A DNA stretch of 64,000 nt, from the NCBI GenBank assembly GCA_907165135.1, contig OU015566.1, positions 11,036,001 through 11,100,000 of the forward strand, read 5' to 3'. Below the pieces are notes generated by a model. The model had not been told where the DNA came from. It did no database searches and was given only the letters and a program-made list of their open reading frames with translations. Source of the DNA: Oikopleura dioica (lineage: Eukaryota; Animalia; Chordata). How positions within the stretch are numbered: position 1 is the stretch's first letter; each line of letters starts with the position of its first letter. Made by a program: the position numbers and the translations under genes. Shown piece by piece: positions 1-64,000 of the stretch.

Positions 1-289
1 ATTACTACGTAGATAATGTTCTCTGAGCAGAAAATACTCGTGCAGTCATTCTCTTGATCAGTCATTTGGCACTTGATAAACAAAGATTTGCTTATTATAT
101 TTTTGACGATTTTAAATCTTAGTTCTTACTTGCTCCGAAAACTGCAGATTTGCTTTCTCCTAGGATAGGACCTTCTTGAATTTCGATACCTCCTTTTTTA
201 TTTAAAATACTAAAAGGGAAAACGAAGAAAATGAAGCAATAGGCAGATTCTCTTCTTGATATTTCCAAATTTTGATATCTCTACTTTTA

Positions 290-815
290 GGCTGAGCGAA
301 AAGCAGCTCGATTAGCGGCAAAAGACCAAAAGCTCAACTTTGGTTCGATCAATTCTCAAAGCGAAATCGAGGAAAATATACAATTGGCGATGGACATGAT
401 CCGTGAAAATTACGCACCAGAAGAAGAAGAGGAGGGAAAAGAAGTCGAAATGCTCGGCGACTTTGTTGAATACGAAGAAGAAGAAGAGGAAGAGGAGGAG
501 GAGGAAGCCGAATACTCGGAGTACTACGAAGAAGCTGAATTTTTAGATGAAAAAATGAAAAGACGCGCTGAAAAAGAAGCTCTGAGAAAAGAGAAAAGAC
601 AAATTATTAAGGAATTTAAAGAGGAGCAGAAAAAACTTAAGGAGCTCTCACAACAGTGGAGCAAGGTTAATGTAGCTCTGCAGAATCCTGAGGTTGTCAA
701 TCAGGCTGAACAGGTTGCAACTGATATGGCGATGGATATGGGAATTGGATCGGCGGCTGACTTTGCGGAAGAAGCAAGTTTGAGCGTCATTTTACGTAAG
801 TTTATTGGTGGCTGA
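290..815 (+). CDS. Last exon(s) of an uncharacterised Glu-rich/coiled-coil protein (5' end unresolved)
   Basis: ORF 384-815 (poly-Glu, basic coiled coil). The frame stays open upstream to a tttttag acceptor near 290. No family recognised. Confidence 0.45.
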
Positions 816-2399
816 AGTTTTGTTTAACGCCTCATGATCATCATTTCAAAAGTTGAACGAATTTAGTTTCAGCATCGAAAGTAAAAGCAGATTGCATAAT
901 TGTTTTACAGTAATCATTTTGTATTGGCAATAGTTTTAATTAAGTTTGCTCATCGAATAGTAGGTGCAAAATGTGAGTTCCAAGGAGTTTCATTTTCTCA
1001 TTATTGTGCCTTCTCTTTGTTTTTACTTAATTTTCCGGCACATCGAATAGTAGATCAAACAATCGCAGGCGAAAGTTTTACGCTATATAATAGAGTTTCA
1101 TTTCATATCTTTATTGTTGTGTTTTTGGAGATTCCGATGCCTTTTTATATGCAATCTTGATCGATAGCGATCAATAAGTCGATGCAGTAATCACGCCGCG
1201 TCCGTGAAAATCTAAAAAGACGGCATCGAATAAGCACATTTCTCGCTGGGACTAGACGTCTGGGAAAAGATCGGCAAATCCTTTGTCTGTGCTTTTTAAT
1301 TTCGCACGTTGATTGTCTCATCCGCTCAAGGATCACCGCGTCGGTTTATCCCATCCAAAATCCACTTGGCCCAAAACGACCCCGTCCTACAATTTCTTGT
1401 TGTAGAAATTTATTTCCTTTATTCAGAATCGCTTGGAATCGCCGCTGAACTGTCCTCAACTTCTGTAACAAATTCCTACAAAGACTTCAAGGATAGAAAA
1501 AGCTCGGGAAAAACCCGCGACTCAGCTGACTGGAGCCGTGCTAACAAATTCCACGGAGTAAACCCAGACCATGTGGCTAATCTCATCGTCAAGAATCATC
1601 TGCAGCAGGCACGGGTTCTTCTTTTTCTTGAGTTTTTCAGGCGTTTTCTCACGTTACTGTAGCAAATAGGAAAGTATTGAAACAAATATAGAACTTTGAA
1701 AAGGCGAAAAAATGCAAGACGTGTCGATCGGTAAGTCTTTTAAATTCTAGGAGCGAGGACAACTCTCTGCAAGGATTCGCAGACGAAGAACGACTTGATG
1801 AGAATCTTCTGACATCCGGATGGATTCAAATCGGATTAGGCAGCGCAAACAATACTGCTTGTGATCTCAAGTCCTGCCAGGCCTCAAGCCAATGGTTAAA
1901 CATATACATCGTGTTTTCTGTTAAATTAACACGTCAAAAAAGAGCAAAAAATGAGTTTTCACGATCAGCAAAAAAGGCGCTTTTTCGAAAATAACGCCAT
2001 CAAACGATCAAAAATCAAAGAAACATTTATTGCACAAGCTCCAAGAAAGCCTATTTTAAATAGGTCGTCTTGAATTTTAAGACACTTACCTGTCGAGTCA
2101 AAACCAATTTCACGTTTCTGAATATTTCCATCCCGACGTTTCTACAAGTTTTTGAACTGTTTTTTGCGTTTGCTTATGTGCATATATTCAACCACATATT
2201 TAACCGTGACAGCTACAAACGATGTATCGGCGTCCTGCGAAAGCGCTTCTCAGGTCGGCGGTGGCTAATTAACCCGGCAACGTACAGCGGCACGCGGGGC
2301 GCATTAGGACTCCTTTGAGCGCCTCGATTAGAGTCGAAGCACACTTTTAAAACGTAAATCATTACCTCGTAAGGAAAAAAAGAAACGTGCCTGGGGAAT

Positions 2400-3228
2400 A
2401 GCTTAGACAACGCTTAAAAGCCGTATTATCTCCAGAAATACCACAAGAAGTTAGCGTCGCTATTAATGGAGAAGGATTGGACCGTAAGTTATTTCAAGAA
2501 AATGAAGCTGTTTGATTTCTCAAACTAATTTTAGAAACCGAAAGTTCATTTTTTGATATGTCCCTCTGTTAGAAATTCTAAAACAGAAGATGAACAGCTT
2601 AGCTGATAGTTACAAGAAAAAAGTTCGTGATGTAACGTTGTGAATAAAATTTGACAGGGCGTGACAGTAATCACGCATTTTTCACTTTTCTGCTCGGCCA
2701 CATATTGGCACCATTCAGCAGCTGGCCCGGATTATCCTCTCAGAATTGAAATTTTCGTGAAATTTTTGCTTATTTGACGAGAAAAATGCCGGCACTAGAA
2801 AATAATCATCAGCTGGCTGGGATTTTTTGTATGAACGGGTTTTAGGTGTCCTCACCGTCGAAATTGGCATGCGGGGATCATCCGAGCCGCGGGAGAGGAT
2901 CTTCGAGGTTCTAATCGACGATCCAACCATCGCCAAGCTGCAGAATCTGGCGATTTGCACGACAAAGGGCGCAAGAGCCAAGCTCTCCATTTCAAAGGAT
3001 TGCTGTGGAAACGGTAAGGATTAAATATTTCAAATCGATTCTCAAACTGCTTCTTTTGAAGAGGAAGAGGAAGGACCAAGCTTCTTCACTAACTCGCGAA
3101 GAAATCAAGATTGCAAATTCTCTTGCATGTCGACGTAAGTATCGCCCCTACCCTTATTAGTCTAAAAATTCTTCAGGAATTGCCGAGATGAGTGTATGCC
3201 AAATACTCAATGCGATCGTTGCTTACAA
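2400..3228 (+). CDS. Uncharacterised multi-exon gene (partial model)
   Basis: Short open segments flanked by gtaagt donors (2483, 3134) and a cag acceptor. Spliced end reads ...IANSLACR|RIAEMSVCQILNAIVAYNTIVDHFRRNQHFEIPKNVP*. Confidence 0.3.
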
Positions 3229-5206
3229 CACAATTGTGGATCATTTTCGACGGAATCAACATTTTGAAATCCCTAAAAATGTTCCTTAATTTTTTTATGA
3301 TCCGATGCTTTTTAACCCCTTCTTGATTTTGTTCTTGTTTTATCAAAATTTTTATTAGAATTGGATTAGGGTAAGCATTCCTTACTTAGGAATATAATTT
3401 TAGGGGCTGAAGAAAACATGAGTTTTCACGAGTTTCCGCCGAAAGATGGCGTAGTTTCGTAGTTTAGCCGTTTTACTCCCCTTTCAGTCTGTGAGTGCCT
3501 TGAAATGTCATCTTTCAATGTGTCCTTTGCCGGGCAAAAGAGATCGGTTCTAGTTCCGCCGGTCGGTCATGGTCGCGGATTAGCAACACGATCTCAAGTC
3601 TACTTTCAACCCCGATTCAAGGGTGGCCCATTTAGAGAGCCAAAAATTTGATATTTCCACTTTACTCCAGAAACGGTCCCTCAGCTCGTTACTTTTTTTT
3701 CAGAAACATACATCGTTATTCACTTTCGTCGAAAAATATCTTTGTAAAAATTCTAGCGGTTGAGCGAAATAGTTTTTCAAGACCAAAAACCATAAGCGTC
3801 ATTTTGCGTTCTTTTTCAAAACGGTCAATTAAGGACTTCCCCAGCGATAATTCACATTAACAAAAAGAAGCTGCAAGTAGGTTAAGATTAACCAATTATT
3901 TGGTACACGTCATAAACGAGAAAAAAGTCAAAGGAGGTGAAAATTGCAAAAGATCAACTTGTATCTTCCTTTCCACAAAAACACAAATTCTGTACATAAC
4001 TGTAATTTGAAACAAAAACGCAAACAACCACACTGTAAATACGAAAAAAACAGCACACGAAAAACATGCTTCAACCTGTCTGAAACGAAAAAACGAAACA
4101 ACAGAAGACATAACTTGAATTCATGACTGCCAAAAATGACTCTAACAAAACAAAGCTGATAAAGTTATAATTTTCAACTGTAATAAAGATTACAATTCTT
4201 TTATTCAATCAAAAGGACAGATTTCAATTAAATTATCTTCTTTCTCGAGAAACAATATAAATTTAAACCACATTAGCATCGCAATAGCCTTGAAAGATTG
4301 CGTTTCATTTAAAAAAAATACGATTTTTTATTTTTCATGAACGGTGTTGACAATTTTTGCATTTATATTCATTGCCACGGACAACACCTGACGCCTAAAA
4401 TGCAACATCTGCTCACCAGCTGACCGTGGTATGATGTTCGTGATGCAAGGAAAGATAAACATTTTTCATCTTTTCTCGTTGATAGTTTTATTTTGCTATG
4501 CAGTCTGATGTAGGGTGTAACAAACCAACTGATATATAAGTTTCATTTCATTATCATTCTTGCTTTTAGAAAACAGCTTGCTCTCCTATTTTTAGTTTTT
4601 TTTTTCAGTTTTATTAGTGACGATAAAAATCTTTATGCTCTGAAACTTTTAGAGAGCAATTTAACACAGATTTTTTTGGAAGATTGAGGGCATCAAATTC
4701 GTTAGATGTTGTTTAAATCTGGGTTGGTTTCCTGGACTACGCTCCATACTCTGTTAAGATAACTACCACTTGATCCATTGACGGACACAAGCTGCTGTGA
4801 TCTGGCTTTGTCCCCAAAATCTCTCCAAGTGCGATTCCGCACTCTTTACTATCCTTTTTCAATTTGCGTAGAATTAAAAAATATCAAGATAGAAAAAAGA
4901 AAAGAAGAAAAGAGAAGAACTCTAAGATCCAAGTGTTTCTCAATATTTCGTCCATCGACAATCGAGGTTGATAGATATGAAAGTATTCGCTCTAGATTTT
5001 TAATTTTATTATAATTAGCATTATAAAATTTCCGATTTTTGATAATTTAGGAAAACTGGATCGTTTGGTGTCGGCTTCATGAAAATGATGCGGGGATAAT
5101 TTACAAACAGCGCGGTTTTGGTGAACAGGGAGATTATCACCCATTATTATTGCGTTGGAAGGTCCTTGACGAGTGCGCCGAATTAAAATAATCCAACCGT
5201 CGGGAG

Positions 5207-8200
5207 ATGTATTTTTCCGATGACGATCGAGCGTCCGTCAATTCTCAAAACAAAAGATACGTTTGGGGCAATATCAGACAAGTCCACTCAGGTACTCCAA
5301 AAAAGACAGAATTAGGGACAACTTTTTTGCTAAGCAGATAACGAGGCTCGCTTCGACGATGGAGGTTACCACTCTAAGAAATCTCTCCTTCCGAAGCGGC
5401 ACCGACAAGGGGGTAGAATTCGCGAACGCCCTTTGCTAAGTGGAAACACTTCGAAAACAACATACTTAGAGCAGCCTATAAAGCCTAGAGTTGTCACAAT
5501 CTTGCTGCCGGAAAAGTTCAATCATGACTACCCTCCTTTCTAAAGCAAGAAAAAGGGTTGAACTTTGGAAAAGACAAAAACTCGGCCTTACAAGAAAATT
5601 GCGCTTTTATTGAACAGAAGATCCGCGTCTAGTTTGGAGCAATTACTCATTGATATTACTGAAGCTTTTCAGATTCCAAGGCAGAAGGGATGAAAAAATA
5701 TAATTGAGTAATTTTGTGGTTTTTAAAAGATGTTTTTTCATCCAGTCAAAGATGGCCACGGCTTTAAAGAAAAACTAACTAGTTAGTTGATCCGCTTTTG
5801 AGAAAATATTTTGCCTGATTTGACAAGAAAAGCGCCTTGAAGGCGGAAATCCAGCTCAACTGAATGTCCGAAGCTGCCAGCCAGTTTCAAGTGATCTTGA
5901 ACTTATCTATTTCGATTTCATTGGTTTAATTAAACCCGGATATACTCAAGTCTGTCTTTAGTACTGCCGCAGCCAAGGGTCATCAAGGAACATCTTATTG
6001 GAGAAGGGCTTGTATCAGGGTTTATGATAAGGGAAGACATCCTTATCGATATACAGCTTTACTAGAAATTCTTTAGAGGGCTGAGCTCATGTAATCGAAG
6101 CTTTTGGAAATCCACACTAATTAATTAGTGTTTTTAGATAAAGTGTTTTTACGAAATGAGCTCTAGGCCTTAGAAGTCGGAGACTTGTGCGTTAACTCTA
6201 ACTAAAGTTGTCACTTTTGTTTTATTAAAATAATGCAAATGCAGTCGGTTCAGATGATACAGCTTGAAATAATTGTTGCGAGACCTCGACATAACTCCAT
6301 AATAGCTTAAATATTTACTGTAGAGGTTTTTCTGCTTTTTATGGTGTCTAGTTTGTGTCGTATATCAGCGGACGTTACTGCTTGGAATTAATGAATGTTG
6401 CCGGTTGTTCCAGCTCAATTTTAATATAAATTTAAATTTCTTTTCTCATTTTTATGGTTTCATATTTTTATAACAAGTAACAAGGTATAACATGAATTTT
6501 AAAAGTCGATTAAAAGCACAACGACCACGTGAGAAAGCTGTTCACACTTCGAGGGAAAGAAATCAAGACGCTGGCGGATATCTTCCGCGCGCCGGGAACG
6601 GACTTCTAAACTGCCACCCGCAAAGTGGATTTATAGTTGAAGCTTTGGTGAAGTCCCGCAATTAGAACCAGCCTTTATTGCGATCGGACGTGACGAAGTT
6701 ACCAATTCAATTCTCGCCACCGCTATTCAAGTAGGCACTAAGAAACTCTTCTGTTGCTAAAACGTGTTTTCTCATACTTTTTATCCTAATTTACTAAATT
6801 GTTATTTCCATAGGAGCTGAACCCAACATCTTCGGGCGCAATCAAAGCCGCAGAAAAGCACTGGGGTCAAAAAATCACCAACCCTACTCGAGACATGAGA
6901 GTCACAAGAATGACGAACCATTTGGTCCCTCCAGTCAATTCCAGAGCGCCGAAGAAATTCACCAGTCCTGGGAGAAGCGAATCTCCTCGGAAATCCAGGT
7001 CACAGGCAAAACTTCAAAACCAGAAACAAGCCAAATCGCAGGATATCTTCACCGTCAGGATGGGGCTGTACCGGAAATGGAGATGATTAAAGAACACTCT
7101 TTAGCTAATTGCCGTCATGTTTCTTCATCTTGAAGCGGGGGGATGTTGGAAGAAGGGAATTAACGGCATATAATTGGGAATTAACAGCCCCGAGAAGTCC
7201 TGATGTTTATAGCACAAAGCTGACTGAGTTGGATCGTAGAAGTCAGGAGAGATTCTTTTATCGGATATATTGTTAAAATGTTACGTAACCACGTCCATAT
7301 AAGCCCAATTAGAGAAACTGTAGTATATTTATCGATGGCTATTAGTATTTAATTTATAAATCGATTCTTAAAACAATAAGATTATGCTCTTCGTCCTATT
7401 GAAAGTTAAAACAATCTTACAAAGGAAACTCTACGGCGTCTAGAAGCTCATATCAGGTCAGCAAAATAATTCTTTCTCGGTTGATGGCTAGAAGCCACTT
7501 GATGCCACGTTCAAGGGCCAAATGTTTTATAATATTATCCCAAATGATTTCACAGTGTTAATTTTAGAACCCGCGAACTTGAGCTCAAAGAAAAGCAAGA
7601 AGAGGAGCTCAATAACATTAAAAAGAGTCTGCTAGATGTGATGAAGGAAAAGGAGGGCAGTTATTATCAACGGAAAAATGAAATAATGAAATACGGATTT
7701 TCAAGTTGAAAAAAAAAGAATCAATCAAAAAATTTTTAATCGAAAAATCACTTGAAAATCCGAGATCAGCTACAAGAACAACGGTTAGAAAGCCTCATTG
7801 AACAACAACGCCAAGTTTCCGGCTCAAGAACAACCAGCTGTGCGCCCTTAGTCTAGGATGTTTATTGTATAAGTTCGGATGAGTTAAAGATTCTTGAGCC
7901 GCGCTCTAAGAGTACTTGGACATGCAGCGTGAGTCCCAGGCGCGGCATTCTAAACAACCACTCGAGTGAACAAAGTTTTATTACCGTATTTTCTATTTCG
8001 AGCAACATTTTGTCAAAAAGAAAGCCGCAATGTCAGGATAATTATGTAAGAAGAAGGGATGAATTGGAAAAACTGGAAATTGAAAGGAATGGAGATTTTC
8101 TCCCAAAAAATTATCTTCTAAGATTCTTATTTGGCCGATTGATGGCGCTTTTTCCACAAAAATCGACCAATCAAAAGGTCAAAAATGGCCCTGAATATTC

Positions 8201-11200
8201 AGCAAATTTGCAGCTTGAAATATCAGCTTTTTACGAATCCGTTGTTATGCCACTTACGCGCCAGGGAGTTAAGATTATCCATGTAAGAATTAATTCAAGA
8301 ATTTCGGTCTAGAGTGCACGTTTTTTATCAATTAGAGAGCTCGACCCTGATCGCCCGCTAATTGCACAATAAGCAGCGAGTTTTTGCTCTCCCGCTGTTA
8401 TCAAGGGCGACCCGCTGGTCTTATCACTTTTGAGTTTATCCCCCGCTGTGCTAACCGCTTGGTCATTATGTTAATTTGTACATATACTTTTCATAACGAT
8501 ACGGGGTTTGAGTTGTACAGGTGCGTTTGCTCTAGAAACGTGGCTTATGTGAATTTCATACCGAATTTTAAACCATCCAGTCCTGATACCGGCCTGTTTA
8601 AGACCTTTTTAAGATGACCGGCTTCGAGATAAAAAGTTAGGCGGCTAGATAGACAAAGAACGTGGGACGCAAAGCGGATTACTTCACGTAAACCTTTGAA
8701 GAACTATTAAAAACGGATTAAGCGTCATTCTATCGCAACCGCGCTCTCCAATATTGAGTGGAGCTGGCCACCTCTTGCGAAATCGTAAAAGATTAGCTGA
8801 GTCACTATTGTAAGCTTTTTTATAGAAGGTCTTTTTGGCGAAAAAAACGGTTGTCATGGTCGGTTTTTATACTGGTTAGCAATAATGAAACAGCGCCACC
8901 TCAGTTCGAATCAACAGCCAATCAGAAACCAGGCGGGAAGATACTCGAATCTGATTGGCTAAGAGATGCTTGCGTCGTAATAGAAACCCAAAAGATACAT
9001 GGCGGAGTTAATATAAACAATATGCTTCCGGTCGGAAGGCTTTATGGAATGATATTGAGAATGGATTTCTTCCCTTAAAGAGTTTTTCTCTTCTGAAAAT
9101 TGTGAGATTATTTACGGAGAGCGACATGTGCAAAGCTGGGAGTGGAAAACTGCAGCGATTCCTTTTTCTTTCAAAAGCTTTTCTGAATTCGCGAGATTTC
9201 TTTCAGAGTAAGAAATAAAATTTCAATGGCTTAGGAATAGTGACAAATACGTGAATATAGAAAAGTTATTTTATTAAAAATAAAAAATAGAAATGGAAAA
9301 TAGAAAAATAATAAATATAAAAGGCTTAAAAATAACGAGATCTGCATCTCACACAAAATCGTAGGTCGCGGCATGCGTATAGGACTTGTCTACAGTCCTC
9401 GCACAGGATCATCTTGCGACAACATCTTGTGACGTAAGTCGCATCTCGCGTCCAGCAGCACCAACATCGCCCCATCAATGGCCCCGGCTCGTAATTCTCC
9501 TCTTCAGAAGAAGAAGAGATTTGAATGGTCTCTTGAAATACTCGTTTCGAAGCTTGTCGGGATGCTGTGTTCGCGAAAGAGTCTTCATCTAAAAACAAAA
9601 TGTTAAGAAAATTTAGAGTTCGACGGTATACCTTCAGAGTCGCTTATTACTATAACTTGATCTCGAGAACAATGCGGTTGTTCCTCCTGTTTCTTTTTCA
9701 TCTTCTCTTTCGCAGAGTTTTTTGTTCGAGTTCGGGGCTTCTTTGGCTTCTTCAGAGTAGATTCTTTCGGTTTTCTATCTTGCTTTTTCGGAGCAGACGG
9801 TCGCACACGCATGTAATTCGTCTTCTTTGGTTTCTTCTTCGAAGGTCCATTAAGAGAAGTCGCGTCCTAGATTTTTGTATGGAATTCGTTAACGGTTTAT
9901 TTTACCTTTTCTTTTCTTTCTTTTCTAGCGTGCATCATTTGGTGCATTATTCGATTTTGTTTAGGAACATCGTTGCCACAAATTTGACAGAAGAAGAAGT
10001 CATCATCGCTTGAGTCGACCATTTGACGATTTGAAGTCAAGTAAGGATAACAAGGAAGAAGAAGAAAACGTTCTAGAGACAAATACAAACAATCGAACAA
10101 ACAACTTCCACGTCAACAACAATAATTTTTCAATGAGAAAATGAGGGAATGCATGCTAGCGGTAGACTTGAATGCGTAATGGATGCACTTGAGCCTGCGC
10201 TTTCTAGCCATGTCAATTAAAAATTGATCGGAGAGAAACTCGACGAGCTAGAGACATTTGAAACCTTATTTCCTCGAAAAATGAGAGCAATTTTAGCCTT
10301 TTCGAAAAATTGAAAACTCTCTTTGAAAAGCATGTAGTTCTTATGCTACTCAAGAAAGTACAAGAGATTTTATCCGGTACAGGTTTCGTAATTACGATTT
10401 TCGTCCGTTTTTTGCCAAATAATCGGTTGCGAAGTGGTTATTTTTACATTCGATCTCGAGAACACGGACCTAGAATTTTCAAAACAACAAATTTGAAAAC
10501 AGCAAAAACCGAGCTTTTTGGCTTTTTCTCTGAAAAAGAGATGAAATCAAATCATTAATTTAAAAATGTAATGGTATATTGCGTGCTTGGTTGAACAGTT
10601 AGATCAAGAACTTCCAAAGAAACCTCCAAAGAATCCCTTTTTCTTCGGGCTCTCTTGGACACATTCGTCTGCAAAAAGTTAAAAGATTTGTTTTACTGAA
10701 AAGTAAAAGCTTTAAATCTTTTAAACTCTTGTCAAAAGGATTCGCTGCGTTTGGGTCTTTCATTCCATACTTCGTTCTAATCGACTCGTATCTTTTCTGA
10801 CGATTTTCATCAAAATTATCTGAAAATAGAAACGAATTTTCGAATTTCACCGAGCTAACCTTCGCGGATTTTCAATCCTTTCGCGACTGCAGCTTCCTTC
10901 TTGTACTTGTCTTTCTTCTCTTCCAAGGACTTGATTTTGTCTTCTTGATTTCTGATCTTGTCTTGGAGCTTTTCGATCTTCTTCTTTTGCTCGGAGTTCT
11001 CAAGAAGAGTGTCTTCCAGCATCGTGTCCCTACAAAGCCATTTTAGCGTCGAAAGAAAAGTTTTAAAGTTTTTTTGATTTAGTCATTTAGAAGGAGAATC
11101 TTTAACTCAATCTTCTGAGTCCCTAAGTAATCAATTCCAGCCTCAATAACCTTCTCACTGAAGAGATAACTCAACCAAGGCGCCTTATTCACCACTTCCT

Positions 11201-14200
11201 GGATCTCTTCCAGCCAACTTTCAGTCAAAACAACAAATTGTTCTAGAGTCAGCGCTTTTAACTCTAACAAAAGCTCAATCGATGGTCAGGCAGCTTATTA
11301 CGGCTTTCTTCGATTTTACCTTTTGAATTAACGATTACTCATTCCAGCGGAAACTTGAGCCTCAATATCGATCGGCTTTGCGTTTTTGTACTCGCGCTCG
11401 AGTTGTCTTCTAGTTCCTCGGCACCCTTGAACTCGACCGAGCAGTTGAAACATTCACCGATGCTTTCATGGCCTAAAACAAGTTGAACATGTTTGGTAAA
11501 GTAGTAAAGCTTTAAGCTCACCAGAGTCGAAAGAATCCGAGGACATCTCTTCACTCATCTTTGTCTTCTTAGGGGATATTTCCATATCTTCCATGCTTTC
11601 ATTAATCAGCTTTTCCGACATTTGAACGCTCAATACCTTGTCCAGGAACGCAAAGAACTCTGACTTTTTAGTTGAATCTACATTCAAACTGAACTCGTTG
11701 GCAGCTTTTGTAGTGCGGGAAGAGGTAACTAAACCACAAGATTACCCAGCATCCATTCGGTTTTCGCCCGTGTCGATGAGTAACGAAATAGTCCAATCTT
11801 TGGAGTCGTGTGCTGTTGCTTTTGGTTCTCGATAAAATTTGTGACTCTCTTTGTAGGCTTCAACATCGTCACCAGTTAATTTGATTCGAGTTACTTGAAT
11901 AGAAAAACGGAAAATCTAATAGGAATGTAATATCCAGTGGAAGCTCCCTCGCATGAAACGATTATGAAACAATACATAGATTTACTGTTGAGCTAGTTCT
12001 TAACTCTGAATTTGAAGCGTTGAGTCGATTGTTAAAATTCCTCAGTCACTCCGACCATTGAATTCATTTACTATTTATGAACAAGCCTTCATTTTCCCTT
12101 TGATTGTGAAGCTTTTCAATACTTTCGAGATTTTGTGAAGAGTTTTCGCGGTAATATGGCCGGCAGTATTGTGCTCCATTTCGAATGGATCCGCAATGTT
12201 GAGAACAGCAGCTTTGAATAGTTGCTCCGTTAATTGTAGGAACTGAAGAAATCCGAAATGTTTGAATTGACATCGGATCTTATTTTGACGACAATATCAG
12301 GCTCGACTGAGCTGAGCCAATGCGAAAAAGAAAAGAGTACATGGCGATCAGAGTAGAGTAGGTCGACAATCGACCAGCTTTGCTCAGCTCACCGTGTGAA
12401 AAGATAAACTTGGTCATCTTCACTAAAACAAAAATTTTTCTTTGCCAAAAAAATGATAGCGTTCCAAGATGAAGAAAAAGATGATCTCTAAAACAGGTTT
12501 CGAAGAAACGCGTATTCACCGAAGCAGCAGTATTTCCGATGGAGATCTCAAGCTTTTTCCCGCTCAGATTCATCCGAATAACCGGCTTTCGAGCTCCAAT
12601 AACGGCATGTACACTGGAGATAGGTAGAGTCTTTGACAAGGAAACAATCTTTCCGGTGATAAAAAGAACAACGGCTGTTTGATCGCGTTCCTTGCGCGCG
12701 GAATGAGGCTCGTAGCGAACTGTCTTGCGGACAATCTCAATAAACTTCTCTTGCATTCAACACTCACTTCTTGCTTTCCTCTACTCCCAGCCTCAGACTT
12801 ACTTATACCGTAAATCGTTTCTCATGCCTCATCGCTATCTTCCCTATCTCATGAAACACTCATCCCTCTTCATTTTCAAACTTAATCGGGCGAAGAGCGC
12901 GCTTTGTTCACATTTCCAATCTGCGTTGTTTGTTTTTATTTTTTTTTTATTTTTTAGAATAAAAACTCACGCGACACTTTTGAACAAAATCGAACAGAGA
13001 TTTCCAGTTTTCAGAATACATGTAAAGATGAAAGTAGTGAGAGCGCTGGTTGGGTTTGGAGTTATTCATCTTCTTGAAGTTCTGAAAACAGTTTATTTTC
13101 GAAAAAAAAACGATCCTACCATTAATAAGTCGAGCGATGAGCATTTTTCTTTCTGGCTCCGCCCGATCTCTCGCTGTCTCCAAAAATACCAGTAATGATG
13201 GTATTTCTTGACGAGCTGGAATTAGGCTCGACAAGAAAATGGTCTCAGATTTGACCTTATTCAGGACCCTGACTCAGGTTTTCTATACAGGATGCCGAGC
13301 CCAGTCTTCGAACGCCTCGTTTATACGGGCGATGTCTGCCCTCCCGATCCTTTCCTCCCTTCGTTGTTGTAGTTGTCGTCGTCGTTGTTGTTCCTGCCAC
13401 GCCTCATAAATCGGCAACACTCGCGATTTCTTTTCAAAGTATTTAAGTTAGAATTTCATTTAAATTAAATGGAACCGACCTGCGATCCATTTTTGTTATA
13501 CTTCACTCTAAGTGTCCCCTTCTCCAAGTTCAAATCCTTGTATCCTATTATAGGATACGAGTCCCAGTTTTCAGCCCGAGGACGAGCCTCACGGAAATAA
13601 GGCCCGTACGCGTCAACGTCCACGTTGTTGGGCGCCCGCTCGCAAATTTTCAAGTGGTTCTAAAATATATAAAAGAAAATTTCAATAAATTCACCTTTTG
13701 AGACCGCGCGGCTACCACCGTCTCGCAAAAACTGCATTTGTATTTTTTCTCGGCCCAAGTTCGCATTTTTCTTCTGATTGATCATGAAGATGGGGCTCTT
13801 GAGCAGTTAAAAACAATTCTAGAAACTGGTCCGATCCCAAAAATACCTCAAAAATGGTCCCGATCCCAAAAATACCTCAGAAATCAACCCGATCCGAAAA
13901 ATACCTCTCAGAACCGGCCCGATCCCGAAAATACCTCAGAAATGGTCCCGATCCCAAAAATACCTCAGAAATCGGCCCGATCCGAAAAATACCTCTAAGA
14001 ACCGACCCGATCTCAAAAATACCTCAGAAATGGTCCCGATCCCAAAAATACCTGAGAAATCGGTCCGATCCCAAAAATACCTTCAGTGATCGGTCCGATA
14101 GCAATAAAACCTTCAAATTTTGAGTCAATTTCCGAAGATTTATTAAAATTTCAATGCAGTTGATACAGAATAAGATGTTGTAAATAAGGAATTCATTTGA

Positions 14201-17200
14201 TATTCACGAGAAAAAACCGAATTTTGCAGGTAAAATTGTGGCATTTTAAAAGAATAAAGACCCGAAGTGACAATCACAATATACTAAATGATTGAGTTTC
14301 ATTTTATCAAGAAGTAGGTAGATACGATCAATACGACAGATAAAAATACATATGTTTCATTTCAAAATCCAATTTCAAGTAATCTTCGGCTTTGAAAGCT
14401 TAACCTAAATGTCGTTTCATTTTCAATTTGTGATGAGGAATGAGAAGCTGTGACAGTTAAATTGAGGACAGTATCCAAAAGAGGGCGTTGAGAGCACGAA
14501 GGTTTCCCACTGAGAGTTTACTTCATCTTGGTTACGTAAACACTGCAGGTGAGGAGCTTAGTTAGATTGTATCCGCTCTTTCTGAAACTACTCTGATTTT
14601 CATGCTGGATTTCCACCAGTTTGGGAATATCGGACCAGTTTGGAATGTTTTCCAGGAACTCTTTTTTAGTAGACTTGTTCTTTATCAAATGTGGCTCAAT
14701 CGGGAGTCCAGTCGAAATTTGAGGCCAGTGAAATCTGTATCGAGAGTCAGGATCCTCAGTCAAAATATTCTCCATGAGAAATCCAAAATCAATTTTGATC
14801 CGAAAGACGGGTGACATCACATCGAAGATATCTTCAATGAGATTGTTCAAATCAAAATCTTTGTTTATAAGCAATCTCAAATGAGCCGTTTCGACGACTC
14901 GTCCTGGTTTAGGAGGAGGGATAATAAGCCTGTTGTGTAGCTGACCTACTCTCTCTGACTGCCTAAAGTAATCAAGCTCCTCTTCTTCAAGTGGTAGATA
15001 ACTTCCGCCGTATTCTTTACGAAGTGCTTCTAAATCTGCTCTTTCTGATGGATAAAAAGGCATTTTATAAGGAAGAAGCGAAAAAAGTTGATTTATATTC
15101 ACCCAAATTTATTCACATGGAACAGATTAAAGGATTTCGCCGTTAAGGGTCAGTGGTTTACATGTGACGCCGTCCGCCATGACTCGCAGCTTTACAAAAA
15201 TATTCGAGAGAACTTTCTTTTCGATGGAAATTCGTTTTACAATATTGTCGGTAGTCGAGCGTAACATGCGAACTTTGCATGTGTTACTACTGGTCACAGT
15301 TTCATTTAGACAATCAAGAAATTCTTGAAGTTTCAGCTCGTGATTGTGCGGAACTCCTTTCGTTGATCGCTTCGTCTGTTTATTTTCTTCATCGTAGCCA
15401 AAGTACATCTTGTTTCCAAGACAGACAAGTGCGCCATTATTCGTTTGCCATTCCGCTTTAAAAACTTGGTATCAATTCGAAACATCAGCAAACCTTTGAG
15501 AAGTCCAGGAGTTTTGTGATTAAGAGTTGTATCTTCCAGGACAATCCATTTATGCCAAACTTGTAGAAATTCGTCCATGAGTTCCTCCCGGACACAAGGT
15601 AGCAAAGCGGCTTCCATCTGTGACCTTGTTGTTTGTCCATCCGTTCCGCTTCGAGTGAACGCTAAAATATTTTTATGAGTGGCAGAAAGTATAAACTTAC
15701 ATATTGCTAAACTGTCTGTATCGCAATAGTTCAGCTTGTAGGATCCAGGTCTCAGGTATTTGTGAAGAAATTTGTAAACAAAGGAGAGAAAGTGAAGTTT
15801 TGAGTTTTGAAGAATAGCCACACCAAGAACAGTTGGTTTGTCATCTTTGATGCGTAGCTTGTCGAATATGACTTCGGAAATTTCATACTCACCGTTTTCT
15901 TGAGAGAGTGTCTCATGAGATTTAAATGTTGGCTTTATAATTGACTTTTTCAGTTGCTTATCGTTGTTAAATTTGGTATTCGGACGGTCGACCTGCTCGA
16001 TGGCTTTACCGAAACCGCCGCAATTGCCAATCGTTTTAAATGCAAGAGCAAGAGCACTGTTCTTGTCATCAAGAGCATTTACACGACCGTGAGTAATATT
16101 ATCAGCATAATCACTTAGACTCTTAGTTGCTCGAAATTGGGTGAAAGATTGAATATTAGTTATTTCTAAGCCAAGGTCAAGATAAAATTTCACTAATGTT
16201 GTCAGGAGAAACATACTCTTACCATTATATGTTTGTACGACCGTTTCTTGATCGCATTTGCTTCCGGTTTTTTCAAATTGAGCTTTCATATAAGGACTTA
16301 AATGCTCGTTTGTGATTTTCATTCGCTGGATCACTGGCGGAAAATTTATGTACGAGATTTGATCAAAGACCTCTTTCGGACAAGAAACATCCGCTACAAT
16401 AAATCCATATATCTCGTCATTTCGAATGCCGTCAAGAATGCTCTTTTCGGACTCTTTAAGTTTAAATATATGACCCCAATATTTTGAAACACGGTCGACA
16501 TAATATCTATTTCGGCGATGGATCCATTCACATTCGCGCATAATATGAACAGTCCCTTTTCGAGACAACATACGCTTTTTCTTCTCAAACTCATGGTCAG
16601 CCTGACCTGGGTTGCAATCAACGCAATATTGGTGAAAATAACAACCTAAGAACTCAAAATAGTGATGTTTTCCATCAACACAAGCGTAGCCATCAATTTT
16701 ATAATTGAGAACTTGATGCTCTCCCCTGAAATATTGATGTTCGAGTCGGACTCGCTCGCCATTAGCTTGAACCAACAAGGGACTAAATTCGTCGATGTAC
16801 GTCAGCCACTGAAGCGCAGCAAGAGAGTTATCCGTCGTCATGATCGATTTGCGGAAGACTGAATTGTCGATTTTCTGCCATCTTATACCTGATTATAATG
16901 TGAGGTCAGAAATCAAAGAAGACTTACCTGGAGTGGATGGTAGCAACATTTTTTGAGCGAAGAGGTACAAGGCATTGAAGTCGAAAAAGACTATCTTTGT
17001 GAACGGATCCCCATTTGGAGCAAACTTTGCATTTCTCGGAGCGTCTACGTCGGGTCGAAGCTCGGTGTAGCGAGAGTAGACGTTCACCAGACCACCAATT
17101 ATATTATCACGTAAGAGTTTGTGTTCTTTGTGATAATTTCGGTGGAATGAAACTATATAAATGTCATGAAAATCAACAAGAATAACTTACATGTAAGCGG

Positions 17201-20200
17201 GGAACTCTTCGAGTAACCTTCGAAAACACACGCCATCGCAAATTTAGGCAAGCTCATACAGAAAGAAGGGTCAATTTTGAAAGTCTCGAAGAATAATTTG
17301 AACTGATTGTCAATTGCTTTCGCAAAAGGTGTGACATCTGCCAAATTGTAGTGTTTGAGCCAATGACCCATAGAGTAATTTGGATCGCGTCTTTGATTTC
17401 TATAAAACTCCGCTCTGAAAATTTCATAGTCTTCTTCTGAGATTTCCTTATTCTTGAGACTAGAAAAAAATTCTTCTCTTGGAGGGAAATTTTTATCGTT
17501 CATGATATCAAAGACGCTACGATATTTTTCATAAGGCCAAATCGCTTTTCTTTCCTCGACTCCTCCTTGCTTGAGATATCCAGCCAAATCAGTTGGAGTG
17601 CTGAATAGTTTGGCATCCTTGAATTGATATGTTGGCGTTGACATTGAAAAATAATGAGTGCCTTTTTTTATACTAGTGAATTTTGATCCATACTTTTTCA
17701 TAAGAATGGGTATAAGGTAGGGACTTAAAACTTTCAAATCAAATTTAGCACTATTGAAACCGAAAATGTCCATTTTCGCGTAGTTTGTTAGCTCTCGTCG
17801 AAGATATCGAACTTTCATCTTTCGCTCAGCATTGACTAGAAACTGGTCAGCAATATTCATGTTTCAAAATTACCTGAGTTGATATCGATGTTTTCGAGAC
17901 TCTGGATTGCATCTTTTAGCTCTGAAGGAAGATACGTTTCTTCAGAGACAGCAAGGTCTTCAATTTCGTCGACAAATTTTTGAACAAGTTGTTTGGCTGC
18001 ATCATTTTCATCACTTCGCCTTATCAAGAATCGCTGGTATCCAAAATTACTCCCGATTGCGATGGAAAGAAGTCGAAGCTCAGAATGAACAGTTGTTGAC
18101 TTGGTGGTTTCCTCAATCGGTCTCTCCATTGTTTCGATGTCAAACGTAACTAGATTTTCGAATTTTCAAAAAATTTCAAAATAAAGCTTACCGAATCTTG
18201 TCTTTCTGAATTTTCTCATCTCAGAAGACAGGAAACCAGCTTGAATTGCCTCCTCGATCGGGTTTATTGAGACTCCGTAAGCCCGCTGGGTTGGAGTAAT
18301 TTTTTTGACATTAACCTTACATTTCAAATCATGTTTTTTATACAACGTCTCAAAATATGTTTCAAATCCACATTTCGGGTTCAAACATTTGTAAACTGTT
18401 GCTAAATTATTCATGTTGAAAATATATCTCAGATTTAGCGCGTTTTCGGACATAAGCTCGTCTTTATCGACAATAAAATTGAGAGTTCGGGTGGAGTCTT
18501 CGGTTCGAAATGTTTGCAAGAGCTCCAATTTGACTAGTGAACGCTGGTCAGGTAGATGAGATGTGCCTAAACAGAAAAAATTCGTCTCCGCATTCATTTT
18601 TTTCGCATATTTTGACAATTCTTTCGAAAAGACTCGATCCGGTCCATCAAATAAACTCAATCCCTGAACCTTAAACGAAAAATCATTTATGTTCTCGAGT
18701 CGGCCTTTTTTGTCCAATTTACTGAGAAAAATGTCGAGAGAATAAAGGTAAAAATATGAATCACCTTCTTCAACAAATTTATGGGACTTTTTAACGACCA
18801 CATCATCAACTAAAACAAGTTTTATCGATTTTTTACTTTTAGACTTTACTTTAACGATTTCAAGTTTATAAAAGTCCAAAATATGTTCCGTGGCAAGAGA
18901 AGAGTGCGCTAATGATAAATTGTAAATATGCGAAATGAACTGTCGATTAGCTAATTTTCCGTCCTTGAAAAGTTTGCTGTAATCCTCTGCGAATCGCTGA
19001 AGCTCTCCAAGAGTTATCCATGGATTTAACCCAGGAAAAAAGAGATTATACCTTTTCATACTTGAGACTTGACGTCCACTCTCTTTATAACAACGTTGAC
19101 TTGCGCCACCAGCTCAACCAAACTCTAAAAAGACAATTTTGCGCCACCAGCTCAACCAAACTCGATTTCGCGATACTTGCTTATTTCCTGCAAATAAACA
19201 AAACAAAATTATGTCTCTAGAAATCTATTGAATTTCAACTGAGTAGAATGAAACAAGCATGAAAACAGGGTAACCAGTTTGGATAGAAACGGCCAGTTCG
19301 TAGCCCTGTCGTCGCAGGCGGGACCGGCGGCGTGGAGTTCGATCAACAAGGAGAACAGCGGAGTCGACGACAGCAAGAGTGAAATTTTCTTGTTGTGCGA
19401 TGCGGGTGCAAAGCCGTCCGTCCAGGTCGTTAAACTCGTCGCTACCAATAACGACGTCCATCGTATAGGGATGTAGAGCTCCAAGTCTAAATCGGACAAG
19501 CTGGAGAACGCCATCATCGTTCTTGACGCAGAAATAACCTTTGTAGCTGGTCAGCCAAGGCTGTGTCTCAGCAGCGGTGTAGATCAATTCCAGAAAAAAG
19601 CGTAGCTGAGGAATGGGGTGTGTTCGAGCCGTTTCCATCCGAAAGTCAAGGTCAGGCTGATCGTTACCGGGTTGCTCAACTTCCAGATCGCTATCAGAAT
19701 CCATCTTCTTAATCTTTCTCGATTTTCGGACTAAGTCTTTGAGCTTTTCGAAAAAAAGTTTTGCTGTCTTCTTTTCCTTCAGCTCAGCCTTTTTATTTTC
19801 AACTCAATTTCTAGCGCCTCGAATTCTGAAAAGCGCGCCGCGAGTCTGAGCGCCATCGGGGAAATGAGATAAATCCGGGATCAGGGTGAATTGTGAGTAT
19901 AATTGATAATGTCAACTATTGACTATCAATTAAAACCCCTCCCAGAGACTGAAATTGTTCTTTTTTGTCTCGGCTGCGACAGAAAAAATACAGACAACTA
20001 CCAAGTCGATTATCTGGAGCCCGATGATGACATAGAAGACAAAGCTTTTAGCGTTTGGCTTGTATGCGAATTCTGCGCGAAGGAAATAACAATCGCCTTT
20101 ACTCCTGAGGAATGGAACCTTTTCGCCAGTCAGGCTGACAAACAAGAAGACCAATACTTTTCGAGAGTTTCAGCAGTCGCATTTTGCAAAACCTATTTGC

Positions 20201-23200
20201 TTTCGGATTGCTACGGTGACTTGTTTATCAAAGCTCAACAACGAAAAATGGCTCGACGAGAAATTAACAAAGATGAAGAAAAGAATTGTATCTTTTGCCA
20301 TGAAGATGATGTCAAAATGGTATGTCTTCCGATTTTCAGCATTCTTCTAATTATTTTAAGATTTCTAGTCCCTGCAAGCATTTTTATTGTGAAAAATGCT
20401 ATGCGAAACATCGCGAAATATCTCCACGAAAAGACGACTGTGCTTTCTGCAGAATTCCATTTCAATACACCCGATTCTCCGACATTGTCGCTGAAAAAAG
20501 GAGAAACGACTAAAAGATCTTTTCGCTTTCACTTTTCTGTCCATGTGCACCTAGGCAATCTGTTTTCAATAAAAGAAAGTGCATGAAATTGAAGGTGCGT
20601 GTAATTTGCAGGTGACATATGACCTTAGTGAGGCGCTAGAACTCAAGCTCTGATATAAGCGAAGGTTTGAAACAAGAATCATCAAAAATAGAAATAAGTC
20701 TTTTTCGAAATGGAAATCAACAATCAAAACGAGTTGGCCCCTTCTTATGATGACGTTCTGAATGAAGAATATGAGGCCCAGCAGCGAGAAAATGAATTTG
20801 CATTATTTCAAATCCCCGGCTTAAAACGAAAAATGAAGAAATTTGCAAGAAAAAGCGTCACAGTTCCATGGCTCTACGACTACAGAGGATATATTATTGT
20901 CGGACGGTCTGAGAATGGTACTGTCCAGTTGTTGCAGTTTTTGGAAGGACTGCAAAATTCGCGCATGATGACAGCGACGATCGGGTCAGATGCCGACATC
21001 GACATTTCTGGGACGCCAGTTTTTGCAATGGGATCGCTGCCAGATGCTCGACAAATGAATATCGTCAGTGTTGACGACTTCATTGCAATCACCGACGATA
21101 GGCTTTTCCAAACAATGGAGCTTGAGAATCAAGGAACTCAGCTTGCGATTAAAATGGACGACGACGGAGAACTTCATTACCACATGGTACGAATCTACTC
21201 AATTACTCTGTAACTCTTTCACTACTGTTTATTCTCGATTGTTGAGAATTTTTCCTGCTCTTTCATTTTCTTTCTTTGTTTTGACTCATGCAAACAATCT
21301 TTATTGAAATAAAAGTCCTTTTTTCACTGCAATAACTGTTTATTTTTCTTTTGAGGCAAAGTGGATGGGCAGTCAATATTTTTTAAGGCTGTGATTGATG
21401 GACAGGGTAGTCGGTTGTTTTCGTTGGCGAACTGCTCGAGCTAGAATGTTTGTTAGTTCAATTTCCTTTTCTTGTGTTTTTCTACCTTGCTGCTCAACGG
21501 ATGGCTGGGCGCGAGTGTTTGTTGACGCGGGTGTGGACGTTCGAACTGAAGCGTTCCACGGAGGTCGGCAGGCGATTTGTGATGCTTTCGGTTGGGACAA
21601 GCGAGCGGAAGATTTTTTTTGTGCGGAAGCGGAAGGAAGTGCGCGTGCGGTAGTTTGAATGCGAGGAGTAGTCATATTTCGTGATGTGGAAGATGTTCCA
21701 GCGAGAGAGATTGGCGTAGAGTTGCATGCTGCGGAAGTTTGCGAGGTAGTTCCAGTCGAAGACGCAGCAGAAGCATTTGCTCGTGGACCGGTCGTGGAGA
21801 GGTCAATTGGTAAGTCGAAGGAGTTGTCCCACTCAAGTTCAGGCACGCCAGTCTGAGTTTGCGCTAAAAATAAGAATTATTATGAGCTGGTTCGAAAAAA
21901 TATCTCAAACCTTGTGGTTGCTGGGAGATCGTTTGCTGAGAAGAAGGACGCAGAGCTTCTTGTCGATGAGCTTCTTGTTGGGTAGCGCTGGAATGCTGTG
22001 CTTCTGGTTGATGAGTAGCAGGTCTTGTTGAGGTTTTCACGACGACGATGGCTGAATAATAATGTCAATAACACGATAGCAAATTATATTTATTTTGTAT
22101 GAAATCAAATACCTTGAATAATAAGACGAAAGACGAAATAAAGCCAGATGAGGATGATTACAATTATCGCAACTTCTTTAGAAAAGAACTTGATTAAACA
22201 GTCTTTACTTGGCTCAAAAAATTGTCTAATAAAGATTCTAATAGATTTTTGAACCCTTATCCTGAGTACGAGACACAAAAAATCATGTCTCTATCGCCGT
22301 CGTTTCCCTGAGGACTTGTTGTCGTTTCCAGACCTGTTGGCATCGTTGGTTTAGGCGACATCGTTGTTGGTGGTCTTCGACCCATCATTCTTTTGTCTCT
22401 CTCTTAAAATTAAAAGAAAATAAACTTTTAGAGAGTGTCCTTTTTAGCAGATATGAAGAACTTGGAAGAAAGGCACACGATCGAAGCGCTGGCAGATAGT
22501 CAGATGAGTAGAAACGCTGGTAACTTGGAGGATTGAAAGGATGGCACACGGTAGAAGCGCTGGCGGACGGAAGAGATGAGTGGAAGCGCTGGCAACTAGG
22601 AAGAAGGCACACAGGAGGCTGAAGATGATATCAGACTGATTGTTTATGATTTTGGAAGCTTACATGAGTTATTGAGGTCTAGATGTCTTCTGGAAGATGA
22701 GTAGGTCGTGAGATGAGCAGGTCTGTGTTAAGTTTTAGTAAAATGGTTTGATTGATTTGGATGACTTACTTCGCTTTGGAGTGGCTGGCTTCTTTTTGGT
22801 GATCAAAGCAATGAGAATTACCATCAGAAGAAAGCAAGCTCCGACAGCGGACAAGCTTGCGATCTGGAGAATGGAGTCCACGTCGACTTTTTCTTCCATC
22901 GACTCTTGAGAAAATAAGTAAAGTATATTCTCTTGTGATCTCTAAGTTACCTCGACAGGCACAGAGGGCGCCAACTTCTTCTTCAGAAACGTAATCGAAT
23001 CTGTATTGAGCGTAAAAGTCGCAGTTTTCCATGATTCGAGGTTCAGTCTTAGAATTGAAAGAAAATTAGAAGTTTCTCTATTCCGTCAATTATCGTTCTA
23101 ATCAACAATTAAATTTCTTTCTTGTCCTAAACTTCTTCTATCCGGGATTGGTCTTCCTTCTTCTTTGCTCGCCAGAGACGATTCAATCGCATCCAGTCCG

Positions 23201-26200
23201 GTCCAGGAGTCCAATTCTCATCTTTCTTCTTCTTTGTCGATTCGTCGTTCTTTGAACCCTCATTTTTGACATCAGGCTTCTTCTCTTTTGTCTGTATCTC
23301 TTCTTCGCTTCTGTTATCTTTGTAAAATTATTAGTTTGAGTCAAATTGTCTAAGATTACCTTTGGGATCTTTCCTTTCTCGAGAAAAAGTCGATCTGCGG
23401 CAGTCTGTGATTGATCTCCTTACTCGCATTTCGTATTTCTTGTAAATCATGAAGAAAAACCAAAGCGTAGAAGTAACTGCCGCTAGAAATTATATTTAAA
23501 TATTTGGAATTGATAATTAAATGTTCTTCATTACCTGTAAAAACGGCTTGTTTCAACCAATTGGTTGCTTCAATTGGGTCCGCTTGATTGCTCACAGTTG
23601 TTAACTCGGTGACCAGCTCACAAGGGGAGAGAGAGGATGTGCTCGTCTTTGTGATCGGAATTTTTGTCGAAGCAATTTCTCCTCCGGAGAGCTTTACGCG
23701 AAATCGAGTCATCTGAATTTCAAAAATAATATATCTCGATAAGCTAGAAATAATTAAAAAAAACACTTGAAGATTCAAAAAATTGGAGTTGAAAGCAGAA
23801 TAAGAGATTTTAATCAGAAAGAAACTTTTGATTATAGATAGCCGTAAACGACTAGGTTTCTTATAAGTAATATAATTGAAAATTCAAGCTGATTTCTCTT
23901 AGTTTTCTCTTATCTTCAATATTTTTCTCTGTTTTCGAATTCTATTAAAAGTCTTGTGCATGAACTTGCAGCGAGCGAAGTGTGTGCTTGAAATGAGCGT
24001 GCCCCTGAGCAGGCGCCTCACTGATTCGCCCGTTCAACCCCCGCCCGCGAGAACCTAGCCTGAGAGAGGCGCGCTCACCGCAGGTCTAGCCACGCTGGCG
24101 CCAAAAAAAAAGCGCAATCAAAGCAGAATGAGAGAATTCAAATCCGAGCGCCCCTTGACCTCGTGGGAGCGCGCGACCATCAAAGTCGCTATCGACGCAA
24201 ATCTCGACTCAGTTTCCGACCTTATCAAAGGTATTTTACTCCTTGGAATTTCATAAGCTCATCATTTTTTAGCAAAGAAAGAATACGAAAAGGATGTGAA
24301 CTTAGCCACGCGAATGATGTTGAAGATGAAAATTACCGACGAAGCAATGGAAGTTGAAACTCGATCCTTTCTTTTGGAATTCATCAAAGGTAGTTTTACT
24401 TCCGGCTTTAATGAATTAATGACTTTTCTAGCAGAAGAATTCAAGAAGGACGTCGAAAAAGCAACGAAAATGATGAAGCAGATGACGATAAGCGAAGGAA
24501 CAATGGAATGGACGAGTCTTCCTGAGAAAATGGAGATCGATAGCGAGGACGAAACTATGGAATACGATCAGATGGACGCGATGGAAGAGTAATTTATTCA
24601 CAGATAACTCCACCTTTTGATTGATAAAGCCTTATTGAAAACTTTCTTTTATTGATAGAAACTCTTTGATAGATAAATTCTCATTGATAATGTATTTCTA
24701 CCGTCTCAAAACTAGCCATGACTGATAACCTGCCTTTTATCCCACTTCAAGTGCCAAATTTTGTTCAAGCTTCAAATTTTTGCGCTCTATTTCGCAACAG
24801 TTCCAAATCTAACCTGCCGATAATAACTGACAAAATAAAACTCGTAAAATATCAATCCATTGTGTTTTATTAAACATCTGCAGGAGATAGAGCAAATCAA
24901 ACCCAAGAATCTTGAGGAGACAAAGCAGGATCAGAATCAGTAACAACGATCGAGGCTCTCTTCGCAGTCGATTTCTTCTTTGCTTTCATCTTCCAAATCT
25001 TAATTACCATCCAGCAGTAACCAGCAAGCGCGAGTACAACTAGGGTTGTAGCAGCTTTGTTCTGTCTGATAATTTCTTCCTTGATTTTGCAAATCAAGTC
25101 GAGAAAAGTAAATTCATCTGAGACTGGTGCGCTGCGATTCATTTTTTAAGAATGATATTTTCGAGCTATCAAGCTTATTTTTATGCCCTAGATCAATGCT
25201 TCAAACCAGTGCTAGGAAAAACAACGGAAGTTCACCAAAGCATGTTTATTGAAAGAAATAATCACCGGAAGTTAACAGTAAGTAAACAGTAAGTAAACAG
25301 GAAAGTTTGCTAAGAGGAAGAAATTTAAAGTTCGGTAAAGGTTTTTTCTGGCGTCACGTTGGCGGGAGGATCTTCTTCGTCTTCCATCATCTCGGCGGTT
25401 TCATCGATGAATTCAGCAGTTTCTCGCGTGATCAGTCCCATTGAGAGTGCTGTATCCAGGGTCTCCCCTAAAAGGTACGGCGATAAACAGGCATCGATTA
25501 TGGTATCAGGAGTACCTCCTCTTGACGGATTCTCCAGCTCCGATTGCAGCTGTCGGATTTCTTCTGCTCTCGCTTGCGCGTCGTTTTCATCGACGATCTG
25601 CTGGAATTGTTCGGCGTCCAAGGAGCCAAAGGTTTCATCAGCGTACGCAATGTCGATTGCTAAATTATTGTTAGACAAGGATTTAAAAATTCAAACTACC
25701 TGGGACAACTTGATCATCCTCGTCAGAGGAAGAATCTCCGGTCAAATCAACTTGATTAAAGTTAACATAAGCTTCAATAAAAAAGATTTACTTGTTGTGA
25801 TTGCTGAAGCCATCATTTGTTGAATGGTAATTGGTCGGAATTCGGGAACCGTAGGTGATCGAATAACAGATGACCGTCCAGCCGGAGAAGGAAACTCAAA
25901 TGGTGAAGGACGAGGAGAGTCAAATGGAGGAGGCGTCGGCGGTGGCGTGTACATCGAAGCTCGGCTTGTGGAAGGTTGGCACATGTCCCAGGTCGTTTGG
26001 GTCCAGAGTTGATTTTTTTGCGATTTTGGTCGAGCCGCCCATTCTTCCTCGCTATCCGGTCCAGTCTCAGCTCCGCTATCATCGTTGTTTTCATCAGCGT
26101 CGTTTTCCTCAGCTGCGACACCCACTCCAGCTATACCGTTATCTTCAGCAGCGATAACCTCTCTCGCAGCGTCAGCCTCGTCGTTGATCTCAGCGTCATT

Positions 26201-29200
26201 ATCGCTTCCAATGTCAGTTTCATCATCATCTTCAAGCTGATCAAACTGGTCGACATTCTGTCGTTTTTGTTCTGGCTCATCAGTTTCGAATAATTTTCGT
26301 TTGACAGCTAAAAAACCAGTTCTGAAATCGCTTAAAAATAAATTTTACCTCTCGTTTTTTGTGGAGTTGTTGGATGGTAGGTTTCCTCATCATCTTCAAG
26401 CTGATCAACCTGGTCGACTTTCTGTCGTTTTTGTTTCGGCTCATCAGTTTCGAATAATTTTCGTTTGCCAGCTAAAAAACCAGTTCTGAAATTGCTTTAA
26501 AAATAAATTTTACCTCTCGTTTTTGGTGGAGTTGTTGGATAGTAGGTTTCATCATCAGAATCATCTTCGGAGGAGGATGCTGCGCTGGAATCGTCAATGT
26601 CAATTTCACCGTCAGAATTCTCAATCATCTCTTCAAGCCTTGACACAAGGGGCACGTCAAAGTCCAAATGGTCGAGAAGTCCACCTTAATATAGATAAGT
26701 TTTTGAAATGACTCAAGAATAACTTACGAACTCGTCGAAGATAGGTCTCTTTATCGACCTCCATTATGTATTGGTCTCTGATCGTGGGCCAAAGTGCTGC
26801 GAGAAGGAGTGTAAATTGGTTGGTAAGGTTGTAAGCTTGAGCAATGCCGTCGGGATTCGAGGGAAGATCGAACATCTTTTAATATCAAATTTTGATATCT
26901 GATGAAATTCCCTAATCTTATTCCGGTTTTATCGACGGGATCAGTGCGCTTACAACTTGCGCCGCACTCGTTCGCGTGCGCCGCCCCTTCCGCCGGAAGT
27001 AAACTTATCAAAATACAATCCTTCTTCCACGCACAAATGTTTTAATCCGGAGGAACAAACGAATTGACATTCAAATTTTGAAGTCAATTTTCATTTCAAA
27101 AACTTGCATGATCTCAATTATACCTTTAGAAACTGGTCCGATCCCAAAAATACCACTCAGAAATGAGCCCGATCCGAAAAATACCTCTCAGAACCGGCCC
27201 GATCCCAAAAATACCTAAGAAATGGGCCCGATCCGAAAAATACCTCTCAGAACCGGCCCGATCCCAAAAATACCTTCAGAAATCGACCCGATCCCAAAAA
27301 TACCTAAGAAATGGACCTGATCCGAAAAATACCTCTCAGAACCGGCCCGATCCCAAAAATACCTTCAGAAATCGACCCGATCCCAAAAATACCTAAGAAA
27401 TGGACCCGATCCGAAAAATACCTCTCAGAACCGGCCCGATCCCAAAAATACCTAAGAAATGGACCCGATCCGAAAAATACCTCTCAGAACCGGCCCGATC
27501 CCAAAAATACCTTCAGAAATCCGCCCGATCCAAAAAATACCTAAGAAATGGGCCCGATCCGAAAAATACCTCTCAGAACCGGCCCGATCCCAAAAATACC
27601 TTCAGAAATCCGCCCGATCCCAAAAAAATCGATGGTCTTTTCGGTCGGAAATCGGTCGGAAAATCTGAGAGTGTAAATTTGAGCTCGTTAGTCAAAATTG
27701 AAGACCAAAAAAGCTGAAATATCAATTTTTCTTTAATAGTTTTTATTCACACCGACACATAATGGAGCAGAAATTAGAAGTAAACGAAGCAGGTAAGACA
27801 GATTTGTTGACACCGACATGAAATGGAGTAGAAATTTTGAGTTAACGAAGAAGGAAAGACAGATTTATTTATGCGGAAGTTCCGGAGCGTGGCGGTGGAG
27901 CAACAACTTGATTGTCTCCGTCAATGTAAATCGTTCCTGTTTGCTCGGACTGCGTTATAACATCATCGTCAGGGGTCGTACCCAAGTTCCATCCAAGAAT
28001 TGATGTTGATTTGAAGACATTTTCTTGACCGCAAACGGGACAGTCATGAGATGGCTCTTTTTCAGGTTGAAACGGCGAAGCGTACCGGAAAATGTACGCT
28101 TTTGGCTCATTTCTAATCTGTTCAGACAGTGTCTGAAGAGCCTCGCGTTCGATCTCGACCAGAAGTTCCTTCTTAGTGTGGCGAAACTCGAGCAGATGAA
28201 GGAACTCAACCTCGAGTTCATGTTTAGCTCGAATAGGCAGACGGAGCTCAATCTCTTCTCCTGAGAATCCATCAGGGAAGAATTTATCTGCATTTGAGAT
28301 CACTGTTGCGTCAATGTAGAAAACTCCTCCTTTGTTAGCGGTGTGAAAATCAAAATCTTTAATTGTAACGATCATTTTTTGCGAATGAGAGAAGAATCAA
28401 TTTTGCTCCAGAAGTTCAAATGCACTGGCTTACCAGTGTTCTTTTTCTAGCCTTGTGACCGCCTTTACGCTTCCTATGCTTATAAACAAAAGATCCTGCT
28501 TCAAAGAACAACAAAAAGATTTATCACCTACATTTATTTTCACCGAAAAATATTTACAAGCAAAGCACCACAGTATGAAAGTAAAGAAAAGCAAGCGTCA
28601 CAGTTTATCTAAGAAAGAAAAGCAAAGCACCACAAGAAAAGACAGTTTCATTTGAAGATTCAATGATTATACTTTGTCACCTTCCATTCTTTCAGCTTGA
28701 ATATTGGTGATCCACAATTTGAACAATCCTCTGGAGAAGTCTGCTCGAGTTGCATCGGGAAGTTGTATTTAAACGTCCAGCAACCATAAATTGCTTCCGA
28801 TTTTTTTCCCTCGGAAGTGACCACTTTTTCAAGAAGAATTATTGGCACGGGCTTTTTTGAGTGGCGAAATTCCAAAAGCTGAAGGAATTCCGTCTCAACC
28901 TCTTGTTTTGTCGAGACTGTTATCCGAAGATCAAGCTCTGCTGCTGGGAATCCACCAGGAAAGTGAACGTCGATAAGCGGCATGCACATGGCATCAATGT
29001 AAAAAACTCCTCCACAACCTTTATGCTCAAAGTCGAAGGCTTCAATTTGAACCATATAATCAGCTGAGGAAACTTCGATACAACGAAACATTATTTTTTG
29101 ATGAGAATGAGATCAACTATAAATTCTTCTATGAGGTTCAAAAGCGCTGGATACTCGGTGCCTGCTTTGGATCACTGATTCTACTCGAGCGAAACTTTGC

Positions 29201-32200
29201 GTCTTCAATGTTTATAAATAAAGGAACCTGCTCGAAAGAACGACAAAGAAATAAAAAAAAAACACCAAAGTTTATTACTCGAGTAAAGAAGGAGAAAACG
29301 ATCAGAAAACGAAAAGATTAGATGGACATTGGTTGTTCGGAAGTCGCCTGAATTGGAGTTGACTGAATCGGAGTTGCAGGGTGGCTATTTTGGATTTGGG
29401 GGTTAGTTGGAATTGGATTGGATCCAATCCAATAAGGTTTGGATGGAATTTGGATGGCCAGGGTACCGGATTTTGTTGGGGAAAATTGGGCAATTGGGGG
29501 AAATTGGGGAATTGGATCCAATGAAAATACATCGCTAAACTATGCAAAGAAGGGTCATTTTCATGATAAAAATGAACAATTTCGGATAAAAAATCATTGT
29601 CTTGGCTATGTTGATCCTCTTTTCGGATAAAAACTTACTGTTTCGCTTCTTTTCAAAGTACTAAAAGCCTTGGAAAAATTGGAAATCCAATTGGATCTAA
29701 TTGGAATTGGGGATTTTTGGGGAATCGGGTAATAATTGGATTGGGTTGGATTTTGGATGGATAGTTCCGACTCAAAATTTATTGGATGGAAATTGGATGG
29801 CCAGACCCCAAAATTTTGTCCAAAATAGCCACCCTGGGAGTTGACTGGATTGGAGATGGCTGGATGGGAGATGGCTGAATTGGAGTTGACTGAATCGGAG
29901 TTGACTGGATCGGAGATGGCTGGATGGGAGATGGCTGCATCGGAGTTGGCTGGATTGGTGTTGGCTGGATTGGTGTTGGCTGGATTGGTGTTGGCTGGAT
30001 TGGTGTTGGCTGGATAGGTGTTGGCTGAATTGGAGTTGACTGCATTGGAGTTGACTGATTCGGAAGTCGACTAAATCGGAAAGTGTAGGAAGCGGGGATA
30101 TTGTGCTCTCTTTCCCAGTCGGATTGCTTTGACTCGGAAGTAAGGTTGACGGACGCAGGTTGATGAGATTCTGTGAAGGACAGAAGAGTAGCGAACGTTT
30201 CAGAAACTTCAGCGGCAGTCTTTTCAAACATTCTCAAGTTGATTTCTGTAGCAGGTTGAGTGTAGTCGAAATGAGTCTCAAAGCCTGGGATATAAGATCC
30301 CTTGACTTTGAAAAATCCGCCTCCGTTGTGTGATCGAAAAGTGAAAGATTTAATCGTGACAAACATCTTTTTGAGAATGACGAAAATGACAAAATCAAGT
30401 CCAGAAGTGCTAAAGCACTGGTTAGTCAGTGCATCTTTTATAACCAGTGATTATTTTATGTTTACCTTTACAATAAAGTTTTTTCGACTTGTTTATGTTC
30501 GTCGATCGTAAGTTTGACAGATACAATCGACCATATAACAATATGATAGTCATCGTCGTCATCAAGGGGTTTGTTGAAATCGAATGTGAAGGAGAGCCAT
30601 CCTTGTGATATTTCCTCGCCTTCAAATTCATGAGCAAAAATTGCATTGCTCTTGTACGCATCCATGGATGTCACATAAGACAAGTTGCTTTGAGAGATTC
30701 TTCCAAGAGCATTTTGAAATTTCCAATAAGGGAGAATTGGATACTGATTCGTGATTTTCTAGGAATATGATAAATTTTTTTATTCTTTTATGTTATCTTA
30801 CCTGAGGATAACCATGAAGCGACTGTCCATTTAATGTAACGTTTATTTGAGTAAGATCCTGATGAAAACTAAAATTTGTGGACTCAAACGCATCCGATCC
30901 AAACAAGGCATCTGTTTTGATGAGACCAAAGAACATGTACGCGGGAGTATTTCCACCAGTAACATTGAGCAGCTGTACTTGCTTACGTCCTTTGGGTAAA
31001 GCCATTGTTTTTATCATTGTGTCATTAAATTTGTAGGAGATCGGTTTCGATTTGATTCTCGCAAAATGATTTCTCAAGCTTGGAGAGGACACATATTCAA
31101 CCATTGCATAGGCATCTGTTATTTTGAGAGCTTCTCCAGCCGGCAACTTATTATTTGGGTCGCTTCCAATAAAAATTGTAGAGAACTCATGCTTTAAACG
31201 GTAGAGCGTCAGTGATAGATCAGTGTTGAGAGGAAGAGGTTTATTTTCAAGGAAGAATCCGTGAGTAGGTAAGAAGATGAGTTCGTAAACATAATTCCCA
31301 TCAGAGTTGACAAAGCAGCCTGGTCTCCTACCGTCTCTGATTTCTTCCTTAGCCGCATCAGTTGCAAGTGTCTCAAAATTGTACTCGTCGTAGTACCCCT
31401 CGATCTGGAAAGCAGTCATCACATATTGAGGATCATAGTTTGTCAGCTTTGTCAGATAATCAGCGAGCATATAATGTGCGCTAAGATTACAGTTAGCCTT
31501 ATTTATGAACAGAAACTCTTACTTTGAATTGGAGTTATCAATTATTTGAGAATTCACGGCAACTTCTGTTTTTCCAAATTGTTTGCTTGCGAATCCATTG
31601 CAGGGGATGTAGTTCTTGTCCAGTTCGATCGTAAAATGAATCGCAATGTTGTTTTTGACGAGAAAAAGATTTGGATCCGCATCGAAGTGGAAATGAAGAC
31701 GACCGGTCAAACTATCTACCTCTCTTGGATAGTGACGCTTGACGACTTTCTGGTCGTAATACTCAACTTCTATCATAATTTCAGTCTAAATGGATAAAAT
31801 TTGAAGATCGTTTTCACCAATTTTAATCACCAAATATGAGAGAGTTTATCAAAAAGAAGTTGATCGTTTTCAGAAAGATTTTTAGAAAAGATAGAGGAGA
31901 GTTTTTTCAGAGAATAAAGGGAGCGAAAGATAACATAAAAACAAACGTAGAAACCACAGTAAAATGACGCATCTGACTGAATTCTTTTATAAAAATATCT
32001 TTTTCGATCACCAAAAAAGTCGGTTAACTCTTTTGGATATTTTCCTAGTTTCAAACTATCAAAAATCTCGATTTTTGACTTTTCAATACGAAGTGCTATC
32101 CAGTGAGAACCTTTTGACTTTTCTGGTGAAAGATTAACAACTAGAAAAGCAGGATATTCATTAAGAGAAGGTAATGTATCAATAGAGAAAACACCAAGAA

Positions 32201-35200
32201 AATTTTCTACACGTTCTAAACGTTTAGCAATATAGTAAGAGTTCATGCTCTTTTCTTTTTGGACGACTTCTTTGACTTTTTCAAGTCTTTTGTTGTAAAA
32301 TTTCTTTTTTTCTTTGGTTTTGAGGAAGGTTTTTTTCTTGCTGGAGTGAGTTTGAGTTTGGTTGGAGCTTTTTTTGATTTTCTTTTTCCTGCGCCCGACT
32401 GAGATTTGGGAAACCATTTTTTTGGTCGACTTTCGAGCGCGGAAATAATGGTTTTCATTCTCTTGTTTTAATCTCGATCTGGAGAGAAAAGTGTTGGACA
32501 ACGTGTTCCTCGCCTAAGTCGATTGAGAATCTCGTATCCCGCCAGTTATATACGTTCAAGGGGAAGAAAAGGGAGCGTTGGTCGGAAAAATGGCACCACC
32601 TATCGTTTGGACGGAGTTGACCCATCATCAGCGTATTAGGTTGACCATAACAAGAAGCAATCGAGTTACATTCAATGAAACAAATGTCAACGTCACGTGG
32701 AGTGGTCATGAGATTACAGACAGCGCTTACAATTTGAACACAGTATTCTTCGTTGTTATCAAATAAAATTTCAGGAACTTCTAGTTCCTTGCTTCTTGTT
32801 CCGAAAAGATTCAATATCATTGGCGACTAGATTGAGTTCGAAATAATACTTTATTCGAGGTTGACGATTTCCTTCTTCGTCAGCAATTTTATACCAAACT
32901 ATACCAGCTCTTTGACGGATGTCTGTGATGATGTAAACTTCGTCTGACCAATTTTGAGTGTACCCTTTTTCGAAAAGTTCTTTTTTCTTTTTTACTCTCA
33001 CTACGTTGCCAACTTTTAGTCTGGGCTTGACTTTCAAGTCAATGTCGGGATAAAGTCGAGTGAAAACCTGTGCTCTATTTTTTGGTGAGACTTGGTTTGG
33101 AGCCATGCCAATGGAACGATGAGGAGTTGAATTATATCCTTTTGTTATTGCCGGGAGAACGTCAATCCATGTTTTTGTCTTCTTTGTTTTCATGAAAAGA
33201 TGAATACGTTTCCTGAAGGTTTGAATCGCACGTTCTGCTATCGCCGCCTTCATTTTACTTTTGATACTATAGTGATGCATCCCATAACGATCCAGAATTT
33301 TTCGCACATTTGAGTTGTAGAACTCCAGACCTTCATCTGTAATTAAAGAATTTGGCCACTCAAGAAAATCTTGAAATATGTCGTTGAGTGCGTTTGCTAC
33401 ATCCTTTCCAGATTTAGTTTTGAGAGGTCTTGTCCAAACATAACGTGAAAAACAGTCAATGATGAGAAGAATAAAAACGTGATGTCGATTAGAGTATTTG
33501 AGTTTTTGGTAATCAATAAGATCACCCTGGAATATTTTGAACTGAGTGTCGACTATAAATCGTCGACGAGGAAATCGCTTTTTGGAAATACGACGATGGG
33601 TACTCGACACTTTACTCTTCCTGAGAAATTCCGCTACTTTCGCTGAGAACGCTGGAGCGCTTGCCACGTTTTCGTAAAGGGCTTGAATCTGATCCTCCAG
33701 AGCTGACTTCTTCGGAGCTTGGACTTTCGGATGAGTTTGAATTTCTTCTTCGCTTCGATTTTTTTGATTTTTCGTCTGAGCTGACGTATTCGGTACTGGA
33801 TTCGCTTGAGGTTGAAGAGCGTTTTCGCTTATTCTTTTTTGATTTTGATTTCTCGTTCTCGGAACTGTCGTCTTCCGAAGACGCTTCGCTTGAGGTTGAC
33901 TGTCGTCTTCGCTTCTTTGTTTTCTTTTTTGATTTCTTGTCGACACTTGACTTCTTGCTCCGCTTTCTGGATCTTGACCTTTCAACCTCCGACTCTGACG
34001 AGTCTTCGGTAAAACTGTCGCATCTAATCTTTGATTTGACTCTGGTTGATTCAACTGTTTTGCACGGCGGGTTTTTCTTCGCATCTTTCTTTTCAACTGC
34101 CTCGAAAGTATTGTCTCTGTCGATTATATCGAAATTTTGCTTAAAATCGTTGTATGGTACGATGCAAGCCTTCATTCCGCTAACTGAGAAGACAACCGGA
34201 TAATCGGAGAATATATCCGTATACAGTCGATAGCTCGAGGCATGGCCTCGAGGTGATTGATCCAGAAACATGTACGGATACTGCTTATTCTTGTTCTCTT
34301 CCGTCGCTCTTTTGTAAGCTTTTAGAAGTCCAGCTTGACTACAAGCACGTTTGTTAACTGTTCCATCAAGACAGTTTCTACAGAGAAATGTCGCGTTACA
34401 GTTGAGCTTGATATTTCGTCCGAATTTTCCCTGGGCATAGTTATTTTGAGTCATTATCATCACGTTTAGATTTTTCTTTCCACTTGTAACTCGAAAAAGA
34501 TGATCAATTGCCTGACTTTGAATTGCTTCCTCGTACAAATCATCAAGTACAATTGTTGAGTGTGAGGGAATCTCGTCAATTTCTTCTTGAGAAGGCAGAC
34601 CAACCCTGTAACTAACAGGGATACCAAGATCATCCCATTGGACAGGCTTATCTTCAAGAAAACAAGGATAAAAGTAGACAACACGTTTTGTTTTCTTCTG
34701 AAAAATATCTCTGTGTTGTAAAACTTGCTTTGCTAGATAGGTCTTTCCAGCTCCTGATGATCCGCTTAAAAGAATTCTGTAAGGATAGGCAAACCGCATA
34801 TCTGGTAAAATTTCTCCATTTATTATCGTACTCATTTTCTCTTTTGCTTCAATTCTATTCCGCTCATCCTTTTTATTTATAAAATAAAGCGTTGGGTAGA
34901 AATTTAAAATAATCAAAAATGAAATTTTATTTGGATAATTTACGGATATACAACGGAACTAATTGATTACGAAAAAAATTAACATTGAACTTCCGGTAAT
35001 TATTTATCAACTGCACTTCCGGCCCGAAAATACGTGTTTCCGGTCCGGAAATACTTGTTTCCGGACCGGAAGTACTTGTTTACATTAAGTCCTCCATTAA
35101 TCTTTTGGGTTTTAATTACGACGTGCTTGTTTCTATTGATCAGAGATGGCGCTATTTCCTTGGCGCTAACCAATCAAAATTGATTTGAGAAATTAAAAAT

Positions 35201-38200
35201 TGATTGCTAATGGTATAATTTTTGAGTTCTTTCTTCTTCCACGTTAGCCGGATGTCTTGGTCAAATAGCAAATCACACACTTCCCCTTCCTTATCAATTC
35301 GTGTTTCGATAAGGCAATCATTAGTCCGAATTGACTACTGAATCCAGCTCATCGTTGGCGTGAGCTGTCACGTGATTGAGCAGGAAATCTCTGACAAAAA
35401 GACGGAAGCAGTTGGAGGCAGAGCTGCAGGTACTCGGTTCACGCAAGCAGTAATCACCGCCACTAACTGAGTCAGAAATGCGATAAGAACCGAACTGATA
35501 AGTCGCGGAAAGCACAGCACGACGCCCAGCTCAAGCAAGAATGGGACAGGAAAACGGGCCCACAGAAGAGAAAGCAACTATTGCTAAGCATTTCTTTACC
35601 CCTGTTGAAAAAGACTACGGGAAGAAAAGGAACGCGTGCAAAAATTGAGCCAACAACGAAGTCAACACCAACAAAGACATCATTATCAAATCGCCACCAG
35701 TTCCGAGGACGATTATTCGCCCAGGCTAAAACAGTAAATAGCACTTTTGGTCGACACGCCGCTTTCCCAAGAAAACTACTAACCCACACTCTCTTGAACA
35801 CCATTTGTCTACCCTAAAATTGCTGACCAAAAGTTCTAGTCGGAGTACAGGAAATCCAGATGCAATCAGAAGTCACAATTATCTACCTCGAACTGATATG
35901 AAAAAATTAGAGCGAATCTTCGACATTTTTCGTGAGTCCGATATTTTTTAATGGGTTTGATTCTTTTTTAGCCGATCTTCTGGGAGCTGGAAATTTCGCT
36001 GACGTACGGCGCGCAATAAACAGAGAAAGCGGCCAAGAACAGGCGCTGAAATTTATCAAGAAATCCAAAGTCCAAGATAGGCTTCACGTTGACAACGAGA
36101 TCGGCATTATGCAGCGGTATGTTCGGCAGAATTCAAGCGCTCGGCATTTTTTTTCTTTGCAGAAAACAATTTCTAAACTAGCGTGTTTCTAAAAATTCAG
36201 TAGCTTGGAATTCTTTCTTGTTATAAAATTGGAGTACGTATGAAAACCATAAATTGACCGGAGCGGGGCCATAATGATGGGCTTGTCTTATCTCTGCGAA
36301 ATTCTTTCAATCTCACGGAGTTTTAGGTGCAATCATCAAAATATTATACGACTTTATCAATTCTTTGAACTTCCCAAGGAAAGGTTCAAAATTCGAAATA
36401 GACGACTAATAAGCTCCGATTCTTTATTATTAAAGAATAATATGGACCCGACTGTAAGTCTTTCTGCCTGGTCCTTGAGTACGTGAATGGCGGCGATTTA
36501 TTTGATGCAATTCGAGAAGCGGTAAGTGCCTTTTCTCAGGATTACGGAAAATGAACTTGGCTCCACTGGTGACTTTTTGGGAGAAGAAGTGATTCAGAAG
36601 TCTAGTGTTTTGCGTTCAGAAGCGGTTCACGGAGGTCGACGCGGGGAAGATAATCAAAGATGTGGTCGCTGCTCTGGTTTTTCTACACGACCGTCAGTAA
36701 ACGATTCCCAAATACATACATTTTTAAAAGAGAATGCGTTAACTTTTGAATAATTTGGACATTGGGTCTGCATTAGAGAATTCATTTCTAAGCATTTAAG
36801 TTTCGCTTCCTTGTTGGCGCATATCTGACGGTCATCGAGCAAAAATAATTGTGCGGGTTTGAGAGATTTATTTGGAATCCTAGAGTTAGATCGCGCATCG
36901 CGACATAAAGCCGGAGAATGTCCTCATTCAGAAGAATGCCTCGCTACATAATGTTTCTTATATCCACATGGCCAAGGTATGTTACGCACTAGCGGACATT
37001 ACGTAAGCATACAGATACAGAAATTACCTGAAAAATACAGGAAGCGAAAAAATAAAGTTCAAAATTTTCTTCCATTCAAAAAGAAGGAGGCTTTTCTTGC
37101 ACCTCCGGTCGATGACATTTCCGAAAATATTTTGACAAGAGTAACGTCGCCGCGCAAAAAGGTTGATCAAAATTCCAAAGCATCATTTTTCTAAAAAAAA
37201 GATTAATTCAAATTTTATACGAAGCCGAATAACGTGAATTAAAATCAACCAAAAGAGGGTGTGATAATCGATCTTTTCGATGGCTATCCCCTTAAAAATT
37301 TTTCTAGCTTGCTGATTTCGGAATGGCGACGACTGTGGCCGGTCCATTGACAGAAATGTGCTCGACTCCGACATACGTGGCACCGGAAGTGCTCTCCCGT
37401 TCGGGCTACACTTACCAGGAAAGGGTGAGAATTGAAAAGGACGCTTGATAAATTATCGGACATCTCGTGGCGATGAGATACGTCCCCCGGAAAGTTCATT
37501 TCCTCGAGGAGACAACACAGCTCTCTCTGAGGGCGGATTAACTCGTCCATTTTGCGGTCAAGATGATCTCCGCTAAACTCACCTCAAAATTAAGATTGAT
37601 CTTTGGAGTCTCGGCGTTATCACTTATATTCTGCTTTCAGGTGCGTTTTCCTCAAAATTCGCTCTCCATGCATTTTTAACTTTGATAATTAAGGCTCTCC
37701 CCCATTCCGTGCAGAAACAAAGGACGCCAGCTACAATTTGATCCAGCAGGGACAGGCAAGGCTTACCAAAATTCTCCGAAATCGACACCGATCTCGGTTC
37801 ATGGCGGCTTTACTCTCAGCGCTCGCGCTGGGCAGCAGACACAACAAATCTATCAAAACAAACGTTTTAGACAATAATTTTCGCTTCTTTGTTGCCATTT
37901 GAACATTCAGCTGGCTCTTTCGCGGTGCGAATTAGTGGTGTAACGTGAAAGACAGCAGCTGATTTTCGTGGAACTCGGAATGAAGATTTCAAAATTCATC
38001 CTTTATTTCAAATCTGGCAACACGTGACTTTGAAAAATCGAAATTATTTCACGGAAAACGAGCTGGAAAGCGTAAATAATCGAACACGTCGTTTTCAAAA
38101 TTTCCCCAGTTCAGCGCAATATGTTTTTTTATGAAGTAGCAGCCCGTGTCGAACATCAGATAACGTTGAAATTTTGGTCAGCTAGTGCTAGTTTACGTTT

Positions 38201-38829
38201 ACGGCGTCGCATTGGAATAACATTACGCGCGCTGCCAAGGTCTGCGTTTCTACCAGCATATAAGCTCATGGACTCATAATATAGTGTTATGACGAAGATT
38301 ACTAGATTTGACTTCACTCAGGTTAATTTTAGAAAGAAAAAATGACAATGTTTTTTCAGAAAGTTTCATTTTCTTATTTTTTGGAAAAAAAGCATAAAAT
38401 TCGAAGAAAAAAGTCAGATCGGTCGAAATTTTTTATCAGTTGCATAATAATTCAAATATTATTTCTATCCGACTCCCTTGGCCGCGATAAAAAAGGGTTT
38501 GATGTTCGAAGAGCATAAAAAACGTCGTGATACTGTCAGCTCCTCGTCATGGACCTTGCTTTAGAATTGATTGAATATTAAACAGGGCGGCAACTGAGTT
38601 AGAATAACAGTAACAGTCGCAGTGTAATAACGTAGTGAAAGCACTTCATCTCCTCGCTGCTCGTCGTGGATCAGAATGCTAGACAGACCGCACGATCAGC
38701 GTCAGGGTTTGTTAAAATTTGGCTTTCTTCAACAAGACTAACAACACTTTTACTAGCCATCCCTGGCTGCAGATGAACACAAAGGAAAACTTGCCAGACC
38801 TCTACCGACAGGACTCGGTTCATTCTTGA
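5207..38829 (+). CDS. DCLK3: Doublecortin-like kinase, DCLK3 type (single DCX domain, coiled-coil linker, CAMK-family kinase), multi-exon, split by a ~27 kb intron
   Basis: DCX exons at 5.47-5.69 kb and 6.52-6.73 kb: [64 protein letters not shown], matching the DCLK3 DCX domain as I recall it. Kinase exons at 35.98-38.83 kb: [83 protein letters not shown]. Exon boundaries only partly resolved. Confidence 0.8.
9326..10022 (-). CDS. 204-aa protein: C2H2/UBZ-like finger, basic linker, two SUMO-interacting motifs, C-terminal RING-variant (3 exons)
   Basis: Exons 10022-9906, 9866-9632 and 9588-9326 join in frame (615 nt) through GT-AG introns of 39 and 43 bp. Motifs: [61 protein letters not shown]. 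Confidence 0.75.
10600..12960 (-). CDS. One or more spliced orphan genes (coiled-coil segment, CxxC motif); exon structure unresolved
   Basis: Open minus-strand segments (e.g. [36 protein letters not shown]; ECFNCSVEF; 11079-11270) separated by short GT..AG stretches. Confidence 0.35.
13283..13766 (-). CDS. 132-aa protein with N-terminal C2HC (UBZ4-spaced) zinc finger (3 exons)
   Basis: Exons 13766-13695, 13659-13480 and 13429-13283 join in phase 0: [30 protein letters not shown]... (C-x2-C-x11-H-x3-C). Confidence 0.55.
13826..14100. repeat. Tandem array, ~9 copies of a 29-30 bp unit (CCGATCCsAAAAATACCTcAGAAATg)
   Basis: Units counted directly. Same unit and orientation as the 27.1-27.6 kb array. 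Confidence 0.9.
14518..15063 (-). CDS. Polinton-associated protein resembling the extreme N-terminal domain of group-2 pPolBs, here a separate gene
   Basis: ORF from MPFYPSER at 15063. [36 protein letters not shown] resembles, from memory, the FKINxSFGFIL..RYxY..PxLI..FL..VTFYVNKL segment of Polinton pPolBs. Confidence 0.55.
   Translation of the reverse strand: MPFYPSERADLEALRKEYGGSYLPLEEEELDYFRQSERVGQLHNRLIIPPPKPGRVVETAHLRLLINKDFDLNNLIEDIFDVMSPVFRIKIDFGFLMENILTEDPDSRYRFHWPQISTGLPIEPHLIKNKSTKKEFLENIPNWSDIPKLVEIQHENQSSFRKSGYNLTKLLTCSVYVTKMK
15127..19059 (-). CDS. pPolB: Protein-primed family B DNA polymerase, 1232 aa, 7 exons
   Basis: Exons 19059-18192, 18149-17874, 17835-17191, 17152-16928, 16888-15701, 15661-15494 and 15455-15127 sum to 3699 nt in frame. 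Exo I TFDIET, Exo II FNSAKFD, Exo III HYNLAD; Pol A DFNALY, Pol [12 protein letters not shown], Pol C YCDTDS, C-terminal STKGV. Confidence 0.93.
19225..19704 (-). CDS. Orphan protein, family B paralog 1 (159 aa)
   Basis: Intact ORF that aligns by eye with 20710-21213 (PWL..Y.GY..V....G..QL..F..G......M...IGSD). Confidence 0.75.
   Translation of the reverse strand: MDSDSDLEVEQPGNDQPDLDFRMETARTHPIPQLRFFLELIYTAAETQPWLTSYKGYFCVKNDDGVLQLVRFRLGALHPYTMDVVIGSDEFNDLDGRLCTRIAQQENFTLAVVDSAVLLVDRTPRRRSRLRRQGYELAVSIQTGYPVFMLVSFYSVEIQ
19909..20513 (+). CDS. 187-aa protein: N-terminal CxxC/CxxC zinc ribbon plus C3HC4 RING finger (2 exons)
   Basis: Intron 20320-20360 (41 bp GT-AG) joins [11 protein letters not shown]|[18 protein letters not shown] into a canonical RING. 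Confidence 0.8.
20710..21213 (+). CDS. Orphan protein, family B paralog 2 (167 aa)
   Basis: Intact ORF, paralogous to 19225-19704. Confidence 0.75.
   Translation: MEINNQNELAPSYDDVLNEEYEAQQRENEFALFQIPGLKRKMKKFARKSVTVPWLYDYRGYIIVGRSENGTVQLLQFLEGLQNSRMMTATIGSDADIDISGTPVFAMGSLPDARQMNIVSVDDFIAITDDRLFQTMELENQGTQLAIKMDDDGELHYHMVRIYSITL
21373..22390 (-). CDS. Probable single-pass membrane protein with Ser/Thr-rich disordered tail (spliced; 5' model uncertain)
   Basis: The hydrophobic exon [19 protein letters not shown] joins through two phase-1 GT-AG introns to the 21373-21846 ORF, which contains PIDLS. Confidence 0.45.
22766..23778 (-). CDS. Orphan gene(s), probably spliced
   Basis: ORFs 23356-23778 and 22766-23032, plus an open charged segment at 23130-23330. 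Confidence 0.35.
24128..24592 (+). CDS. 126-aa acidic helical protein with an internal tandem repeat (3 exons)
   Basis: Two 42-bp phase-1 introns (24231-24272, 24390-24431) at equivalent positions: IK|[16 protein letters not shown] and IK|[15 protein letters not shown]. Confidence 0.6.
24897..25142 (-). CDS. 81-aa small membrane protein (TM followed by polybasic tail)
   Basis: ORF with [18 protein letters not shown] followed by [12 protein letters not shown]; AATAAA lies downstream. Confidence 0.55.
   Translation of the reverse strand: MNRSAPVSDEFTFLDLICKIKEEIIRQNKAATTLVVLALAGYCWMVIKIWKMKAKKKSTAKRASIVVTDSDPALSPQDSWV
25325..26875 (-). CDS. 447-aa acidic disordered protein with duplicated TPxK + KRKLF module and a SIM (6 exons)
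   Basis: Exons 26875-26728, 26684-26514, 26471-26349, 26307-25792, 25750-25700 and 25659-25325 sum to 1344 nt in frame. Five 40-43 bp phase-1 GT-AG introns. Confidence 0.8.
26219..26548. repeat. Tandem duplication (~164 bp unit) of an exon plus intron
   Basis: Two near-identical copies, each containing the GTAAAATTT...TTTTTTAG intron and a KRKLFETDE coding segment. Confidence 0.85.
27133..27625. repeat. Tandem array, ~17 copies of the 29-30 bp unit
   Basis: Counted from the recurring CGATCC core. Starts TAGAAACTGGTCCGATCCCAAAAATACC exactly like the 13.8 kb array. Confidence 0.9.
27869..28375 (-). CDS. Orphan protein, family A paralog 1 (168 aa; C-terminal CPVC)
   Basis: Intact ORF. N-terminal [31 protein letters not shown] is shared with the next two ORFs. 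Confidence 0.75.
   Translation of the reverse strand: MIVTIKDFDFHTANKGGVFYIDATVISNADKFFPDGFSGEEIELRLPIRAKHELEVEFLHLLEFRHTKKELLVEIEREALQTLSEQIRNEPKAYIFRYASPFQPEKEPSHDCPVCGQENVFKSTSILGWNLGTTPDDDVITQSEQTGTIYIDGDNQVVAPPPRSGTSA
28660..29091 (-). CDS. Orphan protein, family A paralog 2 (143 aa; C-terminal CSNC)
   Basis: Intact ORF: [31 protein letters not shown]. Confidence 0.75.
   Translation of the reverse strand: MFRCIEVSSADYMVQIEAFDFEHKGCGGVFYIDAMCMPLIDVHFPGGFPAAELDLRITVSTKQEVETEFLQLLEFRHSKKPVPIILLEKVVTSEGKKSEAIYGCWTFKYNFPMQLEQTSPEDCSNCGSPIFKLKEWKVTKYNH
29318..30366 (-). pseudogene. Family A paralog 3 with (Q-P/S-T/S-P-I)n repeats, interrupted near its 3' end by a MITE
   Basis: ORF 30366 onward. 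Removing 29377-29836 plus one TSD restores the repeat register and the original end ..[15 protein letters not shown] at 29318. The interrupted allele may still make a protein with an altered C-terminus. Confidence 0.65.
29377..29836. mobile_element. 460-bp non-autonomous DNA transposon (MITE), CAGGG termini, 7-bp TSD
   Basis: TIR CAGGGTGGCTATTTTGGA / TCCAAAATAGCCACCCTG; GGAGTTG on both flanks (29370-29376, 29837-29843). Confidence 0.85.
30468..31776 (-). CDS. MCP: Major capsid protein (double jelly-roll, Maverick/Polinton type), 407 aa, 3 exons
   Basis: Exons 31776-31523, 31480-30802 and 30758-30468 give 1224 nt in frame, with 42- and 43-bp GT-AG introns (the first has a GCTAAC branch site). 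Size, beta-rich pattern ([20 protein letters not shown]; TPAYMFFGL; INVTLNG..YP) and position after the protease support the call. Confidence 0.8.
31827..32246 (-). CDS. Adenain-like cysteine protease (maturation protease), 139 aa
   Basis: FLGVF..LP, VVNL....GSHWIAL, EIFDSL, IQS..S.YCGFY (His/Asp/Gln/Cys set). The ATG overlaps the upstream stop (ATGA). Confidence 0.9.
   Translation of the reverse strand: MNSYYIAKRLERVENFLGVFSIDTLPSLNEYPAFLVVNLSPEKSKGSHWIALRIEKSKIEIFDSLKLGKYPKELTDFFGDRKRYFYKRIQSDASFYCGFYVCFYVIFRSLYSLKKLSSIFSKNLSENDQLLFDKLSHIW
32243..32458 (-). CDS. 71-aa Lys/Arg-rich putative core (DNA-condensing) protein
   Basis: Very basic; QSGAG motif precedes the basic tract. Lies between the candidate mCP and the protease with ATGA overlaps on both sides. 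Confidence 0.6.
   Translation of the reverse strand: MKTIISALESRPKKWFPKSQSGAGKRKSKKAPTKLKLTPARKKPSSKPKKKRNFTTKDLKKSKKSSKKKRA
32455..32820 (-). CDS. 121-aa beta-rich protein, candidate minor capsid protein (penton)
   Basis: Intact ORF inside the morphogenetic cluster. Assigned from position and composition only, and shorter than typical pentons. Confidence 0.4.
   Translation of the reverse strand: MILNLFGTRSKELEVPEILFDNNEEYCVQIVSAVCNLMTTPRDVDICFIECNSIASCYGQPNTLMMGQLRPNDRWCHFSDQRSLFFPLNVYNWRDTRFSIDLGEEHVVQHFSLQIEIKTRE
32771..34096 (-). CDS. Retroviral-type (rve) integrase of Polinton type, 441 aa
   Basis: LY...[48 protein letters not shown] (D-D-E), [15 protein letters not shown]3-like C-terminus. 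Confidence 0.93.
   Translation of the reverse strand: MKRKMRRKTRRAKQLNQPESNQRLDATVLPKTRQSRRLKGQDPESGARSQVSTRNQKRKQRSEDDSQPQAKRLRKTTVPRTRNQNQKRISENALQPQANPVPNTSAQTKNQKNRSEEEIQTHPKVQAPKKSALEDQIQALYENVASAPAFSAKVAEFLRKSKVSSTHRRISKKRFPRRRFIVDTQFKIFQGDLIDYQKLKYSNRHHVFILLIIDCFSRYVWTRPLKTKSGKDVANALNDIFQDFLEWPNSLITDEGLEFYNSNVRKILDRYGMHHYSIKSKMKAAIAERAIQTFRKRIHLFMKTKKTKTWIDVLPAITKGYNSTPHRSIGMAPNQVSPKNRAQVFTRLYPDIDLKVKPRLKVGNVVRVKKKKELFEKGYTQNWSDEVYIITDIRQRAGIVWYKIADEEGNRQPRIKYYFELNLVANDIESFRNKKQGTRSS
33612..34835 (-). CDS. A32/FtsK-HerA-family genome packaging ATPase with long Ser/Lys/Glu-rich tail, 407 aa
   Basis: Walker A GSSGAGKT, Walker [25 protein letters not shown]. First ATG at 34835. Confidence 0.92.
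   Translation of the reverse strand: MSTIINGEILPDMRFAYPYRILLSGSSGAGKTYLAKQVLQHRDIFQKKTKRVVYFYPCFLEDKPVQWDDLGIPVSYRVGLPSQEEIDEIPSHSTIVLDDLYEEAIQSQAIDHLFRVTSGKKNLNVMIMTQNNYAQGKFGRNIKLNCNATFLCRNCLDGTVNKRACSQAGLLKAYKRATEENKNKQYPYMFLDQSPRGHASSYRLYTDIFSDYPVVFSVSGMKACIVPYNDFKQNFDIIDRDNTFEAVEKKDAKKNPPCKTVESTRVKSKIRCDSFTEDSSESEVERSRSRKRSKKSSVDKKSKKKTKKRRRQSTSSEASSEDDSSENEKSKSKKNKRKRSSTSSESSTEYVSSDEKSKKSKRRRNSNSSESPSSEEVSSGGSDSSPLRKRGKRSSVLSESSGISQEE
35016..35171 (-). promoter_or_regulatory. Putative promoter/terminal cis-element upstream of the ATPase (CCGGAA palindromes, CCAAT)
   Basis: TTCCGGTCCGGAA and TTCCGGACCGGAA palindromes plus CCAATC; inverted homology to 8873-9038. Confidence 0.4.
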
Positions 38830-40594
38830 GGTTGACCTTGACTATTTCCCACAAGGCTAGACTAGAATTTCTAGTGCTTCCAAAATGAACCGAAGGATTA
38901 GGTTACAGAAAATTTAAAAACATACAGCAGCAACCAATACCAATGAACAAACAAATAAATTAGAATGATCAATTCAAAACTTATTTTATTTGCATCAAAT
39001 TTGACAAAAAAGACGAAGTTTACTATAATTAAGAATTTGCTGAAGAAGTGAGGTCGATTATTCTAGAGTTCACATTGTTCTGACGCCTCACACTGGTGAT
39101 TTTATTTGGTGTTGATTTACGAATGGGTACTTTTTTCTGAGATCGAATTATCTTAGGAAAGGTCGGTTTCTTGCTACTTGCGGATCTCATTCTACAAAAA
39201 ATCGAAGTGAAAATTCTGAAGAACAAACGGAGTTGTGAAAGAGTATAGAAGTATCTGAGTCTTTCTGATTTTCCCAATTTATTGAAAGTTGATGCAATGT
39301 TTTCAATATTCTGCCCGTACTCGTACTGCATACTGTGATATACTGGATTCAGTGTTCATTTAAAAGTTCCTTGTTTTTTCAAAGTTCATGGTAGTCAGTT
39401 CAGTTAATATTCTGTCTTCACCATCATGTATTTATAGACCTGGTAGATTCAGTCTTCATTGTTCCTTGCTTTCGCCTTGTACTTTTTTCCAGAGTAGCTT
39501 CAGTTTCCAGTATTACCTCAAGATTAAAACTTATCGTTCATAGAACAATCTAGTATTACCTTTTAAGTTCCTTTCAGTTTAAAATTTCCGTTTCCGATAA
39601 CCTGGTTCCGTTTGTACCGTTTTTCCTTAGTTCAGCAAATTATTCCTTTTTTTTTACTCTTTTATCCGCCCTCCCTCCTCAGATTATTTGAGTCAGGAGC
39701 TTGGATTTTATGCCCAAATACAAAGAGACAGTCTGTTATCTTAGCACCCGGCATGTCAATTAACAGTATTGAGGCACTACTTGCATCTAAGCACTTAATT
39801 TTAATCTAAACCGGCTGCTATAATCATCTGTTCTGGTATTTACATAAATACCCCGCCGTTCTGTAATTCGCATAAAATCAAACAAGCAAGAAAAACGGAA
39901 GCGGAAGAAGCCGTCGTTAGCTCCAGGAAGTTAAAGGCTTTTATAATGCGTTTAAATTTAAAGCTAAGGTCCAGCGCGCTCCAATTTCCGGAAATGGAGA
40001 GCGCTCGTAAAATCGGAACTAGGCATCAAACGCGGCGCAAAACTGCTCAAATACTCGTCAGCCTGTCTAATCTCTCGCCAAGGTCGACACCATCTGCTTC
40101 TGGAGCCACTTGAAAAAGTTCAGCCAAAAATTCAAGAATTCAAGCAGCAATGTGAAGGTCTCCTCTTCGCCGACAGTTTTTGGACAAGTGGCGGAAATCC
40201 ACGCTTCCGAAGAGCAGCCAAATGAGGCTGCAATTTTCGCATTTGCCAAGATGACAGTAACTTGCTTATTACCGGATACGAGAAAAACGCAGGAAATAGA
40301 CGCAGAGGAGTTTCAATAATAGATGGACTTAGTTATAATTTCGTCGCTAAATTTGTTCAATTTCGTCGATTATCCTCTCAAAAATTGTCAAATACTATGT
40401 TAGACGCAGAGGTCAAGAATAGTCTGAGAGACCGTAAATATAATATTTTTATTCTGAGTTTCACTTTATGTATTTTAACAGAAATGATCGCCAATCGAAA
40501 TGTGTTAACGGTACTTGATCGTAAGGTCGGCATCAAAGGTCTTTACGAAGAAAAATAGGAACATGTGAATGAAAACAGGGAACTACTCAAAAAG

Positions 40595-43221
40595 GAGTTG
40601 GTCCGTATTGCCTAGGATCCTATATGGTCCACTGTCTCGGTGGGTGAAGGCGCCAAGCCGAGGCAGAGAGATGCAACGGGCCCACCGCCATGTGCTAACT
40701 CCCGCAGAGGCTCCACCTTGGCCCAACGCGACTGTGTCGAGGCAACCCCAGCGTGTGATGGCTGAGCCGATGTGTAAACAAAATGAGCGAGTTGAGCTGC
40801 TAAATCAGATCAAGCTCAACCCCCGGATAAGCCGCAAATATGGAGATATGGAAGAAAAAAAAAAATAGATTTCGCTAGAAATATCCCCAATAGGGTTTTT
40901 GGGGGCGTAGAATCCGAATCTGAAGTCAAAAATGACTTTTAATGTCTAGTTTTTGAGGGGCAGTAACTTTCGCGAAATTTACTGCCCAAATAAGAAAGGC
41001 CCTTCAGAATCCAGAAAATACCTATTTCGGGCAGGAAATTTCGCGAAAAATACTGCCCAATAGCAGAAGCCCATAACCTCATTAAGGGCAGTATTTTTAG
41101 CGAAGTTTACTGCCCAAACTAGGTATTTTCTGGATCTTGAAGGGCTTTTTTTCATTTTCTAGCAAAAAAAGACATAGACTTCGAGTTAAAATTTTAATTT
41201 CTATATTCAGTGTTTAAAGTACAGTGTAAACAAGCTCATCGGTGACAAAATCAGAGGGACAATTGAGGATAGCAGTCTGAAGGTTTTCGTTGCTGCTGAA
41301 CTGGAGGCAAATGGAGACAGCGTTCTCGATTTTCCAGGCAGAAGCTTGACGTTCAACTTCTGCGTGATGGTACATGATGTTCTTTGCTCGCTCCAAAGAC
41401 TCAAGCTTTCTTGGCACAAGCTGACCGTTGACGTATTTTCCGTGGAAGAATGACTTGTAATCGTTGAGCACTTCTGAAGCAACGCGAATCGATGGTGGAG
41501 GAGTGGTGTAGGAATTCTTCAGCGAAAAATGAAGGCTCTCGCTCTGGTTTGTCGTCCAGAATGTATCGCCTCGTTTGAGAAGTTCGTGAAGATTCCAGTC
41601 GGCATTCGCATGTCGTTTTTTTATCCAGGTATCAATGAAGTATTTGTGGAAGGCTTCAAGTTTCGATCGTTTTGAAGGGCAGACAGATGGGATGACTTCA
41701 GTCTCGAGCTTTCGAATGGCTTCTTCGACGATTATGGGATCAACAAAGGGCATTCCAAGGTAGATGTTGAGAATCTTGGCTCGTAATTCCTTGTCGTACA
41801 CCAACTTCTTGCAGCCGAGCTTGAGTCCCCAGTTCTTGATGATTGCTTTTGCGTAGTGAAACTGGCAGCCGTAGACGAGAGCGAGTGGCCAGAACTCCTT
41901 GATGATCTTCGCAGGATTGCCTTCGTAGTCGACACGCCAGTTTCCGATGTAGAGGTCATGTCCGTAGTGTTCCTTGTACAGCCGGCGAACTTCGTTGAAG
42001 GCGATTCGGTAGGTGTCTTTCCTCTTATTCGGCAACCACATGAACAGCACTGGATAGGAGAGTCCCTTTTTGCCGTCAGCTGACTTGAAGTATTTGACGA
42101 AGCTGTATTGTTGATACACCGATGGGAGCTTGCTGCAGAAGTTGAATGTTCCGTCGATGAAACAGGGATCGTCTTGATCGTGAAGGAGAGCGAATTCGCT
42201 GATGAGGCCCCAGATCTTGATCGGCAAACCATCTCGAGTAGATATTTCTGATTGAAGAAATTGCTCGTGGATGGAGTTTCTAGCGTGCAATCTGGTGGAG
42301 AGTGGGTTTTGGACCAGAAGCGTTCGTGAGCCGATCGCGACTTCGCCCTGAGGAGCTGTCCAACGTCGAGCAAGGCGAGCAGAGATGAGCTTCTTTTGAT
42401 ATTTCTCCTCGCCGCTGACATGTTTTTTGAGGTCACCGTCCCATTCTGCAGGAAGACAATCGTATTCTGTATTGAATTCAACGCGTTTCTTATCAAAAGA
42501 ACGCTTTACTGAATTTTCCTTGAAAACCTTTTGGAGTGGAGCAAGGTCAACTGGAGCAGGATGATTGTGCTGACATGGAGACTTGACTGGCTTGACTTCG
42601 TAGTTGAGCTTGTTGCGGGCTTCTTCCAACTCGATCTTGAGAGAATGTCGCCAGCAATCGTACTCGCTCCCATCAATTTTTCGTTTTTTTCCAAGCTTGC
42701 TTGCAATGAGATTAGGATTCTTGACTCGCAGATGAACACGAACAGGGCAGCGCTTGTCAGTCGGGATCTTGTTGTTACCACGTTTGCAGATCAGCGTATT
42801 TTCTGGATTCTGAAGGGCCTTTCTTATTTGGGCAGTAAATTTCGCGAAAGTTACTGCCCCTCAAAAACTAGACATTAAAAGTCATTTTTGACTTCAGATT
42901 CGGATTCTACGCCCCCAAAAACCCTATTAGGGATATTTCTAGCGAAATCTATTTTTTTTTTCTTCCATATCTCCATATTTGCGGCTTATCCGGGGGTTGA
43001 GCTTGATCTGATTTAGCAGCTCAACTCGCTCATTTTGTTTACACATCGGCTCAGCCATCACACGCTCGGGTTGCCTCGACACAGTCGCGTTGGGCCAAGG
43101 TGGAGCCTCTGCGGGAGTTAGCACATGGCGGTGGGCCCGTTGCATCTCTCTGCCTCGGCTTGGCGCCTTCACCCACCGAGACAGTGGACCATATAGGATC
43201 CTAGGCAATACGGACTACCCC
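40595..43221 (-). mobile_element. MULE (Mutator-like) DNA transposon, 2627 bp, ~426-bp TIRs, 9-bp TSD
   Basis: TSD CTCAAAAAG at 40586-40594 and 43222-43230. Near-identical TIRs at 40595-41021 and 42796-43221. Confidence 0.95.
41214..42860 (-). CDS. MULE transposase (WRKY/FLYWCH-like finger plus DDE domain); start codon unresolved
   Basis: C..KRCPVRV..HNH, FIDGTF, RVDYE, GCQFH, TTNQSES. The frame is open from ~42860 but has no ATG before the first catalytic Asp. Confidence 0.9.
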   Translation of the reverse strand, partial: GAVTFAKFTAQIRKALQNPENTLICKRGNNKIPTDKRCPVRVHLRVKNPNLIASKLGKKRKIDGSEYDCWRHSLKIELEEARNKLNYEVKPVKSPCQHNHPAPVDLAPLQKVFKENSVKRSFDKKRVEFNTEYDCLPAEWDGDLKKHVSGEEKYQKKLISARLARRWTAPQGEVAIGSRTLLVQNPLSTRLHARNSIHEQFLQSEISTRDGLPIKIWGLISEFALLHDQDDPCFIDGTFNFCSKLPSVYQQYSFVKYFKSADGKKGLSYPVLFMWLPNKRKDTYRIAFNEVRRLYKEHYGHDLYIGNWRVDYEGNPAKIIKEFWPLALVYGCQFHYAKAIIKNWGLKLGCKKLVYDKELRAKILNIYLGMPFVDPIIVEEAIRKLETEVIPSVCPSKRSKLEAFHKYFIDTWIKKRHANADWNLHELLKRGDTFWTTNQSESLHFSLKNSYTTPPPSIRVASEVLNDYKSFFHGKYVNGQLVPRKLESLERAKNIMYHHAEVERQASAWKIENAVSICLQFSSNENLQTAILNCPSDFVTDELVYTVL

Positions 43222-45807
43222 CTCAAAAAGAAGCCTTCAAGACTCTTGAAAGTTTGGCAACCCAAGTCTTCTCGCGTCGGAAATAGCCGTCAATAAATTT
43301 GTGCTGCCATTTGGATTCCAAAAACTCGCCATTATCCTCATTTTACAGTCGCCATAACATTCCGTTCAAGTGTGAAAAATTTTGTCGAAAGTGGCATTTG
43401 ATGCTTTCATTTTCGGGAAAATAGTTGTCTAACACACTATTTGTTTATTGTATTGTGTTCAGCTGCGTGTCAACGAGACATGCTTCAAGCAAAAGGTACA
43501 AGGGAAAACATGAAAAAAGGGGGGAGCGAAATCAAGGAAATCGAGGAAATCAGATTGGTCACACGGTGGCACGCGTCCAAAAAAGGGTTGATTTTTTTGG
43601 AGGTTCACAGCTGGTAGAAGACATTTCTTGTGTCCTTGCTGAATGGGCTTTTCTATCAATTTTAAAGTGACTTTACTAGATTTAAGGGTCTGGAATTATT
43701 CAGAATGGAAATGAGTATATTCATAAAGAAATATCGAAGAGAAAAATACAAAAAAAAATCTTGTATAAAATTTTCTTTCAGAAAATTATGGCGTCCTAAA
43801 ATGAAGTTTGGTATTCGGCACCTGATTTTGATAAACCCTTATTTAGTATCTTCAATTATATAACCGGTTATGGGCGATAATTTTGGCCCCTTTCCAGCTC
43901 CCCAAATAACTGCCCCTCATTATCACGAGTCGTGATTCACGACTAGTATTTCCGACATTTTTTGGACTTCGAGCTTCGCTGAACTCAAAATCAAAAAGAA
44001 AGGAAAGAAAAGCTCTTTCATCCCCCGCCCCACGCTTTCTTTTCTTTTATAATCAAGTCCAAACAACAAAATTAACAAGGATAAACTTGAAACATAATTT
44101 TTGGGCCATTGTTACGGATGACAAGGCCACCCAGGGAAATTTGATAGATCGACGGAATCAAGTTCAATGAAAAAAGGACCTGTTCTCTTTGATCTAAAAA
44201 GGAAAGAATAAAAAAAGAAAATTTTAAGGGGGTGGACAGCGAAAAGAGATGTCGGTTGAATATTCTCTTTTCTTGGCTAGATAAGGGTGTCACTACGTTA
44301 GTTCTTATTGAAAAAAGAAGGCTGGAAGGGATGACTAATTTCCCAAGCCGTTCCAGCTCCTCGTTCATAACATTCGCACTCGTTTTTCACGAGTAGAAAA
44401 AACACCAGCCCTTGTTTTCGCGTCTTCGCTAAAATCATCAACCCCTGCAAAAATGCACGTCGTTCACCTTCAGCACGTCGTGGCGACGCCTTTTTTACAA
44501 GTGATTTGTCTTTCCGAAATAAATTTGCATTTTGGACCGTTGAGATTTTTAAACCTCCGACTTGACTTTTTCTCATGGCGCCTCGTAATTTTGTTGCTTA
44601 ACGAAAAATTTTCCTAAAAAAAGGACAAAATAAAACACCACAAATGAAGAGTCATGTTGAAAGTCATTCATTCATTTTCATCAAATTCACGAAGAAAGAC
44701 GTTGAATTGAGCCCGGAACTAAGTTCTTCTTTGATCAAGTCAGTTTACCACCAGCTGATCTATCAGATTCTGAGGTCAATAGTAAAAGAGCAGAAGATCA
44801 AGTTTTTCAATGAAGCCTTTATTACTCGATGTTATACCTTGTCGTACTACTAGAATAGTCCTGTACGTCAACCGATGGATGCTCTTCTTTGAGAAGATAT
44901 CGTAGGGAGAGCCTTAATGAATTTAACAAATAGACTTCCGGCAGATCCAAGGGCTGATGAGCGTGTGCTGAAAAGTGACAACTCTTTGATATGTAAATCA
45001 CAGTGCCCTAAATCTGCCCGGTATTATCCTCCGATAACACAAAAAGTGACGGCTCATTAGCACCCAAATGATTTATTTTTGAAACAGCGATTTTCATATT
45101 TTAGATTTTCAAATATTTAATTCGGGGTCAAGTTTGGTAATTTATATTTCGTCCACACTTGAAAATTGAAATTTCAATATTTAGGAAATTCGACAAAAAT
45201 TATTTATCAAAGGTGGCGTTGCGCAGGTCACGGCCGAAGAGGGCGCGAGAGAGCCCGGTGGGAGGTCAAACCGGAGAATCTGTTAGAGGCTTTGGAGCTT
45301 TCCTGAAAGGAACCATTACCGTATTGAAAATATGGAATAGAAATAAAGAAGTTATAAAAGAAGAGGAAGACACTTTTTAGAGACAATTCAACAACTGCTG
45401 ACGACCCTAGAAAAACTAACTATGAAACTGACAAAGGTAAGAATTATAAAGCGAACCATAATAAAATATATAAGAAAAAGTATGAATAGATTTTGGTCGC
45501 TTTTACCATTGATAAGATCGATTGAAATCCGCAGATAAATGTATGACAACCGCAAATTAACAACTAACTAATTGAATAATATTTTAAACCCATAGAAATG
45601 ACAACTAGCAGAAATAACTATTGAGTAGCACATTTTCGGGATGTAGGGCGCGTAGGGTCTGCATGCAGACCCCGGGTCTGCAAAATGCAGACCGCGGGTC
45701 TGCACATGAAAAAAATGTATCAGAATTTTACATTAAACAGGCGCTTCGGTGCGCTCCGCGCCTGATCTAAGAGAAAACTTCATCTTTTAACATTTCTGAA
45801 TCAAAAC

Positions 45808-47347
45808 GAGTGGTCGTCATTTGCCCAAGTCGTCATCTGCCCAAGTCGTCATCTGCCCAAGATCGTCATCTGCCCAACTTGGGCAAATGACGATCTGGGT
45901 GAATGACGATCTGTAATTGAATTTCAATTTAAAAAAAGCTTTTCTGTGTTTCACAGGAACGGACTCTTAATTTTACCGGTCGATTTGACCACGTTTGGGA
46001 CTTTTTCTTGTGATATATTGATTATAAGATGATTCAAAATCTTCTGAGCATTAATTTGATAGGTCAGACTCTAGCATTTCTCCCAAATTTCATCAATTTC
46101 CGGCTCTAGAATCGCTACCGGAAGTGATTTTTGAGAATCGGTTACGGTCAAGTTTCTAGATTTTTCCTACCGATTCTAAATATATAAAATAGGTGGTGGT
46201 CTAAACTTTGAAGTTCTTATGTGCGATAAGAACTTCTGATGGCCTAAACTTTGATCGTTCCCACGTGTGATTCTTTGAGAAAGTGGCCTAAACTTTGAAT
46301 TTCCCCGGAGGCGGTTCTGCCATCGGTGACTAGAGCACCGCCCGCTAAGGCCACTACGCTTTATGCAGACCAATATGGTTTACGTTTTTCATTCAAGGTG
46401 ATGACACACATAAAACTAGTCAGAGCGCCTCAGGGGAAATTCAAAGTTTAGACCACTTTCACACATAGGAAGAATCAAAGTTTAGGCCACTTTCTCAAAG
46501 AATCGCACATGGGAACGATCAAAGTTTAGGCCACACGAAGTTCTTATCGCACGTAAGAACTTCAAAGTTTAGACCACCACCTATTTTATGGTGTTCCGGG
46601 GCTAAAAAGAAGTAAGTGGGAGATTTAAATACCCCAACCTTAAAAAAAGCGCGTCGATGCAATTGAATTCAAAATTTAAGAAAAATGCAGCTAGATACAA
46701 GTTTAACTGACTACTTGCAAGAAGACTTCTCGCAGGAAGTTGGCCTCTTATCAGTTCAAATTCGACAGTTTTTGTTGAGAATACAATTTCATCTGCTAGA
46801 ATCTGGGACATTAGCACCGTTTCGAAAAGCAAGGTGTAATGAGTTTTCGCCAACAATAGCCTATTTTAAATAAGCTGCGCGTATACGCATTGCTAACGCT
46901 TAGGGCCGGAAAAAGGTGCTAAAGTCGGTTTTGTGTTTAGTCTGAACTTTGAATGAAATTTAATTTGAATTGATTGAATTAAAATGTCGAAGTGGAACAG
47001 TCCCAGTGGAACCGATGGTACTCGGGCCGAGTGAATCGGCAGCCGAGTCTCGGTATACATTCGAACTTGAGTAATAACTTTTGAAAACTAGAGAAAAGTT
47101 ATTAATCTCCTCCGGAAGCTAGCTCCAAGTATGGAAGAGTATAATACTCTGAAATATATCGACCGGACTTCCGGACATGGACAGTGATGAGTCCGTTCCT
47201 GTGAAACACAGAAAAGCTTTTTTTAAATTGAAATTCAATTACAGATCGTCTTTCACCCAAGATCGTCATTTGCCCAAGTTGGGCAGATGACGACCTGGGC
47301 AGATGACGACTTGGGCAGATGACGACTTGGGCAAATGACGACCACTC
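45808..47347. mobile_element. Non-autonomous MULE-like element, ~159-bp TIRs, 9-bp TSD
   Basis: GAGTGG..CCACTC termini; AATCAAAAC at 45799-45807 and 47348-47356; TIRs built from GTCGTCATCTGCCCAA repeats. Confidence 0.9.
46191..46582. mobile_element. ~390-bp foldback element with repeated GGYCTAAACTTTGA motifs; innermost nested insert
   Basis: Long inverted arms AGGTGGTGGTCTAAAC.. / ..GTTTAGACCACCACCT. TSD ambiguous (TA or AT). Confidence 0.75.
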
Positions 47348-50300
47348 AATCAAAACGGGCCAAAGGAGCCAAAATTTTGTTCGTAAATGCAGACTCCGGG
47401 TCTGCATTTGCAGACCCCGGGTCTGTTTTTGCAGACCCCGGGTCTGGCAGACCCTACGCGCCCGACATCCCATTTTCGAGTGATCCTTGAAATTTGCAAT
47501 CCGAAATGTGCAGAATAGAAATGACTCCGATTCTAGCTGCATTTTGGAGTATCTGACACTTTTCTAGAGCAGGGGCTTGTCCCCTGTCTACAGTAGCTTC
47601 ACTCTTACGTTCTTAGAAATTAAAGACCATAAATTCAAAAGGATATCATCAGTATTAATAAATATGTTTTTTTAAATTACGTCGACAGATTTTTTCAATT
47701 TTTTGGTGTACTTGATGTTAAAGGGGAAAAAAGAGAAGGGATCCTTTCAAAATTGTCATTCAAGTGCAGCTCCAAATCGGGTCAATGCCCATTTCCGACA
47801 ATTTTGGCTTTCAAGGGGTACTCCGGAAGTGCAAGGGCGTATTTGAGCAGTCCTAGGAAACAAGCCCGCCCTTCAAAATACACCCATCCGACAAAGACGG
47901 TTCCGGAATCGTCACTATCAAGAAATTTTCGAACTGCAAAGAGTTCATCTTCAAGTGCCACACCCTTAATTCATTCGCATTTGGCACTAGAAAGCGGGAA
48001 TCCAGTAAACTGGGTGATAATTAAATCCTTGAAGTGTAGCTGGTTTTTGACAGGGACTGGGTAGCATTCTTAGTGTTCATTTAGCTGTCAGGAATATTTT
48101 TGGAAAAGGACATTTCTGGGCGAGCACTTGAGAGAGGGGTCGCCGAGGTGCCGGAAGGGAGCGGCTCAATTCGCAATTGACCGGCTTTTCATTTTTTTAA
48201 TTTCCGCTCTTTTTTTCTCTGCCTATTTTAGCCAAAATGAGCAGGTTGATTTTCAAATGTTCATTATATTTTTCAGAAAAACCAGAAACTTCGTTTTTCA
48301 CTGAGTAATTTCTAGTTTTGATTTACTAATTTTATTGGCAAAATTATTAAAAGATCAAGACAATGCTGATCGACATAAGTCTGTTATAGCAAAATAATTA
48401 CATAGAAAAATCTCTTGGCAAGGAAGAATGAAATGATCTGGTCCAATTTTTAACGTCAGAAAATAATTTTTTCTGATCCAGGAAAATCGCTGTTTGGGGA
48501 CCCTCGGTTCCCATATTTACAAACTTGGCTCGTCTTCAGAGCCTTTTGTTAATGCCGAATCTTAGTGTTTTTCAAAATTTTTTTGAAGATGCTCCTCCTC
48601 GTAAAAAAGAGAGAGCTCGCGACAAGTTGCGCACTTGAACGCTACAATTTTAAGGCACTTGATCAAACAATATTGACGCCTCGTCCAAAATCATAAAAAC
48701 CCCTTTCTGGGAAGAAATTTTCACATGCCTTTGTTTTTGATCATCCCTTTTTTTCGGCCCTGGGAATCGTTTTTATCAGCCAAATAGTAATGGAAGTTGA
48801 CCAATTTAAATCTATTAAAAAAATCCCAATATTTAATACTGATAAAAGGCTTTGAAGGCCCTTATCGCTTTATTTACCCACAACTGCTGCCCTTTTTTGA
48901 GCTGATATCATGTGACCTTGAGCATGTCCGGTAGTTCGGCGCAGCTTTGTTTTCCCTTTTTTCCCGCTTTATTTTACATTTTAAACTTTGCGCAACTTGT
49001 TCAACAAGAGTCCCTAAACAAACTTTCGATTTTTCTTCTTTAAAAAATCGAGAACTTTGGAGGAAAAAAGTTCATTTTAGAAAAGACGCTATGGAATTAA
49101 AATTATGATCAGAATGACGTCATTATTATGAGATTGTTTTATGCGAGATGAACGCAGAAATTATTTTCTTTGAATGTTCTAAAATATGTCTTAATAAATA
49201 TGGCGACAAGAGATGCCGCCCCAGAATGTAAAAATCAAAGAAACAAAGGTTGTGGAAAACAACACAAGCGAGCTGGTTTCAATCTTGTTGCTCTAACTAC
49301 TGAAAACTCATAATTTTCATTTTTCAGTCTTTCGAATCCGGAAATCTTATGCTTCTTTCGCAACAAGTTTGTTCACCGTTTCGGTGGAAGCGAAGACGGC
49401 TAGATTGGTATAAAGCGAGCGCTAGAAAAAGCTCAATATTGATCCCCTAATCGGCAGACTAACATTGCCATTTTCCGGGCGCGACATAATTCGCCCTGCT
49501 CATGTCAAGAAAATGACATCTTTTATTTTCTCAAGAGCAGCTTCTGACGAGGTGTGAAGAAGGCGGAAGCATCATAAAATTTCTCGCAAACTTGAAGCTT
49601 GCTAATTACCTACTGTAGCCAGTAGATTTTGACAGTATCGTCTCATCTTTATTTTCAAAGAAAAACGCGAGCTGTGGCAGTGAAAATATACAAAACGGAC
49701 ATGAGGTCAACGTGAGATGCCATAATTGGATAATATTCGTGACCTAAGTCGCCTTTTTTGTAAATTTTTCGAATAAGCTAAAAATACTTTGCCGAAGCAA
49801 AAAATCAAAAAATTTCAATTTCAATTTCAATTAGCACTTGTATTTTTCAAGGATGAAAATGGTAAGAAAGAAAGGGAGGGATTCTCGACAGACAAGTAAA
49901 GCTGATTAGAATATATTCTGTCTCAAGATAAGAAATCAGAATACTCGGTGGATCAAAAACGGATCAGAGAAAAAATGAAAAGGATTTGACAAATTTGGTT
50001 TTATCCGCTTTTCTGGATATTTTCAATTATTTTCCATTCGAGAAATTTTTCTGTCTGTGTATCGCAATAAGTACCGAAGTGACTGCATAGATCGCGTATC
50101 TCGCGATAGTGAGGTAATGGTCAATGATCTTTGCGGCCTTTTAAGACTCTAGAGTTAAGGGTATCCTCGAAATAGCTATCAGACGAAGGGCACGAGCACT
50201 GCGGGAGCTTATCATTTTCAAATCCCCACAATGGAGGTGGTCTACAGTATTTTAAAGTCGCGCAAGCAATGCAACGAGCGGTGAAAAACCCCTGCAGACG

Positions 50301-51032
50301 ACTCGGCAGTTACGCAACGGCGATTCATCAATTATCTTAGATAATACTAGACGATGAGAAAACAAAAATTACGTTGACTTCCTCCTTGATCCCTCGTCAA
50401 TCATAATTAAGCGCTTTTCGTTTGGTTCTTTTCTTTCAGCTGTGGTCTGTTTCGAACAACTTTTTGACTCATTTTCGTAAGCAAGGGGCTTCGCAAGACT
50501 TAGGGCTTTGCTCTGCAACCTGTGCAGAAACCTGAGTCAGGTTCCTGAAAAAGCTTTGCCAAAATTACTAGTTTCTGCACAGGTTCCCGCATGTAGTCTA
50601 AGGAATCATTGAAAATCGGGCTTTACGATGTCTTCCACCTTAAAATCGCTTGCTTCTGCGGTTTTATCTTTACGTGGTCATTCCTTCAAATCCAAGCAAA
50701 GTACTAGAATACCCAGTAACGTAATCAAAAAAGCAAAAATGCGGGATGTCGATTGTAGATAATCTACCCGCAATATTTCTTTTATTGGCCCGTTTTTTCC
50801 GCCCTTTGATGATTTGAAATTTTTTTGATTACTCAATTTCGCAAAAATGAAATTTTCTCCCGGTTTAAGAAATTCTTCAAAAGTTCGAAAAATGTCCCAA
50901 AATTGCGCTTCAAGTTCCAACATGTTTTTTTGGCATAAGCAAAAACAGAAACAACGTTGTGTCGCATGGGCGCGTGCGTATTTTTATAAGCTTGATCTTG
51001 GCCACGGCCGCGGCACGATGATGGATAATCGT

Positions 51033-51751
51033 TAGGTGCAATGGTAGAAAAATGGACCACATGATCGCCTTTTTAAAACTTCAATTATGATGCAGATTTA
51101 GAATCGCTAGGTCGTGGCGATCATTTTGATACCAAGATCATCGGAATCGGACTAAATTTTCGACCGAGAATGAGCATCGGAAGTCCCAAAATGAGCGCTA
51201 GAAATTTTCGAGCGCCCGGAAAGGGATGAATACTCCATCCAGTCATTTAACACATAGTCTCACTTTGTAGAGCAGGTTTTATTCTCCCAGAATCACTTCA
51301 CAGAAGTTGTGAATAGGGACTCTTGTACGGACGAGCGCCGAAAGAAGCCGAAAAAATGGGGGAAAATCAATGCCAAATTTGGTTTCCGAGAACTCGCACT
51401 AACGATTTCGCCTCGATTTTGCACGTTTTTGGGGGGCCTCTTTCGGCGCTGGTCCTTACTAGAATCCCTGTTCACAATTTCTGTGAAGTGATTCTGGGAG
51501 AATAAAACCTGCTCTACAAAGTGAGACTATGGGTTAAATGACTGGATGGAGTATTCATCCCTTTCCGGGCGCTCGAAAATTTCTAGCGCTCATTTTGGGA
51601 CTTCAGATGGTCATTCTCGGTCGAAAATCTAGTCCGATTCCGATGATCTTGGTATCAAAATGATCGCCACGACCTAGCGATTCTAAATCTGCATCATAAT
51701 TGAAGTTTTAAAAAGGCGATCATGGGGTTCATTTTTCTACCATTACACCTA
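51033..51751. mobile_element. hAT-type foldback MITE, 719 bp, ~310-bp arms, 8-bp TSD
   Basis: TAGGTG..CACCTA termini; ATAATCGT at 51025-51032 and 51752-51759; near-perfect inverted arms around a ~95-bp spacer. Confidence 0.92.
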
Positions 51752-53572
51752 ATAATCGTGGTCGAATATCCGGTGATAAGAGACGAGGGGGACAGTTGTA
51801 GTTGTGACCTTGCGCAACCTAACGAGGGGCAGATAGAATTTCTGTATGCATATTTCGCTTCAAAAGCTATCAAAATCATTTTTTAAATAAAGATCTTTAT
51901 TATGGGCCCAAAAGTTGAATCTTAGGAGAGCTTCTGGTATTCAATTCCGTGAAAAATCTCGACAAAGTTTATTTATTTCCGCGCTTGAATTCTTTAACAT
52001 TTAAGACGCCCCGGTGTGGACATTTCAAAGTGTTGAATCTCAGCTGTCGGCGAAAGCTGGAATAATAAAATGTTTCCTTTAGATGCAAATTTCGACTTTT
52101 CTCCTGCTCCTGACATTGTGCCTGACATTTGCCGAAGATCGATCCAAAGTGCGCTGGAAAAGGCGAACTCCTATCAAAAGACATAGAAACAGGTACAGAT
52201 TTCTATCCTTAGAGAGGTCCTTAGACTAAAAGAAGGCGATATCAACAGAGTAAATTTTGAATAATTCGGAAGTTCGCCTTTCAAATCGACTTCCTAGGTG
52301 TCAATTCAAAAGAATAACTTTATACTCATTTTTTGAATAGAACCAAAATAGCAAGCTTTAAAAACTTAAGGGAAGGGCTAAAATAAAACTAACGGATGCA
52401 CCTGTCAGAAGCGGCCACCGTGACGGAGAAGTCCTGACAGTCGAACCGGACGAGCCCTGATTTATCCCACCCCTTCTTTTATTTTTTCATGCAACAGCTT
52501 TGGCAGATGGAAAATTCAAATTTTCAAAAGTTGGGAAATCTAATGCTTGACTGACATAATTCTTGAGACGCAGCAGTCAAATAAATAGGGCTTCCTAAGA
52601 TTGTTTATTGAAGGAGAGCCTTAAAAATCCCCGATTTTCTTCGGACATCAAAATAGTTCAATCACTCCACTGTAATAATAATTATTTGAGACAATTTCAG
52701 TCGCCTCTTATTTTATTTTTTTAACAATTTCAGTCATTCTTCCTGAAAATTGCCAGAACACATTTTAGACGTGTCAAATCCAATAATCAAATTTCCTTCA
52801 GATTCTATCGCCCTCGCAGTGCTCCGAGTATCCCAAGTTCAAACGAGATTAGGCGCGGTTCTATCGAAACGTAAAATCTAATTTTGAAAAAAATGATATC
52901 GGAAAAATAAATTCCCTCAGCAAATTATTTCGTGCGAGGTGGGAAAAATTGTCCCGAGTTTATTTTTTTGATTAAAATATGGAACCTCCCGAGCAGCGCT
53001 AAGTACATCCTGCCGTTATATAAAGATGGCTCGGTTTCGGAGAGCGATGAGCCGATTCCGAAAAGTCAAAAAGTTAATTTGTTCAAGAAAGAAGCGAGAC
53101 CCAACTCGAGGAGGATGTCTAATAGGATTCGGTCAAATGAAAAAATTATAGAAAAAGCTTTAGGCTTCAAAGAAGTTGGAAATGATAATGGAGAGCTTCA
53201 GCAGTTCCAAATAAAATGGTTCTCTAAGCACAAAAGAAAGAGTACTCGTGTAAATCCATTTATTTGACCGTGTCTCCAGACTTGGTTATCGCTCGACGCG
53301 TGGTCGTGGCCGCGGTCGCAGCCGGTTACCTCGTCAACTTGGCGGCTTCGCTGGCCGTCTAGCCCCTCCCGCCTATGGTAGTCCCTTCTCAAGGGGTCAA
53401 GGTACCTCATCATTCCGCAACGCTCCATCCTCATATAATAACATGGCTCCTTCATATTATTATGGTGCTTTCATCCATCATTTAAACTTTCCTAAACAGC
53501 TTTTCTAGGACAAATTAAAAGACAAAGCATGTTCTGCGAATGTGACTCAGGGAAGGGGTTGATATAGCCAAC

Positions 53573-56500
53573 ATGCTAGAGAGTCTATCTAAAATAGTCC
53601 CAAGACTGCTTTGTTCTACATATTTCAATCTCGGTCAAGGGTATCAAATGATCGACTGCCAGAGAAATGGCTTTCCAAGTGGAATAGTTCCGGTTGGCAG
53701 AGGCTACTCCCCATCCGGCACAGTGAAAGGTTCCGGTCCCTCTGTGTATTGTAGCTGTGCCACGCCGGGGCCTCTTGTTTGCCAAATGATGAGTCCAGAA
53801 GCGATTGCCAATCTCGTATCTCTTGGTAATACTTCGTCCTGTTTTACATCGAAAAACGTCCTTTCTAGCTGAAAAGAGCACTGCTTCCATCTCACCTCCG
53901 GCTTACGGTGCGTCGCCGCCAATGGGTCCAACACTGCCAAACAACTCTTCCAGTATCAACATCTCGTTCTACGGACCGACTTACGATTACTACGGCGACT
54001 ATTACGGGAACTATGATTCTGCGTACGGTTCTTATGGCATTCCTCCACGTCAGGTCCCAGCAATACCGCAAGGTGGCCCGATCGGCAGTGGCGGAGGCAA
54101 TGTTGATCAATCTACCGGAAACAAGTTCGTGCTGCCTCTTGTCAAAACCAACGAAACTGAAGACTCAGCAGGTGATTATCACTTTATAATGGGCTCATAG
54201 ATGTGAGAATAAAGCGATTATCGTTTCAAATAAAACTTTCTAGCGATCAAAAGTAATAATGATGGAAGAAGTGCGGCCAATTCGTGGGCTGATTATGGTA
54301 ACTCAGCACAAGGATGGGCTTTTCCCCAAAGAGGTCAACCTAACAATTGGGGTGGACAGGCTCAAGTTCCAGCACAACAAGGTCCAGTTTGGGGCCCCCA
54401 AGCTCAAAATCCTCAATGGAGGGGTCCTCAAAGACCACCAGGACAATATCCTCCTTCAAATTGGCCCGTTTATGATGCGTATGGATCAAGTGGTTCTAAT
54501 AGCGACCAAACAAATGACCCTACTGATGGACAAGGTTTTCAGCCAACTTTCAAGCCTGTTATGCCACCAATTGCAGCACCTACAGAAGAGATGGAGACTG
54601 AACCAGATTATGATGATGTTCCAAATTATACAGAGGGCATTTATACAACAGAAGAAACCACCAGAAAGGTGAAGATTACAAAAGCGACTGTGAGTTCCCC
54701 TACTACAAAAGTCAGAACGACGAGGAGAACAACCACTACAAGAAGAACCACGACAAAGAGATCAACAACAACCTCAACAACGACTACCACAACGACTACC
54801 TCGACAACAACCACAACGTCTACTACAACAACAACCAAAACAACAACCACCACCACGACAACAACTACGACAACCACAACGACGACCACAACAACCACAA
54901 CACTACCCTCTAAACCCGAAGATTTCATGTCCTACATGTTCCAGAAATTAGTCAAACTTGAAGGCAACGCCAAAGCCATTGTCAGGCCGCCGTTAGTCGC
55001 CGCAAATTACGCGGAATCGGACATCGACTCATGTTGTGACTCCGGAAGGCTGTGGGCTGCGTCTCAGCATAAATGTGAAGATCAATTAGGAAAATATTCG
55101 CAGCACCTGGGGACTTCTATTTGCTCCTCGACAAGTTCTATTTGTTGCGAAAGAACTACGGCAGCGATGGAGTGTTATTACGGCGTACATGATTATTCGA
55201 TGGAAAGAAGCTGTCATTATTCGGGTACTGAGAATGACGAGAGGTCAAATTGTTGTGAATGCTGCCAGTTGGGCATGAAGATGAGAGATGAAGTCGGTCA
55301 CTGCTCCGCAGAGCTCTTCCTGCCTGAACCTTGCCGCTCAAGTTTCTATCACTGCTGCTCTGGTGCTGATACTCGTGCGACTTATTTGTACATACCTCCT
55401 AAGCCAACAACAACTACAAGTACGACAACAACCACCACAACGACAACAACAACGACCACAACAACAAAGCGTGATTATTGTGAGTTCGTGGGGCACAACT
55501 ACTGTCGAAATTTTGCCAACCAGCACTGCGTCTCCCAAGTCACCTCTTTTGCCTGCGTCTGCGACGACGGATACCACCAAGTCATCGAAAACGGAATCAA
55601 ACGATGCATTCATCCTTCCGAAATTACCACCAAAGCGCCGACGACAACGACAATAGGATATAAGACTTGCAATGACCTTGATTGTCTCGGAGATGGATCT
55701 TATTGCAGGCCGAATCCTGTCGGAGATGCGACTTGTCACTGCCATCTCGGATGGAAAATGAATGAGCTCGGTTATTGTGAAGACATAGATGAGTGCGATG
55801 ACCCGGACCCGTTTAGATTATGTGAGATGGAACATGAAAACTGTGTTAACACTCCAGGCAGCTATGAATGCCAGCTTCAATGTGGAAACAGACTCAGATA
55901 CAACAATGGCCGTTGTGAAGACATTGACGAGTGCGCCGACGGAATGCACGATTGCGGAGAGGACGAAGAATGCATAAACACTTATGGAGATTTTAGATGC
56001 AGAGGACAGCAAGCTTGCGCCGATGGCTTCAGAAACGACGGAACTGGAAACTGCGTCGACGTTGATGAGTGTGCCGAGGGACATATTTGCCCGTCAAATG
56101 CGCGATGTCAAAATCTGCCTGGCTCAAAGTCTTGTGTATGCTTGCCCGGATTTGCTCCTGATGAAAGTGGAAACCTCTGTGTCGATGTTGATGAATGCTT
56201 GAGGGACAAATGCAATGGGTTCAAATGTATAAACACTATTGGAAGGTAAATATTTCTTTTCAATAAGTGAAAAAAAAACATTTCTTAGTTATCACTGTGA
56301 TATTCATCAACGACTCTGTAAGTCTGGTTTCCAACTAAACCCGAGTAGCAATCAGTGCGTCGACATCAACGAGTGCGAAGATCAAATCTCTCCATGCAAA
56401 ATTCATGAAAAATGTGTCAACAACATCGGTTCATACTCTTGCGTTCCCGACTGCGCCCCTGGAATGGAATTCGTCGGAAGGACTTGCCGAGGTTTGAAAT

Positions 56501-57570
56501 CTTTGACGCTCTTTTTTGCCAAGGATTCATTGATCGTTTAGATATCAATGAATGTCGAGAAAATACACATGAATGCGGGGAAAATGGGGTTTGCGTAAAT
56601 AGAATGGGAAGCTACAGTTGTCACTGTAATCACGGATTCCAAGAACGAACGTTCGGATTCCAGCGCCATACATGTCAAGGTATATTCAAGATATAACTTG
56701 CTTATCTTTTTATGTGTCCCTTCATCGAATTTTAAAAATATTTGCAGACATAAATGAGTGCGAACGACGAAGTAATCCGTGCCAGTACAATTGCGAGAAC
56801 ACAATCCCTGGTTACACATGCTCCTGCCCGACTGGATATGATGTCCACGGAAACAGATGCATAGGTAAAGCATTCTCAAAATTCGGCTTTCTGATCATTT
56901 CTTTGAAGACATAGATGAGTGCAAAACTGGAAAGCACGACTGTCAGCCTGACCAAATGTGCCACAACATCGATGGAGGCTTCAAATGTATCAACAAAACT
57001 TGCGACCCTGGATATAGATTGAAAAGAAACAAAAGAGGGCAAAGCAACAAGAGAACATCCCCCTACACGTAAGAAACCATAATTTTGATTTTTGAATCAA
57101 ATGTTAGTAAATTCTGATTTATTACCTACCGATGTAATATATCAAGGAAAAACTTACGAGTGATTGAGAGCAGCTTCTGCCAAAAAATTAATCTTACTTA
57201 CAAACATAGATGCGAAAAAGAATGCAAAAACCCTCGAACTTGCGAGCACCGCGAAATCTCCATGAATTACTTCTCGTTCAAATCCGACTTCCACGGGCAG
57301 GCTTTCAAGCTCACGATCGATACACGCTCATTAGTGTCCGTCAACTTCAAGATCTCTTATGGCGACAAATCCCTTTTTGGAGTATGCAACAACAATTTAA
57401 AACTTGATCATCATCTATTTTTAAAGCTCAAAGTGGAGGATACAGGCAGTCATTCTGTGGCAATACTGATGGCGAAGAAAGTGATACAGGGGCCGGGATA
57501 TTATGTGGTGGATATTGAAACAATCGCACAACTTCAACATCGAAAGGAAGGGGTTCACATTTACCAATGA
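53573..57570 (+). CDS. Fibulin-1/2-like ECM protein: low-complexity N-terminus, Thr-rich tracts, anaphylatoxin-like modules, tandem cbEGF, fibulin-type C-terminal module; multi-exon
   Basis: CC..C..CC modules in ORF 54561-56249, many D(I/V)(D/N)EC cbEGF repeats, phase-1 introns between EGF modules, C-terminal beta module at 57160-57570. Confidence 0.85.
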
Positions 57571-58247
57571 ATAAAAATCCTCATATTCCATGAGTTTATT
57601 TACTTCATAATTGATTTTTCATTTCTCGCCCTGGAAAAAGCTAACATTTGTGACGCGCTGTAACATATGGATCGGCGCCTATCGCTTCTAGACGACTTCA
57701 GAGCTACAGTACCAGCTACAGTAAACCAGTCCAAACCACCCTATCTTCAAAGTTCAGCAAAACCTCTGTACAGACATATCCACTTCCAAAAACTACATGT
57801 TTCATTTACTTGATACTGACGGAGTAAATATATAAATAAATATTTGCAAATTTTCAACTGTTATATTTCAAATTAGCTGTTGGCTTATCCAACAAAAAGC
57901 AGGTTAACGCGGCAGGAGGGTGAGTTGTTTAGCGGATACACACTTGAATGAAGCGGTCGATTTCATGGGAGAGCTTGAGGCCTGATTTTTGACGCCGAAA
58001 GATGTAAATATAATCTGCAGATAGAAAGTTATCAACGATTTTATGGAAAAAATCCCATTTTTGATTTTTGGTTACTTCTATTTGAAAACCAGAATCAAGA
58101 TTTTTTCGTAGTAAACAGATATTTTGCCTACATAATAAGAGAATCCAAAATTTCATAAATATCAAATCAAGTGGATTCTTATTTTTCGATTATATTTTCT
58201 TGTCATAACAAAATTTACCATTTTCATCCAAAAATAGAAAAAGAGAC

Positions 58248-60035
58248 ATGAATGCGCATTTTGAGCTCCCGCCGAACTCTCAAAGGGCGCATTCTTCCTG
58301 TTAGTTTCCCTGAATCAGCACTTACTCGGCCGGATACCTTCGATCTCTCTTCCGCCCTCTTTCAGTTGCATCTCGCGCGCACTTCAAATTGGTTCGGTTG
58401 GCGCGGCCCGTCCATCTGTGCAAAATCTTCGCTCGACCCAGATCCGAAAAAAAGCTGCATTCCGACAAAGCCCCAAAATCACCCGCCTTTTCAATAGCTT
58501 TATTTTTTTTCGTAAAAGAAAAGTCTGTATGGAAGTTCCGCTCATTTCAGCGTGCCGCGACGTTGAGAATATTCGAAATATGCTCGAGAACTTAGAGAAC
58601 AACTTGGAAAATGAATATTGCACGAAGACGGTAGACTCGGCGCGGTTTAAAGCTCTCACAAGGGAGAACAGGGGACTCGTCGAAGAATTGAAACAGTGGA
58701 AAAAGAAATTCGAACAGGCACAGGTCAATATTTTTCGATGAAAAAACAGGGTCATTCTCAGAGAAAATTGTTTAAACTTTAAAGCTAAAGGTTAATTAAT
58801 TAATAGCCCCCAAATATTTTGAAGGGTAAAAGTCTTTAACCGTGAAAGATGGTTACCTTCGAACTTCATTGACTGGTTACATAATTAGTTGCATATACTG
58901 ATTAGTAGTTGTGTGTTTCATGATAGAGATAATAAAGAGAGCGATTTCGCCGGGAGACGGGGAAGTGACTTTTATTGACCTGAGAATGAAGGAGCAAAAG
59001 GCAAAAGAAACACTTGTGGAGAAAGTACGCGTACTCGAAGCAAAGTTGAATGAGAGCGAGAAGAAAAGACAACTTCCAATGACGTAAGTTTCAATATAAA
59101 GAATCACAAATTAGATTTTCTCAAGAAAAAAATATAAATTTAGTCAAAAGCAAGGATGATACATTTTTTAAAATATCTGTTGATCGGGAATCCTTACTGA
59201 TAAAATTAGATCCGAAGAGAATTCCTGAAAACTAATTTTAGGGACGACAATCAAAACCAAGCGTGCGTATGTCAATTACCTGCTGAAAATGAGGCCGAAG
59301 AGACGTTTGTTGAGCCACCGCCGCTTCCCGAAAAACGACTGAGAAAGCAATCGAGCTTCATTAGGCCGCACAAACCCAATCCGCCTTTATTTGATGAGAG
59401 CTGTGTCACTGTATCTTCAGGTACAATTCAGTTTTATTTCATTTTTCTGAAACTTATCCTTTCAGCAATGAAAGACGCGGGACTTGACGAGTCGATCATG
59501 ACGCTTCCGCCAGAGATGACCATTATCAGCGACGACAATGAAGCATCGTCGGAACAGAGTATCATGATCAATGAACTGGTTGCAGCGGAAAAGCCGTCTA
59601 CGCAGAGAGTCTCGAAGGTAAGCATGCATTGTTGATTTAAAGACCATAATAACCAAGAAATATCGAGCAATTTATAAATATCTATAACAGGGAAAGCGAA
59701 TTTCAACCGTAAGATTTACCAACAGCTTACAAAATCCATTCGTTACACCCCCACCAAATATACAGAAAGAATAATACAAAACCCCGCATACTTTTGAAAT
59801 CTGACGACTATTTTCTTTTCAGGCGATCCAGCGAAGTCTGAATCAACTCTCCAACTCCGTCAACGACGAAGACTTCGACCAGCTCGAGTCTATCCCGATC
59901 CCCATCCCTCGCCTCAACCTCGATGGACTCATCGTCAAAAAGCGCCGCGACGTGAACTGGGATCACAAAAATACAACTGAAGACACTCCACCGAAGAAAA
60001 GAAAAGTCGCTGTCGGAAAAACCTTTGACTTTTGA
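58248..60035 (+). CDS. Uncharacterised coiled-coil nuclear protein, multi-exon
   Basis: Coiled-coil exons (58520-58730, 58960-59085). Last exon ends ..EDTPPKKRKVAVGKTFDF* and is followed by AATAAA. Confidence 0.5.
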
Positions 60036-60385
60036 AAAACTTGTTTTTATAAAAATTTTGTTCAGTGGCCCATCTGTAAGTTAAAAAATCTTAATCTGCA
60101 CACTTCTTATATAAATCACTTAGTTGTACAATAAAATCTCAGAAAACAGATTTTGCACGCGTTTCAAGCTTGTTCACCGAATTATTCTAGCGCCGGTAAT
60201 GGATTCATAAAGGCTCTGAGCGTGAAATCAAAGCTTTTATTTCGGCAACTGAGACATTCCCTCTGGGTGAGCTTTTTGGTGCACCGACGAGTTTTTTCCT
60301 CTTTTCCTCTTTGTTATTGTCTTGCGTCATAACACCTTATGGAAATTAAATTCCACTGCGTTTTGAATTATGCGGAATTATTGAC

Positions 60386-63300
60386 ATGAAGATCTTAGCT
60401 TTACTAAATATAAAATTTGCTTATTCTTTTTATTGTGGCTTTGACGGTGGAGATTTCTGCGAAAATTGGACTGGACCAGAGAAATGGTCGATTTCACGAG
60501 ATTGGGGCTCAGATTTGGAGCACTTCGTTAGAGCAAAGTTTGAAGAAGATGATGAAGAAATAGTTCTAGAGCTACCGAAGGTTGAATTAGTCGCGGAAAC
60601 ACATTATTGCTTCGAGTTTTTCTACCGCAGCTGGTTTGAAAATGGATCCGCTGGGGTTAGATTTACAGAGCCGTTTCTTGGATTTGAAGAAATTGGTTGG
60701 TATGAGAACTTGTCCGCTTCAAATAAATGGGAAAGAGTAAGAGTACCTCTTTTGGGAACTGATTTTCCAGAGCTCAATATTGAGATCATCTCGAAAGGAA
60801 CAAAGGATGGGAAGATCAATTTTGACGAGTTTTCTTTGCACAAGAAAAAATGCAAGCACTTATGCGACGGAGACGATTTTACTTGTTTCAAGATAAAAGG
60901 TTGTGTTCCTCGATCGAAAATTTGCGATGGAATAAATGACTGTATTGATCAATCTGACGAAAAATACTGCATCGATGGTGAGGGATATCAAACAACTGCT
61001 GCTCCTGACTTTTGGGATATTCTTGGATCAACTCAATCGCCAACTGAAGCTTTTGATCTCGATTTTCTTGTAACAACTGTTGGTCTTTTCGATGCGTTGG
61101 ATCAGATTCTAGCGACGACGCCAGATCCACTTGCGGAACTTGATGAGCTCTTGGCAACAACCCCTGATCCCTTAGAAGAAATTCAGCTGATCGACTGGTT
61201 TGAAGAGCCTACAGCTTCGACCACAACAACAATTTTTGCGCAAATTGCTACGAAATCTTCTACTACTACATCAACTTCCACATTATTAACCAAAACCACG
61301 ACAACTGAGATGACAGCTTTTACACTGAGGGAAACAACTTCATTGGACGATATTTTTGCTAATCTCACTTCAACAACACTTATTTCGACTTCAACATTAA
61401 CATCAACATCATCTTCTTCAATCACGGCCACAACCACAACTACAACGACTACAACAACTTATTCTCTACCAGAAACTTGTCGAAACAAAACTCTTGGCTC
61501 TGTAGTCGAAAATCCGCAGCAAACTATTCTTGAGCGCGAACAGTACCAAACCTACGACCTCAGCTATGCACTTTCGCTTTCAACCCTTTTCTACGAAGCC
61601 CAAATTGCTGGAAAGAAACCCTCTTGGAGTCGAATTCCTTGGCGCGGCGATTCAGTACTTGCAGATGGATGCGACCTTGAGCTGGATCTTTCGGGAGGAT
61701 TTTTTGATGCTGGAGATTCGGTAAAATTTACATATCCAATGGCTTTTGCAATTAATCTGCTCATCTGGGGTGCGCTAGAATTTCCGATCGGATATAGAAG
61801 CGCTGGTCAATATGAAGCTAATAATAGAATCATTCGGTGGGGCATTGATTGGTTGATGAAGGCGAATTACGAAGAACTCAGTATTGTAGGAATGGTTGGC
61901 CTTCCAACGACCGAGCATTCATTCTGGATTCCACCGGAGAAGATTGATCATTTTCGACCTTCGTTTACTTCAAATGAAGAAAATCCAGCGTCAGATTTGC
62001 TTGGCCAAGTAGCAGCAACATTTGCCTCTGCTGCCGTCTATTTCCAAGCTGATGACCAGCAGCTATCTCAAGAGCTATTTAATCGGTCGGTTATCATGAC
62101 TAGAAGCTGTTTCGAGAACCATGGCTATCTGCACAATGCGATTCCAGAGCTGAAAGAATACTACAAAAGCTGGCATATTGCAGACGAACATGTTTATGCA
62201 GCTCTTTGGGTCCATAAAGCGGCCGTTGTTCTAGGCAACGAATCAATTGCGGAAGAAATGAAGGCCTTGGCGTTTTCATGGGAAGAACGAGCAATCAACG
62301 GGGATATCGAATACAACACAATTTGGTGGGAAGGCGAATCCTTCAACTGGGACTCTAAACATCCCGCGATTCATTATCTCTTCAGTAATTTATTCGACAA
62401 CGAGCCGAGCAAAGAAAGGTTCGAAAAATTCAAGACCTCGATTTTTAGACGGGAAAGGACAGAAAAGGGATACATTTGGATCTCAAAATGGGGCTCGACA
62501 AGGCACAATGCGAATGCAATGTTTTTGCTCGCTTTGGATGCAAGAGATCAAGAAGACTTTGGTTTAATTCAGGAAGTCAAAGGGCAGATATATTATCTTC
62601 TGAATGGACCTGTCATTGATGGAAAAACTGGGTCGTATTTGATAGGATACGGCGATGTCTATCCATCGGAGCCCCATCATCGGGGCTCATCGTGCAACGG
62701 TGCTGAAGACTTCTGCGTTGAGGGAAATAATACAGAAGCTGTTTGGACACTCTACGGTGCTCTCGTTGGTGGAGCAGACACAGTCACAGATGTATTTATC
62801 AATGACAGAAAAAACTGGATAACAAACGAAGTGGCACTTGATTACAACGCTGGTTTCCAATCAACTCTCGCGGGCCTGATTGCGCTCGAAGACAAACTTA
62901 CGACCACAACTACCACAACAACGACTTCAGCTACTCTTTCAACGACCGAAGCGCCAAGACCAACACAAGAACTTGGCTTTCAAACACTCACGTTTGTATC
63001 TTACGGTAAGCGATTCGACGAAACTCAAGACATGCAAAAACGAACGCTAGAAGAAGGAAAGTACTTCAGAACTCTCATCGGTGATTTTTCGGACGAGTAC
63101 AGCAATCCTTGGCCACTAGAGAGATTTGAAGAACTTGAGCGGACAGAAATGCGCTGGTGCTTCAAACTTTTTGGGGAGCGTTTATTAGTTGGCCATAAAA
63201 GTGGAGTTTGGATTCACGACGGAAGTGAATCAAATTGGACGTCTTTGACTGATGGCCTCATCCTCGATCCTCTTGATTTCTTTGACGGCTCATCAATCGA

Positions 63301-64000
63301 TCAGGAATATCTTGATTACGTCGGCGTTGAAAGCTTCTTTCCGACGGTTGACTGGCCCTTTCTGACAAAAGAGCTCAAGAGAAGCTTATCATGCGAAGTT
63401 CATATGGGCAAAATCTTCTTTTGCGGGCTTCATGAAGGGAAAACATGCGTAGTTTTCAATGAAGATCTTGAATTCGAGACATTTTTTGAAACGAAAATTG
63501 AGCGTGATGGCGGCGCTCTTGTTTCCTACAAGGATAAGCTACTCTTCATTGGTGGTCAAAAGCAAGAAAACACCCTAGGAGCACGTGGAATTACTGAAAA
63601 TCGAAAAAGAAGGCAAGTTGGAATGCAAAATTTCCTATCCGGACTTAGCACTTTCCTCGGAACCAAGGAAGCAGAGCGACAAAATTCACCACTCAAGGAT
63701 GTCCTCGATCTCTATGGTGATGTAGAAGTCATAACTTTTCACCATAACGATATCAACAACAAGACAATAACATTTGGACCGGATCTTCCCCCACAGTTTC
63801 AACCTTCAACACCGCATGATGCTGTTTGTGTTTTCAACGAAAATATCTTTATCGTCACAAAAACTCGTAATGACGACGATCCTCTTCAATATGAAACTCA
63901 TCTTCTGTCAATTGACAATTTGAGTATTGACACAAGCTGGCAGTCCTACAGAAACTTGTTTCTTGAGAAAAGGGAAAATATGACGATGGTTCCTTATCAG
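60386..64000 (+). CDS. Secreted mosaic GH9 endoglucanase: MAM-like, LDLa, Thr-rich linker, GH9, Thr-rich linker, kelch-like; intronless and open at the window end (>=1205 aa)
   Basis: Same frame checked at 60386, 61706, 62822 and 63962. LDLa CVPRSKICDGINDCIDQSDEKYC; GH9 GGFFDAGDSVKF, PHHRGSSC, NEVALDYNAG; kelch-like RDGGALVSYKDKLLFIGG. Confidence 0.85.
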   Translation, partial: MKILALLNIKFAYSFYCGFDGGDFCENWTGPEKWSISRDWGSDLEHFVRAKFEEDDEEIVLELPKVELVAETHYCFEFFYRSWFENGSAGVRFTEPFLGFEEIGWYENLSASNKWERVRVPLLGTDFPELNIEIISKGTKDGKINFDEFSLHKKKCKHLCDGDDFTCFKIKGCVPRSKICDGINDCIDQSDEKYCIDGEGYQTTAAPDFWDILGSTQSPTEAFDLDFLVTTVGLFDALDQILATTPDPLAELDELLATTPDPLEEIQLIDWFEEPTASTTTTIFAQIATKSSTTTSTSTLLTKTTTTEMTAFTLRETTSLDDIFANLTSTTLISTSTLTSTSSSSITATTTTTTTTTTYSLPETCRNKTLGSVVENPQQTILEREQYQTYDLSYALSLSTLFYEAQIAGKKPSWSRIPWRGDSVLADGCDLELDLSGGFFDAGDSVKFTYPMAFAINLLIWGALEFPIGYRSAGQYEANNRIIRWGIDWLMKANYEELSIVGMVGLPTTEHSFWIPPEKIDHFRPSFTSNEENPASDLLGQVAATFASAAVYFQADDQQLSQELFNRSVIMTRSCFENHGYLHNAIPELKEYYKSWHIADEHVYAALWVHKAAVVLGNESIAEEMKALAFSWEERAINGDIEYNTIWWEGESFNWDSKHPAIHYLFSNLFDNEPSKERFEKFKTSIFRRERTEKGYIWISKWGSTRHNANAMFLLALDARDQEDFGLIQEVKGQIYYLLNGPVIDGKTGSYLIGYGDVYPSEPHHRGSSCNGAEDFCVEGNNTEAVWTLYGALVGGADTVTDVFINDRKNWITNEVALDYNAGFQSTLAGLIALEDKLTTTTTTTTTSATLSTTEAPRPTQELGFQTLTFVSYGKRFDETQDMQKRTLEEGKYFRTLIGDFSDEYSNPWPLERFEELERTEMRWCFKLFGERLLVGHKSGVWIHDGSESNWTSLTDGLILDPLDFFDGSSIDQEYLDYVGVESFFPTVDWPFLTKELKRSLSCEVHMGKIFFCGLHEGKTCVVFNEDLEFETFFETKIERDGGALVSYKDKLLFIGGQKQENTLGARGITENRKRRQVGMQNFLSGLSTFLGTKEAERQNSPLKDVLDLYGDVEVITFHHNDINNKTITFGPDLPPQFQPSTPHDAVCVFNENIFIVTKTRNDDDPLQYETHLLSIDNLSIDTSWQSYRNLFLEKRENMTMVPYQ

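Follow-up and report, generated by a model that had tools for sequence, protein, structure and literature searches.

An apparently intact Maverick/Polinton of Oikopleura dioica with predicted minimal introns in its polymerase and capsid genes

A 64,000-nt stretch of the Oikopleura dioica genome (hereafter the window) contains a Maverick/Polinton element of 26,151 bp at positions 8973–35123. The element appears to be intact (polintovirus-like and self-synthesizing), and its pPolB and major capsid protein (MCP) genes are split by six and two minimal introns of the host type, respectively, for which splicing is predicted; we put the probability of this reading at roughly 85%. Maverick/Polinton is a known kind of element, and what is new is the presence of introns splitting the polymerase and capsid genes, unlike in the relatives described so far.

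Element boundaries and core genes

We take 8973–35123 as the bounds because only one end-to-end pair of inverted repeats was found in the window, and a copy of TGCTTG stands next to each of its arms. In a local alignment the left terminal inverted repeat (TIR; 8973–9037, plus strand) is identical at 56 of 63 positions to the reverse complement of its partner on the right (35059–35123, minus strand), and these imperfect 65-nt arms are of the type expected at the ends of a Maverick/Polinton, albeit shorter and less perfect than usual. The identical 6-mers directly outside the two arms (8967–8972 and 35124–35129) form a perfect 6 bp target-site duplication (TSD), in agreement with the 5–8 bp, typically 6 bp, of such elements; it would be the product of the element's rve integrase. 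The sequence-only reading had set the bounds at 8873–35339, misplacing the ends by about 100 and 216 nt. Arms this short and only 89% identical are odd beside intact reading frames and a perfect duplication, and a 21-nt subterminal repeat at 35017–35081 adjoins the right arm. The best matches of the element are O. dioica OKI2018_I69 gene models, in keeping with an animal host. There is a host ORF with an EGF_CA domain in the flank of the element, and the candidate introns in the flanks are 34–51 nt long, which fits the published host median of 48–51 nt (PMC8008620).

The genes are organized in modules for replication and integration (pPolB and integrase) and for the virion (capsid, with protease and ATPase candidates), together with paralogue families and an intron-rich cargo. 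The integrase gene (32771–34084, minus strand; its start is uncertain) matches Pfam family PF00665 (E 3.3e-10), where its score of 40.5 bits exceeds the cut-off of 32.6, as well as PHROG transposases. A P-loop ATPase with Walker A (GSSGAGKT) and Walker B (IVLDD) motifs is the candidate packaging ATPase (33612–34835, minus strand); its long K/S/E-rich tail overlaps the integrase frame, and its matches are sub-threshold and to generic P-loop families only, not specifically of the FtsK/A32 type. The single-exon gene at 31827–32417 (minus strand) encodes a 196-residue candidate adenain-like cysteine protease, in which GSHW and CGFY motifs supplying the His and Cys can be picked out by eye; its match to Peptidase_C5 (E 0.0031) scores 17.6 bits where the curated cut-off is 21.3, that to Peptidase_C48 (E 0.011) likewise falls short of its cut-off, and the search against PDB sequences returned no match. 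Between integrase and protease lies ORF121 (32455–32820, minus strand), a positional candidate for the penton (minor capsid) gene, with a single relative and an all-beta model whose pLDDT of 46 is too low for use. No stop codons or frameshifts are present in the pPolB, MCP, protease, integrase and ATPase frames. Of the full gene set initially claimed for the element, pPolB, the integrase and a double jelly-roll capsid are borne out, the penton was not identified, and the protease and ATPase are assigned by motifs and weak matches.

The polymerase gene

The pPolB gene (15127–19059, minus strand) comprises seven exons and six introns and encodes 1232 residues, as calculated by exon arithmetic without joining. 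Its closest match is a gene model from the O. dioica OKI2018_I69 assembly (P0001, 86% identity), and its exons are 41–46% identical to ORFs carrying PF03175. This family matches 6 of the 16 members of the alignment of pPolB relatives (A4; best E 3e-15), and the Pfam search gave no direct match to the window's own pPolB exons; the assignment as a Maverick/Polinton pPolB draws on the relatives' PF03175 together with the Exo and Pol motifs FDIET, NSAKFD, DFNALY and YCDTDS. At least three pPolB models, 71–74% identical to one another, occur in one O. dioica genome.

The six introns are 42, 38, 38, 39, 39 and 38 nt long in gene order and all are in phase 1. Three of them appear as gaps in alignments with relatives. 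All 14 codons of intron 1 (18150–18191, GTAAGC..TAG) are missing both from P0001 and from the uninterrupted ORF P0015, and at intron 4 (16889–16927, GTAAGT..CAG) P0001 and nine uninterrupted relatives lack 12–13 of the 13 codons, with P0002 reading through at low identity. Intron 5 (15662–15700, GTAAGT..TAG) is stop-free in frame, and 13 of its 13 codons form a gap in P0001, P0004 and P0014; the alignments of eight relatives stop within 1–5 codons of its donor, where seven ORFs end (P0005, P0006, P0008–P0010, P0012 and P0013) and P0003 runs on for 22 unaligned residues. The others coincide with changes of frame or ORF boundaries. At intron 2 (17836–17873, GTAATT..TAG) the frame switches, with query coordinates that nearly abut in P0015, leaving 12 residues unaligned, and that overlap in P0001; across intron 3 (17153–17190, GTAAGT..TAG) the query coordinates of P0005, P0007–P0010 and P0015 either abut or share a few residues, and the P0002 ORF begins within the intron. 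Intron 6 (15456–15493), with the weak donor GTTTGC and the acceptor AAG, is a frame switch in P0001, P0004 and P0014, and the ORF of P0002 ends there; it is the weakest of the eight introns because no intronless relative spans it, such that its only support comes from gene models and the end of a single ORF.

The capsid gene and its predicted fold

The MCP gene (30468–31776, minus strand) consists of three exons encoding 407 residues with no breaks. Intron 1 (31481–31522; 42 nt, phase 2, GTAAGA..TAG) corresponds to codons that are absent from 18 relatives; 36 ORFs begin just after it and two read through. At intron 2 (30759–30801; 43 nt, phase 0, GTAAGA..TAG) 27 relatives cross with contiguous coordinates into the frame of exon 3, and 29 ORFs end or continue out of frame. 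Dozens of capsid relatives break at both positions. The exon arithmetic reproduces exactly the structures proposed in the sequence-only reading for this gene and for pPolB, in intron number as well as in product length.

The relatives of the MCP constitute a family of proteins of about 400 residues, many of them diverged, of which the full-length ones are colinear with the three exons. One such natural relative (P0025; 42% identical, tblastn E 2e-79) is predicted to fold as a double jelly-roll (pLDDT 95.1, pTM 0.91), and Foldseek matches this model to the capsid proteins of iridovirus, PBCV-1, Sputnik and mavirus at E values of about 1e-14. Against a library of viral structures the best E value is 7e-18, and the top matches include adomavirus, adintovirus and MELD-virus proteins. 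The MCP in the window is therefore predicted to be a double jelly-roll capsid protein, the fold proposed for it at the outset, as modelled on a relative of 42% identity.

Accessory genes and cargo

Adjoining the left end is a cargo region of one or more multi-exon genes (9326–13273, minus strand), in which open frames are chained by candidate GT-AG introns of 38–70 nt; the last exon (9329–9643) ends in a Cys-rich, RING-like domain in translation, and the region yielded neither homologues nor Pfam matches. Two tandem arrays share a 29–30-nt unit, with about 9 copies at 13821–14099 and about 17 at 27131–27626. Between them are ORF181 (14518–15063, minus strand), a single exon from ATG to stop, and the Cys-rich ORF225 (19909–20586, plus strand), both lacking a family match, and the paralogues ORF159 (19225–19704, minus strand) and ORF167 (20710–21213, plus strand; E 9e-13). 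The low-complexity middle region (21373–27090, minus strand) probably holds multi-exon orphan genes, with open frames and candidate introns; for one of them a membrane span is predicted and an exon/intron unit of 164 nt is duplicated (repeats D4 and D6). The region has no family matches. A family of three paralogues, all on the minus strand, is formed by ORF168 (27869–28375), ORF143 (28660–29091; 38% identical to ORF168, E 2e-27) and ORF195 (29779–30366), the last with a pentapeptide-repeat tail (the 15-nt repeat at 29837–30057). At least eight accessory ORFs are continuous, as are the protease, integrase and ATPase ORFs, and thus the proposal that most accessory genes are spliced is borne out only in part and is probably overstated.

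Nature of the introns and of the element

The eight stretches in the pPolB and MCP genes were compared with two kinds of relatives, metagenomic ORFs that run without interruption and AUGUSTUS models made independently. Each of the eight falls exactly on a gap in these alignments or on a change of frame, and the AUGUSTUS models, for which RNA-seq hints were used, leave out these stretches as well. Because of their sources and their ends at intron positions, we infer that the metagenomic relatives were called as simple ORFs from continuous DNA and are not spliced models. Every exon is open in its phase, and none of the junction codons is a stop. The stretches are 38–43 nt long and AT-rich (GC 0.19–0.33, against about 0.40 overall), and seven of the eight begin with GTAAG or GTAAT. 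A strict scan for short introns finds 17 qualifying donors on the minus strand of the element and three on the plus strand, with 1–2 in reversed-sequence controls, an excess beyond chance. When relatives without introns are taken as the reference, the eight stretches are exact insertions, and they leave the frames open; their positions are discontinuities in many diverged relatives too. These observations argue that the polymerase and capsid genes carry spliceosomal introns, which would be removed by splicing, and agree with the earlier proposal of such introns, whose positions, as judged from protein-level comparison with database relatives, are discontinuous in dozens of these.

Host-type introns could also be accounted for if the element were a domesticated or immobile relic, whose Maverick genes had become host genes and whose mobility and virions were lost. 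The annotation of these genes as ordinary genes in OKI2018_I69, the short and imperfect TIRs, and the want of an identified penton (ORF121 having one relative and a poor model) are in accord with this; however, the full gene set, in which the polymerase, integrase and capsid genes are open together, is still enclosed by TIRs and a perfect 6-bp TSD, and the multiple pPolB models and the many diverged capsid relatives are the pattern of a proliferating family and not of a single-copy host gene. We regard a relic as improbable.

A somewhat smaller likelihood attaches to the introns being copies of introner- or MITE-like transposons, or local tandem duplications, that inserted secondarily into the provirus. 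The six pPolB introns do have the same phase and nearly equal lengths, and introners populate dinoflagellate Maverick-Polinton-like proviruses (PMC11957031). Nonetheless, similarity among the eight introns is that of shuffled controls (mean 0.53 versus 0.52, for this window only), such that multi-copy, mutually similar introns were not found within the window, and the introns show no similarity to the adjoining exons. Several of the positions are common to relatives of 40–65% identity, and these introns are therefore old. To our knowledge, TE-derived introns are far longer than 38–43 nt. That the element is instead a dead, decayed Maverick, its 'introns' being indels or stops bridged by chance GT..AG pairs, is very unlikely: such links between adjacent open frames are indeed very common (hundreds are listed in this sequence), and Genewise reports insertions in degraded vertebrate copies as 'introns' (Barreat and Katzourakis, PMC8097293), but the narrow size range and AT-richness of the eight stretches, the GTAAG or GTAAT start of seven of them, their match to alignment gaps to the codon, the recurrence of the discontinuities in dozens of relatives of 40–93% identity, the openness of all 1232 and 407 codons outside them, and the 17 scan candidates against 1–2 in controls all speak against it.

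In our preferred reading, that of an intact element with host-type introns, the genes would be transcribed in the host nucleus and their expression would need the host spliceosome. Since the element replicates as DNA by protein-primed synthesis, every copy would inherit the introns and none would be lost. The introns would have been gained within a Maverick lineage long resident in appendicularian genomes, in which heavy intron turnover was reportedly described by Denoeud et al. in 2010. The intact capsid family suggests that a particle stage may be retained. The main reading first proposed, a complete Maverick/Polinton with spliceosomal introns in its polymerase and capsid genes, from a lineage adapted to a compact, short-intron host, is supported by the eight host-class introns, pPolB, rve integrase, TIRs and TSD, and double jelly-roll fold. 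The fuller scenario, in which a chordate (appendicularian) polintovirus lineage has co-evolved with its hosts for a long time, gained minimal introns in its polymerase and capsid genes, and persists as an intact, multi-copy and possibly particle-forming element, is put forward tentatively, and we would not rate it as high as an even chance.

Implications

Work on endogenous Polinton-like viruses commonly assumes the absence of introns and uses prokaryotic gene callers (PMC10120064). Such callers would give exon-sized fragments, which is what most database relatives of the element's genes appear to be, and if our reading holds, counts of these elements in Oikopleura and similar hosts would be too low; on the fuller scenario, endogenous-virus screens based on ORFs would systematically miss or fragment them in intron-rich compact genomes. 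If our reading holds, the intronless and intron-bearing relatives of a multi-copy element would also form a series of intron gains that is datable from within, which is rare, and on the fuller scenario no Maverick lineage before this one would have allowed such gains to be placed in order on the phylogeny of the element itself; because the host genome is known for intron turnover, mechanisms of intron gain could be examined by comparison alone. Introns in replication and capsid genes would make expression dependent on the nucleus and spliceosome of the host, indicating that such elements can adapt deeply to the host gene-expression machinery while escaping intron-blind searches, and would bear on the debate as to whether Mavericks are transposons, viruses, or both.

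Comparison with known systems

The element resembles animal Mavericks/Polintons in its pPolB and rve integrase, double jelly-roll capsid, protease and ATPase candidates, TIRs, 6-bp TSD and about 20 genes in modules. It departs from them in its TIRs of about 65 nt (the quoted range is 100–1500), in its length of 26 kb, slightly over the quoted 13–25 kb, and in the six pPolB and two capsid introns, the intronless state being a usual trait that is not a defining one. Core ORFs are intronless in intact elements of vertebrate Mavericks (Barreat and Katzourakis 2021, PMC8097293) and nematode Polintons (Jeong et al. 2023, PMC10748475), and the literature thus agrees with the sequence-only reading that Polinton core genes generally lack introns. 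Nematode Mavericks (Widen et al., bioRxiv 10.1101/2022.07.12.499685) do have intron-bearing cargo adjoining one TIR, as in 9326–13273 here; their cargo lies between TIR and integrase and their core is intronless, whereas here the cargo is opposite the integrase end and the core is split.

Intron-type sequences also occur inside full-length, capsid-encoding Polinton-like proviruses of dinoflagellates (Gozashti et al. 2025, PMC11957031). Those introners belong to transposon families with many copies and for the most part entered the proviruses once these had integrated (PMC11957031), in contrast to the minimal introns here, which are unique within the window, share positions with diverged relatives and lie in an animal host. 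Punuivirus of Chlamydomonas is likewise an integrated DNA virus with acquired host-type spliceosomal introns, which average 176 bp, are enriched in latency genes and are read as an adaptation to host transcription, the virion structural genes belonging to the virulence programme (bioRxiv 10.64898/2026.10.09.758095). Punuivirus is a giant virus, however, and in the element here it is the polymerase and major capsid genes that carry introns.

We know of no free-virus form of this element, which is present here as an integrated copy only. Adenoviruses and adintoviruses are nuclear dsDNA viruses of animals with a pPolB, an adenain-type protease and a double jelly-roll capsid, all of which have their likeness here, the protease as a candidate. 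Adenovirus genes are expressed via host splicing, which joins leaders and produces alternative transcripts, but the layout of many minimal introns within polymerase and capsid coding sequences sets the element here apart from the adenovirus polymerase and hexon genes.

Boundaries and termini of the element

The Maverick/Polinton is delimited by a pair of inverted repeats at 8973-9037 and 35059-35123 (56 of 63 positions identical), which were recovered by a short-seed repeat search followed by local alignment. The hexamer TGCTTG directly abuts both arms, at 8967-8972 and 35124-35129, and since the integration signature of Mavericks/Polintons is a 6-bp duplication adjoining the terminal inverted repeats (range quoted in PMC10748475), we take the repeat pair and its flanking hexamers to define an element of 26,151 bp, from 8973 to 35123. 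The sequence-only reading had set the element at 8873-35339, overshooting the true ends by about 100 and 216 nt; there are no terminal inverted repeats at those coordinates, and a long-seed repeat search reveals no inverted repeat spanning that interval. The two arms are only 89% identical, despite the perfect target site duplication and the open frames in all of the core ORFs. Next to the right terminal repeat, at 35017-35081, is a subterminal repeat of 21 nt whose core is palindromic; a related single copy is present at about 9024-9037 in the left terminal repeat, and integration or replication proteins may bind here. The window has a G+C content of about 40% and contains no tRNA or Rfam matches.

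Core genes

The integrase has a match to PF00665 (E 3.3e-10) that exceeds the Pfam cut-off. The exons of the protein-primed family-B polymerase gene (pPolB) have no direct Pfam match in the window, but share 41-46% identity with metagenomic ORFs that do contain PF03175, the family of the protein-primed family-B polymerases; this family matches six of 16 members of the pPolB family alignment, with a best E of 3e-15. The exons also contain FDIET, NSAKFD, DFNALY and YCDTDS, which correspond to degenerate polymerase motif patterns and provide a lead only. A candidate ATPase has a Walker A motif (GSSGAGKT) and a Walker B motif (IVLDD), with family matches limited to generic P-loop proteins, and because its tail overlaps the N-terminus of the integrase, the ends of these two genes are uncertain. 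The candidate protease has His- and Cys-centred motifs visible in its translation and matches Peptidase_C5 with an E of 0.0031, below the cut-off. We recognize no penton protein (the single jelly-roll minor capsid protein) in the element; ORF121 is a candidate by position, with a single relative and a predicted model of low confidence (pLDDT 46).

Pfam searches of about 45 exon-sized frames were almost entirely blank, with only the integrase (rve), the sub-threshold Peptidase_C5 and the generic P-loop matches; a PHROGs search gained nothing further, and PDB sequence and profile searches with pieces of pPolB, the major capsid protein (MCP), the protease and the ATPase gave no useful match. When eight introns are allowed for, there are no breaks in pPolB, MCP, the protease, the integrase or the ATPase. 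Three frames, two on the minus strand and one on the plus strand, are open through a low-complexity stretch rich in K, S and E at 33615-34200.

The pPolB and MCP genes are interrupted by short introns

The pPolB gene lies on the minus strand, from an ATG at 19059 to a stop codon after 15130, and is split by six introns of 42, 38, 38, 39, 39 and 38 nt. Five of the six donors begin GTAAG or GTAAT and the other GTTTGC; the acceptors are TAG or CAG except in intron 6, where it is AAG, and the intron G+C content is 0.21-0.33. MCP extends from 31776 to 30471 and has 407 codons and two introns, one of 42 nt and one of 43 nt, each of the form GTAAGA..TAG. The exons were left unjoined and checked by arithmetic: every exon is open in cumulative phase and none of the junction codons is a stop, which reproduces exactly the six introns and 1232 residues of pPolB, and the two introns and 407 residues of MCP, that had been proposed from the sequence alone. 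The six pPolB introns, at 38-42 nt, share phase 1, unlike those of MCP, the first of which has phase 2 and the second phase 0.

Open frames bridged by GT..AG prove nothing in themselves, because chance bridges of this kind are common throughout the sequence, and the eight stretches could instead reflect decay or damage of once-continuous genes. We therefore compared them with relatives by tblastn, retaining only bounds and counts. One of these is P0001, an O. dioica OKI2018_I69 pPolB gene model built by AUGUSTUS with RNA-seq hints, whose alignment has gaps covering 14 of the 14 codons of intron 1, 12 of 13 at intron 4 and 13 of 13 at intron 5, and which changes frame at introns 2, 3 and 6. The 13 codons of intron 4 are also missing from nine metagenomic relatives (33-53% identity), which appear to be plain uninterrupted ORFs. 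One relative lacks intron 1 and its alignment continues across introns 2 and 3, and in five others the query coordinates are contiguous across intron 3 or overlap by a few residues. At the intron 5 donor the ORFs of seven relatives end within a few codons, and the alignment of an eighth (P0003) stops there. The ORF of P0002, of 61% identity, stays open across introns 4 and 5, where only nine of 26 positions are identical as against 330 of 527 elsewhere. Intron 6 is the weakest of the eight, because no intronless relative spans it.

The MCP introns can be compared among 154 family members. At intron 1, 18 members lack its 14 codons, the ORFs of 36 begin just after it, and two read through; at intron 2, 27 cross contiguously into the exon-3 frame, and 29 end or continue out of frame. 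Strand controls point in the same direction, as a strict intron scan, in which each candidate was checked for openness over 30-40 codons on either side, finds 17 donors on the minus strand of the element, compared with three on the plus strand and one or two in reversed controls. The match to the gaps and frame switches of the relatives, together with these controls, makes decay or damage very unlikely, and on this comparative evidence the eight stretches are precise, position-conserved insertions with splice signals. We infer that they are spliced. As to their origin, the introns, compared within the window, resemble neither each other, so that an introner-type source is unsupported, nor their flanking exons, so that tandem duplication is likewise unsupported.

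Accessory genes and repeats

The uninterrupted accessory genes include ORF181, ORF159, ORF225, ORF167, ORF168, ORF143, ORF195 and ORF121 (named by length in amino acids). Three of these – ORF143, ORF168 and ORF195, the last with a pentapeptide-repeat tail – form a family of tandem paralogues at 27869-30366, and ORF159 and ORF167 form a second at 19225-21213, arranged divergently around a Cys-rich ORF; both families are orphan genes. Short open frames with plausible short introns occupy two regions, 9326-13273, which has a RING-like Cys-rich final exon, and 21373-27090, which is of low complexity, and neither region has homologues or family matches. The suggestion that most accessory genes are spliced is at best partly right. 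About 18-20 genes is a fair estimate for the element as a whole.

A 29-30-nt unit is present in two direct tandem arrays at module borders, with about nine copies at 13821-14099 and about 17 at 27131-27626. At 26217-26557, a duplicated 164-nt unit repeats one donor/acceptor pair (candidate introns 26513-26472 and 26348-26308), an apparent duplication of an exon together with its intron.

The capsid fold

A profile built from the MCP exons and their close relatives recovers 182 proteins at E <= 0.001, including full-length members of about 395-425 residues. For structure prediction we used a natural relative, P0025, which at 397 residues is colinear with all three window exons and 42% identical to them; the input was a 73-row family alignment in which the three window exons were separate rows. 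The resulting model (pLDDT 95.1, pTM 0.91) is a double jelly-roll, so that at the level of the family the capsid assignment of the sequence-only reading stands. Foldseek matches it to the double jelly-roll capsid proteins of iridovirus, PBCV-1, Sputnik and mavirus and to vaccinia D13 (E 1e-14 to 1e-10), and in a viral library to a bracovirus protein, adomavirus LO7, giant-virus and virophage capsid proteins, and adintovirus and MELD-virus proteins.

Genomic setting

Other copies were compared solely as the proteins returned by protein searches. The largest pPolB exon is 86% identical to one O. dioica OKI2018_I69 gene model and 69-72% identical to two further ones, and as three pPolB models of that one genome (P0001, P0004 and P0014) share only 71-74% identity with each other, several diverged Maverick lineages coexist in O. 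dioica. Candidate introns in the flank of the element are 34-51 nt long, and introns in O. dioica assemblies have a comparable published median of 48-51 nt (PMC8008620). These matches, and an EGF-domain ORF in the flank, place the element in O. dioica or a close relative.

The flank includes a host ORF of 562 residues with calcium-binding EGF and cEGF domains (54561-56249). A separate 2.6-kb element at 40593-43223, with inverted repeats of about 430 nt (99% complementary) and a 471-residue ORF without a Pfam match, is probably another DNA transposon. There is also a 318-nt hairpin (96% complementary, 85-nt loop) at 51032-51752, and an inverted repeat made of a 16-nt tandem motif at 45808-47347.

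Comparison with other Mavericks and endogenous viruses

The gene set of this integrated Maverick is intact, and its polymerase and capsid genes are split by introns, at positions that are common to many diverged relatives and missing in others. Its expression would depend on the host nucleus for both transcription and splicing, and because replication is DNA-based the introns would be inherited by every copy; they were probably acquired by the lineage during its residence in appendicularian genomes. A particle stage has presumably been under selection, as the capsid family is conserved and folds well.

Our literature searches found no paper tying Oikopleura to Mavericks or to a major capsid protein. 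Introns may already figure, for some species, in early descriptions of Polintons. Intact animal Mavericks are described as having intronless core genes (PMC8097293, PMC10748475), as the sequence-only reading also stated, and the use of prokaryotic gene callers has been justified on the grounds that endogenous viruses 'do not contain introns' (PMC10120064). Intron-type sequences are known elsewhere in such elements, but in the cargo genes of nematode Mavericks (bioRxiv 10.1101/2022.07.12.499685), as introners in dinoflagellate Polinton-like proviruses (PMC11957031), and in genes for latency in an endogenous giant virus of Chlamydomonas (bioRxiv 10.64898/2026.10.09.758095), whereas in the Oikopleura element introns split the polymerase and capsid genes.

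Follow-up and report, generated by a model that had tools for sequence, protein, structure and literature searches.

STUbL ligases and the accessory genes of Polintons

The SUMO-targeted ubiquitin ligases (STUbLs) RNF4 and RNF111/Arkadia are small proteins with a disordered N-terminal part, which carries SUMO-binding motifs (SIMs) and basic stretches, and a RING at the extreme C-terminus. A SIM is described as a V/I/L core with flanking acidic residues, and the STUbL RINGs as having seven Cys and one His (PMC8161396). The herpesvirus protein ICP0 is a viral STUbL-like ligase with the potential to oppose repression that depends on SUMO (PMC3174244). Of all the genes of animal Polintons, or adintoviruses, the accessory ones are the least understood. 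They are small, poorly conserved, motif-built, zinc-binding ORFs; small ORFs in which CK2 sites occur together with paired CXXC motifs are reported, as are IAP homologues (PMC8502044). The adintovirus Oncoid has an LXCXE motif beside a CK2 site and paired CXXC, and lies upstream of PolB. In nematodes, the ends of Mavericks carry variable, intron-bearing, host-derived genes adjoining the terminus (bioRxiv 10.1101/2022.07.12.499685).

Here we analyse a 204-aa protein encoded at the end of a Polinton in Oikopleura dioica, within a 64-kb window (by which we mean the whole stretch of DNA under analysis, 64,000 nucleotides). Like RNF4 and RNF111/Arkadia, it is small, has a disordered N-terminal part with a SIM and basic stretches, and carries a RING-like domain at its very C-terminal end (PMC8161396). 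It differs from them in having one strict SIM instead of a SIM cluster, a Lys at the His ligand position, and an extra zinc finger at the N-terminus; there is no detectable relationship in sequence or in fold. ICP0 is far larger than 204 aa, and its RING is N-terminal. What the 204-aa protein has in common with ICP0 is the concept alone, that of a RING protein with SIM-like sequences encoded by a virus or by mobile DNA (PMC3174244). Like the adintovirus accessory ORFs it is small, motif-built and zinc-binding in character, and like the nematode Maverick genes it bears introns and adjoins a terminus. The combination of a SIM with a RING-like region in a Polinton or adintovirus accessory gene is unreported in the literature that we searched.

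A Polinton with a twice-spliced terminal gene

Judged by its sequence, the element around the gene is a genuine and well-bounded Polinton, apparently little decayed (Table 1). The two terminal inverted repeats (8973-9037 versus 35123-35059) align over 67 columns at 84% (E 8e-12), and the target-site duplication is perfect, with TGCTTG found directly outside both element ends; Kapitonov and Jurka are said to have given 6 bp as the length of this duplication for the Polinton class in 2006. The ORF at 15333..16841 matches proteins bearing PF03175 with E ~1e-100, which identifies a protein-primed DNA polymerase B (pPolB); the same gene may extend through additional ORFs on the minus strand, as far as 19704. 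The intron-like insertions in pPolB are 38-39 nt, the same class of size as the introns of the 204-aa gene. The integrase matches Pfam rve above the cut-off (E 3.3e-10) and integrase chains in the PDB, from foamy virus and Ty3 (E 6e-5); an LTR retrotransposon as its source is ruled out by pPolB, the A32-type ATPase, the inverted repeats and the 6-bp duplication. For jelly-roll capsid proteins and an adenain-type protease, there is no Pfam or PHROG match in the ORFs tried. An earlier note, made from the letters of this DNA, had placed the gene in a Polinton, and these features do enclose it: the gene lies 353 nt inside the element end, downstream of pPolB, and would be transcribed toward the left terminus. 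Polintons in the O. dioica genome are undescribed in the literature searched (PMC8008620).

Table 1. Positions in the 64-kb window of the Polinton, its genes, and the parts of the gene for the 204-aa protein.
Feature	Position	Strand	Basis or remark
Target-site duplication TGCTTG, left	8967..8972	+	
Polinton/Maverick element, 26,151 bp	8973..35123	.	Inverted repeats, target-site duplication, pPolB, ATPase, integrase
Left terminal inverted repeat, 65 nt	8973..9037	+	
AATAAA, candidate poly(A) signal	9270..9275	-	Read from sequence; putative; ~50 nt past stop, within element
Three-exon gene	9326..10022	-	ORFs and annotated protein g2976.t1
Exon 3, residues 118-204 and stop	9326..9588	-	ORF and protein match
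Cys-rich RING-like region, C159-C199	9344..9466	-	Fold unconfirmed by AF2
Weaker SIM-like tract, I-x-I-S (IQIS at 139) and Ser/Glu, residues 139-148	9497..9526	-	
SIM-type motif, VIVI (110-113) and SDSEDEDS (114-121)	9578..9656, intron 2 included	-	Strict regex
Intron 2, 43 nt, GT..AG	9589..9631	-	Splits D118 codon within acidic flank of SIM
Exon 2, 78 codons and 1 nt, residues 40-117	9632..9866	-	K/R-rich linker, then VIVISDSE
Intron 1, 39 nt, GT..AG, in frame, with stops	9867..9905	-	Junction matches annotated protein
Exon 1, 39 codons, residues 1-39	9906..10022	-	Finger encoded at 9930-9989
pPolB, part comparable with relatives	15130..17752	-	Three interruptions, all intron-like
Retrovirus-type integrase ORF, uninterrupted	32771..34096	-	rve core at 33269-33529
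Packaging ATPase ORF, 434 aa, uninterrupted	33612..34916	-	Relatives carry PF04665 Pox_A32
Right terminal inverted repeat, 65 nt	35059..35123	-	
Target-site duplication TGCTTG, right	35124..35129	+	

Translation of the ORFs in the window gives three exons on the minus strand (10022-9326), and the 204-aa product proposed earlier from their splicing is borne out by an independent annotation: it is identical to the O. dioica protein CAG5106732.1 (g2976.t1, OKI2018_I69 chr1; P0001), which an exhaustive phmmer protein search with exon 3 as the query retrieves. Aligned back to the window with tblastn, CAG5106732.1 matches all three exons, with an aligner gap across intron 1. The very short introns would also have suited a nematode host, which the O. 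dioica annotation of the protein rules out. Either intron, if retained, brings in a stop codon, so the finger, the SIM-type motif and the Cys cluster come together in a single protein only when both introns are removed. The earlier observation that the acidic flank of the SIM is finished only across an intron holds as well, as the second junction falls inside a codon of that flank. Within the 64-kb window, tblastn finds no second copy of the gene, and the Rfam and tRNA scans are empty.

Finger, SIM-type motif and cysteine cluster

The N-terminal finger has the ligands C12-x2-C15-x11-H27-x3-H31. From the single sequence, AlphaFold2 (AF2) folds it into a beta-beta-alpha finger with pLDDT 85-90, in which the strands are at residues 9-12 and 17-20 and the helix starts at residue 21. 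The Pfam match of exon 1 is of C2H2 type, with an E-value of 4.8e-4 that falls short of the cut-off, and sequence searches of the finger against Pfam and the PDB report no UBZ family or chain. The UBZ fingers of Pol eta, RAD18 and NDP52 are likewise single beta-beta-alpha fingers with C2H2 or C2HC ligands, and in the fold search, where every match has E>3, they appear interspersed with C2H2 fingers of the classical kind. Superposed on the Pol eta UBZ (2i5o), the finger model reaches a target TM of 0.81 and an rmsd of 1.1 Å over 32 columns, also at E>3; compared with the classical C2H2 fingers aligned, its spacing is one residue shorter. The Pol eta-type finger that had been proposed thus stands as a zinc finger with a confidently predicted fold, but as a UBZ it is indistinguishable from an ordinary C2H2 finger.

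Residues 32-103 form a K/R-rich linker with NLS-like clusters, predicted by AF2 to be disordered. After the linker comes VIVI, in whose flank all eight residues (114-121) are D, E or S. This fits the published description of a SIM (PMC8161396). A four-residue V/I/L core next to at least six D/E/S in eight positions is seen in 0.2% of shuffled versions of the 204-aa protein. Two CK2-type sites are in the flank, at S114 and S116. Two SIMs had been claimed. VIVI conforms to the strict core, but the I-x-I-S tract does not: the strict regex finds a single core in the 204-aa protein, and IQIS at 139 fails it. The several SIMs that a STUbL would have for poly-SUMO recognition, and on which RNF4 relies, are therefore absent from this protein, which has one strict core.

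The C-terminal region from C159 to C199 has ten Cys, seven at canonical RING positions and three spare, and after C199 there are only five residues, ending in Tyr-Phe. Seven of the eight RING ligand positions are filled. At the eighth, Lys176 is in place of His, as the earlier note had cautioned. The 7-Cys RING spacing appears in 0.2% of the shuffles of exon 3, and in the six-frame translation of the 64-kb window it is found in three places, versus none in shuffled windows. The other two places are antisense to an EGF-repeat gene. On the C-terminal tail, the sole Pfam family to align is zf-C3HC4_3, which covers profile positions 4-44 of 49 at a sub-threshold score (13.4-14.9 bits versus a cut-off of 27, E 0.02-0.07). 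The zf-C3HC4_3 family is the IAP/MDM2-type RING family. The weak PDB sequence matches of the tail are all RINGs, the best being the arenavirus Z protein (E 0.039) and the cIAP RINGs (E 0.3-1); we do not retain the likeness to arenavirus Z, which is not significant and is driven by Cys and Trp. The structure prediction that had been suggested as a check of the RING leaves the fold unconfirmed, with an AF2 pLDDT of 30-45 for the region. The proposed C-terminal RING is thus upheld in its non-random spacing of seven Cys, but not by Pfam at its threshold nor by the predicted structure.

What the 204-aa protein may be

We tentatively read this locus as an accessory Polinton gene, twice spliced, that may encode a small STUbL-like ligase of independent origin, a reading that we regard as possible and somewhat on the doubtful side. 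The product would probably be nuclear, given the NLS-like basic linker. There, VIVI with its Ser, Asp and Glu residues would dock on SUMO-modified proteins, and phosphorylation of the Ser residues within the CK2-type sites would possibly strengthen the contact with SUMO. The atypical zinc domain at the C-terminus would recruit a ubiquitin-loaded E2 and so provide E3 activity, and the N-terminal finger would add another contact, with either ubiquitin or nucleic acid. The layout would be as in RNF4, with the SIM upstream and the RING at the extreme C-terminus, and the origin would be independent of RNF4. Overall, a STUbL of this kind is plausible. The STUbL proposal of the earlier note keeps the gene inside a Polinton, the finger and one strong SIM; we count against it the RING below the cut-off, the Lys for His, the single strict SIM and the want of any relative. 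A role as an anti-silencing effector, acting against host silencing, we purely infer. The wider proposition, that a chordate Polinton encodes its own STUbL, evolved independently of RNF4 and ICP0, which would remove repressive proteins marked with SUMO from the element DNA, seems to us quite improbable; under it, SUMO-directed counter-silencing would be recurrent among nuclear DNA elements well beyond the herpesviruses. If the gene truly couples SUMO recognition to a RING, it would hint that SUMO-dependent repression is a host control on Polintons in a chordate with a very compact genome, and it would be a convergence with ICP0 and RNF4. The present value of the locus is more modest, that of a well-bounded O. 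dioica Polinton whose polymerase gene has intron-like insertions and whose terminal gene is unique.

The same motifs could instead belong to a real accessory protein that is not a STUbL, either a zinc-binding motif hub like the Oncoid or the remnant of an IAP-type RING protein, which we think rather unlikely. In that case the SIM-like stretch would be just one of several acidic or phospho-serine tracts, and the Cys cluster a structural or non-catalytic zinc module; a non-canonical module of this sort would suit the absent His and the low pLDDT. The 204-aa protein has eight CK2-type sites in all and several C-x2-C pairs, recalling the adintovirus ORFs with CK2 sites and paired CXXC that occur alongside IAP homologues (PMC8502044), and both its only RING-family match and the cIAP chains among its weak PDB matches point to the IAP side. 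Yet while the CK2-type sites and CXXC pairs of an Oncoid are present, a strict LXCXE is absent from the protein, and the gene is downstream of pPolB at the terminus, whereas Oncoids are described upstream. An IAP joins one or more BIR domains to a C-terminal zf-C3HC4_3 RING; here Pfam detects neither a BIR nor any other IAP domain, and the RING match is only sub-threshold. VIVI with its fully D/E/S flank is also far stronger than an ordinary acidic tract.

Among the databases searched, the 204-aa protein is an orphan by sequence: in searches of 1.84 billion representatives and 5.8 billion clusters its sole match is itself, the exhaustive phmmer search with exon 3 finds no relative beyond CAG5106732.1, and the protein is found on one contig only. 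Relatives of the RNF4, RNF111, Slx5/8 or ICP0 type are absent from the PDB sequence (E<=10), PDB fold and viral fold searches, so the likeness to RNF4 and ICP0 drawn earlier does not extend to homology. The viral fold library gives nothing significant, and NCBIfam and PHROGs no useful match. One candidate relative, P0002, was discarded as a bacterial HYR-repeat surface protein for which 15 weak repeat matches had been summed. This isolation suits a further reading, which we also consider rather unlikely, that the gene model is functionless, a young or decaying ORF in a variable terminal region, called by AUGUSTUS, whose motifs are unselected. O. dioica has no annotated paralogue of the gene, though at least four other fragments of the same Polinton family (polymerase, ATPase) are annotated in its genome. 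The RING-like region lacks one ligand, AF2 has little confidence in the C-terminal half, and the annotation comes from a predictor guided by hints from RNA-seq, which does not prove that this gene is expressed (PMC8008620). Against this, the three exons are in phase, the introns are canonical GT-AG introns of host-typical size, and an AATAAA follows the stop. The finger is folded confidently from a single sequence, and the finger, the SIM-type motif and the 7-Cys spacing, each rare by chance, are on the same strand within 700 nt.

It is very unlikely that the gene is a host gene or fragment that this element copy took up as cargo, with no function for the element. It is terminal, intron-bearing and not seen with other copies, in the manner of the host-derived genes at nematode Maverick ends (bioRxiv 10.1101/2022.07.12.499685). 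Against this origin, neither the annotated proteins of O. dioica nor the databases searched hold a host paralogue or homologue, and the similar-sized insertions in the element's own pPolB mean that introns are no mark of a host or foreign origin.

A Polinton and its left-terminal gene

The element at 8973-35123 (26,151 bp) is a Polinton, carrying both a protein-primed polymerase B and a retrovirus-like integrase, the pair that defines these elements (PMC5499653). Its ends form a 65-nt terminal inverted repeat (8973-9037 against 35123-35059; 84%, E 8e-12) that stops abruptly at both outer edges, and the hexamer TGCTTG flanks it on either side (8967-8972 and 35124-35129) as a perfect 6-bp target-site duplication. 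The polymerase ORF has relatives carrying PF03175 (E about 1e-100), the 434-aa ATPase ORF is uninterrupted and its relatives carry PF04665 (Pox_A32), and the integrase ORF, with an rve core, is also uninterrupted. No capsid or protease gene was identified in the element by the analyses run. Relatives allow a comparison over about 700 codons of the polymerase. Three interruptions fall in this stretch, of which two change the frame and one is an in-frame stop; each coincides with 38-39 nt that relatives lacking introns do not have, and each can be given GT..AG boundaries. One of the three also occurs in two O. dioica paralogues, in their spliced models. From the alignments, we read these interruptions as probable short introns rather than breaks; no further stop or frameshift was found in the comparable stretch.

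The same genome has other annotated fragments of this element family (chr1 g24, XSR g16267, PAR g13071 and PAR g12434), and the relatives include an older database entry for O. dioica, Q66S36_OIKDI. The ATPase of the chr1 g24 copy is 98% identical to that of the element, yet the two arms of the terminal repeat are only 84% identical. A JGI metagenome protein (P0003) is 60% identical to the polymerase, and, unlike with other relatives, its alignment runs through a 39-nt intron-like insertion, which suggests that the metagenomic contig may be a copy from a related larvacean genome rather than a free virus. The assembly paper makes no mention of Polintons (PMC8008620), and we found no description of Polintons in the O. 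dioica genome in the literature searched.

The earlier note's proposal that the gene is encoded by the element is supported for the present copy: it lies downstream of the polymerase and is transcribed toward the left terminus, with its stop codon 353 nt inward of it. The three exons sum to 204 codons. An exhaustive phmmer search of 1.84 billion representatives with exon 3 retrieves P0001, a 204-aa protein annotated as Oikopleura dioica OKI2018_I69 chr1 g2976.t1 (CAG5106732.1), and therefore from a tunicate host; in tblastn P0001 covers all three exons except for the aligner's gap across intron 1. The spliced product proposed earlier is thus the annotated one, although the annotated model is predicted and agreement is no proof of expression. 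That assembly was annotated by AUGUSTUS with RNA-seq hints and has a median intron of 49 nt (PMC8008620). Read-through of either intron encounters a stop codon, so that finger, SUMO-binding motif (SIM) and cysteine cluster come together in one protein only via spliced mRNA.

Exons and introns of the left-terminal gene
Feature	Position in the window	Strand	Basis
Exon 1	10022..9906	-	read from sequence
Intron 1	between exons 1 and 2, 39 nt	-	GT..AG
Exon 2	9866..9632	-	read from sequence
Intron 2	between exons 2 and 3, 43 nt, interrupts a codon	-	GT..AG
Exon 3	9588..9326	-	read from sequence

Zinc finger, SIM-type motif and cysteine cluster

The N-terminal finger, C-x2-C-x11-H-x3-H at residues 12-31 of P0001, had been likened to the Pol eta UBZ in its spacing. 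AlphaFold2 on the single sequence predicts a beta-beta-alpha fold at residues of about 9-40 (pLDDT 85-90), and the zinc-finger fold stands, but the sequence and fold searches do not separate UBZ from C2H2 for this finger. Exon 1 has no UBZ family match in Pfam or PDB sequences, and classical C2H2 fingers align to it with a one-residue gap on the query side. In the PDB fold search, the model fits the Pol eta UBZ (2i5o) with a target TM of 0.81 and an rmsd of 1.1 A, and RAD18 and NDP52 UBZ domains are also among the matches; all have E>3, with classical fingers intermixed. The linker that follows (residues 32-103) has 29 K+R, a pI of 10.8 and several NLS-like clusters, and is predicted to be disordered.

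One of the two SIMs previously claimed is well formed: at 110-121, VIVI is followed by eight D/E/S residues, an acidic flank completed, as had been noticed, only across intron 2, with S114 and S116 in CK2-type sites. The other, the tract at 139-148, misses the strict SIM core.

In the proposed RING, ten Cys lie within residues 159-199, seven of them in RING register (Cys 161, 173 and 190 are spare), but Lys176 occupies the His ligand position. Among Pfam families zf-C3HC4_3 alone aligns (E 0.071 with exon 3, E 0.024 with the last 64 aa), over profile positions 4-44 of 49 and with 13-15 bits where the cut-off is 27. Exon 3 matches in PDB sequences are RINGs throughout, all weak (arenavirus Z, E 0.039; cIAP1/cIAP2, E 0.3-1). 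AlphaFold2 gives the region a pLDDT of 30-45, both within the whole protein and alone; because no alignment was supplied, the RING fold is unconfirmed rather than refuted.

Relatives and possible function

For the likeness to RNF4 and herpesvirus ICP0 put forward before, the searches gave no match: neither these nor RNF111/Arkadia appear among PDB sequence matches at E<=10, in the PDB fold search or in the viral fold search. The exhaustive all-length protein search, which covered exon 3, returned P0001 and P0002 only; we rejected P0002, a bacterial HYR-repeat surface protein, because its hit arises from repeat matches adding up. For exons 1 and 2 the search covered Pfam, each exon separately, and for exon 1 the PDB as well. 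Queried with P0001 at E<=10, a word-indexed search returned only P0001, on one contig.

The best reading, which we hold tentatively, is a small nuclear protein that may bind SUMO and recruit an E2. The VIVI/acidic motif would dock on SUMO-modified partners and the atypical RING would recruit the E2, giving a protein like a SUMO-targeted ubiquitin ligase (STUbL), reached by convergence. RINGs of the RNF4/IAP type that are active and dimeric carry a basic residue immediately behind their final Cys and end in an aromatic tail. P0001 has Arg200, and five residues after its last Cys, ending in Tyr-Phe; we take this resemblance as a lead, not a test. An anti-silencing role can only be inferred, and our literature search found no paper combining Polintons with RING, STUbL or SUMO functions.

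Rather unlikely, in our judgement, is a zinc 'hub' protein assembled from motifs and resembling the adintovirus Oncoids (PMC8502044), or a remnant of an IAP RING; the weak cIAP matches and the Lys at the His position fit such readings. We consider it similarly unlikely that this is a gene model without function. The entry it matches, P0001, is its own predicted protein, but chance does not explain the two motifs: the SIM-type string is found in 0.2% of shuffled P0001 sequences, and the 7-Cys spacing in 0.2% of shuffled exon 3 sequences, with three occurrences in the window's six frames against zero in shuffled windows. Host cargo captured by the element, as in nematode Mavericks, is improbable: the introns match the polymerase's in size class and so are no sign of a foreign origin. 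It is doubtful that the gene is a regular gene of the element family, since no paralogue is annotated with other element copies. No second gene copy was found within the window.

Other repeats and genes in the window

Inside the element, one 29/59/89-nt tandem repeat forms two directly oriented arrays (13807-14142 and 27116-27631), 13.1 kb apart, with the polymerase and a stretch poor in genes (about 21-27 kb) between them. The arrangement could come from nesting or rearrangement of a segment, or the arrays could be repeats internal to the element. About 15 copies of a 15-nt unit in tandem (29837-30057) give the element's minus-strand ORF 29779..30366 a repetitive low-complexity protein segment, and three copies of a 21-nt repeat (35017-35081) overlap the right terminal repeat at its inner edge. 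Outside the element, a unit of about 2.6 kb (40593-43223), with 430-nt inverted ends 99% alike and a 471-aa minus-strand ORF (41214..42629) without a Pfam match, probably represents a further DNA transposon, a young one. At 45813-47326, short repeats, both inverted and direct, are nested and possibly form a MITE-like element. A large hairpin at 51032-51752 (318-nt arms 96% complementary, 85-nt loop) has no Rfam or tRNA match. The plus-strand ORF at 54561-56249 (562 aa), with calcium-binding EGF repeats, is a host gene, and only antisense to it do other RING-like Cys spacings occur in the window.
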